Source: Acidobacteriota bacterium
Lineage (GTDB): Bacteria; Acidobacteriota; UBA6911; RPQK01; JAJDTT01
DNA length: 64,000 bases
Reading direction: 5' to 3'
Assembly: GCA_965263035.1 (NCBI GenBank)
Contig: OZ253580.1
Span: 2,272,001 to 2,336,000, forward strand
Of this stretch, positions 1 through 64,000 are shown one piece after another. The notes under the pieces were generated by a model, which was not told the DNA's origin, did no database searches, and saw nothing but the letters and a program-made list of their open reading frames with translations. Both the position numbers and the translations under genes were made by a program. Each line of letters starts with the position of its first letter. Position 1 is the first letter of the stretch.

Positions 1-464
1 GTCAGTAACATGTGCAGGCCTTCCGAGTGGTTGTTGTGCTCGGTGTGCATGGAGCGGATGAGGCAGATGTCGTCGGCGACGGTCGCCAGGTGAGGAATGG
101 TTTCGCCCAGTTCCATGCCGCTCTGGCCATGCCGGCTGAACTGGAACGGGCTGGCCAGCAACACGTTGGCATTGTTGGGCTGATGGATCTCGACCCCGTC
201 CGGGTGCGGCTTTCCGGACCACTTCGTCAGCTCGGGCTTGGGATCGAACAGGTCCATCTGGCTGGGGCCGCCGTTCTGGACGAACTGGATCACCGCCTTC
301 GCCGGACCCGGAAAGTGGCCGTCCCGCGGCTTCAGGTCGTTGTAGGCGAGGCGGTCCTCTTCGGCTTTCAGCATGCCGCCGAGGGCCACGCTGCCCATGC
401 CGAGAGCACTCATTTCCAGCAGTTTGCGGCGGGAGATGGTATGCGGAAGAACGTCCCAGATCAT
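1..464 (-). CDS. DUF1501 family protein (partial, runs off the window start)
   Basis: Manual minus-strand translation from ATG at 464 reads MIWDVLPHTISRRKLLEM...GGPSQMDLFDPKP...HGQSG...IRSMHT. These motifs match the DUF1501 paralogs at 26697 and 28740. Confidence 0.85.
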   Translation of the reverse strand, partial: MIWDVLPHTISRRKLLEMSALGMGSVALGGMLKAEEDRLAYNDLKPRDGHFPGPAKAVIQFVQNGGPSQMDLFDPKPELTKWSGKPHPDGVEIHQPNNANVLLASPFQFSRHGQSGMELGETIPHLATVADDICLIRSMHTEHNNHSEGLHMLL

Positions 465-515
465 GGCTCGAAGTCCCTGAGTCCAGTGGATTTGATCTGT
501 CCTCAATGCTACGCC

Positions 516-571
516 GTGGAGCGGCGACTTTCCAGCCGCCCAGGAGCGCCGACTTTCTTGCCGCCGATTAG
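516..571. repeat. REP-like hairpin cluster (3' exon of the intron)
   Basis: Two tandem units: GTGGAGCGGCGACTTTCCAGCCGCC and GGAGCGCCGACTTTCTTGCCGCCG. Confidence 0.8.
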
Positions 572-1201
572 ATCGGGTCGAGTGCAGGGGATTGCGCCCC
601 TGCACCCTCCCACACCACCGGACGTACCGTTTTCAGTATCCGGCGGTTGGAGTCACTCGAGGCTCTTTCGAGCCTCGTAAAGGGCCTTTCTTTCCGGTTT
701 TCGCCGCCGCTGGGACTTGATCTCCGCCCTTCCGGCTTGACGGGTTCCACCCTTGGGCCTTCCGTGCCGGGTCCGAGGGGCCTCCCCCCGCCCCGTTTCC
801 GGAGGTAGTTGCGATCCCGCTGACGAGTCCGCCATAGGGCCAGTCCGACTCCTTCGGTCCTTCGCTCCACCGGCATTATCCGGCTTCTTCGCTACTATGA
901 CCTCTGCTGACTTCTCAAAGGCTCTCACCCTTGAGATCTCCCCGAGTAAGGTGCTGCATCTTTCCCCCCGGGCCGCCCGGCTCTACCTGGTACGTCTGGA
1001 TGGGGTTCGGGTTTCGCTGTTGCTCGCCAGCTCACCGCCCGCACCCGGCCTCGCTGCCGGTTCGTGTTCCTGCGGTCGTGGGTTTGCCTTCCGCTTCCTT
1101 CAGCTTCACCTCGCGGCTACGCCTTGCGGTTCGGCTAGGGTTGGTCCCATCACCTCCCTTGGGATCTTTCATCCCTTAGATACAGCCCATGTCGGGCGCA
1201 C
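572..1201 (-). mobile_element. ORF-less group IIC intron (~630 nt)
   Basis: The minus strand starts GTGCGCCCGACATGGG (class IIC 5' end). Domain V is AACCGCCGGATACTGAAAACGGTACGTCCGGTGGTGTGGGAGG with a CGC triad. Domain VI is GGGTGCAGGGGCGCAATCCCCTGCACTCGACCCGAT, ending in AT. No RT ORF lies between these. Confidence 0.9.
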
Positions 1202-1324
1202 GAGCGGCGACTTTCTTGCCGCCGGACTCCGGTGGAACAAAGGAACAAGGAGGAAACGGGGCAACGGAAGAGTGGGGGACAAGAATGTCCCCCCTCCTGT
1301 CGGGCGATTAGAAATCGCCCCTCC
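1202..1324. repeat. REP-like hairpin cluster (5' exon of the intron)
   Basis: GAGCGGCGACTTTCTTGCCGCCG, GGGGGACAAGAATGTCCCCCCTCC and GGGCGATTAGAAATCGCCCCTCC. Confidence 0.8.
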
Positions 1325-1367
1325 TGGTACACTACGGAGCAACCACCTGTCCGGGAGTCGAAGCACT

Positions 1368-2120
1368 ATGAACCACCATCTGAAATTCTTTCTACCCTTG
1401 TCTTTGCTCTGGCTGTCCGCCTGCAACGTGACGGTCCCCGACAACCCCTCCCAGCCTGATCCTCCCGAACGCGGCCCGCGCACCCAGCCCGGCACCGCCA
1501 TGGGGATCTACGCCCCGAAACAGCACGACCTGTACGACGGCCGCTTCATCATCTCGGGGGGCCGCATCTACCAGGTCGGCACGCTGAACGACGAGAGCCC
1601 GTGGGACCATATGGGCAATGACGGATCGAACCTGAGGCCGGTGGAGGGCACGGTCGATTTCGACGTCGACGAGATCAACAACACGGGAACCTTCCGGGCC
1701 GAACTCCAATTGCCCGAGGGCAGCTACGTCATCGACCTGGAGGAATTCAAGGAATTCTCACCGTGTCAGGACGGCGGCATCGCGGCGTGGCTGTTCGAGC
1801 ACGGCGACTCCGGATGCGGCGATGCCAATTGGCCCAAGAGCATCCTCTACGTGGCCGGCTGGGGGATCGGCTCCGCCACCTTGAACGGCGAGCCGCTCTA
1901 CCAGGACTACCAGATCCATTTCATGGTCACCCAGGGCATGCGCGACCGGAACCTGGTGGCTCGCTATCCTCTCGACGGGAAAAATTCAGAGGCCGGCGCC
2001 GTCAACCCGGCCCTCCAGCAACTGGATTTCTACATCCGCAGTCCCAAAACCAATGAGGCCAACCATCCCAAGCGGGAAGTGTTCGACCACTTCTTCGCCA
2101 TGGAAGTCACCTGGAAATAG
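1368..2120 (+). CDS. hypothetical lipoprotein
   Basis: The likely start is MNHHLKFFLPLSLLWLSAC (lipobox). The longer ORF called from 753 reads through the antisense intron and REPs. Confidence 0.75.
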   Translation: MNHHLKFFLPLSLLWLSACNVTVPDNPSQPDPPERGPRTQPGTAMGIYAPKQHDLYDGRFIISGGRIYQVGTLNDESPWDHMGNDGSNLRPVEGTVDFDVDEINNTGTFRAELQLPEGSYVIDLEEFKEFSPCQDGGIAAWLFEHGDSGCGDANWPKSILYVAGWGIGSATLNGEPLYQDYQIHFMVTQGMRDRNLVARYPLDGKNSEAGAVNPALQQLDFYIRSPKTNEANHPKREVFDHFFAMEVTWK

Positions 2121-2195
2121 CACCGCCGGCCGCTCCGGAGGCGGGTTCCGCTTGCTCGTTGCTTCTGACTGCTGATTCATCAGGTAACAGAAGAG

Positions 2196-4229
2196 ATGAG
2201 ATTCACATTACTCCTTGTCTTTTTCCTTCATCCGGCGTTTGCCTTCGCGCAGACCACCGAGCAGGTGGGCGCGATCCTCGAACTGCCGGTTCAATCTCCC
2301 GAGACCGTCGAGTTCCAGTTGCGCCAGTACCTGATGGAACGCGTGCCTCCCCTGCCCACTCCTGGAAACGCCCGGGAATGGGAGACCGAAGCTCGGAAAT
2401 TGAGAGAACGGGTCCTGAAAGACGTGATCTTCCACGGTTGGCCTCCCCGCTGGGTGGAAGCGGAGCCCAGATTTGAAGATCTGGGAATCATCGCCTCGGG
2501 GAGGGGCTACCGGTTGCGCGGACTTCGCTACGAGATCCTCCCCGGTTTCCAGACGACGGCCCTCCTCTATGAGCCGGAGAACCTGACCGGGAAGGTCCCT
2601 GCCATCGTCAATGTGAACGGCCACACGCCCGTTGGCAATGCGAGCGGTTACAAGCAGATCCGCTGCATCAACTACGCACTGCGAGGCATGCTGGCCCTGA
2701 GTTTGGAATGGTTCAACTGCGGGGAACTGTACCTGCCCGGGAACGATCACTGGTACGGCGGCCACTTGAATCTGGCGGGCATGAGCGCCACCGGCCTTTT
2801 TTATCTGGCCATGCGCAAGGGCTTGGACTACCTGGAACGTCACCCTCATGTCGATCGGGGTCGCCTGGGGGTCACGGGCCTGTCCGGGGGAGCCTGGCAA
2901 ACCGGGGTCTTGAGCGGACTGGATGAACGGGTTGCCGCTGCCGCCCCGGTCTCCGGGTATTTCGCGTTCCTCTCGGCGATCGAGCGGAACGCCGATGTGG
3001 GGGACATGGAGTACAACCCGCCCGACCTGGGCATCGATTACACTCATCTCACCGCCCTGCGGGCGCCACGCCCCACCTTGCTGATGTTCTCCGCCGAGGA
3101 CAATTATTACGTGGGCCGGGCGGCCCTCACCAAACCCTACCTCTACGACCAGATCAGGCCCTTCTTCCGGTTGTTCGGGAAAGAGGAGGCCTTTGAATGG
3201 CACGAGAACACCGACCCGGGAACGCATAACTACGAGCTGGACAATCGCCAACAGTCCTATCGCTTTTTCAGCCACCACTTCGGATTGCCCGTGCAAGCCG
3301 GGGAGATCCCGGTGGATGCGGAGGTCAAGACCGCCCAAGAGCTGAAGCTGGGAATCCCCGAGGACAATCTCACCATCCTGGCTCTGGCTCGAAAGCTGGC
3401 CGGAGAGATCGAACACGAGTCTCCACCCGGCAACCTGGAGAGGAGACGAGCCTGGGTCGGACGCAAGAGACAACGGCTCCAGGAAGTGGTGCGTTATCGC
3501 TCTCGGAGCGTCAAACACCCCTGGGGCGTGGCCAATACCAAGAAGAGGGGACTCGAGAGTGTTTCCTACCGTCTCCAATTCGACAACGATCTCAGCGCCT
3601 CGGCAATCTGGCTGAAGGCGATTGCCAGCCCCCCGGATGCTCCCGCAACCATAGTTCTGCACGACCGGGGGTTTGCAGCGGCGGCGTCACAGGTTTCCGA
3701 GCTCTTGAATCAAGGTGGTCAGGTCCTGGCGCTGGATCTGATCTTCACCGGCAATGCCGCCCCTGAAGGCCCGTTGAGACCCGAGGGTTCACGGGCCAAC
3801 GATCGTGCCCTGAATCAACTTCTCGAGGAAAGCAGGAATGAATCGATGGCCTCCTGGATGGTCAGCCGGCCTCCTTCGGCTCTGTACGGACAACTGATCG
3901 CCCCCCTGGGAGAGCGCCCGCTCGGCATTCGGGCTGCCCAGTTGGTGGCCGCGGCCCGCTGGCTGGAAGAGACGACGGGCACCCGCCGCATCCGTCTGGA
4001 GGGCAGCGGCATCCGCAGTCAAGTGGTTGCCCTGATCGCCGCGGCCCTGAAACCCGAGCTGTTTTCGCAGGTTCGGATTCACCAGGGGATGGACAGCCTG
4101 AGCCATTTGTACGCCGTTCCCGTCACCTATCAGCAGGCTCCCGACCTTTTCTGCCGGGATCTCTACAAGGAGTTCGACCTGGATCAGCTCGAGGTTCTGG
4201 CCCAGCCCACGGAGATTCTTCGAGAGTGA
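2196..4229 (+). CDS. secreted alpha/beta hydrolase (acetyl xylan esterase-like)
   Basis: Signal peptide and GVTGLSGG nucleophile elbow; 677 aa. Confidence 0.75.
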   Translation: MRFTLLLVFFLHPAFAFAQTTEQVGAILELPVQSPETVEFQLRQYLMERVPPLPTPGNAREWETEARKLRERVLKDVIFHGWPPRWVEAEPRFEDLGIIASGRGYRLRGLRYEILPGFQTTALLYEPENLTGKVPAIVNVNGHTPVGNASGYKQIRCINYALRGMLALSLEWFNCGELYLPGNDHWYGGHLNLAGMSATGLFYLAMRKGLDYLERHPHVDRGRLGVTGLSGGAWQTGVLSGLDERVAAAAPVSGYFAFLSAIERNADVGDMEYNPPDLGIDYTHLTALRAPRPTLLMFSAEDNYYVGRAALTKPYLYDQIRPFFRLFGKEEAFEWHENTDPGTHNYELDNRQQSYRFFSHHFGLPVQAGEIPVDAEVKTAQELKLGIPEDNLTILALARKLAGEIEHESPPGNLERRRAWVGRKRQRLQEVVRYRSRSVKHPWGVANTKKRGLESVSYRLQFDNDLSASAIWLKAIASPPDAPATIVLHDRGFAAAASQVSELLNQGGQVLALDLIFTGNAAPEGPLRPEGSRANDRALNQLLEESRNESMASWMVSRPPSALYGQLIAPLGERPLGIRAAQLVAAARWLEETTGTRRIRLEGSGIRSQVVALIAAALKPELFSQVRIHQGMDSLSHLYAVPVTYQQAPDLFCRDLYKEFDLDQLEVLAQPTEILRE

Positions 4230-4231
4230 AA

Positions 4232-4312
4232 TGGGAGCGGGGGTTTGTAACCCCCGATTCCGGGTCGGTTTTGAAGAGGGGGACAGAATGTCCCCCCTCC
4301 CATCCCCCCTCC
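4232..4312. repeat. REP-like hairpins
   Basis: GGGAGCGGGGGTTTGTAACCCCCG and GGGGGACAGAATGTCCCCCTCC. Confidence 0.6.
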
Positions 4313-4398
4313 CAGGGTGCCCGTATTTGCCTTTCTAGGAAGGTTAAAAGGTGGAACGGAGCCCAGTCGGTCCATCTCGACTGTCAAGGAGAATACGA

Positions 4399-6177
4399 AT
4401 GCGCCACCTGATCATCGGACTGTTGCTGCTGGTGCCCGGCGGGGTCTTGGCGCAGGACCGTCCCAACGTCATCCTGATCCTGACCGATGACCAGGGCTAC
4501 GGCGACCTGGGCAGCCAGGGAAATCCCTTCATTCAAACGCCCCACCTCGACCAGTTCTACGCCGAAAGCGTTCGCCTCTCGGATTTCCATGTCGACCCGG
4601 TCTGCACGCCGACCCGGGCGGCATTGTTGACCGGGCGCTACTCCATTCGCACCGGGGCCTGGCGGACGGGGGCCGGGCGGGCCTTCCTGCGGCGGGACGA
4701 GGTCACCCTTGCCGATGTTTTTGCAGCGGCGGGCTATCGCACCGGCATGTTTGGGAAATGGCACCTCGGAGACAATTTCCCCTACCGGCCACATGATCGT
4801 GGCTTCCAGGAGGCCGTGTGGCACCGCCATGGCGCCATTGGGATGTCAGGGGATGCCTGGGGAAACGACTACCTCGACGACATCTACCAGCGGAATGGCG
4901 AGCGTGAGCAATTCACCGGGTACTGCACCGACGTATTCTTCGACGAAGCCTTCAAGTTCATGGAGGTGAACCGGGACAGGCCCTTTTTCGTGTACCTGTC
5001 GACCAACGCACCGCACAATCCTTACATCGTACCGGATCAGTATTCCGCGCCTTATCGGAGCAAAGGACTGTCTGCCCAACTGGCCAACTTCATGGGGATG
5101 GTCACCAACATCGACGAGAACGTGGGCCGGTTGCTGAGGAAACTGAAGGAATGGGATCTGGAAGACAACACCATCTTGATCTTCATGACCGATAACGGAG
5201 CCCTCGGCGGCATCCGAATGGAAAACGGAGATTCTGATGGTTTTCCGCTCGAGCCATGGAGCCGCTTCGGGGCCAACCTGCGGGGGCGAAAAGGGTCGCC
5301 TTACGAAGGAGGCCACCGGGTCCCCTTTTTCCTGCGCTGGCCGCAAGGCGGTCTGGGTGGAGGAAAAGATGTTGCGGGGTTGACGTCTCACATTGACGTG
5401 ATGCCGACCTTGATGGAGTTTTGCGGCGTAGAGAGTTCCTCGCCGGTACAATTCGACGGCGTCAGTCTGGCACAGCTTCTCCGCGGGCAGGCGTCGTCCA
5501 GTGAACGGACGCTGTTCGTCGCGCACCTGGGCGGCAGCTACGCGAATCCTACCTTCGAGTTGCTCCCCTACGATATTTCCGCCGTCCTGACGACCCGCTG
5601 GCGCCTGGTCTTTGGCAAGGAGCTTTACGACATCACGCGCGACCCCATGCAGAGAACAGACGTTGCCGCTCATCATCCACAGATTGTGAGGGAATTGAGG
5701 AAGGAATACGATCGCTGGTTTTCTGACGTCACCCGAAGGATTTCCGAACCCTGCCGAATCGTGCTGGGCGACCCGGCTGAAAACCCCGTCCACCTGAATC
5801 TGCAGGACTGGTACATGTCGAAAGGGAATGCTCCCTGGTATCAGAGGCCTTTTGGGCCGTATGTATACGTTGCCAGTACTCCGGCGCCCTATGTGAACGG
5901 AAAATGGATGGTGGACGTCGCGCAATCCGGCCGCTATGAGATCACGCTTCGACAACTTCCGAGCGAGGCGGCCTTTGTGATCCAGGCCGACGAGGCTCGG
6001 ATGAAGGTTGGGAATTTGGACAAGACCAGGGCGGTCCCCGATGGCGTCACGGCCGTGAAGTTTGCGGTGGAGCTCAGTGCCGGGCCGCAGTCCTTGCAGA
6101 CGTGGTTCACCCAGGCCGGCGGCAAATCCCGCGGAGCCTTTTACGTCGAGGTCCGACGGGTGGATGACGCGGGTTGA
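4399..6177 (+). CDS. arylsulfatase
   Basis: PNVILILTDDQG, CTPTRAALLTGRY (CxPxR) and GKWHLG motifs; RBS AAGGAG before ATG 4399. Confidence 0.92.
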   Translation: MRHLIIGLLLLVPGGVLAQDRPNVILILTDDQGYGDLGSQGNPFIQTPHLDQFYAESVRLSDFHVDPVCTPTRAALLTGRYSIRTGAWRTGAGRAFLRRDEVTLADVFAAAGYRTGMFGKWHLGDNFPYRPHDRGFQEAVWHRHGAIGMSGDAWGNDYLDDIYQRNGEREQFTGYCTDVFFDEAFKFMEVNRDRPFFVYLSTNAPHNPYIVPDQYSAPYRSKGLSAQLANFMGMVTNIDENVGRLLRKLKEWDLEDNTILIFMTDNGALGGIRMENGDSDGFPLEPWSRFGANLRGRKGSPYEGGHRVPFFLRWPQGGLGGGKDVAGLTSHIDVMPTLMEFCGVESSSPVQFDGVSLAQLLRGQASSSERTLFVAHLGGSYANPTFELLPYDISAVLTTRWRLVFGKELYDITRDPMQRTDVAAHHPQIVRELRKEYDRWFSDVTRRISEPCRIVLGDPAENPVHLNLQDWYMSKGNAPWYQRPFGPYVYVASTPAPYVNGKWMVDVAQSGRYEITLRQLPSEAAFVIQADEARMKVGNLDKTRAVPDGVTAVKFAVELSAGPQSLQTWFTQAGGKSRGAFYVEVRRVDDAG

Positions 6178-6298
6178 GATGGTCTACGTCTTCAGTAATT
6201 GTTCCCTGAGAAGGGGACAGTCACGTTCTCGCCCCGTTCAGGACACAAAGCGGAGCGGCAAAAGACGGGAGAAGGGGGACAGTCAGTTTCCGCCCCGG

Positions 6299-8299
6299 TC
6301 AGGACACGCCTGCGCCCAGCAGGAAGTTGATTTCGTCACTCAACTTCTGCGTCAGGTCCACGTCCGAATCGAACCCCACGTGGCGGTACTGAATCCGGCC
6401 TTCCCGCCCGATGAGCACGATCGTCGGTATCGCTGACACTCCGAATTCATCGTCGACCTTGCCGTCTCTGGCGACCGGAAAATCGTATTCGTTCTTCTTC
6501 ATGAACCTGCGGACCATGTCCGCATCCTCGTCCACGCTGACGGCGAGAAAAACGACTTCAGGCCGGTCCGACCACCGATCGACCGTCGCCTGGAACTGGG
6601 GAAGTTCCTCGACACACGGTCCGCACCACGTAGCCCAGAAATCGAGGACCACGACCTTTCCCTTGAGATCCGCCGATCTGACGCTTTCGCCACCCAGAGT
6701 CTTCAGATTGATTTCCGGTGCCTCGCCCGAGGAAAGCCCGCGCGCCCGCAGTATTGCCTCGTCCAGACTGAGCGCGGTTGGAGCGCCAACAGCCACGCTC
6801 CCTTCGGTCTTGGCCTGAGTCACGTGGTCCAGGACATACTGGTTCAGACCGTCAATCGAACCGTGCACCTTTGCGAACAGGGATTCCAGGGGTTTCCGCG
6901 CAGGATCGTGCAGATATTCAATCAGGGAACTCGCGTAGTGCTTCAGTGCCTCCTGGTGCTGCCCGGTGACTTCGTACGCGGCGGCAAGTTCAAGATGGAT
7001 CAGGTCCCCCGCTCGATCCCACACGCCTACCACGGGCAGAAGCACGGCGATTGCCTCCTGGTGTCTCCGATTCTTGTTGAGCACCTTGCCCAACTCGTAG
7101 GAAACCCCGGTTCGCACTTGTCCCCCCACTTCTTCCAACAGCTCACGGCTCGGCTCACTGCTGGTGAATAGAACGGTCCCGTGGACACTGTCCGGGTTCG
7201 CGAAATCGAGGGCTCGTTCAAGGAACCGGATGGCAAGCTCCGTCTGCCCCTCCTTCGCGTAGTGGACTGCGACTTGCGTGTATGCCATCGGATTCGGATA
7301 TCCCGATTCCAGGAGTTCCTGCACAAGTTCCTCTTCCTTCCGAGCCTCTCCAGACTTCCAATAGAGATTGAACAAGGCTTGGTAAGCATAATTCTTGAGC
7401 CTCTTGTCATCCGGGATTTCTTCTTTCTCCAGGCACTCCCGGGCGAGGGCTTCCGTCTTCTCCGGATCCGTTTCCACGTAGTGTTTCAAGAGGTAATCGT
7501 AGACGTGCACAATATTGGGACCCGTGGGGTAATCTTCGATGAAGCGATTCCAGAGCCGGACCTTCTGGTCCTGGTCCTCCAGGGATTCCGCCATCTCGTA
7601 CAGGGCAAGGCCCCCATTGCGGGGGTCGGATCTGAACCGCTCATAGATTTGCTGCAAGAGACTTGCGGCGTCGGTGTCCCGCTCAGCCTTCTCGTAGGCG
7701 CGCATGAGACCCCAATAACCGCGGGCGACGTCCGGCAACTCTGAGATCATCTTCCGGTAGGCGGCGATTTCGTTCTCCCGGCGGCCCATGCGACCGAAAG
7801 TTCGCGCCAGTCCCCGATGGCCCAGTTCACTCGTGGGCTCAAGGGCAAGGACCCTCTGGTAGTTGGTCAATGCCTGGTCGAAGGACCGGCGGTCTTCCAG
7901 CAACTCACCCAGACCCAGGTAGCCCCAGGGGGAGCCGGGATCCAACACGATCGCCTTCTCGTAATGGGCCTGCTTCGCGTCGCCCTCGGCGACTTCGCCG
8001 AGCAGGTAGTGGAAGACGGCACTGTCCGGATTCTCCTGGACGCGCCATTCGTACTCTTGGCGCAGCAGTTCCTTGTCTTCCGTGAGGCGGATGATCTCGC
8101 GGTGCGCTTCGGTGAACTCCGGGTCGTGTTCGACCGCTTGCCTGCAAAGCTCCAAAATTCGATCGGAATCGTCTCCACGATCGAGAGACATGGCCTCCAG
8201 ATAGAACCTCTGGGCCGTCTGCGGATCAGGAGTAGTAGTGCCGGTGCAGGATAAGCCGATGACAAGAAGTGGGCAGCAGAAAACCTGGATCAGCCTCAT
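6299..8299 (-). CDS. TPR-repeat lipoprotein with C-terminal TlpA/redoxin domain
   Basis: Lipobox GLSC, TPR-like helices and DFWATWCGPC. Confidence 0.85.
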   Translation of the reverse strand: MRLIQVFCCPLLVIGLSCTGTTTPDPQTAQRFYLEAMSLDRGDDSDRILELCRQAVEHDPEFTEAHREIIRLTEDKELLRQEYEWRVQENPDSAVFHYLLGEVAEGDAKQAHYEKAIVLDPGSPWGYLGLGELLEDRRSFDQALTNYQRVLALEPTSELGHRGLARTFGRMGRRENEIAAYRKMISELPDVARGYWGLMRAYEKAERDTDAASLLQQIYERFRSDPRNGGLALYEMAESLEDQDQKVRLWNRFIEDYPTGPNIVHVYDYLLKHYVETDPEKTEALARECLEKEEIPDDKRLKNYAYQALFNLYWKSGEARKEEELVQELLESGYPNPMAYTQVAVHYAKEGQTELAIRFLERALDFANPDSVHGTVLFTSSEPSRELLEEVGGQVRTGVSYELGKVLNKNRRHQEAIAVLLPVVGVWDRAGDLIHLELAAAYEVTGQHQEALKHYASSLIEYLHDPARKPLESLFAKVHGSIDGLNQYVLDHVTQAKTEGSVAVGAPTALSLDEAILRARGLSSGEAPEINLKTLGGESVRSADLKGKVVVLDFWATWCGPCVEELPQFQATVDRWSDRPEVVFLAVSVDEDADMVRRFMKKNEYDFPVARDGKVDDEFGVSAIPTIVLIGREGRIQYRHVGFDSDVDLTQKLSDEINFLLGAGVS

Positions 8300-8833
8300 G
8301 GTAGACCTCCGTAGCAGTCTGTAGCGCCGGTCCTGGGCAGGTGGGAACCGGTGTGAAAGCCAGTTGTGTCCAAGATAGCACCATGGACATCGGGGAGGTA
8401 CTGGCCGGAAAACGGCACGTCGTTTGTACGTGAAAATTCCGTTCTATTGGCACGTGTTCGATCCGGACAACGAGCTGGGATGGAGCTGTACCTGTCGCCC
8501 GCCGTGGAGCAGGCGGTGAGTGGACAGATCCACCAGGTTCAGGAGAGTGGCTCTCTTGACGCGTCCACAGTACTTCTCCTCGGTCTCGACGGTGAGAAGT
8601 TGCTTACCGTTGATCGTATTCCCTCTCCTCCATTGTGGTTCTCCTCTGGTACTCGACCTGATCGGTAGATTGCGCCACCCCTTTTTGATGTCGTAAAAGG
8701 GCATGGAGGTTCACTTTGGGGGCGAGGATCACCCGGATAGAGAAGGCAACTGGCCCCTTCTCCCCAACCTCTTGCAGATTCGCGTCAGATAAGGCTGCCA
8801 AACCGAGATAGGTTGGCGGTCACCACTTGCCGA

Positions 8834-9294
8834 TCACAGAATAGCGTTCAAGTCGTCAAGGAGTACCATCCGGTCATCCAGCTCCTGGACTTGATCGGCA
8901 AGACGCTTGGCCCTTGAAATCAGATCCTGTGCTGCCTGTCTCTCTCCCTGCAACGCCTTGGCGCGTGCGCTCGCCTCGTAGCCATAGCCGACATAGTAGG
9001 GAGGCAGATCGTTGGTCTCACCGACCTCGACACATCGCTGCGCGAAGTATTCCGCACGCTCCGGAAGTCCCGCAACGGCGTAGACACGAGCCAGCTGCCA
9101 GGTCCCAATTGCGATGTTCAATGGTGTGTGATCCTCAACCTGATTCCAATGCCAGAAGGAAGCATGGGACACACGTGAATCATCTCTTCAGCTTCGTTGG
9201 CGCTGAGCTCCGGCTTACGCAGGTACTCCCACGTCTTGTTGAAGCAGGAAGCGGCCAACCTGCGGTGAGTCAGATTGTCTGATTGATCGTTCAT
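8834..9294 (-). pseudogene. conserved hypothetical helical protein, frameshifted
   Basis: From ATG 9294, MNDQSDNLTHRRLAASCFNKTWEYL...EEMIHV joins SHASFWHW... only by a frame change at CACGTGTGTCCC (~9172). Confidence 0.65.
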
Positions 9295-9393
9295 GTCGTC
9301 TCCAATGCATGGGCTTGGAACGAGCGCCTGTGAAAAAAGGTGACAGACGAGCGGAGAACGTCGGGAGAACGTGACTATTCCCTTTTCGCTCGA

Positions 9394-11673
9394 TTAGACG
9401 AGACTCCGATAGCGATCCAATGCGCGTCTTGCCATGCCTGCTGCCAAATGTTTTGAGACCATCCTGAAGGCGTTGTCCAGTCCCCAAGCGTATCCGAGAT
9501 CGACGATCGCCTTTCCACAAGATTCAATGACCCTACGTTCGGGAATCTTAACTCTGTTTGCTAGCTCAACGAGTTCATGGATTCGCTTTCCGTCCGGAAT
9601 CACAACAGGTGCACAGCACTCGATCGCCCTCCCCATCATGAGGGTCGCCAGGCGCGCCGATTCGGCTGGAAGCTGCTCCCAGTGATTCCAAATAATTGGG
9701 GCACACTTCATCTGCTTGGCGTGGTCGAGCACCCGAAAGCACGCGACCGCATCCAGAATCCGCTCGCTCGGCAACACTCCCACGTAGACCGGACCGTGCA
9801 CAGTCTCAACACGGAAACCAAAATCGGTTGTGTTCCGGCCCGAGCAGCCGAGGACGACCGGCTGTCCGCCACTCAATGCGACAGGAATGGGCTTCAGTAC
9901 CTTCCCCTGCCTTGGGCGCTTGGGTTTTTTGGAGGACGGGATCTTGGACCAGTCGAGCGGCTCGCCGACCTTGGCCATATCGAGGTCTATCACGTAGATG
10001 CTTCCGGCCTTGCAACATTCGGACAGAGGCAGTGAGGTCGCAGAACCCGCTAGCCTAGCCGAAAGCTCAGTGCCGTCGGGAGAGAACGCGAAGGGGTGGG
10101 TCTTACGGCGCTTCACATCGCAATGGAGCGTGCAGAGACTGAAGAAGCGGTTCTCCACCGCTCGCAGCCGGAGAATCGACGACCACTTGATATCAGACAC
10201 GTTGTCGAAGCTCGGATTGACCCACAGGCGTGCGCCGCGTCTCGCGAGAGCCCTGGGAAAGAGCCCGAGATAGTGATCATGACAAATCGTTGCACCGGCC
10301 GTTGTGCCGCCCAGTTCAAAGGTCGGGAGCACAGAGTTCGGCTCCCAGTCCGGCCGCTCGAAAGCCACGGCATCGGCGGTGGAGTGTTTCGTATACACGC
10401 GGGAGCGGGAGCCGTCGGGATCGAAACGGAGAAGAACCTGCCAGGCGCGGTCAGTGGAGTCGACGGTTCTGTCGACAGCACCCACGAGAAGCGGTGCGCC
10501 CAGTTCTGCGGCCAGCTTGGTCAGTGATTCGGAGCGTTCCTGGTCGGACGCCGAGATGTAGCCTTCGGGAAATAGCGCGAAGTCGAGGTCCTCGCCGGAG
10601 AATGAATCGACTGCCGGTACGTCCGGCTGTTGGGCACCGGCACCGGTCGGCGGAACGCCGTTCGAGGCTCTTTGGGCGACTTGAGGAAACACCATCGCCA
10701 CGCTCAGGGTCGATTCCGGTCGTGTGGCAGGGGAGCGGATTCCCACCGGTGTCCGACGGAACCGAGAGCCCCCCTGATGGATCAGGTCCGAGAAGCGCTC
10801 CCGGTCTTCCCTGCTGTCCGGATCGAGCGAGCACCAGACCCGGTCGCGGGCGTAGAGCCGCACTGTTGGCCGCAAGTCCATGATCGACGGGACGAGATCC
10901 CGCAGTGTGTCGTACCAGGCCCGTTGTTCGTCGCGGAAGGGAGGATCGTTGTCCCTCGCATCGTGCTGTTCGCAGAGGTCCAGCCAGCGCCTCGCGGAGA
11001 ACCCCAAAGGGTGCGCGTCCGCGTAGACGGAAAGGGCGAGCCTCCGCGGGCTCGTGAAGTGCTGGCTCTCATCGAACTCGATGAGAAATCCAGGGTCGGG
11101 GACCCAGTAGTCGCAGCCTGCCAGCACGTCGCTTCGCACGAACGTGCCGATGCCGTATCCGCGATAGCTCTCAAGGACCCCGGCCACCTCCCGAAGCACC
11201 AAGTCGATCGAGGTTCCCTCGTAAGCTGCGAGCCCAGTCTTCCATCCGAATCTGTGGTCGGACACACACGCTCCGTAGATACACTCGAGAAGTTGCCCGA
11301 CCCGGATCTTGCAGGCGCGACACCGCTCGGAGTGGCGCCTAGAGGGAATCGTACCCGGCCCCCTCACCGATGGAGGGGATACAAGCGTGACGCAGACGTT
11401 GCGGATGCTACCGCCGCAGTCGCACTTGGTCACGGCGAAGCCGCGGCTCCGGAGAAACTCATTGGACTCCAGGCCTCCAGAGAATCGACCCGCGCTCAGC
11501 AACTCGCCCGTGGCGACCTGATGGGCCAGCGAAATCGTGTATTTCGGGGGCAAATGCTCGCCCTTCGTCGTCAAGCAGTAGCTTCGGCCCCTTCTTTGCC
11601 GTGGTACCCCGTCACGGATGATGAGCCGTATAGCTTCCTCGATGTGTGCCCTCGTGATGCGCCTTGGGATCAT
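9394..11673 (-). CDS. fusion protein: ScoMcrA-like N-terminal head + putative PD-(D/E)XK nuclease + carbon-nitrogen hydrolase (nitrilase) domain
   Basis: N-terminus ITRAHIEEAI..GVP..PPKY; middle CDYWVP..IEFDESQHF; C-terminal FPEG / YTKH / ICHD (E-K-C triad). Confidence 0.7.
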   Translation of the reverse strand: MIPRRITRAHIEEAIRLIIRDGVPRQRRGRSYCLTTKGEHLPPKYTISLAHQVATGELLSAGRFSGGLESNEFLRSRGFAVTKCDCGGSIRNVCVTLVSPPSVRGPGTIPSRRHSERCRACKIRVGQLLECIYGACVSDHRFGWKTGLAAYEGTSIDLVLREVAGVLESYRGYGIGTFVRSDVLAGCDYWVPDPGFLIEFDESQHFTSPRRLALSVYADAHPLGFSARRWLDLCEQHDARDNDPPFRDEQRAWYDTLRDLVPSIMDLRPTVRLYARDRVWCSLDPDSREDRERFSDLIHQGGSRFRRTPVGIRSPATRPESTLSVAMVFPQVAQRASNGVPPTGAGAQQPDVPAVDSFSGEDLDFALFPEGYISASDQERSESLTKLAAELGAPLLVGAVDRTVDSTDRAWQVLLRFDPDGSRSRVYTKHSTADAVAFERPDWEPNSVLPTFELGGTTAGATICHDHYLGLFPRALARRGARLWVNPSFDNVSDIKWSSILRLRAVENRFFSLCTLHCDVKRRKTHPFAFSPDGTELSARLAGSATSLPLSECCKAGSIYVIDLDMAKVGEPLDWSKIPSSKKPKRPRQGKVLKPIPVALSGGQPVVLGCSGRNTTDFGFRVETVHGPVYVGVLPSERILDAVACFRVLDHAKQMKCAPIIWNHWEQLPAESARLATLMMGRAIECCAPVVIPDGKRIHELVELANRVKIPERRVIESCGKAIVDLGYAWGLDNAFRMVSKHLAAGMARRALDRYRSLV

Positions 11674-11777
11674 TGCCTTCTTCAGTCACATTGGAGATTC
11701 AGATCAGTCGCTCGCATCAAGTACGAACCGGTTGAAAAATACTCTCGCGAGTAAGAAATGGTGACTGTCCCCATTTC

Positions 11778-11960
11778 GATCCCCTTCTCGCGGGCGATCA
11801 GAATCCAGCGTCGAGCATCGTCCGGCCGGATTTGCTCTCCGTCGATCAGCTCGGGATGCTCCGCGATCAGCTCCTGGAGATGGTACTCGTCACCGAATGC
11901 CTCCTCTTGTACTCCCTCCAGTGCTCCCTTCTGACCTCTTATCCATATTCGCTCAGCCAC
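11778..11960 (-). pseudogene. N-terminal fragment of a putative NucS/DUF91-like endonuclease, truncated at a cassette site
   Basis: RBS AAGGAG plus GTG at 11960; VAERIWIRG...LQELIAEHPELIDGEQI..RRWILIAREKGI then runs directly into the 11755 site. Confidence 0.6.
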
Positions 11961-12183
11961 AGCGTGCTCCTTGGTTTGGTACGCGACGACATGGTAGTCC
12001 GCCGTGGCCAACTCGGCCAGTTTGGGCAATCCAACTTGTCACCCCGACGTTAAACGCGTAAATCGGACTTTTCACCGTTTTCCCGGGGGAGGCCCACGCA
12101 GCCATGTACCGGACGCTGTAGATTGAGGACACGAGAACGTGACTGTCCCGTTTTCGGTCCCCTTTTCGCGCGCGCTTCGTCCT

Positions 12184-12237
12184 TTGAAGAAGAGGAAGGC
12201 TACATTGACCGCTTGAACTTGGAGGATTACCACTGAT
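12184..12237 (+). pseudogene. C-terminal remnant of HigB toxin
   Basis: FEEEEGYIDRLNLEDYH* overlaps the higA start; the upstream part is cut off next to the 12133 site. Confidence 0.7.
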
Positions 12238-12571
12238 GGCGACCAATGGCATCAAAGTGAACATGACCCCTTCCCATCCGGGCGACTTCATCCGTACGGA
12301 GGCCATTGAGGAATTGGGTCTGACCGTGACGAAGGCGGCGCAGACCCTGGAAGTTCGCCGGGCAACGCTTTCGGACCTGCTGAACGGCAAGGCCGCGCTC
12401 TCGCCGGAGATGGCGCTACGCATCGAAAAGGCCTTTGACGTGAGCATGGATATGCTGCTGCGGATGCAGGCCTGGTACGACGCCTCGCAGATGCGTGCGC
12501 GCGCAGGCGAGATCACCGTCCAGCGCTACGTGAGATTAGAGAAGGTGACTGTCCCCCTTCTCCTGCAGTGA
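12236..12571 (+). CDS. higA: HigA family antitoxin
   Basis: HPGDFI...LSDLLNGKAALSPEMALRIEKAF; the C-terminus (EKVTVP) is encoded by the 12539 site. Confidence 0.9.
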   Translation: MATNGIKVNMTPSHPGDFIRTEAIEELGLTVTKAAQTLEVRRATLSDLLNGKAALSPEMALRIEKAFDVSMDMLLRMQAWYDASQMRARAGEITVQRYVRLEKVTVPLLLQ

Positions 12572-12690
12572 AGATCGTGAATCTGACGCCACGTCATTTG
12601 CTGGGTGAAACAGTCATGCATCGTTGGATCTTTCCCACGTTCATTATCTCGATCCGGTCACGGCAGCCAGGGGTGGCAGGTCGCGTTTGG

Positions 12691-12730
12691 GAATAAGCCG
12701 GAATAAGCCGGAATAAGCCGGAATAAGCCA
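12691..12730. repeat. 10-bp tandem repeat GAATAAGCCG x4
   Basis: Seen directly; the last unit is GAATAAGCCA. Confidence 0.9.
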
Positions 12731-12740
12731 ACCCACAGTT

Positions 12741-14138
12741 TTACAAGCGTTTCCAGCGCGCTCCCCGACCATGGCCCGTAGGTGTGATCAAACCTCGAGC
12801 CTTTAGAGTGGCGAGGTCTTCACGCAGTCGCCGCTTGTTGATTTGCGGTCCCAACTCGGCGAGGATCTCGCGCAGTGCCATGGCGCGATCCGCCTGATCG
12901 ATTAGCGCAAGGATCTCCCGTTGCCGCTCGGTCAAAAGGGTCACCTTGACAGGATCCATTTCGGAGAGGGAAGCGGGTCGGAACCGGACCGTCACGCACC
13001 CTCCGGCATCCTCGATCTCGGGGAGTGGCAGACCGGCAGAGGTCGCCAGCTCCGCCATCTTGAGAGTCCCGCGTCCCCACTCCTCAATGATGCCTCGCCG
13101 ATAGAACGTACGGGCGATCAGTGGGTTCCACGGCAAGGATTCGTGCGGTGCGAACAGCTTTTCCGGGGTCAACCCGAAATGCAAGGTGCCGGACGACGTC
13201 ACCTCCAGACGGTCATCGTAGACCGCCACTCCCACGGAGCCGCCACCGATGGAGTAATCACGATGACACAAGGCATTCGCCAGCGACTCTCGAGTCGCCA
13301 GGGGAGGATAGAGGGGTTCGTCAATCCGTTCGAAGCGACCCGATTCGAACCGTCCGGAGATGGGCAGGGTCTCACGAAGAAAACGTTCCGCATTCGCGAG
13401 AAGCGTGAAGGCGTTGCCGTGGAACTGCCTGTTGTCCAGGAACTCCGTCCGGTCAAGCCCCCGAAAACGCGCGACACGGAGCAGACATTGCGGCATCTCA
13501 AACTCGATCCGTTGGGCTTTGCCGAAGAGCACCACCGCCGCGCGCCACAAGATCCCGTCTCGAAAAAGTCCCAGCCCCCGCAACATTTCAATGGGATCTT
13601 GCGTCCCCGGGTCCTCCAATCGGCCCCGCCTGACCGCCTCCGAAACCGTGCGGCGGATCTCTGCTACGTCCAGATCATCGATCGACCAACCGGTCGCTGG
13701 CTGGTTCTCCCATCGTCGCTCGCTGTGCATGCGCTCAAAGAGCATGCGGTTGTACTCATCGGCCGACAAGGCCAAGGTGGTGTTCCCAACCCGACGATAC
13801 GCTATGCCTCGGTAAACGTACGGCCTTGAAGACCCGCGGCTTACGCGCACCACGACCACCTCACGGTCCCCCTCTATGGGAACCCGCTCGATCTCTGGAA
13901 AGGACGGCGGATCGATCCTTTGGATCTCGCCGCTCACGCCCTCAATAGTCCGGTCGCTCACTTGCTGTCCAACCACGTCTCCATTGAGTGTGACACCGAA
14001 CAGCACATACCCACCGCGTTGGTTGAGCATGGCGCATACGGTTCGGGCTGCCTCACGACGCTCCCCCGTCGTGCTCTTGAACTCCAGAGTCTGTGACTCG
14101 TGGGTGGAGACCAGCGCCGCAAGTCGCTCAGACATCAT
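12741..14138 (-). CDS. AlbA_2/Schlafen domain + HATPase_c_4 + C-terminal HTH protein
   Basis: ESQTLEFK, AMLNQRGGYVLFGV, NALCHRDY and WNPLIA...GRG motifs. Confidence 0.85.
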   Translation of the reverse strand: MMSERLAALVSTHESQTLEFKSTTGERREAARTVCAMLNQRGGYVLFGVTLNGDVVGQQVSDRTIEGVSGEIQRIDPPSFPEIERVPIEGDREVVVVRVSRGSSRPYVYRGIAYRRVGNTTLALSADEYNRMLFERMHSERRWENQPATGWSIDDLDVAEIRRTVSEAVRRGRLEDPGTQDPIEMLRGLGLFRDGILWRAAVVLFGKAQRIEFEMPQCLLRVARFRGLDRTEFLDNRQFHGNAFTLLANAERFLRETLPISGRFESGRFERIDEPLYPPLATRESLANALCHRDYSIGGGSVGVAVYDDRLEVTSSGTLHFGLTPEKLFAPHESLPWNPLIARTFYRRGIIEEWGRGTLKMAELATSAGLPLPEIEDAGGCVTVRFRPASLSEMDPVKVTLLTERQREILALIDQADRAMALREILAELGPQINKRRLREDLATLKARGLITPTGHGRGARWKRL

Positions 14139-14579
14139 CGGGCCGCCTCGACCACTCGCATGGGGTTATGGCGTATATCCACAAAATAGCTCTCATCTAC
14201 AACAATGTGTTCAGTGCGTCGAAGACCTTTTTGGAAGCGATCGAGTTCCTGCTCATTCCCTGATACGCACGTGAGTTTCATATACCCAAGTCTGCACCGA
14301 CGATGTGTCAGCCGGGTAAATCCGTCTCGGGGCGCTCGAAGGCGCCAACTCCGAGCACAGGAAGCAGCGACAGCATTTCGGCCAGATAGCCGTCCATCAC
14401 AGCTCGATCCGGGTCCGCCAACCTGGGGCGTTGCGGTTTTCTGAATCACCAATGGCCGCGGATCGGTCATGTCCCCCGCCAAGGATGCGCGCCGGAAGAT
14501 CCTCCGCCATCCGGTCAACCGCGACGATTCCTACCAGGAGCACTGCAGCACTCAAGAGATCCCGACTCGGCTTCCCACC

Positions 14580-14768
14580 CTATGACAAATTATTTTCCTT
14601 GCGTCGGCTCGCCAAACGCCGCAGAACCGGGTCCGTATATCGGTGCGCATGAAGCCAGTGATCAAGCTCGTCACGGGTCTTCCCCACGATCTCCGCGCTG
14701 ACGCGATCCCGAATCTCCCGCATGGTCTTTACGCCATCGAATCCCCTCTTTTTCATTTTCTCAATCAT
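14580..14768 (-). CDS. small hypothetical protein (putative antitoxin partner of a PIN toxin)
   Basis: MIEKMKKRGFDGVKTMREIRDRVS..., directly downstream of a PIN remnant. Confidence 0.55.
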   Translation of the reverse strand: MIEKMKKRGFDGVKTMREIRDRVSAEIVGKTRDELDHWLHAHRYTDPVLRRLASRRKENNLS

Positions 14769-14860
14769 CGCATATCTCCCTCGGCGTCCGGATCTCGACT
14801 CCTGCCACCGTGGCAACGGCGATATGCAGGCCGTCGGCCAACACTCGTGAGCTGAGCGTA
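14762..14860 (-). pseudogene. PIN-domain toxin remnant with internal deletion
   Basis: LADGLHIAVATVAGV joins EIRTPREICDD*; these resemble two non-adjacent conserved PIN motifs. Confidence 0.5.
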
Positions 14861-14880
14861 AGCAAAGCGAGAATTGCGGT

Positions 14881-16118
14881 CTAGCGATTCCAACGACGCT
14901 TGAGGTAGAGGGGCACAAGCGCCAACAACACGGCAACGCTCAGATGAATCCATGGTTCGATTTTCCTACTGTTGCCGCTATTCCTCACAATCAGCATGCG
15001 AACTTGACGTCTTGCTTGGACGAGTTCCAGACCCAAGGTGCTCTTGATGGCATGAGCAATCGAAGAATGGTCTTCAGGATCGAACTGTAGCTTGATGCGA
15101 TAAGAACCATAGAGTCTTGTCTCATCGAGTACGGGCCGATCCAGCCTTGATGCGACCACGTGCGCAAGACTCTCGACGCTGGAGGCCTCGAGTTCTCCTC
15201 TGGACGCACGGGAGTAACTCCCCTGGACCGCCGGTAGAGGCTCGAGCTTCGTCTCAGGCGATTTCCGCAATACGTAAGCGTCCACCATCCGGTTTTCCCA
15301 GACCGCTTCGATTCCCAGCGCGGCCGAGACCGCCTGTTGCATCATGGGTTCCAAGAGATCCTTTCTGCCGGCCGTGTTGATCACGACATCGTATTTCTGA
15401 TTGGGCAACTCGGCCTCGATCAGGAATCGGCCCGGTCGAGCATTGAAGGCAACGGGAAGGATGTGTTCCGGAAGAAAGGAAATGATCTTGATCTCGCTGT
15501 GGCTGCGGCTCATTCCGCTACGATCACTCGTGGACGGGCGGATGAGTACTTGAAAAACCGGTTCCGGCCCATCATCTCCCACCGCTAAGAGGGTGCCCGT
15601 GGACTTCTCCGGGACATCGGGCCGCCGACCAGCCAAAAAAGATCGAGCAGAACCGTCTTGGTCACGTGATGGGGTTGTGTGACCGCTTGGATGACACCCT
15701 CCTTGTCGACCAGCACGGTGGCCGGAATACCCATCACGGCATAGTCCCGGAATACGGATCGATCAAGATCGAGACCAACCCAACCGGAGATGGGTTGAGA
15801 ATCCAAGAAGGGTTCAATGATGCTCTCTTCCTCATCCGTTATGGAGAGGAACCGAACCGGCTGATCCGAGAATTCCTCCGCGAGTTCGTTGAAGTGGGGA
15901 ATGGCTCCGATACACGGCCCGCACCAAGTGGCCCAGAACTCCAGGACCAGCGCCTGACCCTTGAGGGCCTTCCAGCTCAAATCATTGTCGACCGGACCCT
16001 TCAGCATCGTATCGATGGCGAGTTCCGGAGCTCGGTCGCCGATCTTCGGTGGTGCACCGAGCACCAAGGCCGCAGTCATCATTATGTTGGCGAGCGTCCC
16101 GATCGAGATTCTTGGCAT
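14881..16118 (-). pseudogene. TlpA/redoxin + DUF3738 (TIGR03435-like) protein split by a frameshift
   Basis: EFWATWCGPC in the first ORF and LDRPVLDETRLYGSY...LGLEL in the second. The frame changes at a T6 run near 15635. Confidence 0.7.
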
Positions 16119-16224
16119 CGTACGGCCTCCGCTAGTTCGTCAAGTTCGGTCGTGTCAAGCAAAGCGAGAATGTGACTATCACCATTTTCTGCTCTGGCCT
16201 CTTCTCTTGCCCTCTCGCCTGGTT

Positions 16225-17907
16225 TCAGTCGGCTGCGTTGCGGGGCGACAACACCAGCACCTCGTAGGTCGTGGGTTCGGATACTCGCTCCATGGTCACT
16301 CCGAAGTTTTCGCGCAAAAATTTGAGGGCCACCTCCCAGCCATCGGAGAAATCGACGGAAATGTCCACCCTGCGGTGGAAGGGATTGGCCGCCGCCGCAC
16401 CCTCCCATTTCATCTCGACTTCGTCGAGAAGCTCGTTGTAACCCTTGACCAAGTCGTTGGCTGCCGCGTTTGGGAGCATGTTTTGTATTGCGGCGAAGAG
16501 CGGGGTCCCTGTGCCGTGAAAGTTGTTCCCATTGGTCTTAGATGACTCACTCCGCGCCACGCTGATCGGAAAATCGGTTCCGTCCTGGGAAAAGATCCAG
16601 CGGGTCCTCGTTCCCTGCCGTTCCTTCAAATCGGCGACAAAACCGAAGCGCTGGCCAAGTCGCTTCACCCGCTCCACGGGGTCCATATTGATTCGGTGGA
16701 CAATCCGAACCGAGTAACGCTGGTCAGAAAGCACCGCATCCGGAGTCTCCACCGGCCTGTCCCCCAGCTTCTGGGCGATCTCGGTCAACGGCGTACGGTG
16801 AAATTCGTAGCTCGCGACCCCGCCGCTCACACGGGCCGACATACCTTGGCGCCCCTTGGTCGGATCGTTCGAGGGAGGGTGGACCACAATTTCCATCCCC
16901 TCCAGCGGCATGAAAAACACCCTGTTGTGCAAAGGCCCAAATGGAGCCAACGCTTTGCCCAACGGGTCTGCTTTCAAGACACTCATGGGAGCCGCTCGGA
17001 CGGCATCATCGGCGACCTCGAAGAGCTCGTCAGCAAGCGGTACATCATAGTCCCGATATTTCAATTCGTTGACCAGGTCCCATTCTTGCTGCCCCCTGTC
17101 CAAATAAACGCGGGAGTGTTTGGGCAATCGCGTCTGCACGTCGACTTCGATTTCAAATCGGATGTCCGAAGGTGTCTTCCTGCCCAACGAGGAGCGTTGC
17201 CAGATCGAAAAAAGCACTGTCTGTCCCCGGTCCTTCCGATCGATCTGATACGACAACGCCTTGAGTTGTTCGCGTCCGGGCAGGACCAAATTCTTGCTTA
17301 CCTTGTCCACGGACCATGCCCCGGGCCAAGGTAGTTTCTTCCGGTACCAGGCGCCCTCGATGTTCATGGACACGGACTTGTCATCGGACAGAACTACCTG
17401 CCGTGACAGGCCAGTATCTATCTCGGCGCGGAAAAAGTGCGGGGCCTGAAACCAGTGCTTCACCGGCACGCGCTCGCCCCTCTCCCCGCGGAACCAGCCC
17501 ACCGTGTGCACCGAAGAGAGTTTGCGCACTTCCTCGACCACCTGCGCCCACGCCAGCGTGGATGTTCCGCGCCAGAGTACGCCGAGAAACAGGCCGGCCA
17601 GTGCGATAGCAAGCGCCGACATCCAGGCCGGTCGCGGCAACGCCAGCCAAAATCCCGACTTTCGCGGTTGCTCGTGCTCCGAGCGAATTGCCCTCAGGGT
17701 GCTGGCACGGGCCGCTGCCAGGAGCTGGGCGGGTGGCTCCGACGCGCTGATGTCGGCACTCAGTTCCAGGATCGTGCGTGCTGCCTCGACGTCGCCGGCC
17801 GTTTCGGGGTGAGCAGCCAGATAGTCATCGAATTCCCGCGCGACCGCATTCGGCAACTCGCCTCGCACGTAGTCGCTCAGTCTTCTCTCGAATTCGGTTC
17901 TGTCCAT
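16225..17907 (-). CDS. anti-sigma factor-like membrane protein
   Basis: N-terminal LSDYVRGEL anti-sigma-like segment, one TM helix, directly downstream of an ECF sigma factor. Confidence 0.7.
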   Translation of the reverse strand: MDRTEFERRLSDYVRGELPNAVAREFDDYLAAHPETAGDVEAARTILELSADISASEPPAQLLAAARASTLRAIRSEHEQPRKSGFWLALPRPAWMSALAIALAGLFLGVLWRGTSTLAWAQVVEEVRKLSSVHTVGWFRGERGERVPVKHWFQAPHFFRAEIDTGLSRQVVLSDDKSVSMNIEGAWYRKKLPWPGAWSVDKVSKNLVLPGREQLKALSYQIDRKDRGQTVLFSIWQRSSLGRKTPSDIRFEIEVDVQTRLPKHSRVYLDRGQQEWDLVNELKYRDYDVPLADELFEVADDAVRAAPMSVLKADPLGKALAPFGPLHNRVFFMPLEGMEIVVHPPSNDPTKGRQGMSARVSGGVASYEFHRTPLTEIAQKLGDRPVETPDAVLSDQRYSVRIVHRINMDPVERVKRLGQRFGFVADLKERQGTRTRWIFSQDGTDFPISVARSESSKTNGNNFHGTGTPLFAAIQNMLPNAAANDLVKGYNELLDEVEMKWEGAAAANPFHRRVDISVDFSDGWEVALKFLRENFGVTMERVSEPTTYEVLVLSPRNAAD

Positions 17908-17920
17908 TGCTCCAATCCTT

Positions 17921-18421
17921 TCAGTCCGTGCCCATCCGAGACCGGATTTTCTTCAGTGCCTTGTATTCGCTAGACCTTGCCGAACCCGCGCTGCACCCCA
18001 GTTGCGCGGCAATCTCGGCGAAGGTCCAACCCTCAAAGTTGCGCAGCGCAAAGACGGTGCGCTGGCGCTCGGGCAAATCGGCCGCCAAGTCGCGTACCCG
18101 GTCCATGAGCAAGCGACGCTCTGCGTCTTTTTCGGTGTTGGCTTCCACCGCAGTGTCCTCTTCTATGCGAAGCGTCGGCCGCTGCTGGCGCCGCGCGTTA
18201 AACGCGACGTTGGTAGCCACTCGACAAAGCCATGCCTTGGGATAGGCGATCACCTCCCCGCGCGTGCAAGCGGCGTGGAAGCGGAGGAAGGTCTCCTGGA
18301 AGATCTCCTGCGCCTGATCGGCGTTCGGGACAATCCTGTAGGCGACCTTGAGGACCAGCTGTCCATAATCCCCTATGGCCTTGGCGCTGATTTCGGCCGG
18401 TTTCTTCGAGAATGCCTTCAT
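17921..18421 (-). CDS. ECF RNA polymerase sigma factor
   Basis: AQEIFQETFL, WLCRVATN and LPERQRTVFALR..EIA motifs. Confidence 0.9.
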   Translation of the reverse strand: MKAFSKKPAEISAKAIGDYGQLVLKVAYRIVPNADQAQEIFQETFLRFHAACTRGEVIAYPKAWLCRVATNVAFNARRQQRPTLRIEEDTAVEANTEKDAERRLLMDRVRDLAADLPERQRTVFALRNFEGWTFAEIAAQLGCSAGSARSSEYKALKKIRSRMGTD

Positions 18422-18739
18422 ATCGTTTGGCCGCCGGCATTACGTCGATCTGGACCGCGCTCGCCAGCCCCTTTGTCCTATATGACCCGCGAACCGCAAT
18501 TTTGTGAACCCACAAAATCCGTCTGGACCGCAAAGCATGGTTCGTCGGAGTGAGTGATGAACGTGACTGTCCCCTTTTCCCGGTCCCCCTTTTCCCGCTT
18601 GACATGGTTCCCCCGGCGGCGAGAGATTCGGCAGGTTTTCGGTCGGCGCCCGGATGGACCTCCTTGGAGCGCCCGGTGTGGAGGCGCGTGAAAAGTAGTA
18701 GGGATTACAGACTGGGCACTGATAGGTTACACTTTACAA

Positions 18740-19018
18740 GTGATTGTCCGCTTCCGGCACAAGGGTCTCCAGCTTCTCTTCGAGAAAGGGGATCGACAGC
18801 GGGTGGCGGCAGCGTACGTTGCCAAGGTGGAACGTATCTTGGCACGTCTCGACGAGGCGACGGTTCCCATTGACATGGATCTGCCGGGCTTCCGGCTGCA
18901 TCCTTTGAAAGGCGAATTTGCCGATTATTGGACGGTTACCGTGTCCGGCAACTGGTGCATCATCTTTCGCTTCGCGCGCGCGGATGCCCCTGACGTGGAC
19001 TTGGTCGATTACCACTGA
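18740..19018 (+). CDS. higB: HigB (RelE/ParE) toxin
   Basis: [24 protein letters not shown]. Confidence 0.9.
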
Positions 19019-19032
19019 AGGAGAACCATGAC

Positions 19033-19323
19033 ATGCCGATGAAAAACCCACCCCACCCCGGTTTTTCCGTGCGTCACGATTGCCTGGAACCTTTAGGACT
19101 GAGCGTGACGGAAGCTGCAAGGAAGCTCGGGGTCAGCCGCAAGCAGTTGTCCGATGTGGTCAATGGCCATTCGGGGATCTCACCGGAGATGGCGATCCGC
19201 CTTGACAAAGCCTTCGGTGGAGGCGCGAACACGTGGTACCGATTGCAGGCGGCCTACGATCTGGCGCAGGCGATGAAAAAAGCCGATCAGATCAACGTAG
19301 AGCGGCTGTCGACGGTCGCTTAG
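19033..19323 (+). CDS. higA: HigA antitoxin
   Basis: [28 protein letters not shown]. Confidence 0.92.
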
Positions 19324-19409
19324 CCCGCATTCCTCACCGGGGGACGCGAAAATCGCACAGGACTTGTGCCCTCAGGAACGAATAGAGAAGGTAACTACCC
19401 CCTTTTCCC

Positions 19410-19603
19410 GCTCCCTTCCCAAACCGATCTTCCCGAACCCTGGCCGCGCATCCAGCCAGCACCACTCCTGGGATCTATGCGCCCGAACAGCACGGCCTGT
19501 ACGACGGCACATCATCATCTCGGGAAGCTGCATCAATCACCCCGGCACGCTGAACGATGTTAGTTCGTGGGACTACATGAGAAACGACGGATCGAATCTG
19601 CGA
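19410..19603 (+). pseudogene. degenerate internal fragment homologous to the lipoprotein gene at 1368-2120
   Basis: Aligns by eye to ~1445-1638 (GGGATCTA..CAGCACG.CCTGTACGACGGC..TCATCATCTCGGG..GGCACGCTGAACGA..GACGGATCGAA). Flanked by the sites at 19385 and 19611. Confidence 0.85.
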
Positions 19604-20009
19604 ACGAGTGACGAACGTGACTGTCCCCTTCTCGCTGATCCGGTTTGTCGAAGCCAGGATCAACCGCTCGACTAATCCCTCAATCTTCGACGGGGCAGGC
19701 TCCTATGAAAAGATTGCAATCCAGTCCAAAAGACCAAGAGCAGGAGGACACGGGCGTTTTCCGCCGTAACTGGGAGTGTCGGAAAAGTACATGTTACCGA
19801 TAAACTACCTTGGTATTATCACTCCGCGCCACAAGGGTCCAACGATCAAGATCGTTCTGATCCACGGTTCTTCGGTATGCTGGCGCGTCAAACAGACTCG
19901 CGGCAATTGGACGCCATGAACAAGGGGCAAACTACTTCCGGATGGAAGATAACGATCCCGCAAGCGGCTTCGTTCATTCTTGCGGGTATTTATCTATCTG
20001 GGTTCCTAG

Positions 20010-21774
20010 CCTGCATTTCTCATCAGTAGAACAATAAACGGAAGTTGAACCGTCGTCTGGGTGATTCTTTATCCATACGAGTTCAAGAGGCAGTTTTCGT
20101 GCTCGAACGTGCCGACCAACGGCCAGATGCAGCGCTTCTCCAGAGCCTTTTGACGCCCATCCTGCGCTTCTGAGCGACGACTCTCGACCCGGTGCCCACT
20201 CCGGGGCGCAGTCCATCCTGGGGACTCCCAAGTCGCCATCGTCCAAAGAGTTCTTTCCATCCGTTGCTAACAGCGAAGCGGGAGGGCTTGCACTTGCGTC
20301 AGAGCCGTCCTCAACAGCGCCGCATACGGATAGCTCTCGGAAAAGGACAACCAGACCTTGCGGCTGGTGATCCGGACCTGTGCCCCGATCTTCAGCAATC
20401 TCACCCGCAGGGTCCAGCTCTGCGCCCGCGCCAGCTTCGTCCCCGCCAGCCCCACCCGTCGCAACGTCTCCATCATCACGTAGGCGAATGCCGAGAAATA
20501 CAACCGCAGTTGATTCCCCGCCAGCTTCCGGGTCGACGTGCGGTCCGCAAACAGACCCATCTGCTGTTCCTTTATCCGATTCTCCATGTCTCCCCGCGCG
20601 CAGTAGACCTCCTCGTACAATCTTCGCCCATCGCATTCCTGGACCGGGACCGAAGTCACGATGAATCGCGGGTTCTTTCCCCGGGGCAGGTGCTCCACCT
20701 TCGCCACCACCCGGCGCTCGCACGACCAACTCTTGTGCGTCTGATAGCGCAGTTCCTGGAACTGCCTCACGGCCTTCCCGATCGCCCGCTGCAACTGCCG
20801 GACGGTCTCCATCCGGGTCGCGATCCTCCGCTTCAGCCGATCGTTCTGCGCCAACCCCAGGACGTAATCGATCCCTTCCTTCTCGCACCAGACCATCAAC
20901 TCGTCGTTGGAGAAGGCACTGTCCCCTCGAACCGTGATCCGCACCTGGGGCCACGCTTCACGCAGCCGCCTCACGATTGGTTCCAACTCCGCCACCACCC
21001 CGTGGGCCGCGCCTCGATCCGCCGTGCGCAGCCGCGCACGCAACAGGTGTTCCCCACAGAAGACGTACAGCGGCAGGTAGCAGTAGCGTTTGTAATAGCC
21101 GTGGAAGAACCGTCCCTCCTGCTTCCCATGCAGCGGATCGTCCGTGGCGTCTACATCCAGGATCACCTCCTCCGGGGGCTCCGGATGCGCTTCCACAAAC
21201 ACCTCCAGCAGCAGCTCGTCCATCCCCGCCGGGTCGGCCACGATCTTCTTGTACGCGCCCTCCGGTCCCTCCAACGGAGTCCGCTCCAGTCGGTTCAGGG
21301 TGCTCTTGCCTGCCAGCGGCTTGCCTCGATCCGACTCCACGCGCCGGAACTCCCCCGTCAGATCATCTCGATCACACAACAGCGCCAAGAGCCGGTCCCG
21401 GCACAACTCGTCGTGGTCGTTGAGGTCCTCGTAGCCCAGGCACAGCCCCAGCACCCGCTGTTTGATCAACGCCTCCACCGGGTGTTCGACTCGATCCGAG
21501 TCTCGATAGTCGGTGAAGCATTCGCTCAGACGACCCAGAATCCGGGTCCGCTGCTCCACTTCGCGCAGGAGCACGCCACCGGCGTCGGAGGTGATCTCGC
21601 CGCCGTCGAACCGGCCCACGACATCCCGTCCGTCCAGGCCCTGAAATCTGAGCTTTATTCTGGTACACTCTGCGGTCATAAGGTCGCGTCCCTTCTGCTT
21701 TGTAAGTTATTGATTACACAACACTTATAGCAGAAAACGCGGCCTTTATCAATCTTTCTGATGAGATATCCGGG
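20010..21774 (-). mobile_element. IS1380 family insertion sequence
   Basis: Terminal inverted repeats CCTGCATTTCTCATCAG / CCCGGATATCTCATCAG; CTAG duplicated at 20006-20009 and 21775-21778. Confidence 0.9.
20267..21679 (-). CDS. IS1380 family DDE transposase
   Basis: FDGGEITSDAG, ILDVDATDD, RGDSAF and YCARGDMENRIKE motifs. Confidence 0.95.
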   Translation of the reverse strand: MTAECTRIKLRFQGLDGRDVVGRFDGGEITSDAGGVLLREVEQRTRILGRLSECFTDYRDSDRVEHPVEALIKQRVLGLCLGYEDLNDHDELCRDRLLALLCDRDDLTGEFRRVESDRGKPLAGKSTLNRLERTPLEGPEGAYKKIVADPAGMDELLLEVFVEAHPEPPEEVILDVDATDDPLHGKQEGRFFHGYYKRYCYLPLYVFCGEHLLRARLRTADRGAAHGVVAELEPIVRRLREAWPQVRITVRGDSAFSNDELMVWCEKEGIDYVLGLAQNDRLKRRIATRMETVRQLQRAIGKAVRQFQELRYQTHKSWSCERRVVAKVEHLPRGKNPRFIVTSVPVQECDGRRLYEEVYCARGDMENRIKEQQMGLFADRTSTRKLAGNQLRLYFSAFAYVMMETLRRVGLAGTKLARAQSWTLRVRLLKIGAQVRITSRKVWLSFSESYPYAALLRTALTQVQALPLRC

Positions 21775-22819
21775 CTAGGGCTCAATGTCCACTTGGGCAA
21801 GCATGGAGTTTTCGATTTCGATCTTGCTAGTTCGCGCTACCTAATAGTCGGGGTTCTCTTCTTTTCGTTCCTTGTTTTTTGGTACCTCTTTGGCGGACGA
21901 GCAATAATTTTTGGAACGAAGCGTCTCCGCAATGAACTAGCCTTAGTGGAAAGGTCAGACTTGGGTCCTGTTTGGAAAGGTCTGTCTTATGTAAATTTTC
22001 TCATCGAACTTACATTCCAACACTTATTATCGGCTGCGCTCTTTTCACATCTAATTTTGGGGGACAAGGAGCCAACGTGGTTTTTACGCTATTTGATCGT
22101 CCTCTTCTTAATCTTATATCCTTGGGATTCTCTAAACCTTGACCGTCGGTTCCCACGCGCGCACCAAATATTGAATTTGACAACAAAGACTTCTGCAATC
22201 CTCTTATTCTTAATAACGATTACACTACTCTCGCCAACGTCAATTGTGCTCATCAATTTTATTGTAATGACATTCTATGCCAACCTCGTTCTCGATTCAA
22301 TGGAGAGATTTAAAATTACGGTTGATACGTTAGTTTACGATATTACATATACCCTAATCTTCGTTCTTCTGTTTTCGGCGGCGTTTGGCGCGGCACATTA
22401 TGAACATATCACATCTGCCTTCGGCGGCGGACAACTTCAGCCGGTCGAAATCATAGTTGCCGACCAGACAACACGGGAGGGCCTCGATGCCATGGGTTTT
22501 AGAGTAACACCGTTGCTCAAAGCCGAACTCATTCACGAAAACCATCAGGAACTTATCGTTGGTGTAGAGGGCCAGACAATTCGATTGCCTAGAAAGGCCA
22601 TTTCGGGAATAAAAGTGGCACCTGTTGAAGACATCCATTGGATCCTTAAATTTTTGACTCAGGACGCTCCGCTCGGCCGTGAGCTGGAAGGCAGCGCTAA
22701 ACCTACACCTCCGACGGATCTAGATTGAACCAACGACATCGCCCAATACTGTGCTTGGCACACCTAAATCCAGTTAAAAACGTGGTGATCCAGAAGGGGA
22801 CTGTCCCCTTCTCTTCCCT

Positions 22820-23082
22820 TTGGCGCCTGGGCGGACACTACGACGCCTTCTATCCGTATCTACAGGGGACAGGCACAGGAGGCTGAAGAGCATGATGCCG
22901 AACTCCACACCTCCGGCATCCTCAAAATCTACATTCAGGACTTCCTGAGGTAACTCATGACGTCACGGACGGAGGGAGCGGATTTGCAGGAGCGCATGGC
23001 CGCCCTGAACTGGATTGGCCAGCTCTTCTTTGGCAAGCTCTGGAACGTCTTCGCCAAGCATTTCATCGAGTACGGACCCTGA
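22820..23082 (+). pseudogene. degenerate 3' remnant of a gene truncated at the 22791 site
   Basis: Ends ERMAALNWIGQLFFGKLWNVFAKHFIEYGP* just before the phoD-like RBS; internal stop and no start. Confidence 0.45.
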
Positions 23083-23093
23083 GGAGGAGTGGA

Positions 23094-24458
23094 ATGAAAA
23101 TCATTCTGGTTCCGCACACTCCATACAAGTATCGGGCTTCGGTTTGGGCAGCAGCGGTCGGAACCGACAGCCCTCCGCAGGGCCTCATCATCACCCTGCA
23201 GCCTGAAGGCAGGTCTATTGCCGTCTCAGACAGGTCCTGGCGAAAGCTATCGTACTCGGAGGCAAGTGGGCACAACGTCTTCGTGCAGGTTATCACCGTG
23301 CGGGATTTGGAGCCGGGAAGGAGATATGAGCTGACATCGCACGGAGGAAGCAGAGCCAGGATTTCCACTCTGCCTTCCTCACTGCCCGAGGAAGGAGGGA
23401 GGCCTTTCACGGTTCTTCTGGGATCCTGCTTTCACCAGGGAACCGACCAAGAGGGACAATACGGAAGGGCCGTCAAGTTGCTCCCAGAGGAACAGAAGCC
23501 GGACCTGAAGATTCTGTCTGGAGACCAGGTCTATCTCGATATCCCGATCTTTACAGTGAAAAGGGCGAAAGAGAAGCTTCTGGCAAAGGACTTCATGGAG
23601 AAGTATTTGAGAAGCTGGACGCAGAGGGGGAGTCTCGGCGAAGGCTTTCTGAGCGTCCTCGAAACCGGAGGCACCTTTTTTACTGCCGATGATCACGAAT
23701 TCTGGAACAACTACCCAAACTGGACAACCCTCATCCCTCTCTCTTGGACCAAGTCAGGACGCAGAACGTGGCAGAGGGTGTCCAGGACCCTCTATGGGGA
23801 CTTTCAGTCAGATGACCCGGCGCAGACAGGCCGCTGCCGGCGCTTTGATGTTGGCGAGCTTTCGTTTTTTATTGCAGACACACGTTATTTTCGGGAAGAA
23901 GGCAATCAGCGTTTCATGAAGGATTGTGACATGTATCAGCTTGGAGTCTGGGTGAGAGGGCTGGAGGGACCGGGTATTCTGGTCGTGGGTCAGCCCATCT
24001 TTGACGGGCCCTCAGGCTGGTTCAGCTCAAGGTTCGAAGACCGCTCTCTTGCGGACTACGAACAGTACCAGGAGCTGGTGAAGATCCTCCATGAGAGTAC
24101 CCACTCGATAGTTCTGATGACTGGCGACGTGCACTATGGCCGGGTGGTATCCGTCTCCCTTAACATCAGGCCGGAGCCGATCAAGATCATCGAAGTCATC
24201 TCCTCGCCTACGTCTCTGGTTAATCCCTTTGTCGGCGGAAGCGCGAAGGACCCGCCCGAAAAGTTCCCACCCGTAGCGATTCCAGGAATTGTTCCCTCGG
24301 CTCCCACAAATCACTACATGACAGCAGAGGATAATTTCGCCACCCTTCATTTCACCAAACGGGGAGGAAAGGTCCGGATGAGGATTCGGTACTGGTTTCC
24401 GAAGCAGGCGTCAGCGAGTGTTCTGGCAGGACACTGTCTACCACCCTTGGATCTCTGA
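23094..24458 (+). CDS. PhoD-like metallophosphoesterase
   Basis: LLGSCF, GDQVYLD, DDHEFWNNY and TGDVHY motifs. Confidence 0.8.
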   Translation: MKIILVPHTPYKYRASVWAAAVGTDSPPQGLIITLQPEGRSIAVSDRSWRKLSYSEASGHNVFVQVITVRDLEPGRRYELTSHGGSRARISTLPSSLPEEGGRPFTVLLGSCFHQGTDQEGQYGRAVKLLPEEQKPDLKILSGDQVYLDIPIFTVKRAKEKLLAKDFMEKYLRSWTQRGSLGEGFLSVLETGGTFFTADDHEFWNNYPNWTTLIPLSWTKSGRRTWQRVSRTLYGDFQSDDPAQTGRCRRFDVGELSFFIADTRYFREEGNQRFMKDCDMYQLGVWVRGLEGPGILVVGQPIFDGPSGWFSSRFEDRSLADYEQYQELVKILHESTHSIVLMTGDVHYGRVVSVSLNIRPEPIKIIEVISSPTSLVNPFVGGSAKDPPEKFPPVAIPGIVPSAPTNHYMTAEDNFATLHFTKRGGKVRMRIRYWFPKQASASVLAGHCLPPLDL

Positions 24459-24467
24459 GGAAGAACT

Positions 24468-25229
24468 ATGATCTCATCACGACAGTCTGTTGCGGCCGAG
24501 CCAAATCCCGGTCTGAAGCCGGAGTCGCGGGAGCAGGCAGAATCGAATGCGGGATGGCTCGAACGCGTACTTGGAGACAAGAAACCCGAGGGCTGGATTT
24601 GTCTTTTCGGCGGCGCCAATCTGACGGATTTCAGGTTGCGGGTGGCTCAGTCGCATGTACGAAATGACCTGCTGCCGAGCTTCTGGTCCCATGTCGCCAT
24701 TGTCGAGAGCGCGAAATCGGATTCTCCGATGGAGTGGAAGCTTGACGAGGTGAGACTGGACCCCTTCTTGGAGGGATTTGGAAACGTTGCTGCAAACAAC
24801 GGCGTGCAGCAGAGTAGCTTCAGCCGCTACGACGATCCCGGCCTTTTCCCCAACATCGGGATCGTTAACTTTCACGTTGATGCTGAACTCATCAAGGAAT
24901 CCAAGGACAAGTTCAAAAGTCAGCGCAACCTTATCGATGTTCCGGGGCTGATGGTTGATTGGCTAGCTTATGCCTGGGGCGTGGCGGACCGCGGCAATCC
25001 TCTCCTCAAGGCAGTCGGAATACCTAGTGCGTCGTTTGTCGAGGGCGTCTTTGCAATTGCCGGGTTGGATCTCACCCCAGGGCTGTCCGCCAGGTCAAGT
25101 TGCCCGGAGGCAATCTGGCAGGCTGCGAAGTGGTGGCACCGGTTTTACTCCTCTGAAGCAGGCCTCACAAAGAGGGCGCCGGAAGGCTGTTACGCCATAG
25201 GCCAGGAAGCCGCAGCAGTCCTCATGTAA
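24468..25229 (+). CDS. hypothetical protein (possible permuted papain-like fold)
   Basis: WSHVAIV and a later SCPE motif; co-oriented 9 bp after the phoD-like gene. Confidence 0.6.
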   Translation: MISSRQSVAAEPNPGLKPESREQAESNAGWLERVLGDKKPEGWICLFGGANLTDFRLRVAQSHVRNDLLPSFWSHVAIVESAKSDSPMEWKLDEVRLDPFLEGFGNVAANNGVQQSSFSRYDDPGLFPNIGIVNFHVDAELIKESKDKFKSQRNLIDVPGLMVDWLAYAWGVADRGNPLLKAVGIPSASFVEGVFAIAGLDLTPGLSARSSCPEAIWQAAKWWHRFYSSEAGLTKRAPEGCYAIGQEAAAVLM

Positions 25230-25350
25230 CCAAAGAAAGAGATTCTACCGCAAAGAGCATGGTGCAACCGGTCTATTGATCTGATTTGAACGCGCAGGCG
25301 CGAAGATGACTGTCCTCTTCTCCCGTTATTCTCGAAGCGGCAGGTCCTTA

Positions 25351-26442
25351 CTACGGGCTGATAACATTCCTCATATCGGCCCACTTGATACTGAACGTAT
25401 TCCCATGCATAGCCAATTCGTCAAGAGCAAGTAGATCATTAACAGACTCCTCTAAAACGCCGGCCGACCGTTGGTTTCGCTCCGCAATCGTTTCTCCAGG
25501 TTTAAGCGGCAGCTTGCGTAGGAAAAGTGCGAAGAATATCCCATTCAGAATCGTGTCTACAATCAACATGTGTGGAATGGCTTCGATTTCAAGCTCTGTG
25601 ATCCCAATGTTCAATTCCTCAGCTGTCATTGCATACGCCCCGAAGTATTTCACAAAATGTTCGAGCCACTCACCAGGATGTTTCGACAAGGATCCCGCGA
25701 TTACCTTGGAAAGGTCATTCGATGCGACTACGACATCTAGAAGACGGGGACCGTAAGAAAGCAAATCCCAATCGAGCAATCCGCGGATGTCCTTTCCATC
25801 AAATACGACATTGCAAGATCTATAATCCCCGTGGTTGGCTGTTCTTTTGAGTCTCTTGTAGGGCTCCGATGCCCAAAATACCCGCAACCTATCGATACTT
25901 CTATTGACAGTGGCTTCTAAGTCTCTGTTAGGCATTGCGAGTGCCTGAAACCGGCCTTTCAAATGGTCCAGATCTTCTGTATATACAATTGGCAATACTT
26001 CATCAGAGGCAACAAGTTCTTGGGTAACTTGATAATCGTCGACTGCAGCATGGTAAGTTGCGAGGAAAGCCATCATTTTCGTCTGCTGGGTGCTCGTAAG
26101 AGCCAATGGAGAATGATAGACCATTCCTGGGATGTATCTGTGGACAGTGATGAACAATCCCTTGTCCTGAAAGACCGCATGTCCTTGAATGGTGCGGACG
26201 AAACCATCCACTGTCATTCCATGTTCTTCTAAGTAAGACAAAAATGACGCCAAGTGTTCCAATGCAGTCTTGGACTGTCTCACTCGATTGACTTTCATCA
26301 CATACTTACCGCAAGATGTTTGTAGGCGATAGACTTCGTTGAGAAGGCCACCCTTTAGGCGAGTCACGTCAGCCAAATTACCGAGATCGAAGACGCGTGA
26401 GGCGACGTTGATCAGTTGCCGCATGCCCTTATCTTGATACAT
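25351..26442 (-). CDS. APH / type II homoserine kinase-like phosphotransferase
   Basis: HGDYRSCNV and LLDWD motifs; visibly AT-rich. Confidence 0.8.
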   Translation of the reverse strand: MYQDKGMRQLINVASRVFDLGNLADVTRLKGGLLNEVYRLQTSCGKYVMKVNRVRQSKTALEHLASFLSYLEEHGMTVDGFVRTIQGHAVFQDKGLFITVHRYIPGMVYHSPLALTSTQQTKMMAFLATYHAAVDDYQVTQELVASDEVLPIVYTEDLDHLKGRFQALAMPNRDLEATVNRSIDRLRVFWASEPYKRLKRTANHGDYRSCNVVFDGKDIRGLLDWDLLSYGPRLLDVVVASNDLSKVIAGSLSKHPGEWLEHFVKYFGAYAMTAEELNIGITELEIEAIPHMLIVDTILNGIFFALFLRKLPLKPGETIAERNQRSAGVLEESVNDLLALDELAMHGNTFSIKWADMRNVISP

Positions 26443-26696
26443 GGCAGTTCAGAACAGACTGTCGAGTTTGGCACATTTGTGAAGATATGAATCGGCTGAG
26501 ACGACAGTACGGATACTTGGTACGACTTCCGCTCACCCCTCATTACATGTGCGCGGCAATAAGTTAGCTCAGCCGCGTTCCTGTCCACATGCGAATGTAG
26601 CGATCAAGCTGCTTCTTGAGGCCAGCGCACACCAAATCAATATCGTCGCTGTTCAAAAAGCAGTAGAGAAGGCAACAGCCCCCTTCTCCCGCGCTA

Positions 26697-28178
26697 TCAG
26701 GCAATGATCTCGTGCACGACGTTGCCGTGGACGTCGGTCAGGCGGAAGTCGCGGCTGTTGTGGCGGAAGGTGAGCCGTTTGTGATCCAGGCCCAACAGGT
26801 GAAGGATCGTGGCGTGAAGATCGTGATGCGAGACGCGGTCCTTGATGGCGTGCATGCCGAGCTCGTCGGTGGCGCCGTGCGTGATCCCCGGCTTGACGCC
26901 GCCGCCCGCCATCCACATGGAGAAGCCGTAGTGGTGATGGCCGCGCCCGAGGGTTGTTTTGGTCAGCGTCATATCCGACTCCTCCATCGGCGTGCGACCG
27001 AACTCAGTGGCCCAGACGACGAGCGTCTCGTCGAGCAGACCGCGTGACTTCAGGTCCATGATGAGGGCCGTGATGCCGCGGTCGGTGCGCGCGGCGTTCG
27101 TGCGGTGGTTCTTGATGAGCCCGCCGCGGTTGCCGTGCGCGTCCCATAGCCGTCTGGGGGCGCCGTCGAGAATCTCCACGAAACGGACGCCGCTCTCCAC
27201 CAGCCGTCTCGCCGTCAGGCACTTCCTCCCGAAGTCGGTGTCGCCGTAAAGCGCCTTCACCGAGTCCGGCTCGTTACGGATATCGAAGAGCTCCGGCGCT
27301 TCCATCTGCATGCGAAACGCCGTCTCGAATGCAGCGATGCGCGCGTCGAGCTCGGGCTGCGTACGATGCCTGCCGCGATGGAGGCGATTCAACTTCCGCA
27401 CCAGATCCAACTGCTCGCGCTGCCGGTCTCGGCTGAGAAACGCCGGCGCCTTGATGTGCGGCACCGGTGGATTTCCGGGCTTGGCGTCCGCCAGCGTAGC
27501 CTGGTGGATACCAGGGAGGAATCCGGCATCGTGAAGCGCGCGCCCGCCGGACGGACGGCCGTCCGTCATCGCCACGAATCCCGGCATGTTCCGGTTCTCC
27601 GTCCCCAGCCCGTAGGTCACCCACGAGCCAAGACTGGGGTGGCCCTGCCTGGAATAACCCGTATGCATGAGGATCTGGCCGGGGCCGTGAATCGCTGAAT
27701 CGGTGTGCATCGAGTTGATGAATGCGATGTCGTCGACCACCTTCGTCAGGTTCGGGAAAATCTCGCTGACCCACGCGCCGCTCTGGCCATACCGCTTGAA
27801 GGAAAACACCGGCGGAACGATGCGCGTGTTGGTGTACGTCTTCTCCGGGTTAAGGCCTTCCAGGTCTTCTTTGGAGAAGATGTCTCGTGCCAATCTTCCG
27901 GCGTACTTTTTCAGAAGCGGCTTGTGATCGAACGTCTCAAGCTGACTCGCGCCACCGACCATGAACAGGAAGATGACGTTCCTCGCCCTGGGGGCGAAGT
28001 GTGGCTGCCTGGGCGCGAGTGGCTCGCTGAGGTCACCCGCCGGCACGGCCGCCGCACCGCTCGCCGTCTGGTCCGCGATCAGGCTGGCCAGCGCGATGCC
28101 GCCCAGGCCGAGTTCCTTGAGGAACCCACGGCGGTCCCAACCAACCGGTCGAGCTTCGTAGCCTGCGTTGGTGAACAT
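26697..28178 (-). CDS. DUF1501 family protein (copy 1)
   Basis: RRGFL signal, GGASQLETFDHKP, WDAH, TEFGRTP and DLHATILHLLG motifs. Confidence 0.92.
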   Translation of the reverse strand: MFTNAGYEARPVGWDRRGFLKELGLGGIALASLIADQTASGAAAVPAGDLSEPLAPRQPHFAPRARNVIFLFMVGGASQLETFDHKPLLKKYAGRLARDIFSKEDLEGLNPEKTYTNTRIVPPVFSFKRYGQSGAWVSEIFPNLTKVVDDIAFINSMHTDSAIHGPGQILMHTGYSRQGHPSLGSWVTYGLGTENRNMPGFVAMTDGRPSGGRALHDAGFLPGIHQATLADAKPGNPPVPHIKAPAFLSRDRQREQLDLVRKLNRLHRGRHRTQPELDARIAAFETAFRMQMEAPELFDIRNEPDSVKALYGDTDFGRKCLTARRLVESGVRFVEILDGAPRRLWDAHGNRGGLIKNHRTNAARTDRGITALIMDLKSRGLLDETLVVWATEFGRTPMEESDMTLTKTTLGRGHHHYGFSMWMAGGGVKPGITHGATDELGMHAIKDRVSHHDLHATILHLLGLDHKRLTFRHNSRDFRLTDVHGNVVHEIIA

Positions 28179-28270
28179 GGATGAACCCGCTCAGGCAAAA
28201 GACGGAATGGCAAGATTGTACAAGAGAGAGGAGGTGACTGTCCCCTTCTCCTGATAGATCTCCATGTGAA

Positions 28271-28576
28271 TCAGATCAGGTCGTCCACGTCGACGCCGAG
28301 CGCCTCGGCGAGCGCGGCCAAGGTTCGAGCCGGGCCGGTGCGGACGCCCCTCTCGATTTGCGACAGATAGAGTGGGTTGATCCCAGCGGCACCGGCCAGC
28401 TGATTCTGGGTCATGCGGCGATGGTCCCGGTATACCCTGACGGCGTTCTCTCCCGCCAGAAGGCGATCCGCCAACTCGATTGGAAAAGACTCTCCCCCCA
28501 CAGACTTGGCGTGATCGTAAAGCTCTTCGTTGGTTAGGCCCGCGGTGACATCCAACATCGCCAAGCGAGTGTACTC
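28271..28576 (-). pseudogene. Xre/HTH antitoxin-like gene, N-terminally truncated
   Basis: GENAVRVYR..MTQNQLA..YLSQIERG. The frame continues upstream (EYTRLAM) into the 28581 site. Confidence 0.65.
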
Positions 28577-28633
28577 GAGAGAGGAGGTGACTGTCCCATT
28601 CTCAGTTCCCTTCCCACACGGAAGACGGCGGCA

Positions 28634-28682
28634 GGGCGATTAGAAATCGCCCCTCCTCGGCGGCAAGAAAGCCGCCGCTCCC
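28634..28682. repeat. REP-like hairpin pair
   Basis: GGGCGATTAGAAATCGCCCCTCC and CGGCGGCAAGAAAGCCGCCGCTCC. Confidence 0.8.
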
Positions 28683-28739
28683 GCGCGATGCCGCGCAGGG
28701 CCGTGAGGGTGTGGCCAGCCCTAAATTGACAGTACCCGA

Positions 28740-30221
28740 TCAGGCAATGATGTCGTGCACGACATTGCCGTAGACGTCGGTCAGGCGGAAGTCGCGGCTG
28801 TTGTGGCGGAAGGTGAGCTGTTCGTGATCCAGGCCCAACAGGTGGAGGATGGTGGCGTGGAGATCGTGATGCGAGACGCGGTCCTTGATGGCGTGCATGC
28901 CGAGTTCGTCGGTGGCACCGTAGGTGATCCCCGGCTTGACGCCGCCGCCCGCCATCCACATGGAGAAGCCGTAATGGTGATGGCTGCGGCCGAGGGTTGT
29001 TTTTGTAAGCGTCTTATCCGCCTCCTCAAACGGCGTGCGACCGAACTCAGTGGCCCAGACGACGAGAGTCTCGTCCAGCAGGCCGCGTGACTTCAGGTCC
29101 ATGATGAGGGCCGTGATGCCCTGATCGGTGCGCGCCGCGTTGGTGCGGTGGTTCTTGATGAGCCCGCCGCGGTTGCCGTGGGCGTCCCATTGCCGCCCGT
29201 GGGCGCCGTCGAGAATCTCCACGAAACGGACGCCGCTCTCCACCAGCCGTCTCGCCGTCAGGCACTTCCTCCCGAAGTCGGTGTCGCCGTAAAGCGCCTT
29301 CACCGAGTCCGGCTCGTTACGGATATCGAAGAGTTCCGGCGCTTCCATCTGCATGCGAAACGCCGTCTCGAATGAAGCGATGCGCGCGTCGAGGTCGGGC
29401 TGCGTGCGATGCCTGCCGCGATGGAGGCGATTCAACTTCCGCACCAGATCCAGTTGCCGGCGATGCTGTCCTGGGCTCAGAAAGGCCGGCGCCTTGATGT
29501 GCGGCACCGGTGGATTCCCGGGCTTGACGTCCACCAGCGTGGCCTGGTGGATACCAGGGAGGAATCCGGCATCGTGAAGCGAGCGCCCGCCGGACGGACG
29601 GCCGTCCGCCATCGCCACGAATCCCGGCATGTTCCGGTTTTCCGTCCCCAGCCCGTAGGTCACCCAGGAACCAAGACTGGGGTGGCCCTGTCTGGAATAA
29701 CCCGTGTGCATGAGGATCTGGCCTGTGGAGTGAAGCGGTGAATCGGTGTGCATCGATTTGATGAATGCGATGTCGTCGACCACCTTCGTCAGATTCGGGA
29801 AGATCTCGCTGACCCACGCGCCGCTCTGGCCATAGCGCTTGAAGGAGAACACCGGCGGAACGATGCGCGTGTTGTAGAACGTCTTCGACGGGTTGAGGCC
29901 GTCCAGGTCTTCTTTGGGAAATATGTCTTGTGCCGCTCTTCCGGCGTACTTTTTCAGAAGCGGCTTATGATCGAACGTCTCAATCTGACTTGCGCCACCG
30001 ACCATGAACAGCAAGATGACGTTCCTGGCCCTGGGAGCGAAGTGTGGCTGCCTGGGAGCAAGCGGCTCGCTGAGGTCTGCCCCCGGCACGGCCACCGCAC
30101 CGTTCGCCGTCTGGTCCGCGAGCAGGCTGGTCAGAGCGATGCCGCCCAAGCCGAGCTCCTTGAGGAACCCCCGGCGGTTCCGACCCACCGGTCGAGTTTC
30201 ATTGGCTGCGTCAGTGAACAT
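28740..30221 (-). CDS. DUF1501 family protein (copy 2)
   Basis: Same length (493 aa) as copy 1 and highly similar. Confidence 0.92.
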   Translation of the reverse strand: MFTDAANETRPVGRNRRGFLKELGLGGIALTSLLADQTANGAVAVPGADLSEPLAPRQPHFAPRARNVILLFMVGGASQIETFDHKPLLKKYAGRAAQDIFPKEDLDGLNPSKTFYNTRIVPPVFSFKRYGQSGAWVSEIFPNLTKVVDDIAFIKSMHTDSPLHSTGQILMHTGYSRQGHPSLGSWVTYGLGTENRNMPGFVAMADGRPSGGRSLHDAGFLPGIHQATLVDVKPGNPPVPHIKAPAFLSPGQHRRQLDLVRKLNRLHRGRHRTQPDLDARIASFETAFRMQMEAPELFDIRNEPDSVKALYGDTDFGRKCLTARRLVESGVRFVEILDGAHGRQWDAHGNRGGLIKNHRTNAARTDQGITALIMDLKSRGLLDETLVVWATEFGRTPFEEADKTLTKTTLGRSHHHYGFSMWMAGGGVKPGITYGATDELGMHAIKDRVSHHDLHATILHLLGLDHEQLTFRHNSRDFRLTDVYGNVVHDIIA

Positions 30222-30300
30222 GGATGAACCCGCTCAGGCTAAAGACGGAATGGCAAGAATGTACGGGAGAAAAGAGGTGATTGTCCGCTCCCACGGAGGC

Positions 30301-30352
30301 CGGCGACAAGAAAGTCGCCGCTCCCAGCCGGCGACAAGAAAGCCGCCGCTCC
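30301..30352. repeat. REP-like hairpin pair
   Basis: CGGCGACAAGAAAGTCGCCGCTCC twice, the second slightly variant. Confidence 0.85.
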
Positions 30353-30441
30353 CGCGCGATGCCGCCCAGGCCGAGTTCCTTGAGGAACCCACGGCGGTCC
30401 CGGCCCACCGGTCGAGTTCCATCGGCTCCGTCAGTGAACAT
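30353..30441 (-). pseudogene. DUF1501 5' stub (copy 3) truncated at a REP
   Basis: MFTDGADGTRPVGRDRRGFLKELGLGGIA followed by REP sequence. Confidence 0.8.
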
Positions 30442-32632
30442 AGATGAACTCGTTCAGGCTCATGACGGCATGGCAGTACTGTACCAGCGGGCTTTGAGCA
30501 TCCAAGGACCCCGGCTCGTTGCTTTCCTCCAACGCGCCGGCGCGCCGTTGACCGAGAAACGACAGGCCGATCTCGCGTTCTTCCACGGTCGGTGGCCGGG
30601 AAAGAGCAATCCGGTAGGCCGACTCGATCTGTCGGCCGGGGTCGCCTCCGACTCTGTCCCGCACCCGTTCGGCGAAGCGCGTCGCCTGCTCCCACACGAA
30701 TGGCGCATTCAGCATGAACGCCGTGCTGCCCGGTGTCGTGCTGATGTGACGAAGGCCGACGCTTTGCGTGTTGTCCGGAAGGTCGAAGATCTTGAGGACC
30801 GGATGGAGGTTGAAGCGCGGCGACATGAGGTAGACGGACCGGCGCCAGGTGTCCGGCGTGTCCTTGAAAGGTTTCTTGCGGCTGCCAATGGGAGTGCTGG
30901 GCCCGTACATGTCCGGGCGCAGAGCGCCGGAGACGCTCAACATGTGGTCGCGGATGACTTCCGCCTCCATGCGCAAGGGCCTGCGGTGCCACAGGTACTC
31001 GTTGTAAGCATCGTGCCGGGCCTGAGCCAACTTCGTGCTGGCCGCCTGTTTGTACACGGAGCTGTTCATGATCAGCCGGTGGATCGGTTTCAATCGCCAG
31101 CCCTCCTGGACGAGCTGGGAAGCGAGCCAATCCAGCAGAGCGGGGTGGGTGGGCTCGGTTCCGAGTCTGCCGAAATCATTCGGGGTGCTGACGATGCCGC
31201 GCCCGAAATGATGTTGCCAGAGACGATTGACGATCACCCGAGCCAGCAACGCGCCGGCGCCATGCTCGACGTCGGTCATCCAGTTCGCAAGCATCCGAAG
31301 CTTCGATGCCTCGAGCTCCTCCTCGGGGCCATCGGCGGCTTCGGAACGGGGCCGCCAATCCTTCGCGCTGCGACCGTCCCGCATCATGACGCGCAGGAAA
31401 CCGGGTTCGACCGGCTTGACGGGCCGCTGCCAACTGCCCCCGGCCAGCAGATGGGGTGTGGTCACCTCCAGGGGGACGTGCTTGCCGCCTGCGTCCGGCT
31501 TGACCTCGGCTTCGTCGAAGAATACGGCCGTCAACTGGTAATACTCTTCGGCCGTGATCGGGTCGATCTTGTGGTCGTGGCAACGCGCACACCCGACCGT
31601 GAGGGCAAGGAACGCCTGACCGGTCGCCGACACCATGTCGTCGAGGCGGTGAAACTTGCGATCGTTCGGGTTGTCGCTCCCGCTCAGGTTCGTCCCAATG
31701 TGAACGAACATGCCCAGATCCCGCCGGCCGGCGGGGAAACCTTTCGGAGCGCCGGCAACCTGGTCGCGGACGAACTCGTCGTAAGGCAGATCGTCATTGA
31801 AAGCGCGAATCACGGCGTCGCGGTATCGATACGCGTCCTCTCGAAGTGCGTTGTCCCCCTCGTGTGCTCCAAGGCTCTCGCCAAACCGAGCCACATCCAA
31901 CCAGTGCCGTCCCCACCGTTCGCCGTAGTGCGGGCTGGCGAGCAGCCGGTCAACGAGCTGGCGAAAGGGTTCCGCAGAAGAATCTCGAACGAACGCCTCG
32001 ACTTCGTCGGGCGCAGGCGGCAGACCGATCAGGTCGAAGTAGGCGCGGCGAATCAGCGTGGGACGATCGGCCTCCTGTGCCGGACGAAACTGCTTCTCGT
32101 GCAGCGTGGCGAGGACGAAACGATCAATGGGCGAGTCCCGCCACGCGGCCTCATCCGGACCTGCCGCGGACACCTGAGGCGGATCGACAGGACGCAGCGG
32201 GCGGAAGGCCCAGTGGCGGCGTCCTGATTCGAGATCCATCTTCGCCGTGTCAATGGCCTTCGCATCTCTCGGATCGGGCGCGCCGAGGGCCACCCATTTG
32301 ACGAAGTCAGCGATGACCTGGTCGGGCAGTTTGCCGCCCGGCGGCATCTGCAGGTTGGGGTCGGTGTAGTTGAGAGCGTCGATCAGCATCGACTGATCGG
32401 GTCGCCCCGGCACGACGACGGAGCCCCGCGCCCCGCCCCGCTCGACACCCTCCCGCGTGTCCAGCTGCAGCTTCCCCATCAGCATTCCCGTGCCGGCGGC
32501 CTCTGCCGAGTGACACTGATAGCAGCGCTCCGCCAGCACCGGACGGATCTTCTTCTCGAAGAAGTCGATACGGTTTTGACCGGGTTCCTCGGGGGCTCCG
32601 AGCAGACTGAGGGCGATTACGAATAGGATCAC
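30431..32632 (-). CDS. Planctomycete cytochrome c + DUF1549/DUF1553 protein
   Basis: CYQCH, YGERWGRHWLD, CARCHDHK and VNRLWQHHFGRG motifs. Confidence 0.92.
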   Translation of the reverse strand: MILFVIALSLLGAPEEPGQNRIDFFEKKIRPVLAERCYQCHSAEAAGTGMLMGKLQLDTREGVERGGARGSVVVPGRPDQSMLIDALNYTDPNLQMPPGGKLPDQVIADFVKWVALGAPDPRDAKAIDTAKMDLESGRRHWAFRPLRPVDPPQVSAAGPDEAAWRDSPIDRFVLATLHEKQFRPAQEADRPTLIRRAYFDLIGLPPAPDEVEAFVRDSSAEPFRQLVDRLLASPHYGERWGRHWLDVARFGESLGAHEGDNALREDAYRYRDAVIRAFNDDLPYDEFVRDQVAGAPKGFPAGRRDLGMFVHIGTNLSGSDNPNDRKFHRLDDMVSATGQAFLALTVGCARCHDHKIDPITAEEYYQLTAVFFDEAEVKPDAGGKHVPLEVTTPHLLAGGSWQRPVKPVEPGFLRVMMRDGRSAKDWRPRSEAADGPEEELEASKLRMLANWMTDVEHGAGALLARVIVNRLWQHHFGRGIVSTPNDFGRLGTEPTHPALLDWLASQLVQEGWRLKPIHRLIMNSSVYKQAASTKLAQARHDAYNEYLWHRRPLRMEAEVIRDHMLSVSGALRPDMYGPSTPIGSRKKPFKDTPDTWRRSVYLMSPRFNLHPVLKIFDLPDNTQSVGLRHISTTPGSTAFMLNAPFVWEQATRFAERVRDRVGGDPGRQIESAYRIALSRPPTVEEREIGLSFLGQRRAGALEESNEPGSLDAQSPLVQYCHAVMSLNEFIYVH

Positions 32633-32716
32633 GCGACTACCTTGGGCTTGTACTCGAAATCCTATTCGGATTGTAGAAGGAAATCCACCGAGCGAACGGA
32701 CGTGTGCCTTGGTCCC

Positions 32717-33589
32717 TCAGTAGGTCCCAATCCCCAGCACATCCTTCTCCCAGGGTGTCAGTCGTTTGATCTGTTCGGGAGAAAGAGCGCGAACCTCCGT
32801 GTACTCGGGGATGGTCTCCTCGAGACCCAGCAGCTTTCGCATTTCCGGGAGGAGACGATCTTGCACGCTCTGCGGGATGACGCGGGCGTTGTCGATCATC
32901 CCTTTGACCCACCAGCGATGAAAAAAGGCCAAGATGGAATGCCGGTCGTGGTTGCTACGGTTGATGCCGCTGGCGTGCCAAAGCGCCGCATCCCAGACGA
33001 TGGCCGTACCCGCGGGAACAGTCGCTTGGTGGGATCCCGGGTAGTCCGCATCCGGGTCGGGGATCCGGCAAGATTTGTGAGTGCCGGGCCAAACCAGCGT
33101 AGCGCCGTTTTCGGCTTTGAAATCCACAACCGCCCAGGCGACATTGATTGCCATCGGGTAGTGCCTGCCGTCCTCGAAGGGCACGATGCTGAACGGAGAC
33201 CGGTCGGCGTGAATCTGAAACCCGCGCCCGGGTTCCCTGCCCTCGCTGGGTCGAATCGAACGCGCCGTCGTATCGTACAGAACCATATCCTCACCCAAGT
33301 AGTCACGGCACACGGAGAGGACCGCCGGGTTCAGGTAGAACGTTTCGAAGCAAGGGTGCTTGCCCACGATACAGTGGGCGGACCAGCAGTGCTCAGACGA
33401 AGTTCCCAGCCGCAGAGCGATTTCGCTCTCCCGTTGGTAGATATCTTCGGCCGCCTGAATGGCTGGAGCAAAATACTCGGCGTCGAGAGCGTCCGGGATG
33501 ATCGTGTAACCGTGCTCCTCAAGTTCTCCAACGTGGAACTCTCGTTCCGACGGCGTTAGTTCTCTACCGCTCGAGAAGCTGCTCTTCAT
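32717..33589 (-). CDS. phytanoyl-CoA dioxygenase family protein
   Basis: HAD, NGATLVWPGTH and WHASG motifs. Confidence 0.88.
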   Translation of the reverse strand: MKSSFSSGRELTPSEREFHVGELEEHGYTIIPDALDAEYFAPAIQAAEDIYQRESEIALRLGTSSEHCWSAHCIVGKHPCFETFYLNPAVLSVCRDYLGEDMVLYDTTARSIRPSEGREPGRGFQIHADRSPFSIVPFEDGRHYPMAINVAWAVVDFKAENGATLVWPGTHKSCRIPDPDADYPGSHQATVPAGTAIVWDAALWHASGINRSNHDRHSILAFFHRWWVKGMIDNARVIPQSVQDRLLPEMRKLLGLEETIPEYTEVRALSPEQIKRLTPWEKDVLGIGTY

Positions 33590-33777
33590 AAATCATGCCC
33601 CACAAACCGTTCTGGAAATGCCACTGCTTGGCAGCGTCTGCGTTAGTTAACCAGCCTACTACACGATTTCCTTCTCGAAAACACGCAGAGATGGTGACTG
33701 TCCCCTTCTCGCGCGCGCGGGTGACCCGCCAGATCCGCGCTCACGTCCGGTGACGTCCGCCAGCGCCGGCGGCCGCT

Positions 33778-34653
33778 TTATGGACCGGCCCGCCGCGATC
33801 GCGGGAGTGCCAGCGCCACGCCGCCAAGAATCAGCACGGAGGAGAGCACGAGCCGAAACGTGACGGACTCTCCCATGATGAGCACGCCGCCCGCCGCGGC
33901 GATCACGGGTACGGACAGCTGCACTGTGGCCGCGAAGGTCGCGGTGAGGCCGCCCAGCACCGTGTACCAGATCGCATAGCCGGCCCCCGACGCCAGCGCG
34001 CCGGAGGTGACGGCGAGCAGCGCGCCGGCAGGCGTGATCTCGAAGTCTCCCACGCTCAGCAGGCTGACTACCGCGACCATCGGCACGCTGCGAACGAAGT
34101 TATCGCGGGTTTCTCCCAGCGGGTCCGTAGCACCGCGGCCGTGAAGCGAGTACAGCCCCCAGGCGATCCCGGCCACCGCCATGAGCACGCTGCCCGTGGG
34201 AGACGGCGCCGTCACGCCCGGCAGCACCAGGTACGTCATGCCGCCGAGTGCGGAGGCCAAGCCGATCCACTGCAGCAGACGAGGGCGCTCACCGGAGACC
34301 AGGCCCGCGACGAGCATCGTGGCCTGCACCGCGGCAAAGAGGATCAGCGCGCCCGTGCCGGTCGTGAGCGTGTTGTACGCGAAGGAGAACGGGACCGCGT
34401 AAAGGAACAGGAGCGCCGCGGAGAACCAGCCCGCCCTGCGCGGCGTGCGCGCTCCCCGCCGCACGGCGTTGATGGCCGCGAGGGCCAGCGCCCCCGACAG
34501 CAGACGAATCGCGGAGAAGCTGGCCGCGTCGATCTCCCCGCCCCCGAGCGCCGCGCGGCACAGGACCGAGTTGGCGGCGAAGGCGACCATCGCCGCCGTC
34601 GTCAGGAGGCTGACGTACCTGACCCGCGCCACGGCGTCAGACGTGGCCACCAT
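33778..34653 (-). CDS. DMT/EamA family transporter
   Basis: AFAANSVLCR and about 10 TM segments. Confidence 0.88.
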   Translation of the reverse strand: MVATSDAVARVRYVSLLTTAAMVAFAANSVLCRAALGGGEIDAASFSAIRLLSGALALAAINAVRRGARTPRRAGWFSAALLFLYAVPFSFAYNTLTTGTGALILFAAVQATMLVAGLVSGERPRLLQWIGLASALGGMTYLVLPGVTAPSPTGSVLMAVAGIAWGLYSLHGRGATDPLGETRDNFVRSVPMVAVVSLLSVGDFEITPAGALLAVTSGALASGAGYAIWYTVLGGLTATFAATVQLSVPVIAAAGGVLIMGESVTFRLVLSSVLILGGVALALPRSRRAGP

Positions 34654-35126
34654 CGATCCACGTGCAGTAAATAGGTTTCGTATGATCCTCCGAATCTTTG
34701 ACGAAGTGTCGGCTCCTCATAGAACAGCACATTCAGGTGGAACGCCACCAGCATCACCCCTGCGTACGCGAACAGGCGGGCCTGGCCGAAGAGCAACGCC
34801 TGCCCTGAAATGATGATCAGCACGGAGACGTACATTGGGTTTCGCACGAACCGATAGAGGCCGGACGCCACCAGCACTTCGGTCTGCGCCACCGGTGCCG
34901 GTGTGCCACGCCCCTCAAGAACGAAGCGGGCGAAGCAGTCCAGCAGGCAGGCCAGGCCCGCCGCGACCGCCGCGACACCCACTACCCGCTCGCCCGGTAG
35001 CCCGAGCAGAGGTGGCTGCATCGTCCAACCGACCAGTGCGAACGGGCCGACGCCGGCAACGACAGCGGGAGCGACCCAGAAGAAGACGAACGACCCCACG
35101 ATCGCACGCGTACGTGTGCCCTTCAC
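34602..35126 (-). CDS. isoprenylcysteine carboxylmethyltransferase / PEMT family protein
   Basis: GRGTPAP, GLYRFVRNPMY and EEPTL..FG..Y motifs. Confidence 0.85.
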   Translation of the reverse strand: MKGTRTRAIVGSFVFFWVAPAVVAGVGPFALVGWTMQPPLLGLPGERVVGVAAVAAGLACLLDCFARFVLEGRGTPAPVAQTEVLVASGLYRFVRNPMYVSVLIIISGQALLFGQARLFAYAGVMLVAFHLNVLFYEEPTLRQRFGGSYETYLLHVDRWWPRLTPWRGSGTSAS

Positions 35127-35431
35127 AAACCCGTCATGAAACCCTGGGAGTCTGGCAGGTGATGTCCAGGCGGCTTCGCGCCTGTTGTCGTGCGCCGCCT
35201 GTGAGACTTCGCATGCAGTCTCGTCCCCCGTTCAGCATACCGGCACTCGCGCCAATTCTTAATTCTTTATAGCTTGATGGTAGTGCTATCAAGGAGAAGC
35301 CGTTCCCTCGGAGGAAGGGAATGAGGTGGTGACTGTCCCCATTTCGTCCGCGGTCCGTTCTCAGATCTCCCACCGCCATCTCATTTGACCCGCAATCTCG
35401 AAGAGTGTATGGCTATTCATTGGCTTCAGAT

Positions 35432-36415
35432 ATGAGACACATCGTTGTTCTGCTGGTTTCTGCCCTGGCTTTTTTCGGTATCGGGACGGCTTGGTGCGAG
35501 GGGGCCGGGTCCGGGAAGCCTGATCCGGACGGCATCGGGCGCTTCTTCCTGGTCTCGTCGGAAGGGCTCTACATCGTCGAATCCGATGGCCGCTGTTCCT
35601 GGTCATTCACCGTCCCTCCACTCGACGGACAATCTCCCGGCGAGTTCGACGACCTGATCTACGACGGCTGGGCTCTCACCAACGGAAATATTCTCTACGG
35701 GACGCATCGCTATGTGCGAGAAATAAATCGCCAAAAGCAGACGGTGTGGGAGTACCGTGTCGAAGGAAAGAACAAGGTCAAGACCTGCCTGCCCTTGCCC
35801 AACGGCCGGGTAGCGGTGCTCAACAGCCAGGAGCAGGCCATTCTTGAATTGGAATCGGGGACCGGACAGGTCCTGCACCGGATCCCCGTTCCCGCTGAAG
35901 GAACACTCCATACCCGCTACAACCTCTTGCGTCGAACTCCGGAGGGAAACTACCTGGTCGCGCTGCGTGCCGAGGAGAGATTCGTGGAAGTGGATTCCGC
36001 CGGCAGGATCCTCCGCTCCCTGCCGGTCCCGAGTCTGCCTGCCCTGGCCCTGACGCTGAGCGACGGCACCACCCTCTGCAGCGGCCGCTTCGGCCTGATC
36101 AGGTTTGATGCGAACGAAAAAGTGACGTGGAGCTTCACCCCTGAGGATGCGGCGCCCCACTTCCCACTGTTGATCGCAGTCGGGATAGTGGAGCTGTCCG
36201 ACGGCCGATTGCTGGTGGTGAACTCCGACTGGCATTACCAGAAACCGGGTGAGAATCGTGTGCAGCTCTTCATCACGGATTCCTCGAAGGACGTTTCGTG
36301 GACTCTTCCGGTGACCGCCTTCGACGGCTGGAAGCGGGGAGAGATCGAGCCCAAGACGGGTCTGCTTGAACATCGAGCCGGGGTGGTCCAGCTGCTGGGC
36401 CCTGACATTCCCTGA
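35432..36415 (+). CDS. secreted beta-propeller-like hypothetical protein
   Basis: Signal peptide; repeated LxNGN/LxDG..W motifs. Confidence 0.65.
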   Translation: MRHIVVLLVSALAFFGIGTAWCEGAGSGKPDPDGIGRFFLVSSEGLYIVESDGRCSWSFTVPPLDGQSPGEFDDLIYDGWALTNGNILYGTHRYVREINRQKQTVWEYRVEGKNKVKTCLPLPNGRVAVLNSQEQAILELESGTGQVLHRIPVPAEGTLHTRYNLLRRTPEGNYLVALRAEERFVEVDSAGRILRSLPVPSLPALALTLSDGTTLCSGRFGLIRFDANEKVTWSFTPEDAAPHFPLLIAVGIVELSDGRLLVVNSDWHYQKPGENRVQLFITDSSKDVSWTLPVTAFDGWKRGEIEPKTGLLEHRAGVVQLLGPDIP

Positions 36416-36537
36416 CCGTATTCACGGGTCTTCGTACCCTGGAACCGACCTCGCGAGAACGGGACTGTCCCCTTTTCGACTGTCCGGATGTAGAGACCTG
36501 CGACTTGTGACTTCTCGTTGAAGTTCAGCTCACTGGA

Positions 36538-37659
36538 TTACCGCGGCTGCAGCTTCACCCGCCAGAGCTCGAGACACTCACCCGACTGGTAGAGAATCAC
36601 GTTGGGCTCGACTTCGAAGATTGTCGGATAGGCCATTCTCCGGGAATAGTCGGCTACCGTGGTGGCAAGCCAGCCCTTTCCGGTGCCATCAGCATTGATT
36701 GCCAGTTGGCATTTCCTTCTCTGATCTTCTTGGCTCCAGTCCGTATTTTTCTCCCCGTGGCGCTGTACCAACTGGCCATAGGCTAGCGCCAAGCGCCCAT
36801 CCTTCAGCCTCAGCAGATAGGGGTCGACCCCAGGGCCCAGGCCCATGTCGGCGGGTGGGCTCCAGGTTCTTCCGCCGTCGCCGCTCCAGCTCGCCACCAT
36901 GGGCGAGTAGTGGCCGGTCCGCATCACGGCCAGCATCCGGCCATCGTCCAGCGGAAGCAACGCCCACTCATTGAATCCCTCCGTATCATCCTCCACCCCG
37001 GCACGCGGAGCGGCTACGGTGGAAAAGTATCGCCAGGTGTCTCCCTGATCGTCGGAGCGCATCAGGAAAGACCTCATCTTGGAGGGAGTCTCCATCTTGC
37101 TTCGAGGGTCGGTTGTCGGCATGTTGTCCTGCTCGAAGCTACCAATCATGCAGGCCAGCAGGGTCCCATCCGGCATCTCTCGAATGCCCCGATGGAAGAA
37201 GATGGCCGAGCTCTTCTGGCCCTTGACTTCCGAGAAGTCATCGTCGGGAACGGATCCTGCCTCCGGCATGATGAGGACCGTTTCCTTCTTCTCTACTGTC
37301 TTCATCCCGTCGCGGGAACGCCACATTCTCCCCACGCAGCGACCCGCCTCCCGACAGGTCACGTTCCAATAGAAGCCTAGGAACAGTCCCTTTCTCCAGA
37401 ACAAGGAGGTCAGCTTCTCGGCGAACAGGTACGAGCCAAACGGGGGATCGGACTCATCCACCGGCCAAAAATACCTGCCCCCATCGTTACTCTTGAGCGC
37501 CCCGTAGACATAGATGGTTCCATCCGGAGCCTGGACCGCCCTGGGATGACGACATCTGGCTGCCGTCACCTGCACATCCAACTCTGCCGCTGCCTGAATC
37601 ATGACCGGGGTCATGGTGATGAATGCCAGCAAATGGAATCCTCTCCGAACCTGCAGCAT
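36538..37659 (-). CDS. sialidase / BNR (Asp-box) repeat protein
   Basis: SNDGG, SDDQGDTW and SGDGGRTW Asp-boxes; signal peptide. Confidence 0.8.
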   Translation of the reverse strand: MLQVRRGFHLLAFITMTPVMIQAAAELDVQVTAARCRHPRAVQAPDGTIYVYGALKSNDGGRYFWPVDESDPPFGSYLFAEKLTSLFWRKGLFLGFYWNVTCREAGRCVGRMWRSRDGMKTVEKKETVLIMPEAGSVPDDDFSEVKGQKSSAIFFHRGIREMPDGTLLACMIGSFEQDNMPTTDPRSKMETPSKMRSFLMRSDDQGDTWRYFSTVAAPRAGVEDDTEGFNEWALLPLDDGRMLAVMRTGHYSPMVASWSGDGGRTWSPPADMGLGPGVDPYLLRLKDGRLALAYGQLVQRHGEKNTDWSQEDQRRKCQLAINADGTGKGWLATTVADYSRRMAYPTIFEVEPNVILYQSGECLELWRVKLQPR

Positions 37660-37902
37660 TTCATTTACCTCCTAATCCAGGTTGGGAAGGCGAAGTTTGC
37701 GTCGGCGGCTGTCACAGGCGCATGACTCTGCCGGAAGGTCGAGAGAAGGTGACTGTCCCCTTCTCATCTATACGAGAGCAACTCCTGGAGATCCTCGGCC
37801 GTCAGTCTCTCGGCGGAAGCGACCGTCTCGCGCACCTCAGAGAGCCGTGTTTCTCGACCGCCGGATAGTGCCTTGAGGACCGGTAACATCAACATTTGAA
37901 AG

Positions 37903-38241
37903 TCAGGAACGGGCATCGGTCGTACTCCCTGCTATCGACCCAATCGTTTGCCGGGGCTGGACACGCTCAACAATCCGGCGGCCAGACTCGATTTCTTCCC
38001 GCCGCAGTTCCCAAGTCTTCTGCAGGTTCATCCAGACCTGCGGAGTCGTCCCAAAGTAGCGCGCCAGGCGCAATGCCGTGTTGGCGGTCACACCCCGCTG
38101 TCCATTCAGGATCGCTGTGATTCGATTCACGGGCACGTCCAGCGCTTTCGACAGCGCATTGGCCGACATGCCAAGCGCGTCTAGTTCGTCCCGCAAGATC
38201 TCTCCCGGATGCACCGGTCGCATCCTATTCTTGAAACTCAT
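37903..38241 (-). CDS. higA: HigA antitoxin
   Basis: MSFKNRMRPVHPGEIL..NRITAILNGQRGVTANTALRLARYFGT. Confidence 0.9.
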   Translation of the reverse strand: MSFKNRMRPVHPGEILRDELDALGMSANALSKALDVPVNRITAILNGQRGVTANTALRLARYFGTTPQVWMNLQKTWELRREEIESGRRIVERVQPRQTIGSIAGSTTDARS

Positions 38242-38254
38242 CGCCTCGATCTCC

Positions 38255-38345
38255 TCAGTGATAATCCACGATCTCGACTTCGTAGGGCCCATCAACGCCC
38301 AGCATATTAACGACCACGACCGGAGGATGCTGTACAACGGCTGCC
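38255..38345 (-). pseudogene. HigB toxin remnant
   Basis: YSI... and DGPYEVEIVDYH* in a disrupted frame upstream of higA. Confidence 0.65.
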
Positions 38346-38942
38346 GCCCCATGGCGGTGGTGGTGAAAGGCTTGAGCAACGATGCGGAGAAAATCGGTCT
38401 AACCGAGCATCGCCTCTGGCTTGCAGCGGTGATGCACCTGCGGCCGGTCGGCCTCGACACGGATCTTTATGACCGAGACAAGACAGACGGGTCAATTCCA
38501 TACGTGAGCGCCCATGTCTTTGGTCCTGGATTCAACGTATCAGTGGAGTACTCGGGGCAGTGCCATGCAACCGCAAGGGGGAAATGTGGCGGGATTACAG
38601 AGTAGGGCATATGCTCCCCGGAGCAGCAGCTGGAACGCTTCGCTGCGGCGCCGCCCAAGTCGTCCTCGCGCCGCTGAACTCCCTCATCTTTAGGTTTCGG
38701 GAGGAGTCCCTGCGAGTGAAGGAAGAAGATTGCCGCCGCCGCTGAGCCAAGAGAAGGCGAGGATCGGGAAAGAGATGGTGACTGTCCCCTTCTGAAGACT
38801 CCGGTCCTTCTCGACTCAAAATAAAAATGTCCGAAAGGAGAGCAAGAGTTGAGAGTATGACCGCCCCAGAGAAAGGGAAGGACGTGAGGGACGCTCGTCG
38901 CTCCGGGGACCTTCCCGGAGAGACGAGTTGTGCTTGGAAGGA

Positions 38943-39298
38943 TGGTGGAGGCGGTGGGAATCGAACCCACGTCCGGAAGCCTTCGGCGGCAGAATCTACA
39001 TGCTTATCCAGTTTCCCGATCCGATCCAACTGGCATGGAAACTGGAAAAGCCGCCAGCCGAACCGTCCCTCATCAGGGTCTCAGTCCCTCGCCGAGGGAG
39101 GGGCAAGGAACTGACAAGCCCGCTGAAATGACGCCCCGAACCTCCCTGCGGGCCTGAAGGCCGGAACGACCGCGTTAATTACGCGGCGAGTGCGAACTCA
39201 TCGTTGGCACTTGATGTTTTTACCACGGTTTTACGAGGTGGTGGCACCTCGACATGCATCTACGACCTCAACTACTCCCGTCGAATCCAGTCGCCCCC
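38943..39298 (-). ncRNA. ssrA: tmRNA (SsrA), tag peptide ANDEFALAA
   Basis: 5' GGGGGCGACTGGATTCGAC; 3' GGTTCGATTCCCACCGCCTCCACCA; internal GCC AAC GAT GAG TTC GCA CTC GCC GCG TAA. Confidence 0.97.
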
Positions 39299-39490
39299 CT
39301 TTCCTAGTCCTTATCCTATCAAGACGGCGGTTAGCCCGGTGCGGTTGCAAAAAAGATTGGCGGCCCCGACGCTTTGTGAATCCTACTCGGCTCCTCATAC
39401 GCCGGATTCCGCCGGTGAACGCTCGCCGTAGTTCGGGTCGGGACTCCGAATCGGACGAGCCGCCGGCCTCCAGACTGCTATCATCTTCCT

Positions 39491-40108
39491 GTGCTCAAGA
39501 TCGGACTCACCGGCGGGATCGCCTGCGGCAAGAGCTTTGTCCTGAACGACTTCCGCCAGTTGGGAGTGCAGTGCATCGATGCCGACGAGGTGGCCCACCA
39601 GGTCATCCTTCCCGGCGAGCCGGCCTACCGGGACATCGTGGAACACTTCGGGACCGGGATCCTGGGAGACGATTCCGCCATCGATCGCCGGAAGCTGGGC
39701 GCCGCCGTCTTCGGCGACGAACGGCAGCGGCGGCGGCAGCGCCTGAACCGCATCGTCCACCCCCGAATCCATCAGGAGTTGGACCGCCGGTTGTCCCGTT
39801 TGGCGGAGGAACCAGGCTCGGAGCCGGCCCTGGCCATGGTGGACGCCGCTCTCATGGTGGAGACGGATTCCTACCGGAAATACGACTACATGGTGGTGGT
39901 CTCCTGCCGCCCCGAACAGCAGTTGGAACGCCTTCTGGGGCGGGAAGGGCTGACGAGACGGGAAGCCCAGGCGAGAATCGACTCGCAGATGCCCATCGCG
40001 GAGAAGGTCCGGTTCGCCGATTTCGTCATCGACAACAGCGGGGATCGGGCCCGGACCCGGGCCCGGACCCGGGAGGTGCACCGGCAGCTCCTGAAACTTG
40101 CCCGGTGA
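39491..40108 (+). CDS. coaE: dephospho-CoA kinase
   Basis: IGLTGGIACGKS, IDAD, LNRIVHP and RIDSQMP motifs. Confidence 0.95.
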   Translation: MLKIGLTGGIACGKSFVLNDFRQLGVQCIDADEVAHQVILPGEPAYRDIVEHFGTGILGDDSAIDRRKLGAAVFGDERQRRRQRLNRIVHPRIHQELDRRLSRLAEEPGSEPALAMVDAALMVETDSYRKYDYMVVVSCRPEQQLERLLGREGLTRREAQARIDSQMPIAEKVRFADFVIDNSGDRARTRARTREVHRQLLKLAR

Positions 40109-40123
40109 GGAGCTTCGTCACCG

Positions 40124-40375
40124 GTAGGAGCGGCGGCTTTCTTGCCGCCGACAGGGGGGCAGGGGGGACGGAGTCCCCACTTTACACTTTCCCTCCTCTA
40201 CACTTTTCGGCCACCGAATCGCATAGCGGCAATGAAGAGCAGGCGGCAAGAAAACCGCCTTTCCCAATGGGCGATTAGAAATCGCCCCTCCTAGCAGACG
40301 ACAAGAAAGTCGCCACTCCCAGTGGGCGATTAGAAATCGCCCCTCCTGTGGGCGACAAGGATGTCGCCCCTCCTA
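40124..40375. repeat. REP / REPIN-like cluster
   Basis: GTAGGAGCGGCGGCTTTCTTGCCGCCG plus at least 5 further hairpin units between convergent genes. Confidence 0.85.
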
Positions 40376-41809
40376 GCGCCGGGATAGCAGCCAACCGAAT
40401 CCCAGGGTCCCCCAGATCAACCCGTGCTCGGCCAGCCGGGTCCAGGTCCACCAGATCTCCGGAAGCCGCTGGTACTCGAAGTGGAAGCTGAGGTAGTAGA
40501 GACCGGCCGCGCCCGAGAGAGCGACGACGGCGGGCGCCGTCAACGCGAACCGTGAAGTCGCGGGTAGCAGCGCCGCCAGAACCACGGCGTACCAGGGAAA
40601 AGGCGCGGGCAGGAGGAGGAACCAGAACAGCAGGACCCACTGGCAGACCCCGATCAGCTCCACCGGCGATCCGGGGGACCGGAGGCGGACCCAGGGCACA
40701 GCCACGGCGATGACCAGGATCAGGATGCCGCAGGCGAGCCGAGGCTGGGGGAGCAGATACTCCAACAGGTCGAAGGCGCCCTGGTTCATCGTCCAGCGTT
40801 CCGCGTAGCTCCTGAGACCTTCGGTCAACCGATCCAGGCCCAGCGGCGAGAAGGGCAGGTACCCCAGCACGAGCCCCATCAGAGACCCGGCCGCGAAGGT
40901 GACGGCCTTCTTCCCGCCCGAAACACGCGAGACGAACCGGAAAGCGGCCGGCAGCAGGAGGATGGGATACAGCTTGGAGAGCACGCCTCCGGCCATAGAT
41001 CCGGCCGCGGCCAGGAGCCAGGGCCAGCCCCCGCGAACCTGCATGCGCTCCAGACTCAAAATGAGAAGCACCACGAAAAAGGCGGGCAGGATGTCCAGGT
41101 GGACCGAATTGGTGACCTCCTTCAGCACCAGCGGGTTCCAAGCGTACAGGAGCACCCGGGACGGGGAAGAGCCCAGACGGGTGAGCAGCAGGACGATCAG
41201 CCCGATGAGGGCCAGGTCGACCAAGGTGAAAAGAACCCGGAGTCCGGTCCAGTTCCAGCCGCCCAATAGACCTCCGACGGCGAACGCCGCCTGAGCCGCC
41301 GGAGGGTAGAGGGTGGGGATCTCGGCGTACCCGATGCGGGAGATCACCTCCTGAGCCTGGGGGTCCGACAGCGCCCGTTCCAGAGGCTCCGGAGGAAGAA
41401 GCGACAGCTCCAGAGGCGATTGCTGGTAGGGATTCACGCCCGCCGACAGCACCTGTCCGTCCAGCACGTAGCGATAAACGTCGTTTTCCTGAATCAGGCC
41501 GGAGGGGAACAGCAGGAGGCGGGCCGCCAGGGCCGTCGCCAGGATCAGGAGAAGCGGCGCTTGGCGATCCCGCCTGCGGAGCTGAAGGTAGCCCAGGAAA
41601 AAACCGGTCCAGGCGCAAGCGTAGAGCAGGACGAAGGTCAGGATGGGACGGTCGGCATGCCCCTCGCCGTAGTCGAATTGGAAGCTGAGCCAAGTCCAGC
41701 CGGCACAAGAGAGAATGATCAGCAAGGAAGCCGCCGGCCAGGTTCCGCGCCTCCAACCGGCCGGCTTGTCCTCTACGGATTCGTGATCCTCGGCCGGCAG
41801 TCCTTTCAT
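40373..41809 (-). CDS. GT-C (GT87-like) membrane glycosyltransferase
   Basis: [15 protein letters not shown] and YAWNPL motifs. Confidence 0.8.
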
Positions 41810-44607
41810 CCAGCCAGAACCTGGCGCAGGGCATCACCGGTATAGGAGCCGGTAAACCCGGCCACCGTTTTCGGCGGACCGGTGCAGACCACGGTGCCGC
41901 CGGCCCTCCCTCCGCCGGGCCCCAGATCGATGATCCAATCGGCGCTCTTGACCACCTCCATATTGTGCTCGATGACGATCACCGTATTCCCCACCTCCAC
42001 CAAGCGGTGGAGAATTTCCAGAAGCCGTCTCACGTCCTCGAAGTGAAGACCCGTCGTGGGCTCGTCCAGAATGTAGACGGTGTTCCCGGTCGCCCTCCGA
42101 TTGAGCTCGCTGGCCAGTTTCACCCGTTGGGCCTCTCCTCCCGAAAGAGTCGTGGCCGACTGGCCCAGCCGGATGTATCCGAGCCCCACCTCCAACAGGG
42201 TGGTCAGACGGGACTTGATGGTGGGGATGTTCTCCAGGAGCTCGCAGGCCTCCTCCACCGTCATGCCCAGCACGTCCGAGATGGAATAGCCGCGGTAGAG
42301 AATGGCGCGGGTCTCCCGGTTGTACCGGGTGCCGGCGCAACTCTCGCACACGACGTGGACGTCGGGCAGGAAGCTCATCTCGATCTTGCTCAATCCGTTG
42401 CCCCGGCAGGCTTCACACCGGCCGCCCCGCACGTTGAAGCTGAAACGTCCGGCCTTGTAGCCCCGGGACCGGGACTCGGGCAGAAGGGAAAAGAGTTGCC
42501 GGATGGGAGTGAAGACGCCGGTGTAGGTGGCCGGGTTCGACCGCGGGGTGCGGCCGATGGGCGACTGGTCGATCTCGATGACCTTGTCCACGTGCTCCAG
42601 GCCCCGGATCTCCCGATGGGGACCCGGCTCCGCGAACGAACCGTAGAGCTCCCGGCTCAGGGCGCGGTGGAGCACTTCGCTCACCAGCGACGACTTGCCC
42701 GAGCCCGAAACTCCGGTCACCAGGACCAGCCGTCCCAGCGGGAAGCTGACGTCGATGTCCCGGAGGTTGTTGTGGGTCGCGCCCAGGACTTCGATGGACC
42801 GGGGCTCTCCGGCGTGGCTCCTTTCGGGAGGCTCGATCCGGCGGGTTCCCCGAAGGTAGGCCCCAGTCAGGGAATCGGGATGGTCCAGAATCTCCTGGAG
42901 GCTGCCGGCGGCCACCACCTGCCCCCCGTGGCTGGCCGCGCCGGGTCCCAGGTCCACCACGTAGTCGCCGTTGCGGATGGTCTCCTCGTCGTGCTCCACG
43001 ATGAGGATCGTGTTCCCCAAGTCCCGGAGCTGGCGCAGGCTGGCCAGCAGACTCGCCACGTCCCGGGGGTGAAGGCCCACGGAGGGTTCGTCCAGGACGT
43101 AGAGGACGCCGCGGAGCCGGGAGCCCACCTGGGTGGCCAGTCTCACCCGCTGCGCCTCCCCGCCCGAGAGCGAAGCCGCCTTCCGGTCCAGAGTCAGGTA
43201 GGAGAGGCCCACTTCCAGCAGAAACCGGACCCGGTGGCGAATCTCTTCCAGGACCGGTCCGGCAATGGACTCCTGGCGGGGGCTGAGGCGGATGGCCTCC
43301 AGAGCGGGCAGACACTCGTCCAGCGGCATCCGGCAGTATTCGGAAATGGAGCGGTCCTGTATGCGCACCGCCCGGCTCTCCGGACGAAGCCGGCTTCCCT
43401 CGCAGACCGGACAATCCCCCTCGACCATGAAGCTGAGGAGCCGCTGTTTTCTCTTATCGCTTCCGGTGGCCCGGAGCTTCTTCTGGAACCACGGCTCCAA
43501 CCCCGGGAAGCGCGCCGTATAGGTGAGTTCCCCGTAGCGGAAGAGAATCGGTTTTTCGAGACCCGCACGCAGGGCCTGCCAGACGCGGTCGGGATACCGC
43601 CGGAGAGGGACTTCGGGATCCAGGGAGTAGTGCTCCAGGAGGGCTCGCAGAGATTCTTGCAAGAACCGTTTGAGGTCCTGGTCGGGCAGTTCCAGCGAAA
43701 GGGTATCGACGGTGGCGTCCCGGTCCGGGATCAAGCGCCTCAAGTTGACGCGAAGCTGAATCCCCAATCCCTCGCATTCGGAACAGGCGCCGAAACGGCT
43801 GTTGAAGGAGAAGCTGCGAGGCTCCAACTCCGGCATGCTGATTCCACACTGGACACAGGCGGCCCGTTCCGAAAAGAGCAGATCGGATCCGCCGAAGGGA
43901 GCGAAGGCCACCAACCCGTCCGCCATCTCGACGGCGTGTTGAACCGAATTCCGGATTCGGCCCCGGGCCTCCTCCAGAACCTGAAGCCGGTCCACGACGA
44001 TCTCCACCGTGTGGTTCTTCCTCTTGTCCAGTTGCGGAGGTTCCTCCAGGTACTCCATGAATCCGTCCACCCGCGCCCGCAGGTATCCCTCCCTGCGGTA
44101 CCGCTCGAACAACTTCTTGAATTCGCCCTTCCGATCCCGGACCAGAGGAGCCAGGATCATGCCCCGTTTTCCCGGCGCGTCCGCCAGGATCTGCGAGACG
44201 ATCTGGTCCACCGACTGGCGGGTGATGGGGCGGTCGCAGCGCGGGCAACTGGGCATGCCGATGCTGGAAAAGAGGAGCCGCAGGTAGTCGTAGACTTCGG
44301 TGATGGTCCCCACGGTGGAGCGGGGGCTCCGAATAGTGGTCTTCTGCTCGATGGAGATCGCAGGCGACAGCCCTTCGATGGAGTCCACGTCCGGCTTCTC
44401 CATCTTCTCCAGAAACTGCCGGGCATAGGTGGAGAGAGATTCGATGTAGCGCCGCTGTCCCTCGGCGTAGAGGGTGTCGAAGGCCAGGCTCGACTTCCCC
44501 GAACCGCTGAGGCCGGTGATGACGGTGATCCGGTTTCGGGGGAGGTCCAGATCGACGTTCTTCAGGTTATGCTGCCGGGCGCCGCGAACGGAGAGGAGGT
44601 CGGTCAC
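41806..44607 (-). CDS. uvrA: excinuclease ABC subunit A
   Basis: GARQHNLKN, two ABC ATPase modules, zinc fingers. Confidence 0.98.
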
Positions 44608-44791
44608 TATCTAAGAGAAATCCCAAATCCCAAACGATAAATCCCAAACGGAAGACCGGAAACTACAGGAGGCCTGATCATGTTCGCCGCCGGTGGGCAC
44701 GTAGGGGGCCCTCTTTCGTTTGCTGAAGCGGGGTGACTATCTGGTCACCCATTCGCCCATGCTCGCCTGATCCAATGGCGGCTTGGGAGAT

Positions 44792-44816
44792 CGGCGGTTG
44801 GAAACCGCCGCTCCAC
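44792..44816. repeat. REP-like hairpin
   Basis: CGGCGGTTGGAAACCGCCGCTCCAC. Confidence 0.7.
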
Positions 44817-44830
44817 GCCGCCGCTCCTGG

Positions 44831-46300
44831 TCAAGGCACCCGCAGGCGGTAGGTCCGGAGCTGGCCTCCCCGAAGATAATGGAGAATCAGAAATCCATCC
44901 ACCCCCGTCTGCGAGGACCTCTGCAGATCGACCGTAGATGCTACGGAGTGGCCGTTGACCCGGATCAGGATATCTCCGCTGCGGAGACCCGCCCGGTAAC
45001 CGATGCTTTCGATCCCCACCGATTTCACCCGGAGTCCTCTCTCGATCGGGCCCGAGGCCCCAACCATTCCATCCGGCACCCAGGGATCGACGACCAGTCC
45101 CAAACCGGTTGGAACCGGCACCAGCACCCTCTGTAGAAACATCTCTTCGATCAGACGGCCGCCGGCGGCGGCGGGCAACTCCATCCGCCAAGCCAGATGC
45201 GAATGCAGAGGGGGTCTCGGCGCCAAGGTGGCCTCGACTTCCCGGGTGACGCCTCCCCGCCGGATCACCAGATCCAGCCGCGATCCCGGCTCCCTTCGGC
45301 GGATGGCCTCCAAGAGGCCCTCCAGCGACGGAGCTTGCCGCTCCGCCACTTTCAACACCACGTCCCCCGACTGGAGTCCTGCCCTTTCCGCCGGGCTCCC
45401 AGGTTCGATTCCATCGATCTGCGGCCCGTCTCCGCCTGCTCTCACGTAGACTCCCAGCCAACCCGAACGAACGTGACCGTTTCTGGACACCACCTGCCGG
45501 GCAGACTGCCGCACCAACGACCAGGGCAGAAGCCGGCAGCTGAGACTCCGCCCCAGCGGATGACGGCTCACGCGTGTCACCAGACCCAAGACCTGTTGGT
45601 TGTGGTCCAGCAGGAACCCACCTTCCCAGAGGCCCGCCTCGTGGGGCACTTCCCGAGGTCTCAACAGGACCGTCCTCTCGGGGCTGATCTGCTCCGGTTC
45701 CCAGCGGAGAATCTTGCAGGAGAGGACGTTCCAGCCAGACTCTCCGGCGTAAGCCATGCGGACCTGTGTCGGGTTGGCTTCGCTCGGCGCCGGCAGAGCC
45801 GGCCGAAATGGACCGGCGTGTTCCAGAACCGCCAGACTCATCCGCTCGTCCACCCCCACCAGCCGAAGCGGGGCCTGGTCCGCCGCTCCCGGTCTCAGAA
45901 CGATCTTCACGGCAGGATGGTCCAGATCGACCCCGTGGCTGCCCAGATAGGAGACGATGTGCCCGGAGTCGAGAAAGGCCCCTTCCAGCAGGATCTTCTC
46001 GTGCACCTGGACCTGGGGCACCATCCCGTCCCGGTAGACGACGCCGTGGAAACGACGTCCCATGGAGAGCCGGACCATGGAATCCTGGACCGGTTCGGGT
46101 GGTGCCGCCTCAGCGGCGGCGGAACTGGCCAACGCCAGCACAACCAGCACCGCCGCCATCGGTGCAGCCGGAGGAAGGGTCAGGCGTTTCAAGGGATTCA
46201 GGAGTCTGGTGGCGCCGAATAAGTTGGAGGCCATGAAACCGAAGCGAACCACAAGCATCCACAAACACAAATTCGTCACCGGGGGAGCGGTGAGAAACAC
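44831..46300 (-). CDS. HtrA-like protein with two PDZ domains and a degenerate protease domain (start uncertain)
   Basis: GWLGV..GSPAERAGLQSGD and AGLRSGD PDZ motifs; no GNSGG. Confidence 0.75.
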   Translation of the reverse strand: MFLTAPPVTNLCLWMLVVRFGFMASNLFGATRLLNPLKRLTLPPAAPMAAVLVVLALASSAAAEAAPPEPVQDSMVRLSMGRRFHGVVYRDGMVPQVQVHEKILLEGAFLDSGHIVSYLGSHGVDLDHPAVKIVLRPGAADQAPLRLVGVDERMSLAVLEHAGPFRPALPAPSEANPTQVRMAYAGESGWNVLSCKILRWEPEQISPERTVLLRPREVPHEAGLWEGGFLLDHNQQVLGLVTRVSRHPLGRSLSCRLLPWSLVRQSARQVVSRNGHVRSGWLGVYVRAGGDGPQIDGIEPGSPAERAGLQSGDVVLKVAERQAPSLEGLLEAIRRREPGSRLDLVIRRGGVTREVEATLAPRPPLHSHLAWRMELPAAAGGRLIEEMFLQRVLVPVPTGLGLVVDPWVPDGMVGASGPIERGLRVKSVGIESIGYRAGLRSGDILIRVNGHSVASTVDLQRSSQTGVDGFLILHYLRGGQLRTYRLRVP

Positions 46301-46350
46301 GGATCAGGGGTTAGGCCTGCGCCGCAGAAATTGGTCTACCGCGCAGACTC

Positions 46351-46905
46351 CTAGTGGCTGACCCGTTGCCAGTAGAGCCCGTGATGCAGGCCGCTGGTAC
46401 GCACCTCGACGGTGCGGGGCACCCGCACCAGAACCGGTGTTCCGGAAGAGTCTTCCGCGCGGAGTTCGATATAGGAGGATGACACCGGCTGGTCTTCCTT
46501 GACCCAACGATGAAGGTCTTCCCGCTGGGAGCGGTTCCGGACCCAATCCCGGGGACTCTGCGACCGCCGCGACTCCACGACCGGGCTCTCACCGCCGCCG
46601 GAAACCTCCGCCGACTGTGATGGAACCAGAACCCCGCTGGTCACGAACAGCATCACCGAAGCCAACCCCCGTAGAACCAGACGCTCCAAGTCACCGCCGG
46701 ACATGAAACCTCCCGCAATCTTGCGGTAGAAGTCCGGCGGCGCCTTCACCCCCTGTCTGAGTGAGCGGTTCATTGTCTCCAGCGCCGCCAGATCCTCATA
46801 GAGTCCGCGGCAACCGGAGCATTCATGAAGGTGGGCCAAGACGCTGGCCTGCTGGACGTTCGTCCCCTCGTCCAGCAGCTTTTCTTCGATCTCCCGGCAG
46901 TTCAT
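46351..46905 (-). CDS. anti-sigma factor (zf-HC2)
   Basis: MNCREI...HLHECSGC and a hydrophobic segment. Confidence 0.8.
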   Translation of the reverse strand: MNCREIEEKLLDEGTNVQQASVLAHLHECSGCRGLYEDLAALETMNRSLRQGVKAPPDFYRKIAGGFMSGGDLERLVLRGLASVMLFVTSGVLVPSQSAEVSGGGESPVVESRRSQSPRDWVRNRSQREDLHRWVKEDQPVSSSYIELRAEDSSGTPVLVRVPRTVEVRTSGLHHGLYWQRVSH

Positions 46906-47486
46906 AAAAACCTGGAAAGCTTGTCTCGAAGCAGCCGCTTGGCCCGGTGGAGCCTCGATTTTACGGTCCCCACCGAAAGGTTCAACACGGTGCCCGTTTC
47001 CTGCAGCGATAGCTCCTGGACCTCCTTGAGAACGAAGACCAGGCGATAGCGCGGGGGCAACGAGTCGATGGCGGTACGCAGCAACCGAGCCTTCTCCTTG
47101 CTCCCCAGATCGGCTTCGGGTGAAGGCCGGTCGTCACTGACCTGGATTTCCGTTTCTCCCTGTTCGGAGTTACCGAAGAGCCGCTGGGTCAGAAAGAAAC
47201 CCCGCCGCTTTCTCCGCCGCATCTCGTCCAGGGCGAGGTTGGTGGCGATCTTGTAGATCCAGGTCGAGAACCGGTAGTTGCCCTTGTACCGGTGAGCGTG
47301 GCGGAAGACTCGGATGAACGTTTCCTGCGAGAGGTCCACCGCCTGATCGTAGTCGCGGATGAGATTGTAGATGTAGTTGACCAAACGGTCCTGGTAACGG
47401 TCTACCAGAACCTGAAAGGCGTACTCATCGCCTTTCAGGTAGGCGACGATGAGGGCGTTATCGGCAAATGTCAGAGTGCCGGCCAA
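46902..47486 (-). CDS. ECF sigma factor (RpoE-like)
   Basis: DLSQETFI, FSTWIYKIATN and GTVKSRLHRA motifs. Confidence 0.92.
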   Translation of the reverse strand: MAGTLTFADNALIVAYLKGDEYAFQVLVDRYQDRLVNYIYNLIRDYDQAVDLSQETFIRVFRHAHRYKGNYRFSTWIYKIATNLALDEMRRRKRRGFFLTQRLFGNSEQGETEIQVSDDRPSPEADLGSKEKARLLRTAIDSLPPRYRLVFVLKEVQELSLQETGTVLNLSVGTVKSRLHRAKRLLRDKLSRFL

Positions 47487-47613
47487 GTGTTCAACCTCCC
47501 TAATTAACTAAGACGGCAGGAAATGCCAATTTGTTCCAACTAAATTTCATTTCGAGTTGAATTCCTGCCTCCAGCCGCCCGTGTCATCCCTGGCCCAACC
47601 TGCCTTGGGAATT

Positions 47614-47637
47614 CGGCGGCAAGAAAGCCGCCGGTCC
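47614..47637. repeat. REP-like hairpin
   Basis: CGGCGGCAAGAAAGCCGCCGGTCC. Confidence 0.7.
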
Positions 47638-47639
47638 TG

Positions 47640-50231
47640 TCACTTGGCTTCATACCAGGATCGCCCCACGGCCATGTCCACCTTCAGCGGCACCTGCAGG
47701 GAAGCCACCTCTTCCATCTTCTCCCGGACCAGTTCCCGGACTTCGTCCATCTCCGCTTCCAGCACCTCCACCACCAACTCGTCGTGCACCTGCAGAATGA
47801 GCCTGCTTGAGAGCCCTCTCCGGGAAAGGGACCGGTGAGTCGAGACCATGGCCATCTTGATCAGGTCCGCGGCCGTGCCCTGGATGGGGGCGTTGATGGC
47901 GGTCCGCTCCCCGAAGCTCCTGAGGTTCCAGTTCTTGCTCTTCAGTTCCGGGATCTGGCGGATACGACCGAAAAGGGTTCGCACATACCCCGTCTCGTAA
48001 GCCTCCGCCAGAGTCGATTCCGACCAGCGCTTGATGCCCTGGTAACGCTGGAAGTACTCGTCGATGAGACGCTTGGCTTCCCACCGTCCGATCTCCAAGT
48101 TCCGAGCCAGGCCGAAGGCGCTGACCCCGTAGAGGATCCCGAAATTGATGATCTTGGCGTAGCGGCGCCGTTCCCGGGGACTCAGATCGGTGCTCTCCCC
48201 CAGGACCTCGGCGGCCGTCCGCTCGTGGATATCCTCTCCCTGGCGGAATGCGTCCACCAGGACCGGATCCTCGGAGAGGTGTGCCATGACTCTGAGCTCG
48301 ATTTGCGAATAGTCGGCCGCCAGCAGCCAATATCCCTCTTCGGCCACGAAGGCTCGCCGGATCTCCCGGCCCAGATCGGTCTTGATGGGGATGTTCTGGA
48401 GGTTGGGGTTGCTGGAGGAGAGGCGCCCCGTCGCCGCCACCATCTGGTTGTAGGAGGTGTGGATCCTGCCGGAACCGGGGTCGACCAGTCCGGGCAGCGC
48501 GTCCAGGTAGGTGTTCTTCAGCTTCGTCTGCTCCCGGTACTCGAGGACGCGTTCGGCGATCTCGTGCTCGCCGGCCAACCGTTGCAGCACCTCGACTCCG
48601 GTGGAGAAGTGTTTCGCCTTGGGCGTCTTCTTGGGGGGAGGGAGTCCCAGTTTCTCGAACAGGATCGCCCCGAGTTGCTTGGGCGAGTTGAGGTTGAACT
48701 TCTCGCCGGCCAGTTCGGTGATGCGGTCCGCGAGGACCTGGATCTCCTGGCCCATTTGGCGCGACATGGACTCCAGCATCTCCCGGTCCACCTTCACCCC
48801 GGCGGCCTCCATGTCGGCCAACACCTGCACCAGGGGAATCTCCACCTCGAGGAGCAGATCCTCCAACCCGTGGGTCCTGACCGCCGCCTCCAGCACGCGG
48901 AAGAGCCGAAGGGTCAGGTCGGCCGACCGGGCCAGCAGCTCCTCCTCGTCCGGGAAGAGGCCCGCTTCGGACTCGCTCAGCCGGGTCTGGAGACGCTGGG
49001 TCGCCAGACGCTTCAACGAGAAGTCGTTCTGGTTGGGAGTCAACAGGTAGGCCATGAGGCGCGTATCGGCGAACTCGGACGTCAGCTGCCACCCCCGGGT
49101 CCGAGCCAGCATGAGCAAGGGCTTCAAATCGTGAATGATCCACCGTTTGGGTCGATTCAAGAGGGAGAGGATCCGGTCGGAGCCTCCCTTCAGGAGATCC
49201 CCACTCAAGTGGATCCCCTTCCCCTGTCCCATCGAAACGCCGACGCCCCGCACAGGCTCCCCTTTGGCGCCGGGAAGCAGCGCCAATCCGGCCTCGGCGC
49301 CTTCCAACCGGGTCAGGAGGGCGTCCAGCTGCGAGCCGCTCTCGAATCGCTCGTACTCGCCTCCGGCCGCCTCCGGTTCGGGTAGGAACTCCTCCAGCAG
49401 TCTGGTGAAATTCAGCTCCAGGAAGAGCTTCCGGCCCTCGGCCGGATCCGGTTCCGCGACCCTGAGGGTCTCCAGGTCCAGATCCAGCGGAATCCGGTCG
49501 TACATGGTCACCAGTTCGCGGCTCTGCCGGACCACGGCTTCGTTCTGCTGGAGACTCTCCCGATAGGTCTTGCGCCGGACCTCGTCCCTGTGGGCCAGCA
49601 GATTGTCCAGATCCCCGTAGCTCCGGAGCAGCAGCGCGGCGCCCTTCTGGCCGATTCCCTTCGCGCCCGGGATGTTGTCGGAGGTGTCGCCGACCAGGCT
49701 CAGGAAGTCGCCCAGTTGCTGAGGCCTGACTCCGAACTTCTTCTCCACCTTGGCCGCGTCGAATCGGGTCATGGTTCGCGTATCGAGAATGGTCACGCCC
49801 GAGTCCACGATCTGGAAAAGGTCCTTGTCGACGGTGACGATGACCACCTCCAGACCGTTTTTCCCCGCCTGCCGGGTGACGGTGGCGATAATGTCGTCCG
49901 CCTCGTATCCCGGGTGGGAGAGCATGGGCACCCGAAAGACCCGGCACACCCGATGGAGGTAGGGGATCTGCCGCGACAGGTCTTCCGGCATGGGTGGCCG
50001 GGTCGCCTTGTAGTCGGGAAACTGCTCGTGCCGAACCGTGGGCCCGGGAAGATCCATGGCCACGGCCAGATAGTCCGGCTTCTCTTCCTCGACCAGCTTG
50101 CGCAGCATGCTCGTGAATCCGAAGACGGCGCCGGTGGGAAGCCCCTCCCGGTTGGTCAATCTCCGGATGGCATAGTACGCCCGGTAGAACTGGGACATGC
50201 CGTCGATGATGTAGAGGCGTGGAGCCGGCAC
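47640..50231 (-). CDS. polA: DNA polymerase I
   Basis: 5'-3' exonuclease N-terminus; TGRLSSSNPNLQNIP, DYSQIELR and QVHDEL motifs. Confidence 0.98.
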   Translation of the reverse strand: MPAPRLYIIDGMSQFYRAYYAIRRLTNREGLPTGAVFGFTSMLRKLVEEEKPDYLAVAMDLPGPTVRHEQFPDYKATRPPMPEDLSRQIPYLHRVCRVFRVPMLSHPGYEADDIIATVTRQAGKNGLEVVIVTVDKDLFQIVDSGVTILDTRTMTRFDAAKVEKKFGVRPQQLGDFLSLVGDTSDNIPGAKGIGQKGAALLLRSYGDLDNLLAHRDEVRRKTYRESLQQNEAVVRQSRELVTMYDRIPLDLDLETLRVAEPDPAEGRKLFLELNFTRLLEEFLPEPEAAGGEYERFESGSQLDALLTRLEGAEAGLALLPGAKGEPVRGVGVSMGQGKGIHLSGDLLKGGSDRILSLLNRPKRWIIHDLKPLLMLARTRGWQLTSEFADTRLMAYLLTPNQNDFSLKRLATQRLQTRLSESEAGLFPDEEELLARSADLTLRLFRVLEAAVRTHGLEDLLLEVEIPLVQVLADMEAAGVKVDREMLESMSRQMGQEIQVLADRITELAGEKFNLNSPKQLGAILFEKLGLPPPKKTPKAKHFSTGVEVLQRLAGEHEIAERVLEYREQTKLKNTYLDALPGLVDPGSGRIHTSYNQMVAATGRLSSSNPNLQNIPIKTDLGREIRRAFVAEEGYWLLAADYSQIELRVMAHLSEDPVLVDAFRQGEDIHERTAAEVLGESTDLSPRERRRYAKIINFGILYGVSAFGLARNLEIGRWEAKRLIDEYFQRYQGIKRWSESTLAEAYETGYVRTLFGRIRQIPELKSKNWNLRSFGERTAINAPIQGTAADLIKMAMVSTHRSLSRRGLSSRLILQVHDELVVEVLEAEMDEVRELVREKMEEVASLQVPLKVDMAVGRSWYEAK

Positions 50232-50310
50232 AACTCTTCGATTTTATCAGCCGACAGCAGAAGTCGTCGCGTCATCCATCCCGCGCCGGGTCCCGGTGGA
50301 CGGTGACGAA

Positions 50311-50337
50311 GGGCGGCCACACAAGGGCTGCCCCTAC
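50311..50337. repeat. GTAG-type REP-like hairpin (second family)
   Basis: Reverse complement reads GTAGGGGCAGCCCTTGTGTGGCCGCCC. Confidence 0.55.
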
Positions 50338-50377
50338 GTCGCCTCAATTCTTGCGGGGCGAGGGTTGGTCCCTTACG

Positions 50378-51109
50378 ATGGCTTCCATGTCCGCGCTGGC
50401 TTGCGTCAATGCGATCTGGCGGGTCCCACTCATTCTGTCTCTCACCGCCATCATGGCGTCGCTGAGCCTGATTCTGTCAGTGGCCGACGAGGGGGGGGAA
50501 CGGCAGAGTTGGTGTGCGCGATCATGGAGCCGGATGATCCTTCGGATCTCCCGGGTCCAGGTCCAGGTTCGAGGACTGGAGAAGCTGGACCCGGGGGGCG
50601 CGTACGTCTTCGCCGCCAACCACCTGAGCATGTTCGACATCTTTGCCTTCCTGGGCTGCCTCCCCTTCGACTTCCGGTTCGTAGCCAAGTCCTCCCTGTT
50701 CCATTGGCCGTTTCTGGGATGGCATCTGAAACGAGCCGGATACATCCGCGTGGATCGCCTGCACCCTCGGCAGACGCTGCGGGCCTTCCGGACCGCGGGC
50801 AGCCAGATCCGTTCCGGCGTCTCCATGGTCATCTTTCCCGAGGGGATGCGGACCTGGGGCAAAGGGGTCGCTCCCTTCAAGCGGGGAAGCTTCCTGTTGG
50901 CCCGCCAGACGGGCGCGTCCATCGTCCCCGTGACCATCGTGGGATCTCATCGCCGTCTGCCCCGGGGATCGGTGTTGATCCAGCCGGGGAAGATGGAGAT
51001 GATCATCCACGAGTCCATCCCAAGGGGCCGCTACCGCAACCTGAAGCTCGACGCCCTGGCCCGGCAGGTCCGGCGGACCATCGTCGAGAGCTACCAGCAG
51101 GTCGGGTGA
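50378..51109 (+). CDS. plsC: 1-acyl-sn-glycerol-3-phosphate acyltransferase
   Basis: NHLSMFD, FPEG.R and FKRG motifs. Confidence 0.88.
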   Translation: MASMSALACVNAIWRVPLILSLTAIMASLSLILSVADEGGERQSWCARSWSRMILRISRVQVQVRGLEKLDPGGAYVFAANHLSMFDIFAFLGCLPFDFRFVAKSSLFHWPFLGWHLKRAGYIRVDRLHPRQTLRAFRTAGSQIRSGVSMVIFPEGMRTWGKGVAPFKRGSFLLARQTGASIVPVTIVGSHRRLPRGSVLIQPGKMEMIIHESIPRGRYRNLKLDALARQVRRTIVESYQQVG

Positions 51110-52305
51110 GAAAAGTGACGAACGATCCTCTGATCCGGCGAATCCAGGATTCTCTCAACCACCTCCGAGTCCCGGCTTGGCTCTTCTACGACTTCCGCTT
51201 CACCGACCCGCTCGCCAACCGGATCCTGGGGATCCCGGAGTCCCAACATTCCACCAGGCGCTGGTTCTACCTGGTCCCCGCCCAAGGGACCCCCACCAAG
51301 CTGGTGCACCGGATCGAGTCCTCCATGTTGGATCACCTTCCCGGCGAGAAGCTCGTCTATCTGCGGTGGCAGGATTTGAGGTCGGGACTCGAGGAGATGC
51401 TGAACGGCTTCTCCAGCCTGGCCATGCAATATTCTCCCGAAGGGGCCATACCCTATGTCTCCAAGGTGGACGCCGGTACCGTCGAACTGGTCCGCAGCCT
51501 GGGCAAGGCGGTGACCTCGTCGGCCGACCTGGTCCAATCCTTCGAGGCCGTCCTGACCCCGGAGCAACTTCGGGAACACCACCGGGCATCCCGGGCCATC
51601 TCCGCCATCGTCCTGGATGCCTTCCGCTTCGCCTCGTCCGCGATCCGGCGGCGCGGAACCTCCAGCGAAGCGGAGGTCCGCGACTACATCCTGGGACGAT
51701 TCCAAGACCGGAATCTGGTGACCGATTCGGCCCCCATCGTGGCGGTCAACCAACACAGCGGCGACCCCCACTACGAGACCGCTTCCGGAAAGGTCACACG
51801 GATCGGACGAGGCGACCTGCTTCTCATCGATCTCTGGGCCAAGACGAACCAACCCCGGTCCGTCTTCGCCGACATCACCTGGACCGCCTTCTTCGGAGAG
51901 ACGCCGGACGAACGGATGAGGCAGGTGTTCGAGGTGGTCCGCCGGGGACGGGACGCGGGAGTCGAGTTCCTGCAGCGGCGCCGGGGCGAAGGCGATCTGC
52001 CGGAAGGCTGGGAGGTCGACGACGTGGTGAGAGGGACCATCGTCGATCTGGGGTTCGGAGAGGCCTTCGTCCACCGCACCGGTCACAGTCTGGGAGAGGA
52101 GATCCACGGCAACGGAGTCAACTTCGACAACCTGGAGACCCACGACACACGGCGTCTGATTCCGGGGGTCCTCTGCACCATCGAGCCGGGAGTCTACCTG
52201 GACGACTTCGGGATCCGGAGTGAGATCAACGTCTACATGGGGGAAGAAGGACCCGAGGTCACCACGCCGTTGCAGGACGGGATCGTCTGTCCGGACGAAG
52301 AATGA
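51106..52305 (+). CDS. M24 family (Xaa-Pro) aminopeptidase
   Basis: DPHY, ADITW, HRTGHSLG, IEPGVY and GIRSE motifs. Confidence 0.9.
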   Translation: MRKVTNDPLIRRIQDSLNHLRVPAWLFYDFRFTDPLANRILGIPESQHSTRRWFYLVPAQGTPTKLVHRIESSMLDHLPGEKLVYLRWQDLRSGLEEMLNGFSSLAMQYSPEGAIPYVSKVDAGTVELVRSLGKAVTSSADLVQSFEAVLTPEQLREHHRASRAISAIVLDAFRFASSAIRRRGTSSEAEVRDYILGRFQDRNLVTDSAPIVAVNQHSGDPHYETASGKVTRIGRGDLLLIDLWAKTNQPRSVFADITWTAFFGETPDERMRQVFEVVRRGRDAGVEFLQRRRGEGDLPEGWEVDDVVRGTIVDLGFGEAFVHRTGHSLGEEIHGNGVNFDNLETHDTRRLIPGVLCTIEPGVYLDDFGIRSEINVYMGEEGPEVTTPLQDGIVCPDEE

Positions 52306-52324
52306 GGAGCTGTCCCATCGGGCG

Positions 52325-52508
52325 GGCGGCGACTTTCTTGTCGCAGAGGGGCGGCGACTTTCTTGTCGCAGAGGAGCGGCGGCATCCTTGCCGCCGACAG
52401 GGGGGGTCTTGGGGGGACGGAATCCCCACTCTACACATTGCGGCAAGACGAGCAGGCGGCAAGAAAGCCGCCTGTCCCAGTGGGCGACAAGAAAGTCGCC
52501 CCTCCTAA
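52325..52508. repeat. REP / REPIN-like cluster
   Basis: Multiple GGCGGCGACTTTCTTGTCGC units; shares spacer sequence with the 40124 cluster. Confidence 0.85.
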
Positions 52509-52516
52509 CCGCTCTG

Positions 52517-53569
52517 TCAGACCACCTTGGCGCCGACGGGGATGTCGAAGAATTTGGCGCGGGGGCTGGACTTGAGGCTGTCGTGGATGAAGCAGACATG
52601 GGTGCACCAGCAGGCGTCCTTGACGATCTGGTCCGTCTCTTCCCGCACCGCCCGTGAAGAGTACGCCCTGCGGAAATCGAAATTCACGTCCCTGAGATTC
52701 AGGATCTTCTCCCGCAGCTCGCAGGCGCGGAGGTCGCCGTTGTAGTCCACCACCAGGATGGTCCTGCCCGCCGTGCAGGGCATGGGCCAGGAGTCGGAAG
52801 CCTCGAAGTTCCGCTCCTGGAGCGTGTAATGGAAGTAGATGGTCTGGGTGTAGTAGAGCTTCTTGAGCCAACCCCGGAGGCTTCCCCCCTTGCGGCGGGC
52901 CAGCTTGCGGCCGTAGTGCTCGTGGATCGGCTTGACACTCCGGTAGAAATCGCCCAGGCCCCGGCGCGTGATCCGCTTCAGACCCGGGTCCTTGGCCTCG
53001 CCCCGGATCACCTGGAAGTAGTGTCCGTTCAGATCCAGGTTCCGGGCCAGCCACCACCCCAGGTCCTCCAGCTCGTCGATGTTGTCGGCGGTGACGACCG
53101 AGTTCACGTGGACTCTCACCCCGGAGAGGGGAGACTCCCGGTCCGTGACCAGCCGGATGGTCTCCAACGCTTGCTCGAAGTTGCCGGGAACGCCCCGGAT
53201 CCGATCATGAGTCGAGGCGAACCCGTCCAGCGCCAAATTCAGATTCACCTCCATCCCGGGTAGTTCCCGAGAGGTGTACTCCATCAGCTCCAAGGTCCTC
53301 TCGGCGAAGAGTCCGTTGGTGGGAAGGTTCAGGGTGCGCACCCCGTTGCGGTGATAGAACATCCCCAGGATTTCCGCCAGGCGGGGACGCATCATCGGCT
53401 CGCCGCCCGAGAGCCAGAGCTCGTGGAAACGGGGCATGCCGGCCGACAGAGCTTCGATCTCTTGGAAGGTCAGGTCCCCGGGACGATTGAGGTCCTCCCA
53501 GTAGAAGCAGGTCTCGCAGCGAGAGTTGCAACGGCTGGTGACGAACAGGATCAGGGTGTTCAGATCCAC
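52517..53569 (-). CDS. radical SAM protein (SPASM/twitch-like C-terminus)
   Basis: CNSRCETC, SGGEP and C-terminal Cys cluster. Confidence 0.9.
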   Translation of the reverse strand: MDLNTLILFVTSRCNSRCETCFYWEDLNRPGDLTFQEIEALSAGMPRFHELWLSGGEPMMRPRLAEILGMFYHRNGVRTLNLPTNGLFAERTLELMEYTSRELPGMEVNLNLALDGFASTHDRIRGVPGNFEQALETIRLVTDRESPLSGVRVHVNSVVTADNIDELEDLGWWLARNLDLNGHYFQVIRGEAKDPGLKRITRRGLGDFYRSVKPIHEHYGRKLARRKGGSLRGWLKKLYYTQTIYFHYTLQERNFEASDSWPMPCTAGRTILVVDYNGDLRACELREKILNLRDVNFDFRRAYSSRAVREETDQIVKDACWCTHVCFIHDSLKSSPRAKFFDIPVGAKVV

Positions 53570-53603
53570 GGTACTTCCGTTGTACAGGAAGCCGGGGACC
53601 CGA

Positions 53604-54812
53604 TCAATCCAACACCCGCGTCTCGGTGGGAGAGACCATGCGATAGGTGATTCCCCGCCAGCGCAGGTTGCGGGTCGAGAGCGATCCCACCATTCCCGCC
53701 ACCGTGACCAGATTGGCCAACGGTCCCCAGCAGGTGTAGGGGATGAGCAGCCAGCCTTTCGGGAGCGCTGCCTCGGGAAAAAGAACCGACACGGCCCGAA
53801 TCCGGAGCCAGGCCTTGACGGCGCCCGCTATCAGAATTGCGGCGACCAGGACCGCCAGCGCCACCGACCGGGGGTCCGGACCGTAGAGGTGGAGGCTGGT
53901 CCGGGCCCAGGCGCCTCCTCCCCACACGACCACCAGATACACCAGTTGGGTGGCGAATGCGGCCCGCCAGAGATTCGGATGGTAGACCCGGGTGATGGCC
54001 AACTGACGGCGGCTCCAACCCAGGAGTTCCAGGAGGCTCGCGTCCTCGTGGGAAAAGCTCAGGCACCGGGGTTGGAAACGGATGGTTCGGCCGCTGGCTT
54101 TCACCGCGCGGCTCAACGAGAGATCGTCGCTCAGGGTATGCTGCCAGTGGTCCGCGACGGAGCAGGAGTCGAAGACCTCCCGGCGGATCGCCATGGCCCC
54201 TCCCCACGCAAAGTAGCAGTTCCCCTCACCCATCAGGGAGGCGATGCCTGCGTTCCAGACCGATCGCAGGACCGATCCGAATCCCCCCTTCTGGGGGAGG
54301 TACCAGCGATATCCGGTGCTGGCTCCCACCTCCGGATCCTCCAGGGGCGCCACCAGATGGCGGAGCCACAGGGAGCCGGGCCGGATGTCCGAGTCGCCGA
54401 AGACCAGGACCCGGTCCCGGCGCCGGAGGTGGTCCAGCGCATGGAGCAGGTTGTGGACCTTCTGGCTTCTGCCCCGGGCTTTCCCCGAGAACAGAAGCCG
54501 AACATCGGGGCGGGAGCGGCGGTCCAGCAGGGACCGGATCACCGGCACGGATGGGTCGGCTTCGTCATCGGTGACCAGGAGCAGTTGCCAATCGGGATAC
54601 TCCAGATCCAGGAAGGCGGCCAGATTCCGGTCCAGACCCGGGTCCAGACCCCGGCAGGGAACGATCAGGGTCAACGGGGGCGCATAGGATCCCGGAACCG
54701 CCTCCGAGGCCTTTCGGAACAGCCGCAGAAACCGGAAGCCTCCCCGTAGCGAGTGGAGCCCCTCGAGCAGGGAGAGGAGAGCCAGGAAGATGAGCCAGTC
54801 CGGCGGTTGCAC
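53604..54812 (-). CDS. GT2 glycosyltransferase (ceramide glucosyltransferase / HpnI-like)
   Basis: PCRGLD, KVHNL, DSD, DDL and RRQ motifs. Confidence 0.85.
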   Translation of the reverse strand: MQPPDWLIFLALLSLLEGLHSLRGGFRFLRLFRKASEAVPGSYAPPLTLIVPCRGLDPGLDRNLAAFLDLEYPDWQLLLVTDDEADPSVPVIRSLLDRRSRPDVRLLFSGKARGRSQKVHNLLHALDHLRRRDRVLVFGDSDIRPGSLWLRHLVAPLEDPEVGASTGYRWYLPQKGGFGSVLRSVWNAGIASLMGEGNCYFAWGGAMAIRREVFDSCSVADHWQHTLSDDLSLSRAVKASGRTIRFQPRCLSFSHEDASLLELLGWSRRQLAITRVYHPNLWRAAFATQLVYLVVVWGGGAWARTSLHLYGPDPRSVALAVLVAAILIAGAVKAWLRIRAVSVLFPEAALPKGWLLIPYTCWGPLANLVTVAGMVGSLSTRNLRWRGITYRMVSPTETRVLD

Positions 54813-54843
54813 GTCGAGATGTCCGGTACGGAGTAAAGCGGGT

Positions 54844-55254
54844 TTACGACCCGGACATCTCCAGCAACTGCTGCCACTGGGTATCGGACACGGGCATGAC
54901 CGAGAGCCGGGGAAGCCGGACCAGGATGAAACCGGAGAAACGAGGGTCCGCCTTGACCTCTTTCAGAGTGACCGGCCGGTCCAGCCGCTTCCGTGCTTCC
55001 ACGTCCACCACCGTCAGCTTGGGATCGTCCTTCTCAGGGTCGGGATAGGGGGACGAGACTACATCGGCGATGCCGATGATGGCCCGGACCCGGCCCGTGT
55101 GGTAGATGAAGACCTGATCCCCGAAATCCATCTGGTTCAGATGCTTCAATGCCAGACGGTTGGACACGCCGTCCCAAATCGTGCACCGGTCCCTTTCCAG
55201 ATTCTCGTAGGAATAGTCCTTGGGCTCGGTCTTGAGCAACCAGTTCTGAGCCAT
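54844..55254 (-). CDS. EVE domain protein
   Basis: WLLKTEP..YS..WDGV and RLSVMPV motifs. Confidence 0.92.
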   Translation of the reverse strand: MAQNWLLKTEPKDYSYENLERDRCTIWDGVSNRLALKHLNQMDFGDQVFIYHTGRVRAIIGIADVVSSPYPDPEKDDPKLTVVDVEARKRLDRPVTLKEVKADPRFSGFILVRLPRLSVMPVSDTQWQQLLEMSGS

Positions 55255-55296
55255 GCTTCTCCTCTCGAAACCGCGAATTCCGTTCCCTGCCGGGAT

Positions 55297-55755
55297 TCAT
55301 TTTATGGGTGGACCGGCAACCCAGTCGTAGCCGATCTCGGGGTCGTCGTGCGGGATCCGCCCCTCGTCGCCGGGGTCGTAGACGCGGGACGTCACATACA
55401 GCAGGTGGGCCGGGCCGGCCAGACACTTGCAGCCGTGCGCCACGCCGGGCGGAATCCCCAGGAGGACCGGAGGATATCCGTCGCCCATGAACAACTCCAG
55501 GGTCTCCCCCCGGGTGGGAGAATCGCTCCGCCGGTCGTGCAGAGCCACCTTGAGGACGCCGCCCGCCAGGTACCACCAATCGGTCTGTTTGTTGTGGACG
55601 TGCCAAGCCTTGGCCACTCCGGTGTACATGAGGCTGTGGCTCCACTGTCCGAACCCCTCCCGGAAGTGATCGTCCGTTACCCGGAGGATCTCCCGAAAGA
55701 AGCCCCGGCTGTCGGTGTGAGTCACCAGCTCCGTGACTGAAACGCCTGCGATCAA
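55297..55755 (-). CDS. dTDP-4-dehydrorhamnose 3,5-epimerase family protein
   Basis: DSRGFFRE, AWHVH and IPPGVAHG motifs. Confidence 0.88.
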   Translation of the reverse strand: MIAGVSVTELVTHTDSRGFFREILRVTDDHFREGFGQWSHSLMYTGVAKAWHVHNKQTDWWYLAGGVLKVALHDRRSDSPTRGETLELFMGDGYPPVLLGIPPGVAHGCKCLAGPAHLLYVTSRVYDPGDEGRIPHDDPEIGYDWVAGPPIK

Positions 55756-55789
55756 AGGACGCGCATCCTTTCTCCGGCGAACCGGATGT

Positions 55790-56518
55790 CTACCGCGTAC
55801 CCAGCACCCTCAGGGTGCCGCCCCGGCTGAGGGTGTATCCCGGAGGGAGGGACTCCTCCACCTTGGCTCGAAATCCCGTCACCTTCCAGCCCTGCTCCGC
55901 CAGACGCCCCAGGATCTGGGCGCGGACCCGGGGACGATCCTCCGCATTCAGGTAACACGTCAACACCGAATCGCGGCCCTCCTCCTGAGGACGCCCGAAG
56001 AGGTAGTCCGCTGCCGCCAGACAGACGTCATCGTCCTCGTCCTCCAGAAACAGCCGCACCGTCTCCAGCAATTCGGGCGAATGAATCTGTTCCAGCGATC
56101 GGATCAGCTGGGTCTTGGGCTCGGAGCTGGCCGGAGGGTATTCCCAATGGTAGCGGAGGATCTCGTCGATACGAGCCGCCAATTCCTCGCTGGGGAGGAT
56201 CTCCTGAAGCGCCCGCAGGGGCCAGTAGACCTGCCGCTCCCGCTTCAAGAAGGTGAGCAGTGGGGGGAGGGCCCTCCGGTCCAATCGGATGATCCAGGAG
56301 AGCAACTCCTCCTTTTCATCCTGGTCCCGGATCAAGGGGGACGTACTGATGGCAAACCGGTCCATGAGCGCCAGCAAGGCTTCGGGTGTGCCCATCTCGT
56401 ACAGGCGCCGGGCGGCATTGACCCGGACGGCAGGATCCCCGTGAGGCTCCTTCACCTTCTTGCGCGCCCTTCTGATCTGTCTCTCCGGCGATCCGCGGAG
56501 AAAGGAAAGCAAATCCAC
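55790..56518 (-). CDS. HEAT-repeat protein
   Basis: Helical repeats DPAVRVNAA and DDDVCLAAA. Confidence 0.7.
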   Translation of the reverse strand: MDLLSFLRGSPERQIRRARKKVKEPHGDPAVRVNAARRLYEMGTPEALLALMDRFAISTSPLIRDQDEKEELLSWIIRLDRRALPPLLTFLKRERQVYWPLRALQEILPSEELAARIDEILRYHWEYPPASSEPKTQLIRSLEQIHSPELLETVRLFLEDEDDDVCLAAADYLFGRPQEEGRDSVLTCYLNAEDRPRVRAQILGRLAEQGWKVTGFRAKVEESLPPGYTLSRGGTLRVLGTR

Positions 56519-56692
56519 GTTGCTAGTCTACCAGTTGACCCGACGTCCGGTCCCAAGAATTGGCGGGGCCGGCGCAACTTGAAAGATTTCGAATTCAAGA
56601 CCTAACATAGCTCTCTGGTTACGTTCAACCGGAGCCATTCCGCACGGTCGCGGGAACGGGGATGCGCCGGATCCGGCCATTCCGGGAGAGGC

Positions 56693-57673
56693 ATGAGAGC
56701 GGTCCTGATCCAGAAACCCGGAGGTCCGGAGGTGCTTCGCCTGGGTGAGGTCCCCAACCCGGCGCCGGCTCCCGGGGAAATCCTGGTCCGGATCCGCGCC
56801 ACCGCCCTGAACCGGGCCGACCTGCTCCAACGGCAGGGCCTCTATCCGCCCCCTCCCGGCATCCCTCCCCAGATCCCCGGTCTCGAATTCGCGGGGTCCG
56901 TGGAAACGGTCGGCCCAGGGGTCGCCGAATTCCAGCCGGGACAGCGAGTCATGGGCCTGTTGCCGGGTGCGGGCTATGCGGAGAAGGTGGTCACTCCAGA
57001 GCGCTTGGCGCTGCCCATACCGGACCATCTGAGCTTTCAGGAGGCGGCGGCCATACCCGAGGTCTTCCTGACTGCCTTCGACGCCCTCCAGCTGCAGGGC
57101 GGCCTGGGACCGGGACAGACCCTGCTGCTGCATGGGGCCGGAAGCGGCGTCGGAACCGCGGCTCTTCAGCTGTGCCGCCTGACCGGAGCCTCGAGCATCG
57201 GCACGTCCCGATCCCGGGCGAAACTGGACCGCTGCCTGAAGTTGGGGCTGGATCACGCCGTTCTCACGGAACGCGGGGACTTCCGGGAAGCGGTGCTCGA
57301 GTTGACCGGAGGGAAAGGGGTCGACTTGATCCTGGACATGGTCGGCGCGGCCTATCTGGAGCAGAATCTCTCCTGTCTGGTTCCCCGGGGGCTGTTGATC
57401 CTGATCGGGTTGCTGGGTGGACCTTCGGCCCCCATCGACCTCTCCCGGATCCTCAAGCAAAGCCTGCGGATTCGAGGCACGGTCCTGCGTCCCCGTCCGG
57501 TGGAGGAGAAGATTCGGCTCAACCGGAAATTCCGGCGCCGGATCCTGCCCTGCTTCGACAGCGGAGTTCTCACGCCGATCATCGACCGGGTGTTTCCCCT
57601 GGAACAGGCAGCCGAAGCGCACGCCTATATGGAGTGCAACCGGAACTTCGGGAAGATCGTGCTTTCCGTCTGA
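56693..57673 (+). CDS. NAD(P)H quinone oxidoreductase (PIG3 family)
   Basis: LNRADLLQRQGLYP, GAGSGVG and GKIVL motifs. Confidence 0.92.
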   Translation: MRAVLIQKPGGPEVLRLGEVPNPAPAPGEILVRIRATALNRADLLQRQGLYPPPPGIPPQIPGLEFAGSVETVGPGVAEFQPGQRVMGLLPGAGYAEKVVTPERLALPIPDHLSFQEAAAIPEVFLTAFDALQLQGGLGPGQTLLLHGAGSGVGTAALQLCRLTGASSIGTSRSRAKLDRCLKLGLDHAVLTERGDFREAVLELTGGKGVDLILDMVGAAYLEQNLSCLVPRGLLILIGLLGGPSAPIDLSRILKQSLRIRGTVLRPRPVEEKIRLNRKFRRRILPCFDSGVLTPIIDRVFPLEQAAEAHAYMECNRNFGKIVLSV

Positions 57674-57705
57674 GGAAAGAGAAAAGACAAGATCGGCGGC
57701 CGGTC

Positions 57706-59106
57706 TCAGGTGCGCACCAGGGAGACCACGTTTTCGATGTGGTACGTCTGGGGGAACATGTCCACCGGGCGCACGCTCACCACTCGGTACCGCTGGGCCA
57801 GGATCTTCAGGTCGCGGGCCTGGGTGGCAGGATTGCAGCTGACGTAGACGATCCGCTCCGGCGCCAAGTCCAGAATGGACCGGCAGGTGTTCTTGTGCAT
57901 GCCGGCGCGGGGCGGGTCCACTACCAGGACCTCGGGTCTTCCCTGGCGGAGAATCAGGTTCCGGTTCAGCGCCTTGGCCGCATCCATGAGTACGAAGGTG
58001 CAGTTCCGGATCCCGTTGGAGACGGCATTGGCTCGGGCGGCGGCGATGGCCGTCCCGTGATTGTCGATGCCCACCACCTTCTGGCAATCCCGGGCCAGGA
58101 ACAGCGCGATGGTCCCGATCCCACAGTACAGGTCGTAGACGATCTCATGGCCGGTGAGACCGGCATACCGCCGCACCACGTCGAACAGGTTCCGGGCCTG
58201 GGAAGTGTTGGGCTGGAAGAAAGTCGTGGGGGCGATCCGGAAATCCAGGTCACCGATGCGCTCCCGGATGACGCCGGCGCCGTGGTAGACCACTTCCTCC
58301 TGGCCCGAGGCCACCGGCGAAAGGGTCTCGTTGATGCTGTTGACGATGGTGGTGATCTGGGGAAACTCACGCAACAGTTCGGCACACACCAGCTTCATGC
58401 GGTCCGGGCGCTGCCGGCGAGTCACCAGATTGACCATGAAGTCGCCCGTGTTGGAGCCGATTCGGATCACCAGGTTCCGAAGATATCCTTCACCCGAATA
58501 ACTGCTGTAGGCTTGCCAGCCCTCCTCCACGGCGAGTCTTCGGACCCGATTGACCACTTGGACGCTGACCGGGCTCTGGAGAAAACAGACCTCCAGATCC
58601 AGGATCTTGTCGTGACGCTTGGGAAGGTGAAGGCCCAGGGCGAATCCCTTCCTGAGCGGCGCTCCGCTCCGGATCTCCTCCGGCATCAACCAGCGGTTGG
58701 GGCCGAAGGTGAACTCCATCTTGTTGCGGTAGTAGAAGACGTTGGGAGAGGGCAACGTGGATTTCACCTCCACGCCGGTGATCCCGCCCAGGTGTTGCAG
58801 CGTCTCCTCCACCTGCGCCCGCTTGAAGGAGAGTTGGCGCCGGTAGTCCACGTTCTGACAGCTGCACCCTCCACAGGTGCCGAAGTAGCGGCAGGCCGGC
58901 GCGACCCGGCAGGGAGACAGCTCCAGCACCTCCTCCACCACGGCTTCCGCGTGCTGGCGTTTCTTCTTGACGACCCGGGCCCGGACCCGGTCTCCGGGGA
59001 CCCCGTTCCGGACCAGGATGACGAACCCGTTCCGGCGCGCCACCGAGACCCCCTTGTAGGCGGCCGACTCGACATCCAGCTCCACAATATCGCCGCGGCT
59101 CAACAT
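57706..59106 (-). CDS. rlmD: 23S rRNA (uracil-C5)-methyltransferase
   Basis: TRAM domain, CGGC, FFQPN, DPPRAG, YVSCNP and DMFPQT motifs. Confidence 0.95.
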   Translation of the reverse strand: MLSRGDIVELDVESAAYKGVSVARRNGFVILVRNGVPGDRVRARVVKKKRQHAEAVVEEVLELSPCRVAPACRYFGTCGGCSCQNVDYRRQLSFKRAQVEETLQHLGGITGVEVKSTLPSPNVFYYRNKMEFTFGPNRWLMPEEIRSGAPLRKGFALGLHLPKRHDKILDLEVCFLQSPVSVQVVNRVRRLAVEEGWQAYSSYSGEGYLRNLVIRIGSNTGDFMVNLVTRRQRPDRMKLVCAELLREFPQITTIVNSINETLSPVASGQEEVVYHGAGVIRERIGDLDFRIAPTTFFQPNTSQARNLFDVVRRYAGLTGHEIVYDLYCGIGTIALFLARDCQKVVGIDNHGTAIAAARANAVSNGIRNCTFVLMDAAKALNRNLILRQGRPEVLVVDPPRAGMHKNTCRSILDLAPERIVYVSCNPATQARDLKILAQRYRVVSVRPVDMFPQTYHIENVVSLVRT

Positions 59107-59356
59107 GACGCTTCCCCCGATTCCGGGAGGTGATCATAGCAGATGGGCCCGCCGGACAAGGCGCGGTGAGGGAACATATTCGACCCTATGTGACCGAGCC
59201 GCAACGCAGTCCGCGCACGATGCAGACCCGGTCGAATGCCGCGACGACTTCTGCCACGGGCTGTTAATGTCGTGTGCCACTTCTTCCGGCGTCCTCCATC
59301 CCGCATTGGCCGGCACCCGTGGCGACTTTCAAATCAGAGTGCTAAGGTGTAAAGCT

Positions 59357-60439
59357 ATGATTTCCCATTCCTTCGCGACACGTTACGGCAGACTCTCCAG
59401 GATTCTTTCGGGGCGCTGGGCCACGGGCTTGATGCTGATCTGGCTCCTCCTGCTGCCCAGTCGAACGGCGGCTGCCCGTACCCTGGACATCTACTTCATC
59501 GATGCCGAGGGAGGTGCTGCGACTTTCATCGTCACTCCTCTGAAAGAATCGATCCTCATCGACACGGGATGGAGGAGAGAGGACGGCCGGGACGCCAAGA
59601 GAATCGAGACCGTGGCCCGCGCGGCCGGTCTCGAACGCATCGACTATCTGGTCACGACTCACTTTCACGGGGACCACTACGGAGGAATCGGACGCTTGGC
59701 GCAGTTGATCCCCATCGCCAACTTCCTGGATCACGGGCCCATGGACGAACTCAAAGAGGACTCTCAATTCCCCCTCTTCTACACCGAGTACATCCGGGCC
59801 ACCCGGGGCAACCGGCAGCGGATCCGGCCTGGAGAGACGATCCCCCTCCGGAGCCTTCAGGTGCCTCTCAAACTCCTCTGCGTGTCTGCCGCCGGGGAGA
59901 CACTCAAGGGCGAAGGCCCCTCCAATCCGGCCTGCGGGAAGCTCACCCGGAAGAAGGAAGACACCACTGACAATGCCAGGAGCGTGGGCCTGCTCCTGAG
60001 CTACGGAAAGTTCGAGTTTCTGGATCTGGGCGACCTGACCTGGAACGTGGAATCGCGCCTGGCCTGCCCGTCGAATCTGCTGGGGCAGATCGATCTCTAC
60101 CAGACCACGCACCACGGACTGGCCAACAGCAACAACCCGGTCCTGGTCTCCGCCGTCGCCCCGCAAGTGGCCGTCTTCAACAACGGCTCCCGCAAAGGGG
60201 CCGCTCCGGAGGTCTTCTCGCTACTGAAATCGCTTCCCTCCGTCGAGGGGATCTTCCAGGTTCACAAGAACCTGGATTCCGGCCCGGACGGCAACGCCCC
60301 CGAGGATTACATCGCCAACCTGGGAGGCGACGAGGGCTGCGCCGGGCACCTGCTGAAGGTGTCGGTGAGCGCCGACGGTTCCACCTACACCGTCACCAAC
60401 GGCCGCAACAACGTGAGTCGGACCTTCACGAGCCGTTGA
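59357..60439 (+). CDS. MBL-fold metallo-hydrolase (ComEC/Rec2-like)
   Basis: LIDTG, THFHGDH and HHG motifs. Confidence 0.85.
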   Translation: MISHSFATRYGRLSRILSGRWATGLMLIWLLLLPSRTAAARTLDIYFIDAEGGAATFIVTPLKESILIDTGWRREDGRDAKRIETVARAAGLERIDYLVTTHFHGDHYGGIGRLAQLIPIANFLDHGPMDELKEDSQFPLFYTEYIRATRGNRQRIRPGETIPLRSLQVPLKLLCVSAAGETLKGEGPSNPACGKLTRKKEDTTDNARSVGLLLSYGKFEFLDLGDLTWNVESRLACPSNLLGQIDLYQTTHHGLANSNNPVLVSAVAPQVAVFNNGSRKGAAPEVFSLLKSLPSVEGIFQVHKNLDSGPDGNAPEDYIANLGGDEGCAGHLLKVSVSADGSTYTVTNGRNNVSRTFTSR

Positions 60440-60650
60440 GCCGAACGGAACCCACGTTCCCGCCGATTTTCTTCGCCAAGATCAGAAACGCCGCCTTGGG
60501 CGTCCGGAAGAACGAAAGCTGGGGGGTAGGGAAGGGCAGTTCTGGATGTCTCCCGACTTCGACCAGGAAGACGAGGAGCTCACGGAGCTGATTGAGAACC
60601 CGAAGATCTTCCCGGATGAAGAGTGAAAATCGGAGCCTTGCGTGAACCGC

Positions 60651-61769
60651 TCAGGCTTCCGATTGGGGCACGGCGAACGGTTCGAGGGACAGCGAGGTCG
60701 GGCTGTTCGTCAGCAGTTGTGACATCAGGAGACCGGAAGCGGGGGCGAGCAGGATTCCGTTGCGGTTGTGCGCCGTGGCGACGTAGAGGTTCTCGAATTC
60801 CGGGAGACGGCCCAGGAAAGGTCCACCCCGGCGAACGGCCGGCCGCAGACCGGCCCATGAGGTCACGAAGGTGGCATCCGACAGGCCCGGAGCCACGTGA
60901 GAGGCCCAGTCGAGCAGTTCGAGGACCCCGTGTACGGTGCTCGTCTTGTCGAAACCGACCGCTTCCTCGGTAGCGCCCACCAAGAGCTTTCCATCGCTTC
61001 TCGGCACCAGGTAGTGGCCGTTGTTGTTCACGACCTGACCGAGTTTTCCCGGCAGCGACTCCAGGAGCACGATTTCGCCCTTGGAGGAGTAGACGGGCAG
61101 GTTCACTCCCACCCGGTTGCCCACCAGACCGGACCAGGCGCCCGTGGCCAAGACGATGCTTCCCCCTTGGATTCGATCCTCGGGAGTCAGAATGGCGGTC
61201 ACGCGTCCGGACCGGACCTCCATGTCCACCACCGGACTATGCTCCACGATTCGTGTTCCCAGCCGTTGGGCCGCCAGCGAAAGCGCCCGCACCAGGCGGG
61301 GAGGCCGGATCGAGCCGTCTCCGGGGAAACGGATCGCAGCCCGGGTCTCCCGATTGAGCGCCGGCTCCAGCTCGAACAGGTCGGACGGCTCCAGAAATTC
61401 GACCTCGATACCCGTCAGAACGGCCCCTCGATAATAGTTCCTGGCACTCTGGATCCCTTCCTCGTCCAGAAAGACATGAATGCCGCCGGTGGATCGATAC
61501 TCCGGGTCCACTCCGCTCAGCTCTACGAGCTCCTCGACCAGAGCCTCGAACAGGTTCCGGCTCAACGTCGCCAAGCGCTCGTAGGGATGGGTACTGGCGG
61601 GATGTCCATGGGGCAGGATGCCGGCGGAAGCCCAGGAAGCTTCCCGTCCGACCCGGCCCCGCTCCAGAAGCAGGACCGAGACTCCCTCTCTGGCCAGATG
61701 GTAAGCGACGGCGCAGCCGATGACTCCCGCGCCGACGACGATGACGTCCGCCGATTTCGATTTCACCAT
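60651..61769 (-). CDS. thiO: glycine oxidase ThiO-like FAD oxidoreductase
   Basis: GAGVIG, ASWASAG, WAGLRP and HNRNGILLAP motifs. Confidence 0.85.
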   Translation of the reverse strand: MVKSKSADVIVVGAGVIGCAVAYHLAREGVSVLLLERGRVGREASWASAGILPHGHPASTHPYERLATLSRNLFEALVEELVELSGVDPEYRSTGGIHVFLDEEGIQSARNYYRGAVLTGIEVEFLEPSDLFELEPALNRETRAAIRFPGDGSIRPPRLVRALSLAAQRLGTRIVEHSPVVDMEVRSGRVTAILTPEDRIQGGSIVLATGAWSGLVGNRVGVNLPVYSSKGEIVLLESLPGKLGQVVNNNGHYLVPRSDGKLLVGATEEAVGFDKTSTVHGVLELLDWASHVAPGLSDATFVTSWAGLRPAVRRGGPFLGRLPEFENLYVATAHNRNGILLAPASGLLMSQLLTNSPTSLSLEPFAVPQSEA

Positions 61770-61870
61770 GGATTGAAGGAGTTTATTCTAAGTGCATATG
61801 CAAAAAACCGCCACTGAGCGCGACCCGGGTCGCATCCTGCCTGAAGCCGGCGCCATCGGCTCGGACGAGA

Positions 61871-63358
61871 TCAACTCCAGATCAGAGGTAACCACCAGTT
61901 GGCCGCCGCGAACAGCAGGATGGCGAAAGCCAGGTTCAGGGCCAGCCCGGCACGGATCATCTCGCCGATCCTCAGGTGTCCCGATCCGAAGACGATGGCA
62001 TTGGGCGGGGTGGCCACCGGAAGCATGAAGGCGCAGGACGCCGCAGTGGTGGCAGCCAGCATCAGCGGGTAGGGCTCCTCCCCGGTGGCGGCGGCGAGCG
62101 CCGCCATGATGGGGATGAAGATGGTGGCCGTCGCCGTGTTGGAGGTGAGCTCGGTCAGGAAGATGACCACCAGAATCGCCGCCAATACCAGCACGGCATG
62201 AGGAAACCCTTGCAAAATCGACAACTGGTCGGCCATCCAGGCTCCGAGGCCCGATCCCTGGATCCCCTTGGCCAGGGCCAGCCCTCCGCCAAACAGGATC
62301 AGCACTCCCCAAGGGATCTGCTTGGCGTCGGACCATTCCAAGAGCTTCGGTTCCCGTGCCGAGAGCGCGAACAGCAGGAGCGCCCCCAGGATGGCGATCA
62401 TGGTGTCGCTCACGTCCTCGAGACCGATCCGATCGAACCCGTGGGGCCAGAGGCCACGCAAGATCCAGAGGCCGGCCACGGAGACGGAGATCAGGAGCAC
62501 CCTCCTCTCCGCGGTGCTCATCGCTCCCAGAGAGGCGATTTGCCGCCGAATATGGCTGCCGGCGGAGTCGGAACGGGGCTCGCGTCCCAGGGGACAGGCC
62601 ATCCGGGTCAGGTAGAACCAAGCCAGGGGAACTCCCACGGCCACCAGGGGAACTCCGTAGAGCATCCAGTCCAGGAAGGTCACGGTCCGGCCCATGTTGG
62701 ACTCGAGATAGCCCACGAGTATGGCGTTCGGAGGACTTCCCACGATGGTTCCCAGCCCTCCGATGGAGGCCGCGTAGGCCACTCCCAGCATCAGGGCCTT
62801 GCCGAAGTTGGACCCGGCGGCCCCGCCCGGACCCTGCACCTGGGTCGCGACACCCAGGGCGATGGGAACCATCATGACCACGCACGCCGTGTTGGAGATC
62901 CACATGGAGAGGAGCGCGGTAGCTGCCATGATGCCCAGCACGACCCGGCGGGGGTCCAGGCCGAACAGCCCGACGGCCCTGAGGGCGACGCGACGGGCGA
63001 GGCCCGACTTCTTGAATGCCGCCGATATCAGGAACCCGCCCAGGAACAGGAAGATGACGGGATGGCCGTAAGAGAGGGTCACCTCCTTGGCGGGCACCGC
63101 TCCGCTCGCGGGAAACAGGACGATGGGGAGCAGCGCGGTGGCCGGAAGCGGAATCGCCTCGGTCATCCACCAGCAGGCCATCCAGAGAGCCGCGGCCCCG
63201 ACCGCCAGAGCCTCGGCCTTCATGGTTCCCTGCCCCAGCCAAAGAACGCTCAAGAAGAGCACGGGACCCAGGACAAGCCCCATCCACCGGACCCATCCGG
63301 ACCCGGCACCGGCCTGGTCAGGGGCCGATCCGGAGTCTGAAACCTCCTGGTTTTTCAT
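61871..63358 (-). CDS. SLC13/DASS family anion transporter
   Basis: SMWISNTA, GSPPNA, TELTSNTAT and PVATPPNA motifs. Confidence 0.93.
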   Translation of the reverse strand: MKNQEVSDSGSAPDQAGAGSGWVRWMGLVLGPVLFLSVLWLGQGTMKAEALAVGAAALWMACWWMTEAIPLPATALLPIVLFPASGAVPAKEVTLSYGHPVIFLFLGGFLISAAFKKSGLARRVALRAVGLFGLDPRRVVLGIMAATALLSMWISNTACVVMMVPIALGVATQVQGPGGAAGSNFGKALMLGVAYAASIGGLGTIVGSPPNAILVGYLESNMGRTVTFLDWMLYGVPLVAVGVPLAWFYLTRMACPLGREPRSDSAGSHIRRQIASLGAMSTAERRVLLISVSVAGLWILRGLWPHGFDRIGLEDVSDTMIAILGALLLFALSAREPKLLEWSDAKQIPWGVLILFGGGLALAKGIQGSGLGAWMADQLSILQGFPHAVLVLAAILVVIFLTELTSNTATATIFIPIMAALAAATGEEPYPLMLAATTAASCAFMLPVATPPNAIVFGSGHLRIGEMIRAGLALNLAFAILLFAAANWWLPLIWS

Positions 63359-63502
63359 GGGGTTCGCTTCCGAATCGAAAACTTACCAGTTCCGGGCCGG
63401 GATTTCCCGCCCGATTCGCAGAACCCCTGAATGAAGACTTGAGACGACCACAGCGGCGGTTGTCTCCAGGTTTAGCGGACTCTCCCGTTCTTCCCCCCCG
63501 GA

Positions 63503-63528
63503 TTCGGGGGTTGGAAACCCCCGCTCCT
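63503..63528. repeat. REP-like hairpin
   Basis: CGGGGGTTGGAAACCCCCGCTCC. Confidence 0.6.
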
Positions 63529-63598
63529 GCATCGCTTGCGGGAAACGCATTCCCGGTAATACCCTTTGACTGCGAATCTCCCGAATGAGGTCTCCATC

Positions 63599-64000
63599 AT
63601 GAAGAACCCTGAATTCCGTTCGTTCCGGCTCGCAGCTCGCGTTCTCAGCGCTCCTCTGGCCTGCCTCTGCCTGGTCTGGGCGGTGTTGGCTCCCCAGGTC
63701 GTGCATGGTGAAGACTGGCCACAGTGGAGAGGACCCGCACGGGATGGAGTCTGGCGGGAGACCGGGATCGTCTCAGAACTCCCGCAGGAGCTGAACTTCA
63801 AATGGAGGATGGAAATCGGTCAAGGTTACGCTGGGCCGGCGGTGGTGGGAAACCGGCTCTACATTACCGACCTGGTGTCGGCGGCAGATGACCAGACGTC
63901 CGCCGGCAGCCGGGAGCGGGTACTCTGCATGGACGCCGGGACCGGCGCCACTCTCTGGAAGCACGAATACGCCCGCGACTATGAGATCTCCTACCCGCAA
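63599..64000 (+). CDS. PQQ-binding-like beta-propeller protein (partial)
   Basis: Manual translation: signal peptide, then EDWPQWRGPARDG...GYAGPAV. Confidence 0.85.
   Translation, partial: MKNPEFRSFRLAARVLSAPLACLCLVWAVLAPQVVHGEDWPQWRGPARDGVWRETGIVSELPQELNFKWRMEIGQGYAGPAVVGNRLYITDLVSAADDQTSAGSRERVLCMDAGTGATLWKHEYARDYEISYPQ

Follow-up and report, generated by a model that had tools for sequence, protein, structure and literature searches.

An ORF-less group IIC intron that follows GCTC-tailed REP hairpins in a high-GC bacterial genome

Bacterial group IIC introns insert after intrinsic terminators, as B.h.I1, GsI-IIC and O.i.I1 do, and the catalytic triad of their domain V is CGC instead of AGC. 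REPs are palindromic units of 20-40 bp that occur in high copy number. In the description given in PMC3733652 the classical REP carries an unpaired tag, GTAG or CGTC, at one end. ORF-less introns are portrayed as rare in bacteria and usually located beside related introns that encode a reverse transcriptase (RT) (PMC4424553), and the insertion of class C introns as biased to the lagging-strand template (PMC8919778, PMC4424553). The best-studied case of proliferating ORF-less copies comes, as presented in PMC2882425, from a thermophilic cyanobacterium, Thermosynechococcus elongatus, whose intron TeI3 has 17 ORF-less copies derived from one deletion and is associated with an RT of a type different from that described below. 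An association between REPs and a group II intron is entered for Pseudomonas putida KT2440, where 2 of 9 copies are REP-associated (PMC1525189).

The ribozyme and its locus

The window, that is, the whole stretch of 64,000 nt that was analysed (G000:C1:2272001-2336000), is part of a 6.2-Mb single contig from a genome with 62% GC. The original prediction had placed in it an ORF-less group IIC intron, and the analysis confirms that the segment from 1201 to 572 on the minus strand is such an element (Table 1), of 630 nt against the 1848 nt of its full-length siblings. The intron starts at G1201, with GUGCG at 1201-1197, and ends at U572 (...GAU at 574-572), in agreement with the 5' GUGYG and 3' AY ends of group II introns. 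Read on the minus strand, the sequence across both junctions, marked by slashes, is ...GGCGGCAAGAAAGTCGCCGCTC / GTGCGCCCGAC ... CTCGACCCGAT / CTAATCGGCGGCAAGAAAGTCGGCGCTC... The 5' exon hairpin and the GCTC that follows it were found in the sequence as predicted. The intron had also been thought to be inserted in a REP, its removal restoring the unit. The association with the REP holds, but the intron is not inside a unit; it lies immediately 3' of the first one, between units 1 and 2 of an array of three tandem units. This locus is intergenic.

Table 1. Features of the intron and its surroundings in the window
Feature	Positions	Strand	Basis
ORF-less group IIC intron, 630 nt, GUGCG...CCCGAU	572..1201	minus	Rfam matches; same ends in 19 intact copies
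REP unit forming the 5' exon, hairpin GGCGGC-AAGAAA-GTCGCC (1223..1206) plus tail GCTC	1202..1223	minus	
IBS1 GCTC, last four exon bases	1202..1205	minus	precedes 24/24 copies; covaries with the EBS1 loop
Presumed IBS3, first 3' exon base C	571..571	minus	C in 23/24 copies
Two further REP units of the tandem array (565-544, 540-519)	519..565	minus	
EBS1 stem-loop GCUG-GCGAGCAA-CAGC in domain I	1016..1031	minus	fold; covariation
3' half of domain I	953..1120	minus	Rfam group-II-D1D4-3
Domains II and III	857..950	minus	Rfam group-II-D1D4-1; helices with compensatory changes
Domain IV, 205 nt, without ORF	649..853	minus	MFE fold; alignment to full-length sibling
Conserved domain IV block (intron 441-517), 91% identical to sibling, candidate RT-binding site	685..761	minus	sibling alignment
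GAGGCUC-GAAA-GAGCCUC hairpin (GAAA-capped, 7 bp) at the ORF-deletion junction	659..676	minus	sibling alignment
Domain V, CGC at 645..643 aligned to consensus AGC triad	615..646	minus	RF00029 alignment
Domain VI, bulged A at 578 (intron 624), 7th base from 3' end, putative branch point	575..611	minus	RF00029 alignment; MFE fold
DUF1501 gene start, co-oriented with the intron, 107 nt past its 3' end	3..464	minus	Pfam PF07394, E 2e-23

The Rfam search and folding that had been proposed as checks are favourable to the assignment. RF02001 (group-II-D1D4-3) matches 1120-953 with 81.4 bits (cut-off 32, E 1e-14) and RF01998 (group-II-D1D4-1) matches 950-857 with 47.2 bits (cut-off 35), so that domain I and domains II-III are above cut-off, while RF00029 (Intron_gpII, domains V-VI) matches 648-572 with 39.0 bits (E 6e-6), 1 bit below its cut-off of 40. 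The minimum free energy fold has the usual six-domain layout, with domain IV at intron positions 349-553, domain V at 555-588 and domain VI at 590-628; domain IV, estimated beforehand at about 200 nt, measures 205 nt, and A578 is unpaired. A consensus fold of nine family members contains 94 pairs, of which 13 show compensatory changes. Weak Rfam matches over the REP hairpins, among them CrfA at 1261-1355 (23 bits; cut-off 38), do not reach threshold and were taken as chance.

Membership of class IIC is supported by the CGC that domain V aligns to the Rfam consensus AGC, by the sibling RT, which resembles that of GsI-IIC and lacks an endonuclease, and by the combination of a hairpin with a 4-nt IBS1. 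The insertion site departs from the class habit of inserting after terminators or attC sites; it consists of GCTC plus C and has no T-run.

Copies, target sites and guide

A BLAST search of the intron against its own genome gave 30 segments, and the copy set comprises 19 intact ORF-less introns, three interrupted ORF-less introns and two full-length introns, plus one fragment of 51 nt. ORF-less copies, about 22 in total, thus stand to RT-encoding copies as 22 to 2. The intact copies are 630-632 nt long with 94.9-100% identity, many of them 99.7-100% identical. Two of the interrupted copies carry the same insertion sequence of 1782 nt, of which the genome has about ten copies, and the third carries a 4.7-kb composite insert together with a deletion. 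The RT-encoding sibling that the prediction suggested looking for exists twice (529488-531335 and 2572796-2574643, 1848 nt each); both siblings differ at 6 positions and have an identical, intact RT/maturase gene. The 409-aa product contains the RVT_1 and GIIM domains, matches TIGR04416 with 362 bits and includes the motif YADD, and a domain search of it found no endonuclease domain after the maturase domain. Its closest solved relative is the GsI-IIC RT (451 bits over residues 87-482), followed by the group II intron RT/maturase 7uim (346 bits), LtrA (124 bits) and the T. elongatus RT (6me0, 110 bits).

GCTC directly precedes all 24 copies and C follows 23 of them. In 23 of 24 copies the site lies 1-4 nt past the end of a hairpin. 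Stems of 6-8 bp, with no more than one G-T pair, stop 3 nt short of the site in 21 copies and 4 nt short of it in one; another copy has a 7-bp Watson-Crick stem, and one has a decayed REP. The stems used vary (GGCGGC, GGCGAC, GGGGG, GGGGAC, GGCCATC), the tail being constant. The prevailing hairpin belongs to the family GGCGRCAAGAAAGYCGCCGCTC, which has the unit size and copy number of a REP, the 22-nt unit occurring 92 times exactly and 224 times with up to two mismatches in the genome. The pattern gives 14 matches in the window with up to three mismatches and none in 100 shuffles, and the family is present in all four sister species searched. Its end tag, an unpaired GAGC or GAGG on the complementary strand, is not the classical GTAG or CGTC; of 135 units with a GCTC tail, 26 have a separate GTAG-tagged hairpin ahead of them. 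Where classical REPs carry their unpaired tag, this family has the IBS1 tetranucleotide, so that the intron and a REP transposase might read the same feature. The same REP hosts a second, unrelated ORF-less intron family (643 nt, different Rfam domain I model, 7 copies), which inserts on the opposite strand, within the hairpin loop, with a 6-base EBS1-like match to the REP arm.

One check proposed beforehand was whether the other copies all sit after REP-GCTC. All 24 follow GCTC; 19 are located in the GGCGRCAAGAAAGYCGCCGCTC family (up to two mismatches), four in other short palindromic families, also GCTC-tailed, and one at a unique hairpin (436206). The tail matters within the same hairpin: 17 of 92 exact REP units with GCTC are occupied and none of 33 with CCTC (Fisher p 0.006). 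In the GGGGAC...GTCCCC family an intron is found in one of three GCTC-tailed units and in none of 28 CCTC-tailed units, the latter being all empty because no copy follows CCTC. When a site was taken to be a hairpin of 6 bp or more whose last base is the G of GCTC, 1233 were found, a filter that the remaining two copies fail; 18 of the 116 REP sites (15.5%) and 4 of the 1117 non-REP sites (0.36%) are occupied, an odds ratio of 51. Hence, the proposed specialisation on the REP family stands as a very strong preference and not as an absolute rule, and since five copies lie outside the canonical family, four of them in other palindromic repeats, the REP itself is not strictly required.

The base pairing that would read the tail had been located in a stem-loop, GCTG...CAGC, at about 1016-1031, whose GAGC could pair with GCTC. 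The stem-loop is at exactly 1031..1016, with the loop at 1027-1020 and GAGC at 1025..1022, and its assignment as EBS1 is backed by three independent lines: covariation within the lineage, the introns of the phylum and the contrast between tails within the genome. In the lineage the loop GCGAGCAA (GAGC) goes with the exon GCTC in the present genome (G000, 24 sites), in G004 (2 sites) and in G031 (1 site, at a non-REP hairpin with the same GCTC tail), and the loop GCGAGGAA (GAGG) goes with CCTC in G003 (6 sites), G001 (1) and G008 (1), the covarying position being the fourth guide base against the fourth-last exon base. The guide tracks the tail that each species uses, GAGC/GCTC in G000 and G004 and GAGG/CCTC in G001, G003 and G008. 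In G003 all six copies follow CCTC, though its exact REPs are 62 with GCTC and 29 with CCTC. Three more copies of G008, at contig ends, also follow CCTC and are outside the count as their loops are unassembled; distant relatives in G019 and G024 were omitted from it, their 5' ends not being confidently placed.

Relatives within the genus are not independent samples, so this covariation reflects few events, and the phylum-wide test of the loop and the GCTC/CCTC contrast within the genome carry more weight. Of 151 genomes sampled across the phylum, 22 (counting G000) gave IIC introns in a search with RF02001. The phylum test aligned 24 loci, four of which were left out because a 5' end could not be recognised or the sequence upstream was too short. 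In 19 of the 20 remaining IIC introns, spanning nine loop sequences, the last three bases of the exon are complementary to loop positions 3-5; in the single exception (L098, from G104) the loop is unpaired with the exon. The phylum relatives are mostly found after classical T-rich terminators; their loci reach only 1500 nt past the domain I match, and domains V-VI were found in 2 of 20.

Origin and spread of the ORF-less form

The ORF-less and full-length introns are 98.6% identical in domains I-III (350 of 355 positions) and 98.9% identical in the 3' 91 nt. Identity falls to 65.5% in the first part of domain IV, ahead of the conserved block, so that binding of the RT to the ORF-less RNA is not assured. 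The conserved block ends just before the Shine-Dalgarno-like GGGAGAGG of the sibling and the ATG of its product (MEQVV...), and the GAAA-capped hairpin takes the place of the sibling frame between approximately the ATG and a point some ten bases short of the stop codon. The 19 intact copies align through this junction, in 632 columns with two 1-nt indels elsewhere only, and because all of them share the alignment across it, one deletion event followed by multiplication is indicated. ORF-less relatives in the sister species have other junctions (648 nt in G001, 657 nt in G003, 650 nt in G008), and in that of G003 the frame's first and last codons are retained; judged from these sequences, loss of the ORF in the genus would either have recurred or have gone stepwise. 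The supply of RT alone does not predict the expansion of the ORF-less form, since in G003 five copies encode the RT and only one is ORF-less. G001, a complete genome in one contig, has a single ORF-less copy, and a search of it at E 1e-20 returned no RT above 36% identity, which fits a dependence of the ORF-less form on its RT.

The orientation of the copies was related to replication. The dnaA gene (2871758-2873065) coincides with the minimum of the cumulative GC skew (2873575), and the maximum is near 5.54 Mb, after which the curve is flat to about 5.8 Mb. The number of copies co-oriented with fork movement is 19 or 20 of 24, according to the position assumed for the terminus, and 4 or 5 are opposite. 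In the co-oriented copies the sense strand is on the leading-strand sequence and the receiving strand is the lagging-strand template. Among REPs this orientation is found in 16 of 19 occupied units and in 68-70 of 205 empty ones (Fisher p about 2e-5), a bias that favours insertion at replication forks over passive carriage along with the REPs. As to the window locus itself, the orthologous site in all five sister species has flanks about 90% identical and gives no match to the intron query. The flanks are 49 nt apart in G001 and 82 nt apart in G004, in G002 and G003 the interval is some 950 nt of unrelated DNA that contains two small reading frames, and G005 yielded the left flank alone. The absence of the intron from these sites is in keeping with movement since the species separated.

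Three metatranscriptome runs and one run of unrecorded kind (X2), all as assembled contigs, were compared with positions 300-1500 of the window. The intron contigs end at or a few bases past the intron ends, where the copies diverge, and because they stop there they reveal neither splicing nor transcript ends. One X2 contig skips exactly the 630 nt (571 to 1202); having only 23 letters on its shorter side, within REPs, it was counted neither as an empty site nor as a spliced product. The higher intron-to-flank depth of the RNA runs relative to X2 was set aside, as contig depth cannot rank parts of the stretch, and so was the gene context of the 24 copies derived from long ORFs filtered by GC3, since at 62% GC a frame and its antisense do not differ in GC3, and the window's own neighbours were mis-called.

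The reading that we prefer, and consider very probably correct, is that the element is a non-autonomous group IIC retroelement, derived by one ORF deletion and spread by means of the sibling RT onto REP hairpins. The starting point would be a full-length intron of 1848 nt with an endonuclease-free RT/maturase, which would have lost its reading frame in one deletion that hardly altered domains I-III, V and VI and spared the conserved block of domain IV. The ORF-less RNA would be excised as a ribozyme, bound by the RT supplied by the two full-length siblings, possibly through that block, and reverse-spliced into single-stranded DNA at the replication fork. The target would be read in three parts: a DNA stem-loop, here the REP hairpin; the GCTC after its 6-bp core, paired with the GAGC of EBS1; and the next base, C. 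The nascent lagging strand would then prime cDNA synthesis. Mobilisation in trans by the sibling RT is suggested by the copy number, by the near-identity of the copies, by the presence of two RT siblings and by the replication-strand bias. We propose that the ORF-less form has reached about 22 copies, with the autonomous form at 2, because the host offers hundreds of REP hairpins with a matching tail in non-coding DNA.

The bias toward REPs could partly reflect loss of insertions in genes instead of recognition. Taken to its full extent, the intron would be a generalist that accepts any stable stem-loop followed by GCTC and C, its bias coming from later purging in coding DNA, where REPs would simply be the commonest harmless sites. 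The five copies outside the canonical REP, one of them at a unique hairpin, the differing stems beside a constant tail and the G031 relative at a non-REP hairpin with a GCTC tail all point in this direction. However, the 51-fold odds in favour of REP sites speak against it, the requirement for a following C still leaves only 4 of 536 non-REP sites occupied, and four of the five other sites belong in turn to families of palindromic repeats that carry a GCTC tail; we regard the explanation as rather unlikely. A second explanation would see the ORF-less copies as immobile relics multiplied at the DNA level, by REP/RAYT transposition, REP recombination or segmental duplication. The host repeats may indeed be mobile: one of two Y1_Tnp matches is a RAYT-like gene of 238 aa at 2.4828 Mb that adjoins REP units, on one flank only. 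Yet most copies have a unique sequence on their 3' side and the copies vary in the REP variant on their 5' side, so the unit that moved has exactly the ends of the intron; the replication-strand bias of the occupied REPs is opposite to that of the empty ones; the occupied units are all GCTC-tailed when exact REPs are compared with CCTC-tailed ones; and many copies are 99.7-100% identical. We regard this origin as extremely improbable.

The enzyme, in turn, might be another. The genome has a second type of group II RT, 36% identical, with three complete genes and one partial, and the ORF-less form and the siblings have drifted apart in domain IV, as would suit mobilisation by another RT of the genome, such as that of this second intron family, or integration without protein. 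Against it, the ribozyme cores are 98.6-98.9% identical to those of the cognate siblings and the domain IV block upstream of the start codon is kept at 91%, the second RT family goes with other Rfam domain I models (RF02003 and RF02005), and G001 has an RT of the second type together with one ORF-less copy that has not multiplied. These points make a different enzyme, or none, quite improbable. Under the preferred reading of an intron mobilised by its sibling RT, the REP arrays of the genus may form a shared landing pad with three layers of parasitism, namely an RT-supplying IIC intron, its MITE-like ORF-less derivative and the host REP family, an extension that we put forward tentatively.

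Comparison with known systems

The terminator-type IIC introns share with this element a small ribozyme, an endonuclease-free RT, a target made of a stem-loop, an IBS1 of 3-4 nt and one IBS3 base, the bias to the lagging-strand template and the rule of the EBS1 loop, which is obeyed by 19 of the 20 phylum relatives. They differ from it in the target: here the hairpin is that of a REP without a T-run, IBS1 is GCTC and not T-rich, and the site is 3-4 nt past the stem, whereas in the terminator-associated relatives of the phylum it is mostly 5-10 nt past it. Non-autonomous copies also dominate here, by 22 to 2, unlike in the terminator-type introns. The departure in target is a difference within the class and not of mechanism.

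The TeI3 introns of T. elongatus, as described in PMC2882425, resemble the present family in that ORF-less copies derived from one deletion share a break-point and coexist with RT-encoding relatives, and in that changes in domain IV are possibly linked to recognition by the RT. The RT-encoding relatives of TeI3 can act in trans, as those of the present intron probably do. However, the ribozyme and the type of RT are different (the sibling RT scores 110 bits with 6me0 and 451 with the GsI-IIC RT), and TeI3 reaches its targets by longer base pairing, aided by heat (PMC2882425), whereas a structured repeat and four bases are used here. The present case would be one in which, in a mesophile-type, high-GC genome, the non-autonomous IIC form has overtaken its autonomous parent, and has done so by a switch of the guide from the T-rich tails of terminators to the tail of an abundant host repeat. 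By settling in a different repeat family, a retroelement would in this manner attain many copies at small cost.

The IIC-attC introns of integrons are, in the account of PMC4424553, likewise a sub-lineage of the class that settled on a non-terminator stem-loop which is the substrate of another recombination system, but the stem-loop is here a REP family instead of attC and the context is not that of an integron. As with the insertion sequences that target REPs, the repeats serve as preferred landing sites for mobile elements (PMC1525189). The intron of P. putida, whose class is not stated in the entry, has 2 of 9 copies associated with REPs (PMC1525189), against 19 of 24 here, or 23 of 24 if related palindromes are included, and unlike in that case the association can be traced to a mechanism, the pairing of EBS1 with the tail. 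In a full-text literature search, that table entry (PMC1525189) was the nearest match and no REP-specialised IIC intron was described. What is new is a IIC lineage whose target has shifted from terminators to REPs and in which a non-autonomous derivative predominates. The genome and its relatives provide a natural experiment in specificity, in which the same hairpin is occupied in 17 of 92 units with GCTC and in 0 of 33 with CCTC and sister species show the reciprocal change of the guide, so that the rules by which IIC introns choose their targets become testable by one-base swaps.

A second ORF-less intron family at the REP

The REP, the host palindromic unit directly after whose GCTC tail the ORF-less group IIC intron is inserted, is shared with a second ORF-less group II intron family of 643 nt, unrelated to the IIC one and present in seven copies of 89-99% identity in the host genome. 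In six of the seven, the 643-nt intron lies within the loop of this REP, on the strand opposite to that of the IIC intron, with a 5' exon ending in GGAGCGGCGACT and a 3' exon starting with TTCTTGTCGCC; the seventh copy (680748) lies in another palindrome. In the variable D1 loop of the 643-nt intron, an AGUCGC is complementary to the arm of the REP. For this family no cognate RT was identified.

The genome also holds a third group II intron family of about 2 kb, whose RT shares just 36% identity with that of the IIC family. A further domain V-VI match stands alone, with neither a D1 model match nor a nearby RT, and is probably an intron fragment.

Composite repeats and a RAYT-like gene

A composite repeat some 60 nt long, found in the 5' flanks of about ten IIC copies, supplies many of the target REPs as its 3' half; its 5' half is the GTAG-tagged hairpin GTAGAGT-GGGGAC-TCC-GTCCCC. 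Composites were occupied by the IIC intron in 8 of 26 cases, and plain GCTC-tailed units in 11 of 109 (p 0.012). One flank of a Y1 transposase-like (RAYT-like) gene contains REP units together with a copy of the 643-nt family, and a second, shorter Y1_Tnp match occurs elsewhere in the genome.

Features of the host genome, sister species and another family (positions on the host contig, G000:C1, unless stated)
Feature	Position	Strand	Model match or remark
RAYT-like gene, 238 aa	2482816-2483529 (L110:1393-2106)	minus	PF01797, E 2e-8
Second Y1_Tnp match	3478135		
Composite repeat, example	2447181-2447240		5' flank of intron copy
643-nt intron family	ends at 2436403, 3067443, 6114886, 2482159, 3352198, 3743852, 680748; example L068:180-822		RF02005, 164.5 bits; triad AGC
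Third intron family (three full copies, one partial)	983787-984959, 5537423-5538595, 5842056-5843180, 5053414-5054100		RF02003
Lone domain V-VI	340877-340952 (L070:978-1053)	minus	RF00029, 52 bits; AGC triad
1782-nt insertion sequence in ORF-less IIC copies	3067891-3069672; 3923464-3925242		
~950-nt segment	L113:2050-3005 (G002); matching part of L111 (G003)		
tmRNA gene	window 38943-39298	minus	RF00023, 181 bits
ORF-less IIC pair	L086 (G116:C2, about 146050-147400)		

IIC introns in this genome and beyond

Two ORF-less IIC copies are interrupted by the same 1782-nt insertion sequence, which has terminal inverted repeats and about ten genomic copies; the two insertions differ in position and are oppositely oriented. 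In the sister species G002 and G003, the locus that is orthologous to window 551-1202 carries a segment of some 950 nt, whose two small reading frames by eye resemble a putative antitoxin and PIN-toxin pair. The window also contains a tmRNA gene.

In all four public runs contig depth at window 833-914, a D3 stretch, was far above that of the remainder of the IIC intron, presumably reflecting a stretch common to IIC introns from other organisms in the samples. In a genome from another family of the phylum (G116), a pair of ORF-less IIC introns, each about 640 nt long, is arranged head to tail, the second having a degenerate 5' end. Hence, such introns are not restricted to this genus.

Follow-up and report, generated by a model that had tools for sequence, protein, structure and literature searches.

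A 24-bp site that is neither attC nor dif bounds the modules of an accessory gene array beside ssrA in an Acidobacteriota genome

The attC sites of integrons are 57-141 bp long and conserved in structure, with R and L boxes; each is an imperfect palindrome with complementary R''/R' core boxes and is recognised as a folded single strand. In composite SCC islands at rlmH, and in CIMEs beside ICEs, integrase-less elements accrete in tandem at one attachment site, and their cargo depends on a recombinase supplied by another element. REP/BIME sequences with RAYT transposases occur dispersed over the genome and do not form the boundaries of exchangeable modules. Clusters of attC sites that have no integron integrase are outlined as CALINs in Cury et al. 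2016 (PMC4889954), and recombination at pdif sites, in the account of PMC13141974, needs near-identical spacers.

Here we describe an array, from an uncultured Acidobacteriota bacterium, in which a 24-bp conserved sequence, A-GAGAAGGTGAC-T-GTCCCCTTCTC, separates unrelated accessory genes. It lies in the window, the whole 64,000-nucleotide stretch of DNA that was analysed; G000 denotes the source genome and G001-G008 related genomes. Near or exact matches to the site (at most 3 mismatches) were found at 12 positions in the window, against 0 expected from 100 shuffles. A weight matrix trained on 67 genome copies, with a reporting threshold of at least 6 bits, gave exactly 20 sites (19 '+', 1 '-'), all between 6208 and 38794, with none in 1-6207 or 38795-64000 and none in the reversed-sequence control. 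The array of the original prediction is thus real, and the shared orientation stands, with 19 direct copies in place of the 20 claimed; one of its two inverted copies was recovered at 6208, while the second proved to be degenerate. Its statement that no site occurs in the 25 kb of core genes on the right side of ssrA was borne out by the matrix scan. The features are as follows.

4351-6177, conserved sulfatase gene, left of the array
6208..38794, + strand, whole array of 20 junction sites and 19 gene modules, with the sulfatase gene on one side and the ssrA 3' end on the other
6208..6230, - strand, left-edge inverted site (39.8 bits); G001, G002 and G007 have an inverted site there too
6231..8739, - strand, module 1, between inverted sites: TPR and thioredoxin-like protein (6299-8299); in all 5 genomes compared, twice in G001 and G005
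~6268..6290, - strand, degenerate inverted copy with a 1-bp insertion, read by eye, under the matrix threshold
8740..8762, + strand, site (31.7 bits)
9365..9387, + strand, site (23.6 bits); stop of a nitrilase-like gene 7 bp away
9388..11754, - strand, module 3: 759-aa protein with a CN_hydrolase domain (Pfam)
11755..11777, + strand, site (30.9 bits), with an additional copy of the right arm after it
12133..12155, + strand, site (32.4 bits), with an additional copy of the right arm after it
12539..12561, + strand, site (24.9 bits), overlapping the stop of the HTH_3 gene 12236-12571
12562..16165, - strand, module 6: AlbA_2/HATPase_c_4, DUF3738 and AhpC/TSA-like genes (Pfam)
16166..16188, + strand, site, weakest of the 20 (14.7 bits)
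16189..18556, - strand, module 7: ECF sigma factor (17921-18421), together with a 560-aa protein that matches no Pfam family
18557..18579, + strand, site (27.1 bits); in runs X1 and X2, 6 letters replace the adjacent 70 bp on the right
18580..19384, + strand, module 8: HigB toxin/HTH_3 antitoxin pair, and a gene remnant (18580-18690)
19385..19407, + strand, site (27.0 bits)
19611..19633, + strand, site (30.8 bits)
19634..22790, no strand assigned, module 10, in this genome only; contains an independent IS
22791..22813, + strand, site (32.0 bits), a near-perfect palindrome with two right-arm-type arms
22814..25299, + strand, module 11: PhoD-like gene and a 253-aa gene; 98% identical to G007, lacking from the other four arrays
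25300..25322, + strand, site (27.8 bits)
25323..26665, - strand, module 12: APH-family kinase; G+C 0.475
26666..26688, + strand, site (24.7 bits)
26689..28227, - strand, module 13: DUF1501, a 92% identical paralogue of 28740-30221
28228..28250, + strand, site (41.4 bits); the G007 equivalent is two sites and an 817-bp insert
28251..28580, - strand, module 14: HTH_3 protein, 97 aa
28581..28603, + strand, site (36.7 bits)
28604..33687, - strand, module 15: DUF1501, PSCyt1/PSCyt2/PSD1 and PhyH genes
33688..33710, + strand, site (40.2 bits), at whose last base deletions begin (6 bp in X1, 4 bp in X2)
33711..35322, - strand, module 16: EamA transporter and PEMT/ICMT methyltransferase; G+C 0.675
35323..35345, + strand, site (23.8 bits); the G002 equivalent is two sites and a 1086-bp insert
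35346..36454, + strand, module 17: beta-propeller-like protein (Mala_s_1-like)
36455..36477, + strand, site (32.5 bits); the G004/G001 equivalent is two sites and inserts of 794-2947 bp
36478..37742, - strand, module 18: BNR_2 sialidase-like protein
37743..37765, + strand, site, exact consensus (44.3 bits)
38772..38794, + strand, site, the last of the array (36.0 bits); ssrA 3' end 148 bp away
38943-39298, - strand, tmRNA gene (ssrA), at whose 3' end conserved synteny has its right border

Modules range from 203 to 5084 bp (0.2-3.6 kb in the original prediction), and their G+C content from 0.475 to 0.675. Pfam matches (HigB/HTH pair, CN_hydrolase, AlbA_2, ECF sigma, PhoD, APH kinase, DUF1501, BNR, EamA) confirmed the gene contents named from the sequence, and this diverse cargo is without any enzyme for its own movement. 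Minus-strand genes do stop close to sites, at distances of 7, 37, 29, 9 and 21 bp for the five sites named (9365, 16166, 25300, 26666 and 28228), and truncated genes adjoin sites. The IS in module 10 is 1.77 kb long (20005-21778), carries DDE_Tnp_1_4, has ~17 copies in the genome and ends unlike the site; it is missing from one contig of run X1.

The site consists of 7-bp inverted arms (7-8 bp) flanking a 9-bp asymmetric, near-invariant centre, with conservation highest in the centre (positions 8-16), lower in the right arm and lowest in the left arm, and the matrix holds no information in the flanks outside the 24 bp. The asymmetry is itself conserved (a T both at position 8 and at the centre). 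Each module starts with a right arm and ends with a left arm, the two being mutual inverted repeats; an extra, duplicated right arm is found at 28/218 sites, and short tandem repeats of the site occur with a spacing of 48-69 bp. Positions 8 and 16 form a conserved T/C mismatch. With its short arms and its asymmetric, most conserved centre, this anatomy would fit a tyrosine-recombinase core site, in which two inverted binding arms enclose an asymmetric overlap of 6-9 bp; no cognate enzyme was found in the search; the conserved centre also fits the prediction that overlap regions need to be identical. The palindrome shows no compensatory pairing (65.4% of cells paired, against 66.7% in shuffles) and the predicted folds are weak, at -0.7 to -7.6 kcal/mol with z-scores of -1.4 to +1.5. 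We read the site as a duplex sequence because pairing covariation is lacking. IS200/IS605-type ends, subterminal hairpins that a Y1 transposase recognises as single-stranded DNA, were considered too; the lack of covariation and the weak folds speak against them, and the 8/16 mismatch is conserved.

Many sites follow a stop codon at 7-70 bp and some are enclosed by convergent genes, as might be expected if horizontally acquired genes used them to terminate transcription or as hairpins that stabilise RNA. An intrinsic terminator would be a stable G+C-rich hairpin with a T-run after it at a gene 3' end. We find such a role scarcely credible: besides their weak folds, the sites have no T-run and no compensatory changes, core genes are without them, 15/95 sit between divergent genes, and their orientation is unrelated to gene ends. 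Around 71 intergenic sites the flanking gene ends, read in site orientation from crude gene calls, were 3'/3' in 20, 3'/5' in 20, 5'/3' in 16 and 5'/5' in 15.

A true but degenerate integron, or a CALIN with shrunken attC sites, would account for the array layout, for accessory cargo including toxin-antitoxin pairs, and for the lack of a nearby integrase, which CALINs share as outlined in PMC4889954. It is very improbable nonetheless, the conserved part being only 24 bp long with uninformative flanks and no sign of selection on pairing. IntI is a tyrosine recombinase with an extra domain specific to it. A whole-genome search with TIGR02249 (IntI) reached 78.7 bits at best against a cut-off of 265, its top matches being two Xer-like genes distant from all arrays, and found no IntI or IntI-like pseudogene in the genome. 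Complementary R''/R' box pairs 40-150 bp apart numbered 0 in 6208-38794, and 0/20 sites had both attC boxes within 30 bp, as the original prediction had anticipated. A complete integron was rejected on these grounds. The integron-like layout of the original prediction holds for the site-bounded modules and fails for polarity: integron and CALIN cassettes mostly share one orientation and have the ORF upstream of attC, whereas genes here lie in both orientations relative to the site. Xer/dif modules were likewise rejected; a dif query found a single dif-like site in the genome, at 5875243 near the GC-skew terminus, and it is unlike the motif, while close neighbours among the array sites are mostly direct repeats. 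The site differs from attC, has no relation to dif and is no hairpin selected for its structure.

Across the genome there are 113 sites, against ~2 in the control, and 80 of them fall into 12 clusters, in keeping with the prediction that the site is clustered and not scattered among core genes. Gaps between neighbouring sites were below 6 kb in 73/112 cases (random mean 11.6, maximum 22), and 65 of these 73 close pairs share one orientation. The original prediction had set the array next to tmRNA; this is true of the array in the window, which adjoins ssrA and whose site is unrelated to the tmRNA 3' sequence, and is not general, since only 3/12 clusters lie near a tRNA or tmRNA gene. The site is present in 8/8 congeneric genomes, 0/6 sister-genus genomes and 1/26 other genomes.

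Six congeneric genomes, of different species, carry an array at the same locus, with 18-26 sites each in one orientation, and the window's array was matched at that locus in 5 congeneric genomes. Homology endpoints lay within 25 bp of a site centre in 326/1004 cases (null mean 24.6, maximum 68), and in 134/458 after collapsing. Among 7716 site pairs compared, 140 were related, and in 123 of these only one flank was common (left only 75, right only 48, both 17). Fifteen configurations set a single site (X-S-Y) against two sites with an insert (X-S-M-S-Y), and module 3 was found among the compared genomes only in G005, at another array position, with homology running from site to site. The sites bound modules, and whole modules distinguish the arrays of congeneric species, with the breakpoints falling at sites; gain, loss and reordering of segments at sites, the test that had been proposed, were all seen. 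Left-flank homology reached to within 3 bp of the site in both members of ~40/75 left-only pairs, right-hand homology began at varying distances from the site, and indel polymorphisms in runs X1 and X2 start at the site's last base. Such right-junction imprecision, with the arm duplications and truncated genes, is less tidy than textbook conservative recombination, and comparisons of related junctions did not place the crossover point. No excised circles or strain-level excision were seen; contig joints at sites had sides of 21-26 letters, too short to serve as evidence.

These junctions also bear on whether each module is a non-autonomous element, inserted beside an existing end by a trans-acting transposase (DDE, or HUH acting by rolling-circle or one-ended transposition), with the half-sites as 11-bp terminal inverted repeats abutting across one base or the whole site as a fixed right end. 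Tight left and variable right junctions would suit such a process, as would modules that begin and end with arms inverted to each other, truncated genes of the kind left by adjacent deletions, and a genome that encodes many transposases. A single orientation over 19 junctions is unexpected, however, unless targeting were strictly oriented; no transposase in a module uses these ends, the module 10 IS and a TnpB element having their own, unlike ends; target-site duplications were not recognised; and the hairpin selection that IS200/IS605 ends need is lacking. We regard transposition of this kind as quite unlikely.

No recombinase is consistently linked to the arrays, and the tyrosine recombinase of the original prediction is still a guess. 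The syntenic arrays of G000, G002, G005 and G007 have none inside or adjoining, and none of the 10 PF00589 matches above the Pfam cut-off in G002 (11 listed) lies within ~28 kb of any listed site. One integrase family adjoins sites at two places in G000; in other genomes 0/12 of its loci had a site in the ~3 kb flanks, and a full-length copy of the G000 site-adjoining integrase, used as query, was not found in G005, G004 or G008. The alternative guess of an HUH/Y1 enzyme was not supported, given the missing compensatory pairing and weak folds: the only overlap of the RAYT-like Y1 gene (2482813-2483487) is with a 17-bit look-alike of the site, and a different, genome-wide REP family flanks the region. 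The RAYT-like genes of G000 adjoin REP-like palindromes other than the site. REP repeats would be dispersed in extragenic space, with copies of one repeat on both sides of a RAYT gene; the clustering of the sites and this different neighbour led us to reject a REP/RAYT identity.

A passive repeat is a more serious candidate. Accessory genes might simply carry the site along as an intergenic element of this genus, REP-like or bound by a protein. Its 23 bp of identity, or its palindrome, would then form a hot spot for host-mediated events (for example short-homology recombination, replication slippage or palindrome breakage) with no dedicated recombinase. The missing enzyme, the genus-restricted range as in REP families, the imprecise right junctions with arm duplications and tandem site repeats, and the other REP-like palindromes with RAYT-like genes in this genome would all agree. 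Real REP families of the genome, however, are scattered (the repeat block at window 40105-40400 gave 165 blast hits, core genes included), whereas the site is confined to accessory arrays and does not enter the core genes beyond ssrA; nor would uniform orientation, conserved asymmetry or clean single-site and two-site pairs be expected of a passive palindrome. We judge it unlikely.

The best explanation, to which we give an even chance, is a separate kind of system that exchanges modules at specific sites, with its recombinase acting in trans. The 24-bp sequence would be a double-stranded recombination site at which accessory modules, 0.2-5 kb in length, enter, leave and change order, presumably by conservative site-specific recombination. 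A circular module with one site would integrate into a resident site, which necessarily yields direct repeats, and would be excised between them. For the enzyme we would expect a simple recombinase, with a tyrosine recombinase the most plausible kind, whose gene would lie away from the arrays in the genome or arrive with a visiting element, and the arrays would therefore be an analogue of integrase-less cassette clusters. The predicted gene-capture platform is partly supported, by module exchange at sites. More tentatively, and with some doubt, we suggest an undescribed class of chromosomal gene-capture system, with many arrays per genome, small promoter-bearing modules, a 24-bp duplex core site and a recombinase that is neither IntI nor XerCD and is encoded away from the arrays; the family of its enzyme might be one with no link so far to cassette exchange. 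If this is true, integron-like shuffling at simple core sites would have been overlooked by tools that seek only attC and IntI.

Among known systems, REP/BIME sequences resemble the site as genus-specific, short, imperfect intergenic palindromes often directly behind stop codons, and differ in hairpin selection and in the palindrome families that RAYT-like genes accompany. SCC islands and CIMEs also hold recombinase-less cargo between short direct repeats at one locus, and the window's array occupies a variable region behind ssrA, a classic integration spot. They comprise 2-5 units of several kb with a repeat derived from the target gene, whereas here there are up to 26 junctions, units down to 0.2 kb and a repeat unrelated to the ssrA 3' end, and most clusters lie away from tRNA/tmRNA genes. 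Sedentary chromosomal integrons and CALINs share many small accessory modules, including toxin-antitoxin pairs, with one repeated site in one orientation and module content that varies between related genomes; CALINs, as outlined in PMC4889954, also share an array with no adjoining integrase. The present site is a conserved duplex and not a structure-conserved attC, the genome has no IntI, 12 clusters take the place of one platform, neither attI nor Pc is evident, and genes have no fixed polarity towards the site. The pdif modules of Acinetobacter plasmids (XerC/XerD), as presented in PMC13141974, have 11-6-11 sites that resemble chromosomal dif and alternate in orientation (C and D modules), while the sites here are chromosomal direct repeats of one genus, unlike the dif-like site of G000. 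In that same account (PMC13141974), two-arm sites of <30 bp with a spacer bound accessory modules that are shuffled without a recombinase gene of their own, by a trans-acting enzyme, as we liken the arrays here, and the need for spacer identity matches the near-invariant centre of the site.

The motif that the original prediction placed between accessory gene modules is present in the window far above chance, with matches of up to three mismatches at 12 positions and none in 100 shuffles. A weight matrix of the site, built from 67 genome copies, has 24 informative columns, a conserved A followed by GAGAAGGTGAC-T-GTCCCCTTCTC, and zero information in the columns on either side. Scanning with this matrix gives exactly 20 sites of at least 6 bits in the window, 19 on the plus strand (8740 to 38772) and one on the minus strand (6208), and none in a reversed-sequence control. 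The scan also finds no site in the 6 kb left of the array or, as had been claimed, in the 25-kb core-gene stretch on the right side of ssrA, and the site array of the window is confirmed. The tmRNA gene lies 148 bp past the last array site. A further copy was found at the left edge:

Near 6268, inverted: second inverted copy of the site, degenerate, with a 1-bp insertion

The 19 intervals between adjacent sites (modules) measure 203-5084 bp, range in G+C from 0.475 to 0.675 and carry unrelated genes, encoding a TPR-thioredoxin protein, a nitrilase-domain protein, AlbA_2, an ECF sigma factor, HigB with an HTH partner, a PhoD-like protein, an APH kinase, two DUF1501 paralogues, a PSCyt/PSD1 protein, PhyH, EamA, PEMT and a BNR protein. 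One 203-bp module without an ORF (19413-19602) has 77-79% identity to 1445-1634 of the window and to the same left-flank place in three congeners (G004, G005 and G007; 77-79%), and appears to be a copied piece of the conserved flank inside the array. An independent IS with a DDE_Tnp_1_4 transposase (20005-21778; 1.77 kb), of which the genome has ~17 copies at 93-100% identity, sits within one module; it is missing from one contig of the public sequencing run X1, which joins 20005 to 21775, and its insertion is therefore polymorphic. Group II intron domains D1-D4 occupy 857-1120 on the minus strand, close to the window's left edge (Rfam RF02001, 81.4 bits; RF01998, 47.2 bits), and the intron probably extends beyond the window.

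Across the genome holding the window (G000; 6.198 Mb, one contig), the matrix finds 113 sites of at least 14 bits, against 2 and 0 in two control scans. Neighbouring sites are less than 6 kb apart in 73 of 112 gaps (random mean 11.6, maximum 22 in 2000 trials), and 65 of these 73 close pairs share an orientation. Eighty sites form 12 clusters of three or more, accompanied by 7 pairs and 19 singletons; the window array is the biggest cluster, and others hold 13, 10, 8 and 6 sites. A tRNA or tmRNA gene is close to three of the 12 clusters, the rest being without one. The other clusters carry ordinary accessory cargo (P450s, GNAT, radical SAM, GmrSD, AAA_21, helicase, histidine kinase, decarboxylase, TonB receptor, multihaem cytochromes), with stray IS110, TnpB and DDE elements that each have their own ends. 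GC skew puts the origin (skew minimum) at ~2.85 Mb and the terminus at ~5.8 Mb; both array orientations occur on both of the replichores so defined, and a tie to replication direction was rejected on this ground. Short tandem series of sites, with periods of ~697 bp in G002 (232925-236153), 50 bp in G004 (3278868-3278990) and 48-69 bp in G000 (5550167-5550306), suggest that units bearing a site were duplicated locally.

The genes left of the array, together with ssrA and its right-hand neighbours, are conserved in five congeneric genomes. Between these borders lie 40-82 kb enclosing 18-26 sites each, nearly all oriented as in the window, and an inverted site stands at the left edge in four of the six arrays. 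Blast segments common to the window and the congeners begin and end at sites; their order differs, some are duplicated and some occur in one other genome only. Among the compared congeners, module 9388-11754 recurs only in G005 and module 22814-25299 only in G007 (98% identity), and modules 19634-22790 and 37766-38771 have no blast counterpart in the five compared arrays. Inside the arrays, 326 of 1004 segment endpoints from 15 genome pairs fall within 25 bp of a site centre, where rotated site positions averaged 24.6 and reached at most 68 (1000 trials); with near-identical endpoints collapsed, the count is 134 of 458. A gapped comparison of 150-bp flanks over 7716 site pairs found sharing on the left only in 75, on the right only in 48 and on both sides in 17, and site neighbourhoods are rarely preserved. 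Fifteen configurations, not all independent, have X-S-Y in one genome and X-S-insert-S-Y in another, with inserts of 217-2947 bp. A search for module movement between non-syntenic arrays showed low-identity paralogues only.

The expectation that segments would change exactly at sites in relatives was thus borne out, in order, duplication and presence alike, and this comparative evidence supports the proposed gene-module exchange platform distinct from integrons. An integron was rejected on the lack of both IntI (best score in the genome 78.7 bits against a cut-off of 265) and attC boxes. The Xer/dif reading was also set aside, since the genome has a separate, lone canonical dif-like site close to the terminus given by GC skew (G000 5875243-5875270), and the 24-bp motif is unlike it. 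Modules would be exchanged at the site via conservative recombination, with the enzyme acting in trans, a mechanism to which we give about even odds. One of its two main rivals holds that the site is a passive repeat which attracts host recombination.

The sequence of the site itself bears on how it may be recognised. Over 150 distinct copies, pairing is kept in 65.4% of cells versus 66.7% in shuffles, and double changes are fewer than in shuffles. Single-strand folds are weak (-0.7 to -7.6 kcal/mol; z-scores -1.4 to +1.5), and no T-run occurs at the sites. By these measures the hairpin form is not under selection, and the hairpin or terminator reading was rejected on the missing covariation and the weak folds. 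The centre (positions 8-16) is the best conserved part, followed by the right arm and then the left, and two asymmetries are preserved, namely a T at position 8, where symmetry would need G, and the central T. The site can be read as a duplex in which arms of 7 bp (GAGAAGG/CCTTCTC) enclose an asymmetric centre of 9 bp. So read, it would share the general layout of tyrosine-recombinase core sites, two arms around an asymmetric centre. The near-invariant centre also fits what is reported for pdif sites, whose recombination partners need near-identical spacers (PMC13141974). The sites show no fixed tie to gene ends. By crude ORF calls, 95 sites of at least 20 bits lie between tandem (36), convergent (20) or divergent (15) genes or within ORFs (24), and their orientation shows no relation to the adjoining gene end.

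In ~40 of the 75 left-only pairs (manual count), left-flank homology stops no more than 3 bp short of the site in both members; right-flank homology starts 0-95 bp from the site, often at an unequal distance in the two members. A forward copy of the right arm lies within 45 bp after the site at 28 of 218 sites, compared with 8 upstream. The public runs, among them X1, X2 and X3, offered short contigs only, and array parts uncovered in X2 and X3 do not amount to absence. In X1 and X2 contigs, three changes start exactly at the right end of a site; six letters replace 70 bp after 18579 in both runs, and 6 bp (X1) or 4 bp (X2) are deleted at 33710. Truncated genes also adjoin sites, including an integrase that has lost its last codons (G000 5548266), an integrase fragment (1954619), a TnpB fragment ending 13 bp from site 2397612 and a gene remnant at 18580-18690 of the window. 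The unequal right junctions, right-arm copies, right-end changes and truncated genes make a crossover at the site's right end, or close to it, probable; attC sites have theirs in a similar position. Mapping it by shared variants was uninformative at ~12% species divergence, the two clearest examples favouring different arms. Contig joints 18579>28226, 28251>33686 and 21418>28225 were discarded as evidence of excision, as their sides are only 21-26 letters long and they therefore reflect the repeat itself.

The second main rival is that the site is a transposon-like end. The IS of module 10 (20005-21778) and the TnpB element were rejected because their ends are unlike the site. A duplicated ssrA 3' end was also rejected as the origin of the repeat, the sequences being unrelated.

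No candidate enzyme is consistently linked to the sites. The genome has 27 PF00589 matches, only two of them within 100 bp of a site, and both belong to one family of Xer-like tyrosine recombinases of 334 aa, whose copies in G000 are 84-92% identical:

5547290-5548258 (6290-7258 of the extracted stretch L001): 334-aa Xer-like recombinase
2087369-2088337: 334-aa Xer-like recombinase
5656001-5656966: 334-aa Xer-like recombinase
3683196-3684164: 334-aa Xer-like recombinase

The gene at 5547290 adjoins a site, a family fragment adjoins site 1954556, and the paralogues are gene-only units without a site. Homology within the family extends from an AT-rich palindrome ~70 bp upstream, which we take to resemble a dif core, to the stop codon. 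In other genomes, none of 12 family loci has a site in the extracted flanks, this query found no full-length copy in G005, G004 or G008, and the family also occurs in two genera without the motif. It was rejected as the dedicated enzyme on the site-free paralogues, these 12 loci and its presence in motif-less genera. Relatives of the genome's tyrosine, serine or Y1 domains are absent from inside the syntenic arrays of G000, G002, G005 and G007; in G001 and G004, ssrA adjoins a 15-kb island that is free of sites and encodes an ordinary integrase. None of the 10 tyrosine-recombinase matches of G002 above the Pfam cut-off (11 listed) is closer than ~28 kb to a listed site.

A large serine recombinase of ~700 aa makes up nearly the whole of a 2.6-kb repeated unit, with four copies in G000 that are 92-99.7% identical:

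4252022-4254626: serine recombinase unit
5181142-5183746: serine recombinase unit
1029482-1032080: serine recombinase unit
5830939-5832870: serine recombinase unit

Clusters lie 1.1 and 9 kb from two of the copies, the other two being elsewhere, and the link of this recombinase to the sites is unconvincing. RAYT/Y1 was rejected as well, since the only overlap of the RAYT-like Y1 gene is with a 17-bit look-alike, in a region flanked by another, genome-wide palindrome family. G+C-rich short palindrome blocks (stem, 5-6-nt loop, CTCC-like tail) occur in the window at 4225-4350 and 40105-40400, with 28 and 165 blast hits in G000, respectively, and many more genus-wide. Such blocks also lie next to both RAYT-like Y1 genes and in core-gene regions, and they resemble a classical REP/RAYT system that is separate from the junction site.

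Allowing up to two mismatches, the motif occurs in all eight other congeneric genomes (10-62 matches each), but in none of six sister-genus genomes; 26 further genomes from the order gave a single occurrence, and controls with the reversed pattern were zero throughout. The ssrA loci of three sister-genus genomes (G009, G011 and G012; 40 kb each) hold no comparable repeat family. In a species-representative collection, all exact matches belong to Acidobacteriota MAG records (17 stretches, 5 assemblies). Viral contigs gave none and JGI metagenomes one, and these exact-match searches found no master element for the site. A second, small contig of G007 (C1; 144 kb) also has sites, at 25708, 66086, 66130, 66825 and 126722; if a plasmid, it could carry modules between genomes.

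A literature search, supplementary files excepted, returned no description of the site or of such arrays in Acidobacteriota. For these host-associated, uncultured bacteria, module exchange would account for the turnover between species of accessory traits such as TA pairs, sulfatase-type DUF1501/PSCyt genes, sialidase-like proteins and transporters. If confirmed, the 24-bp site and six syntenic arrays would provide a concrete means to seek the enzyme, and modular gene capture would be commoner and mechanistically more varied than current tools detect. In the textbook view, bacteria gather and shuffle single genes by way of integrons, and searches for integrons rest on IntI and attC. The window array behaves like an integron in comparative genomics, yet it does so without either.
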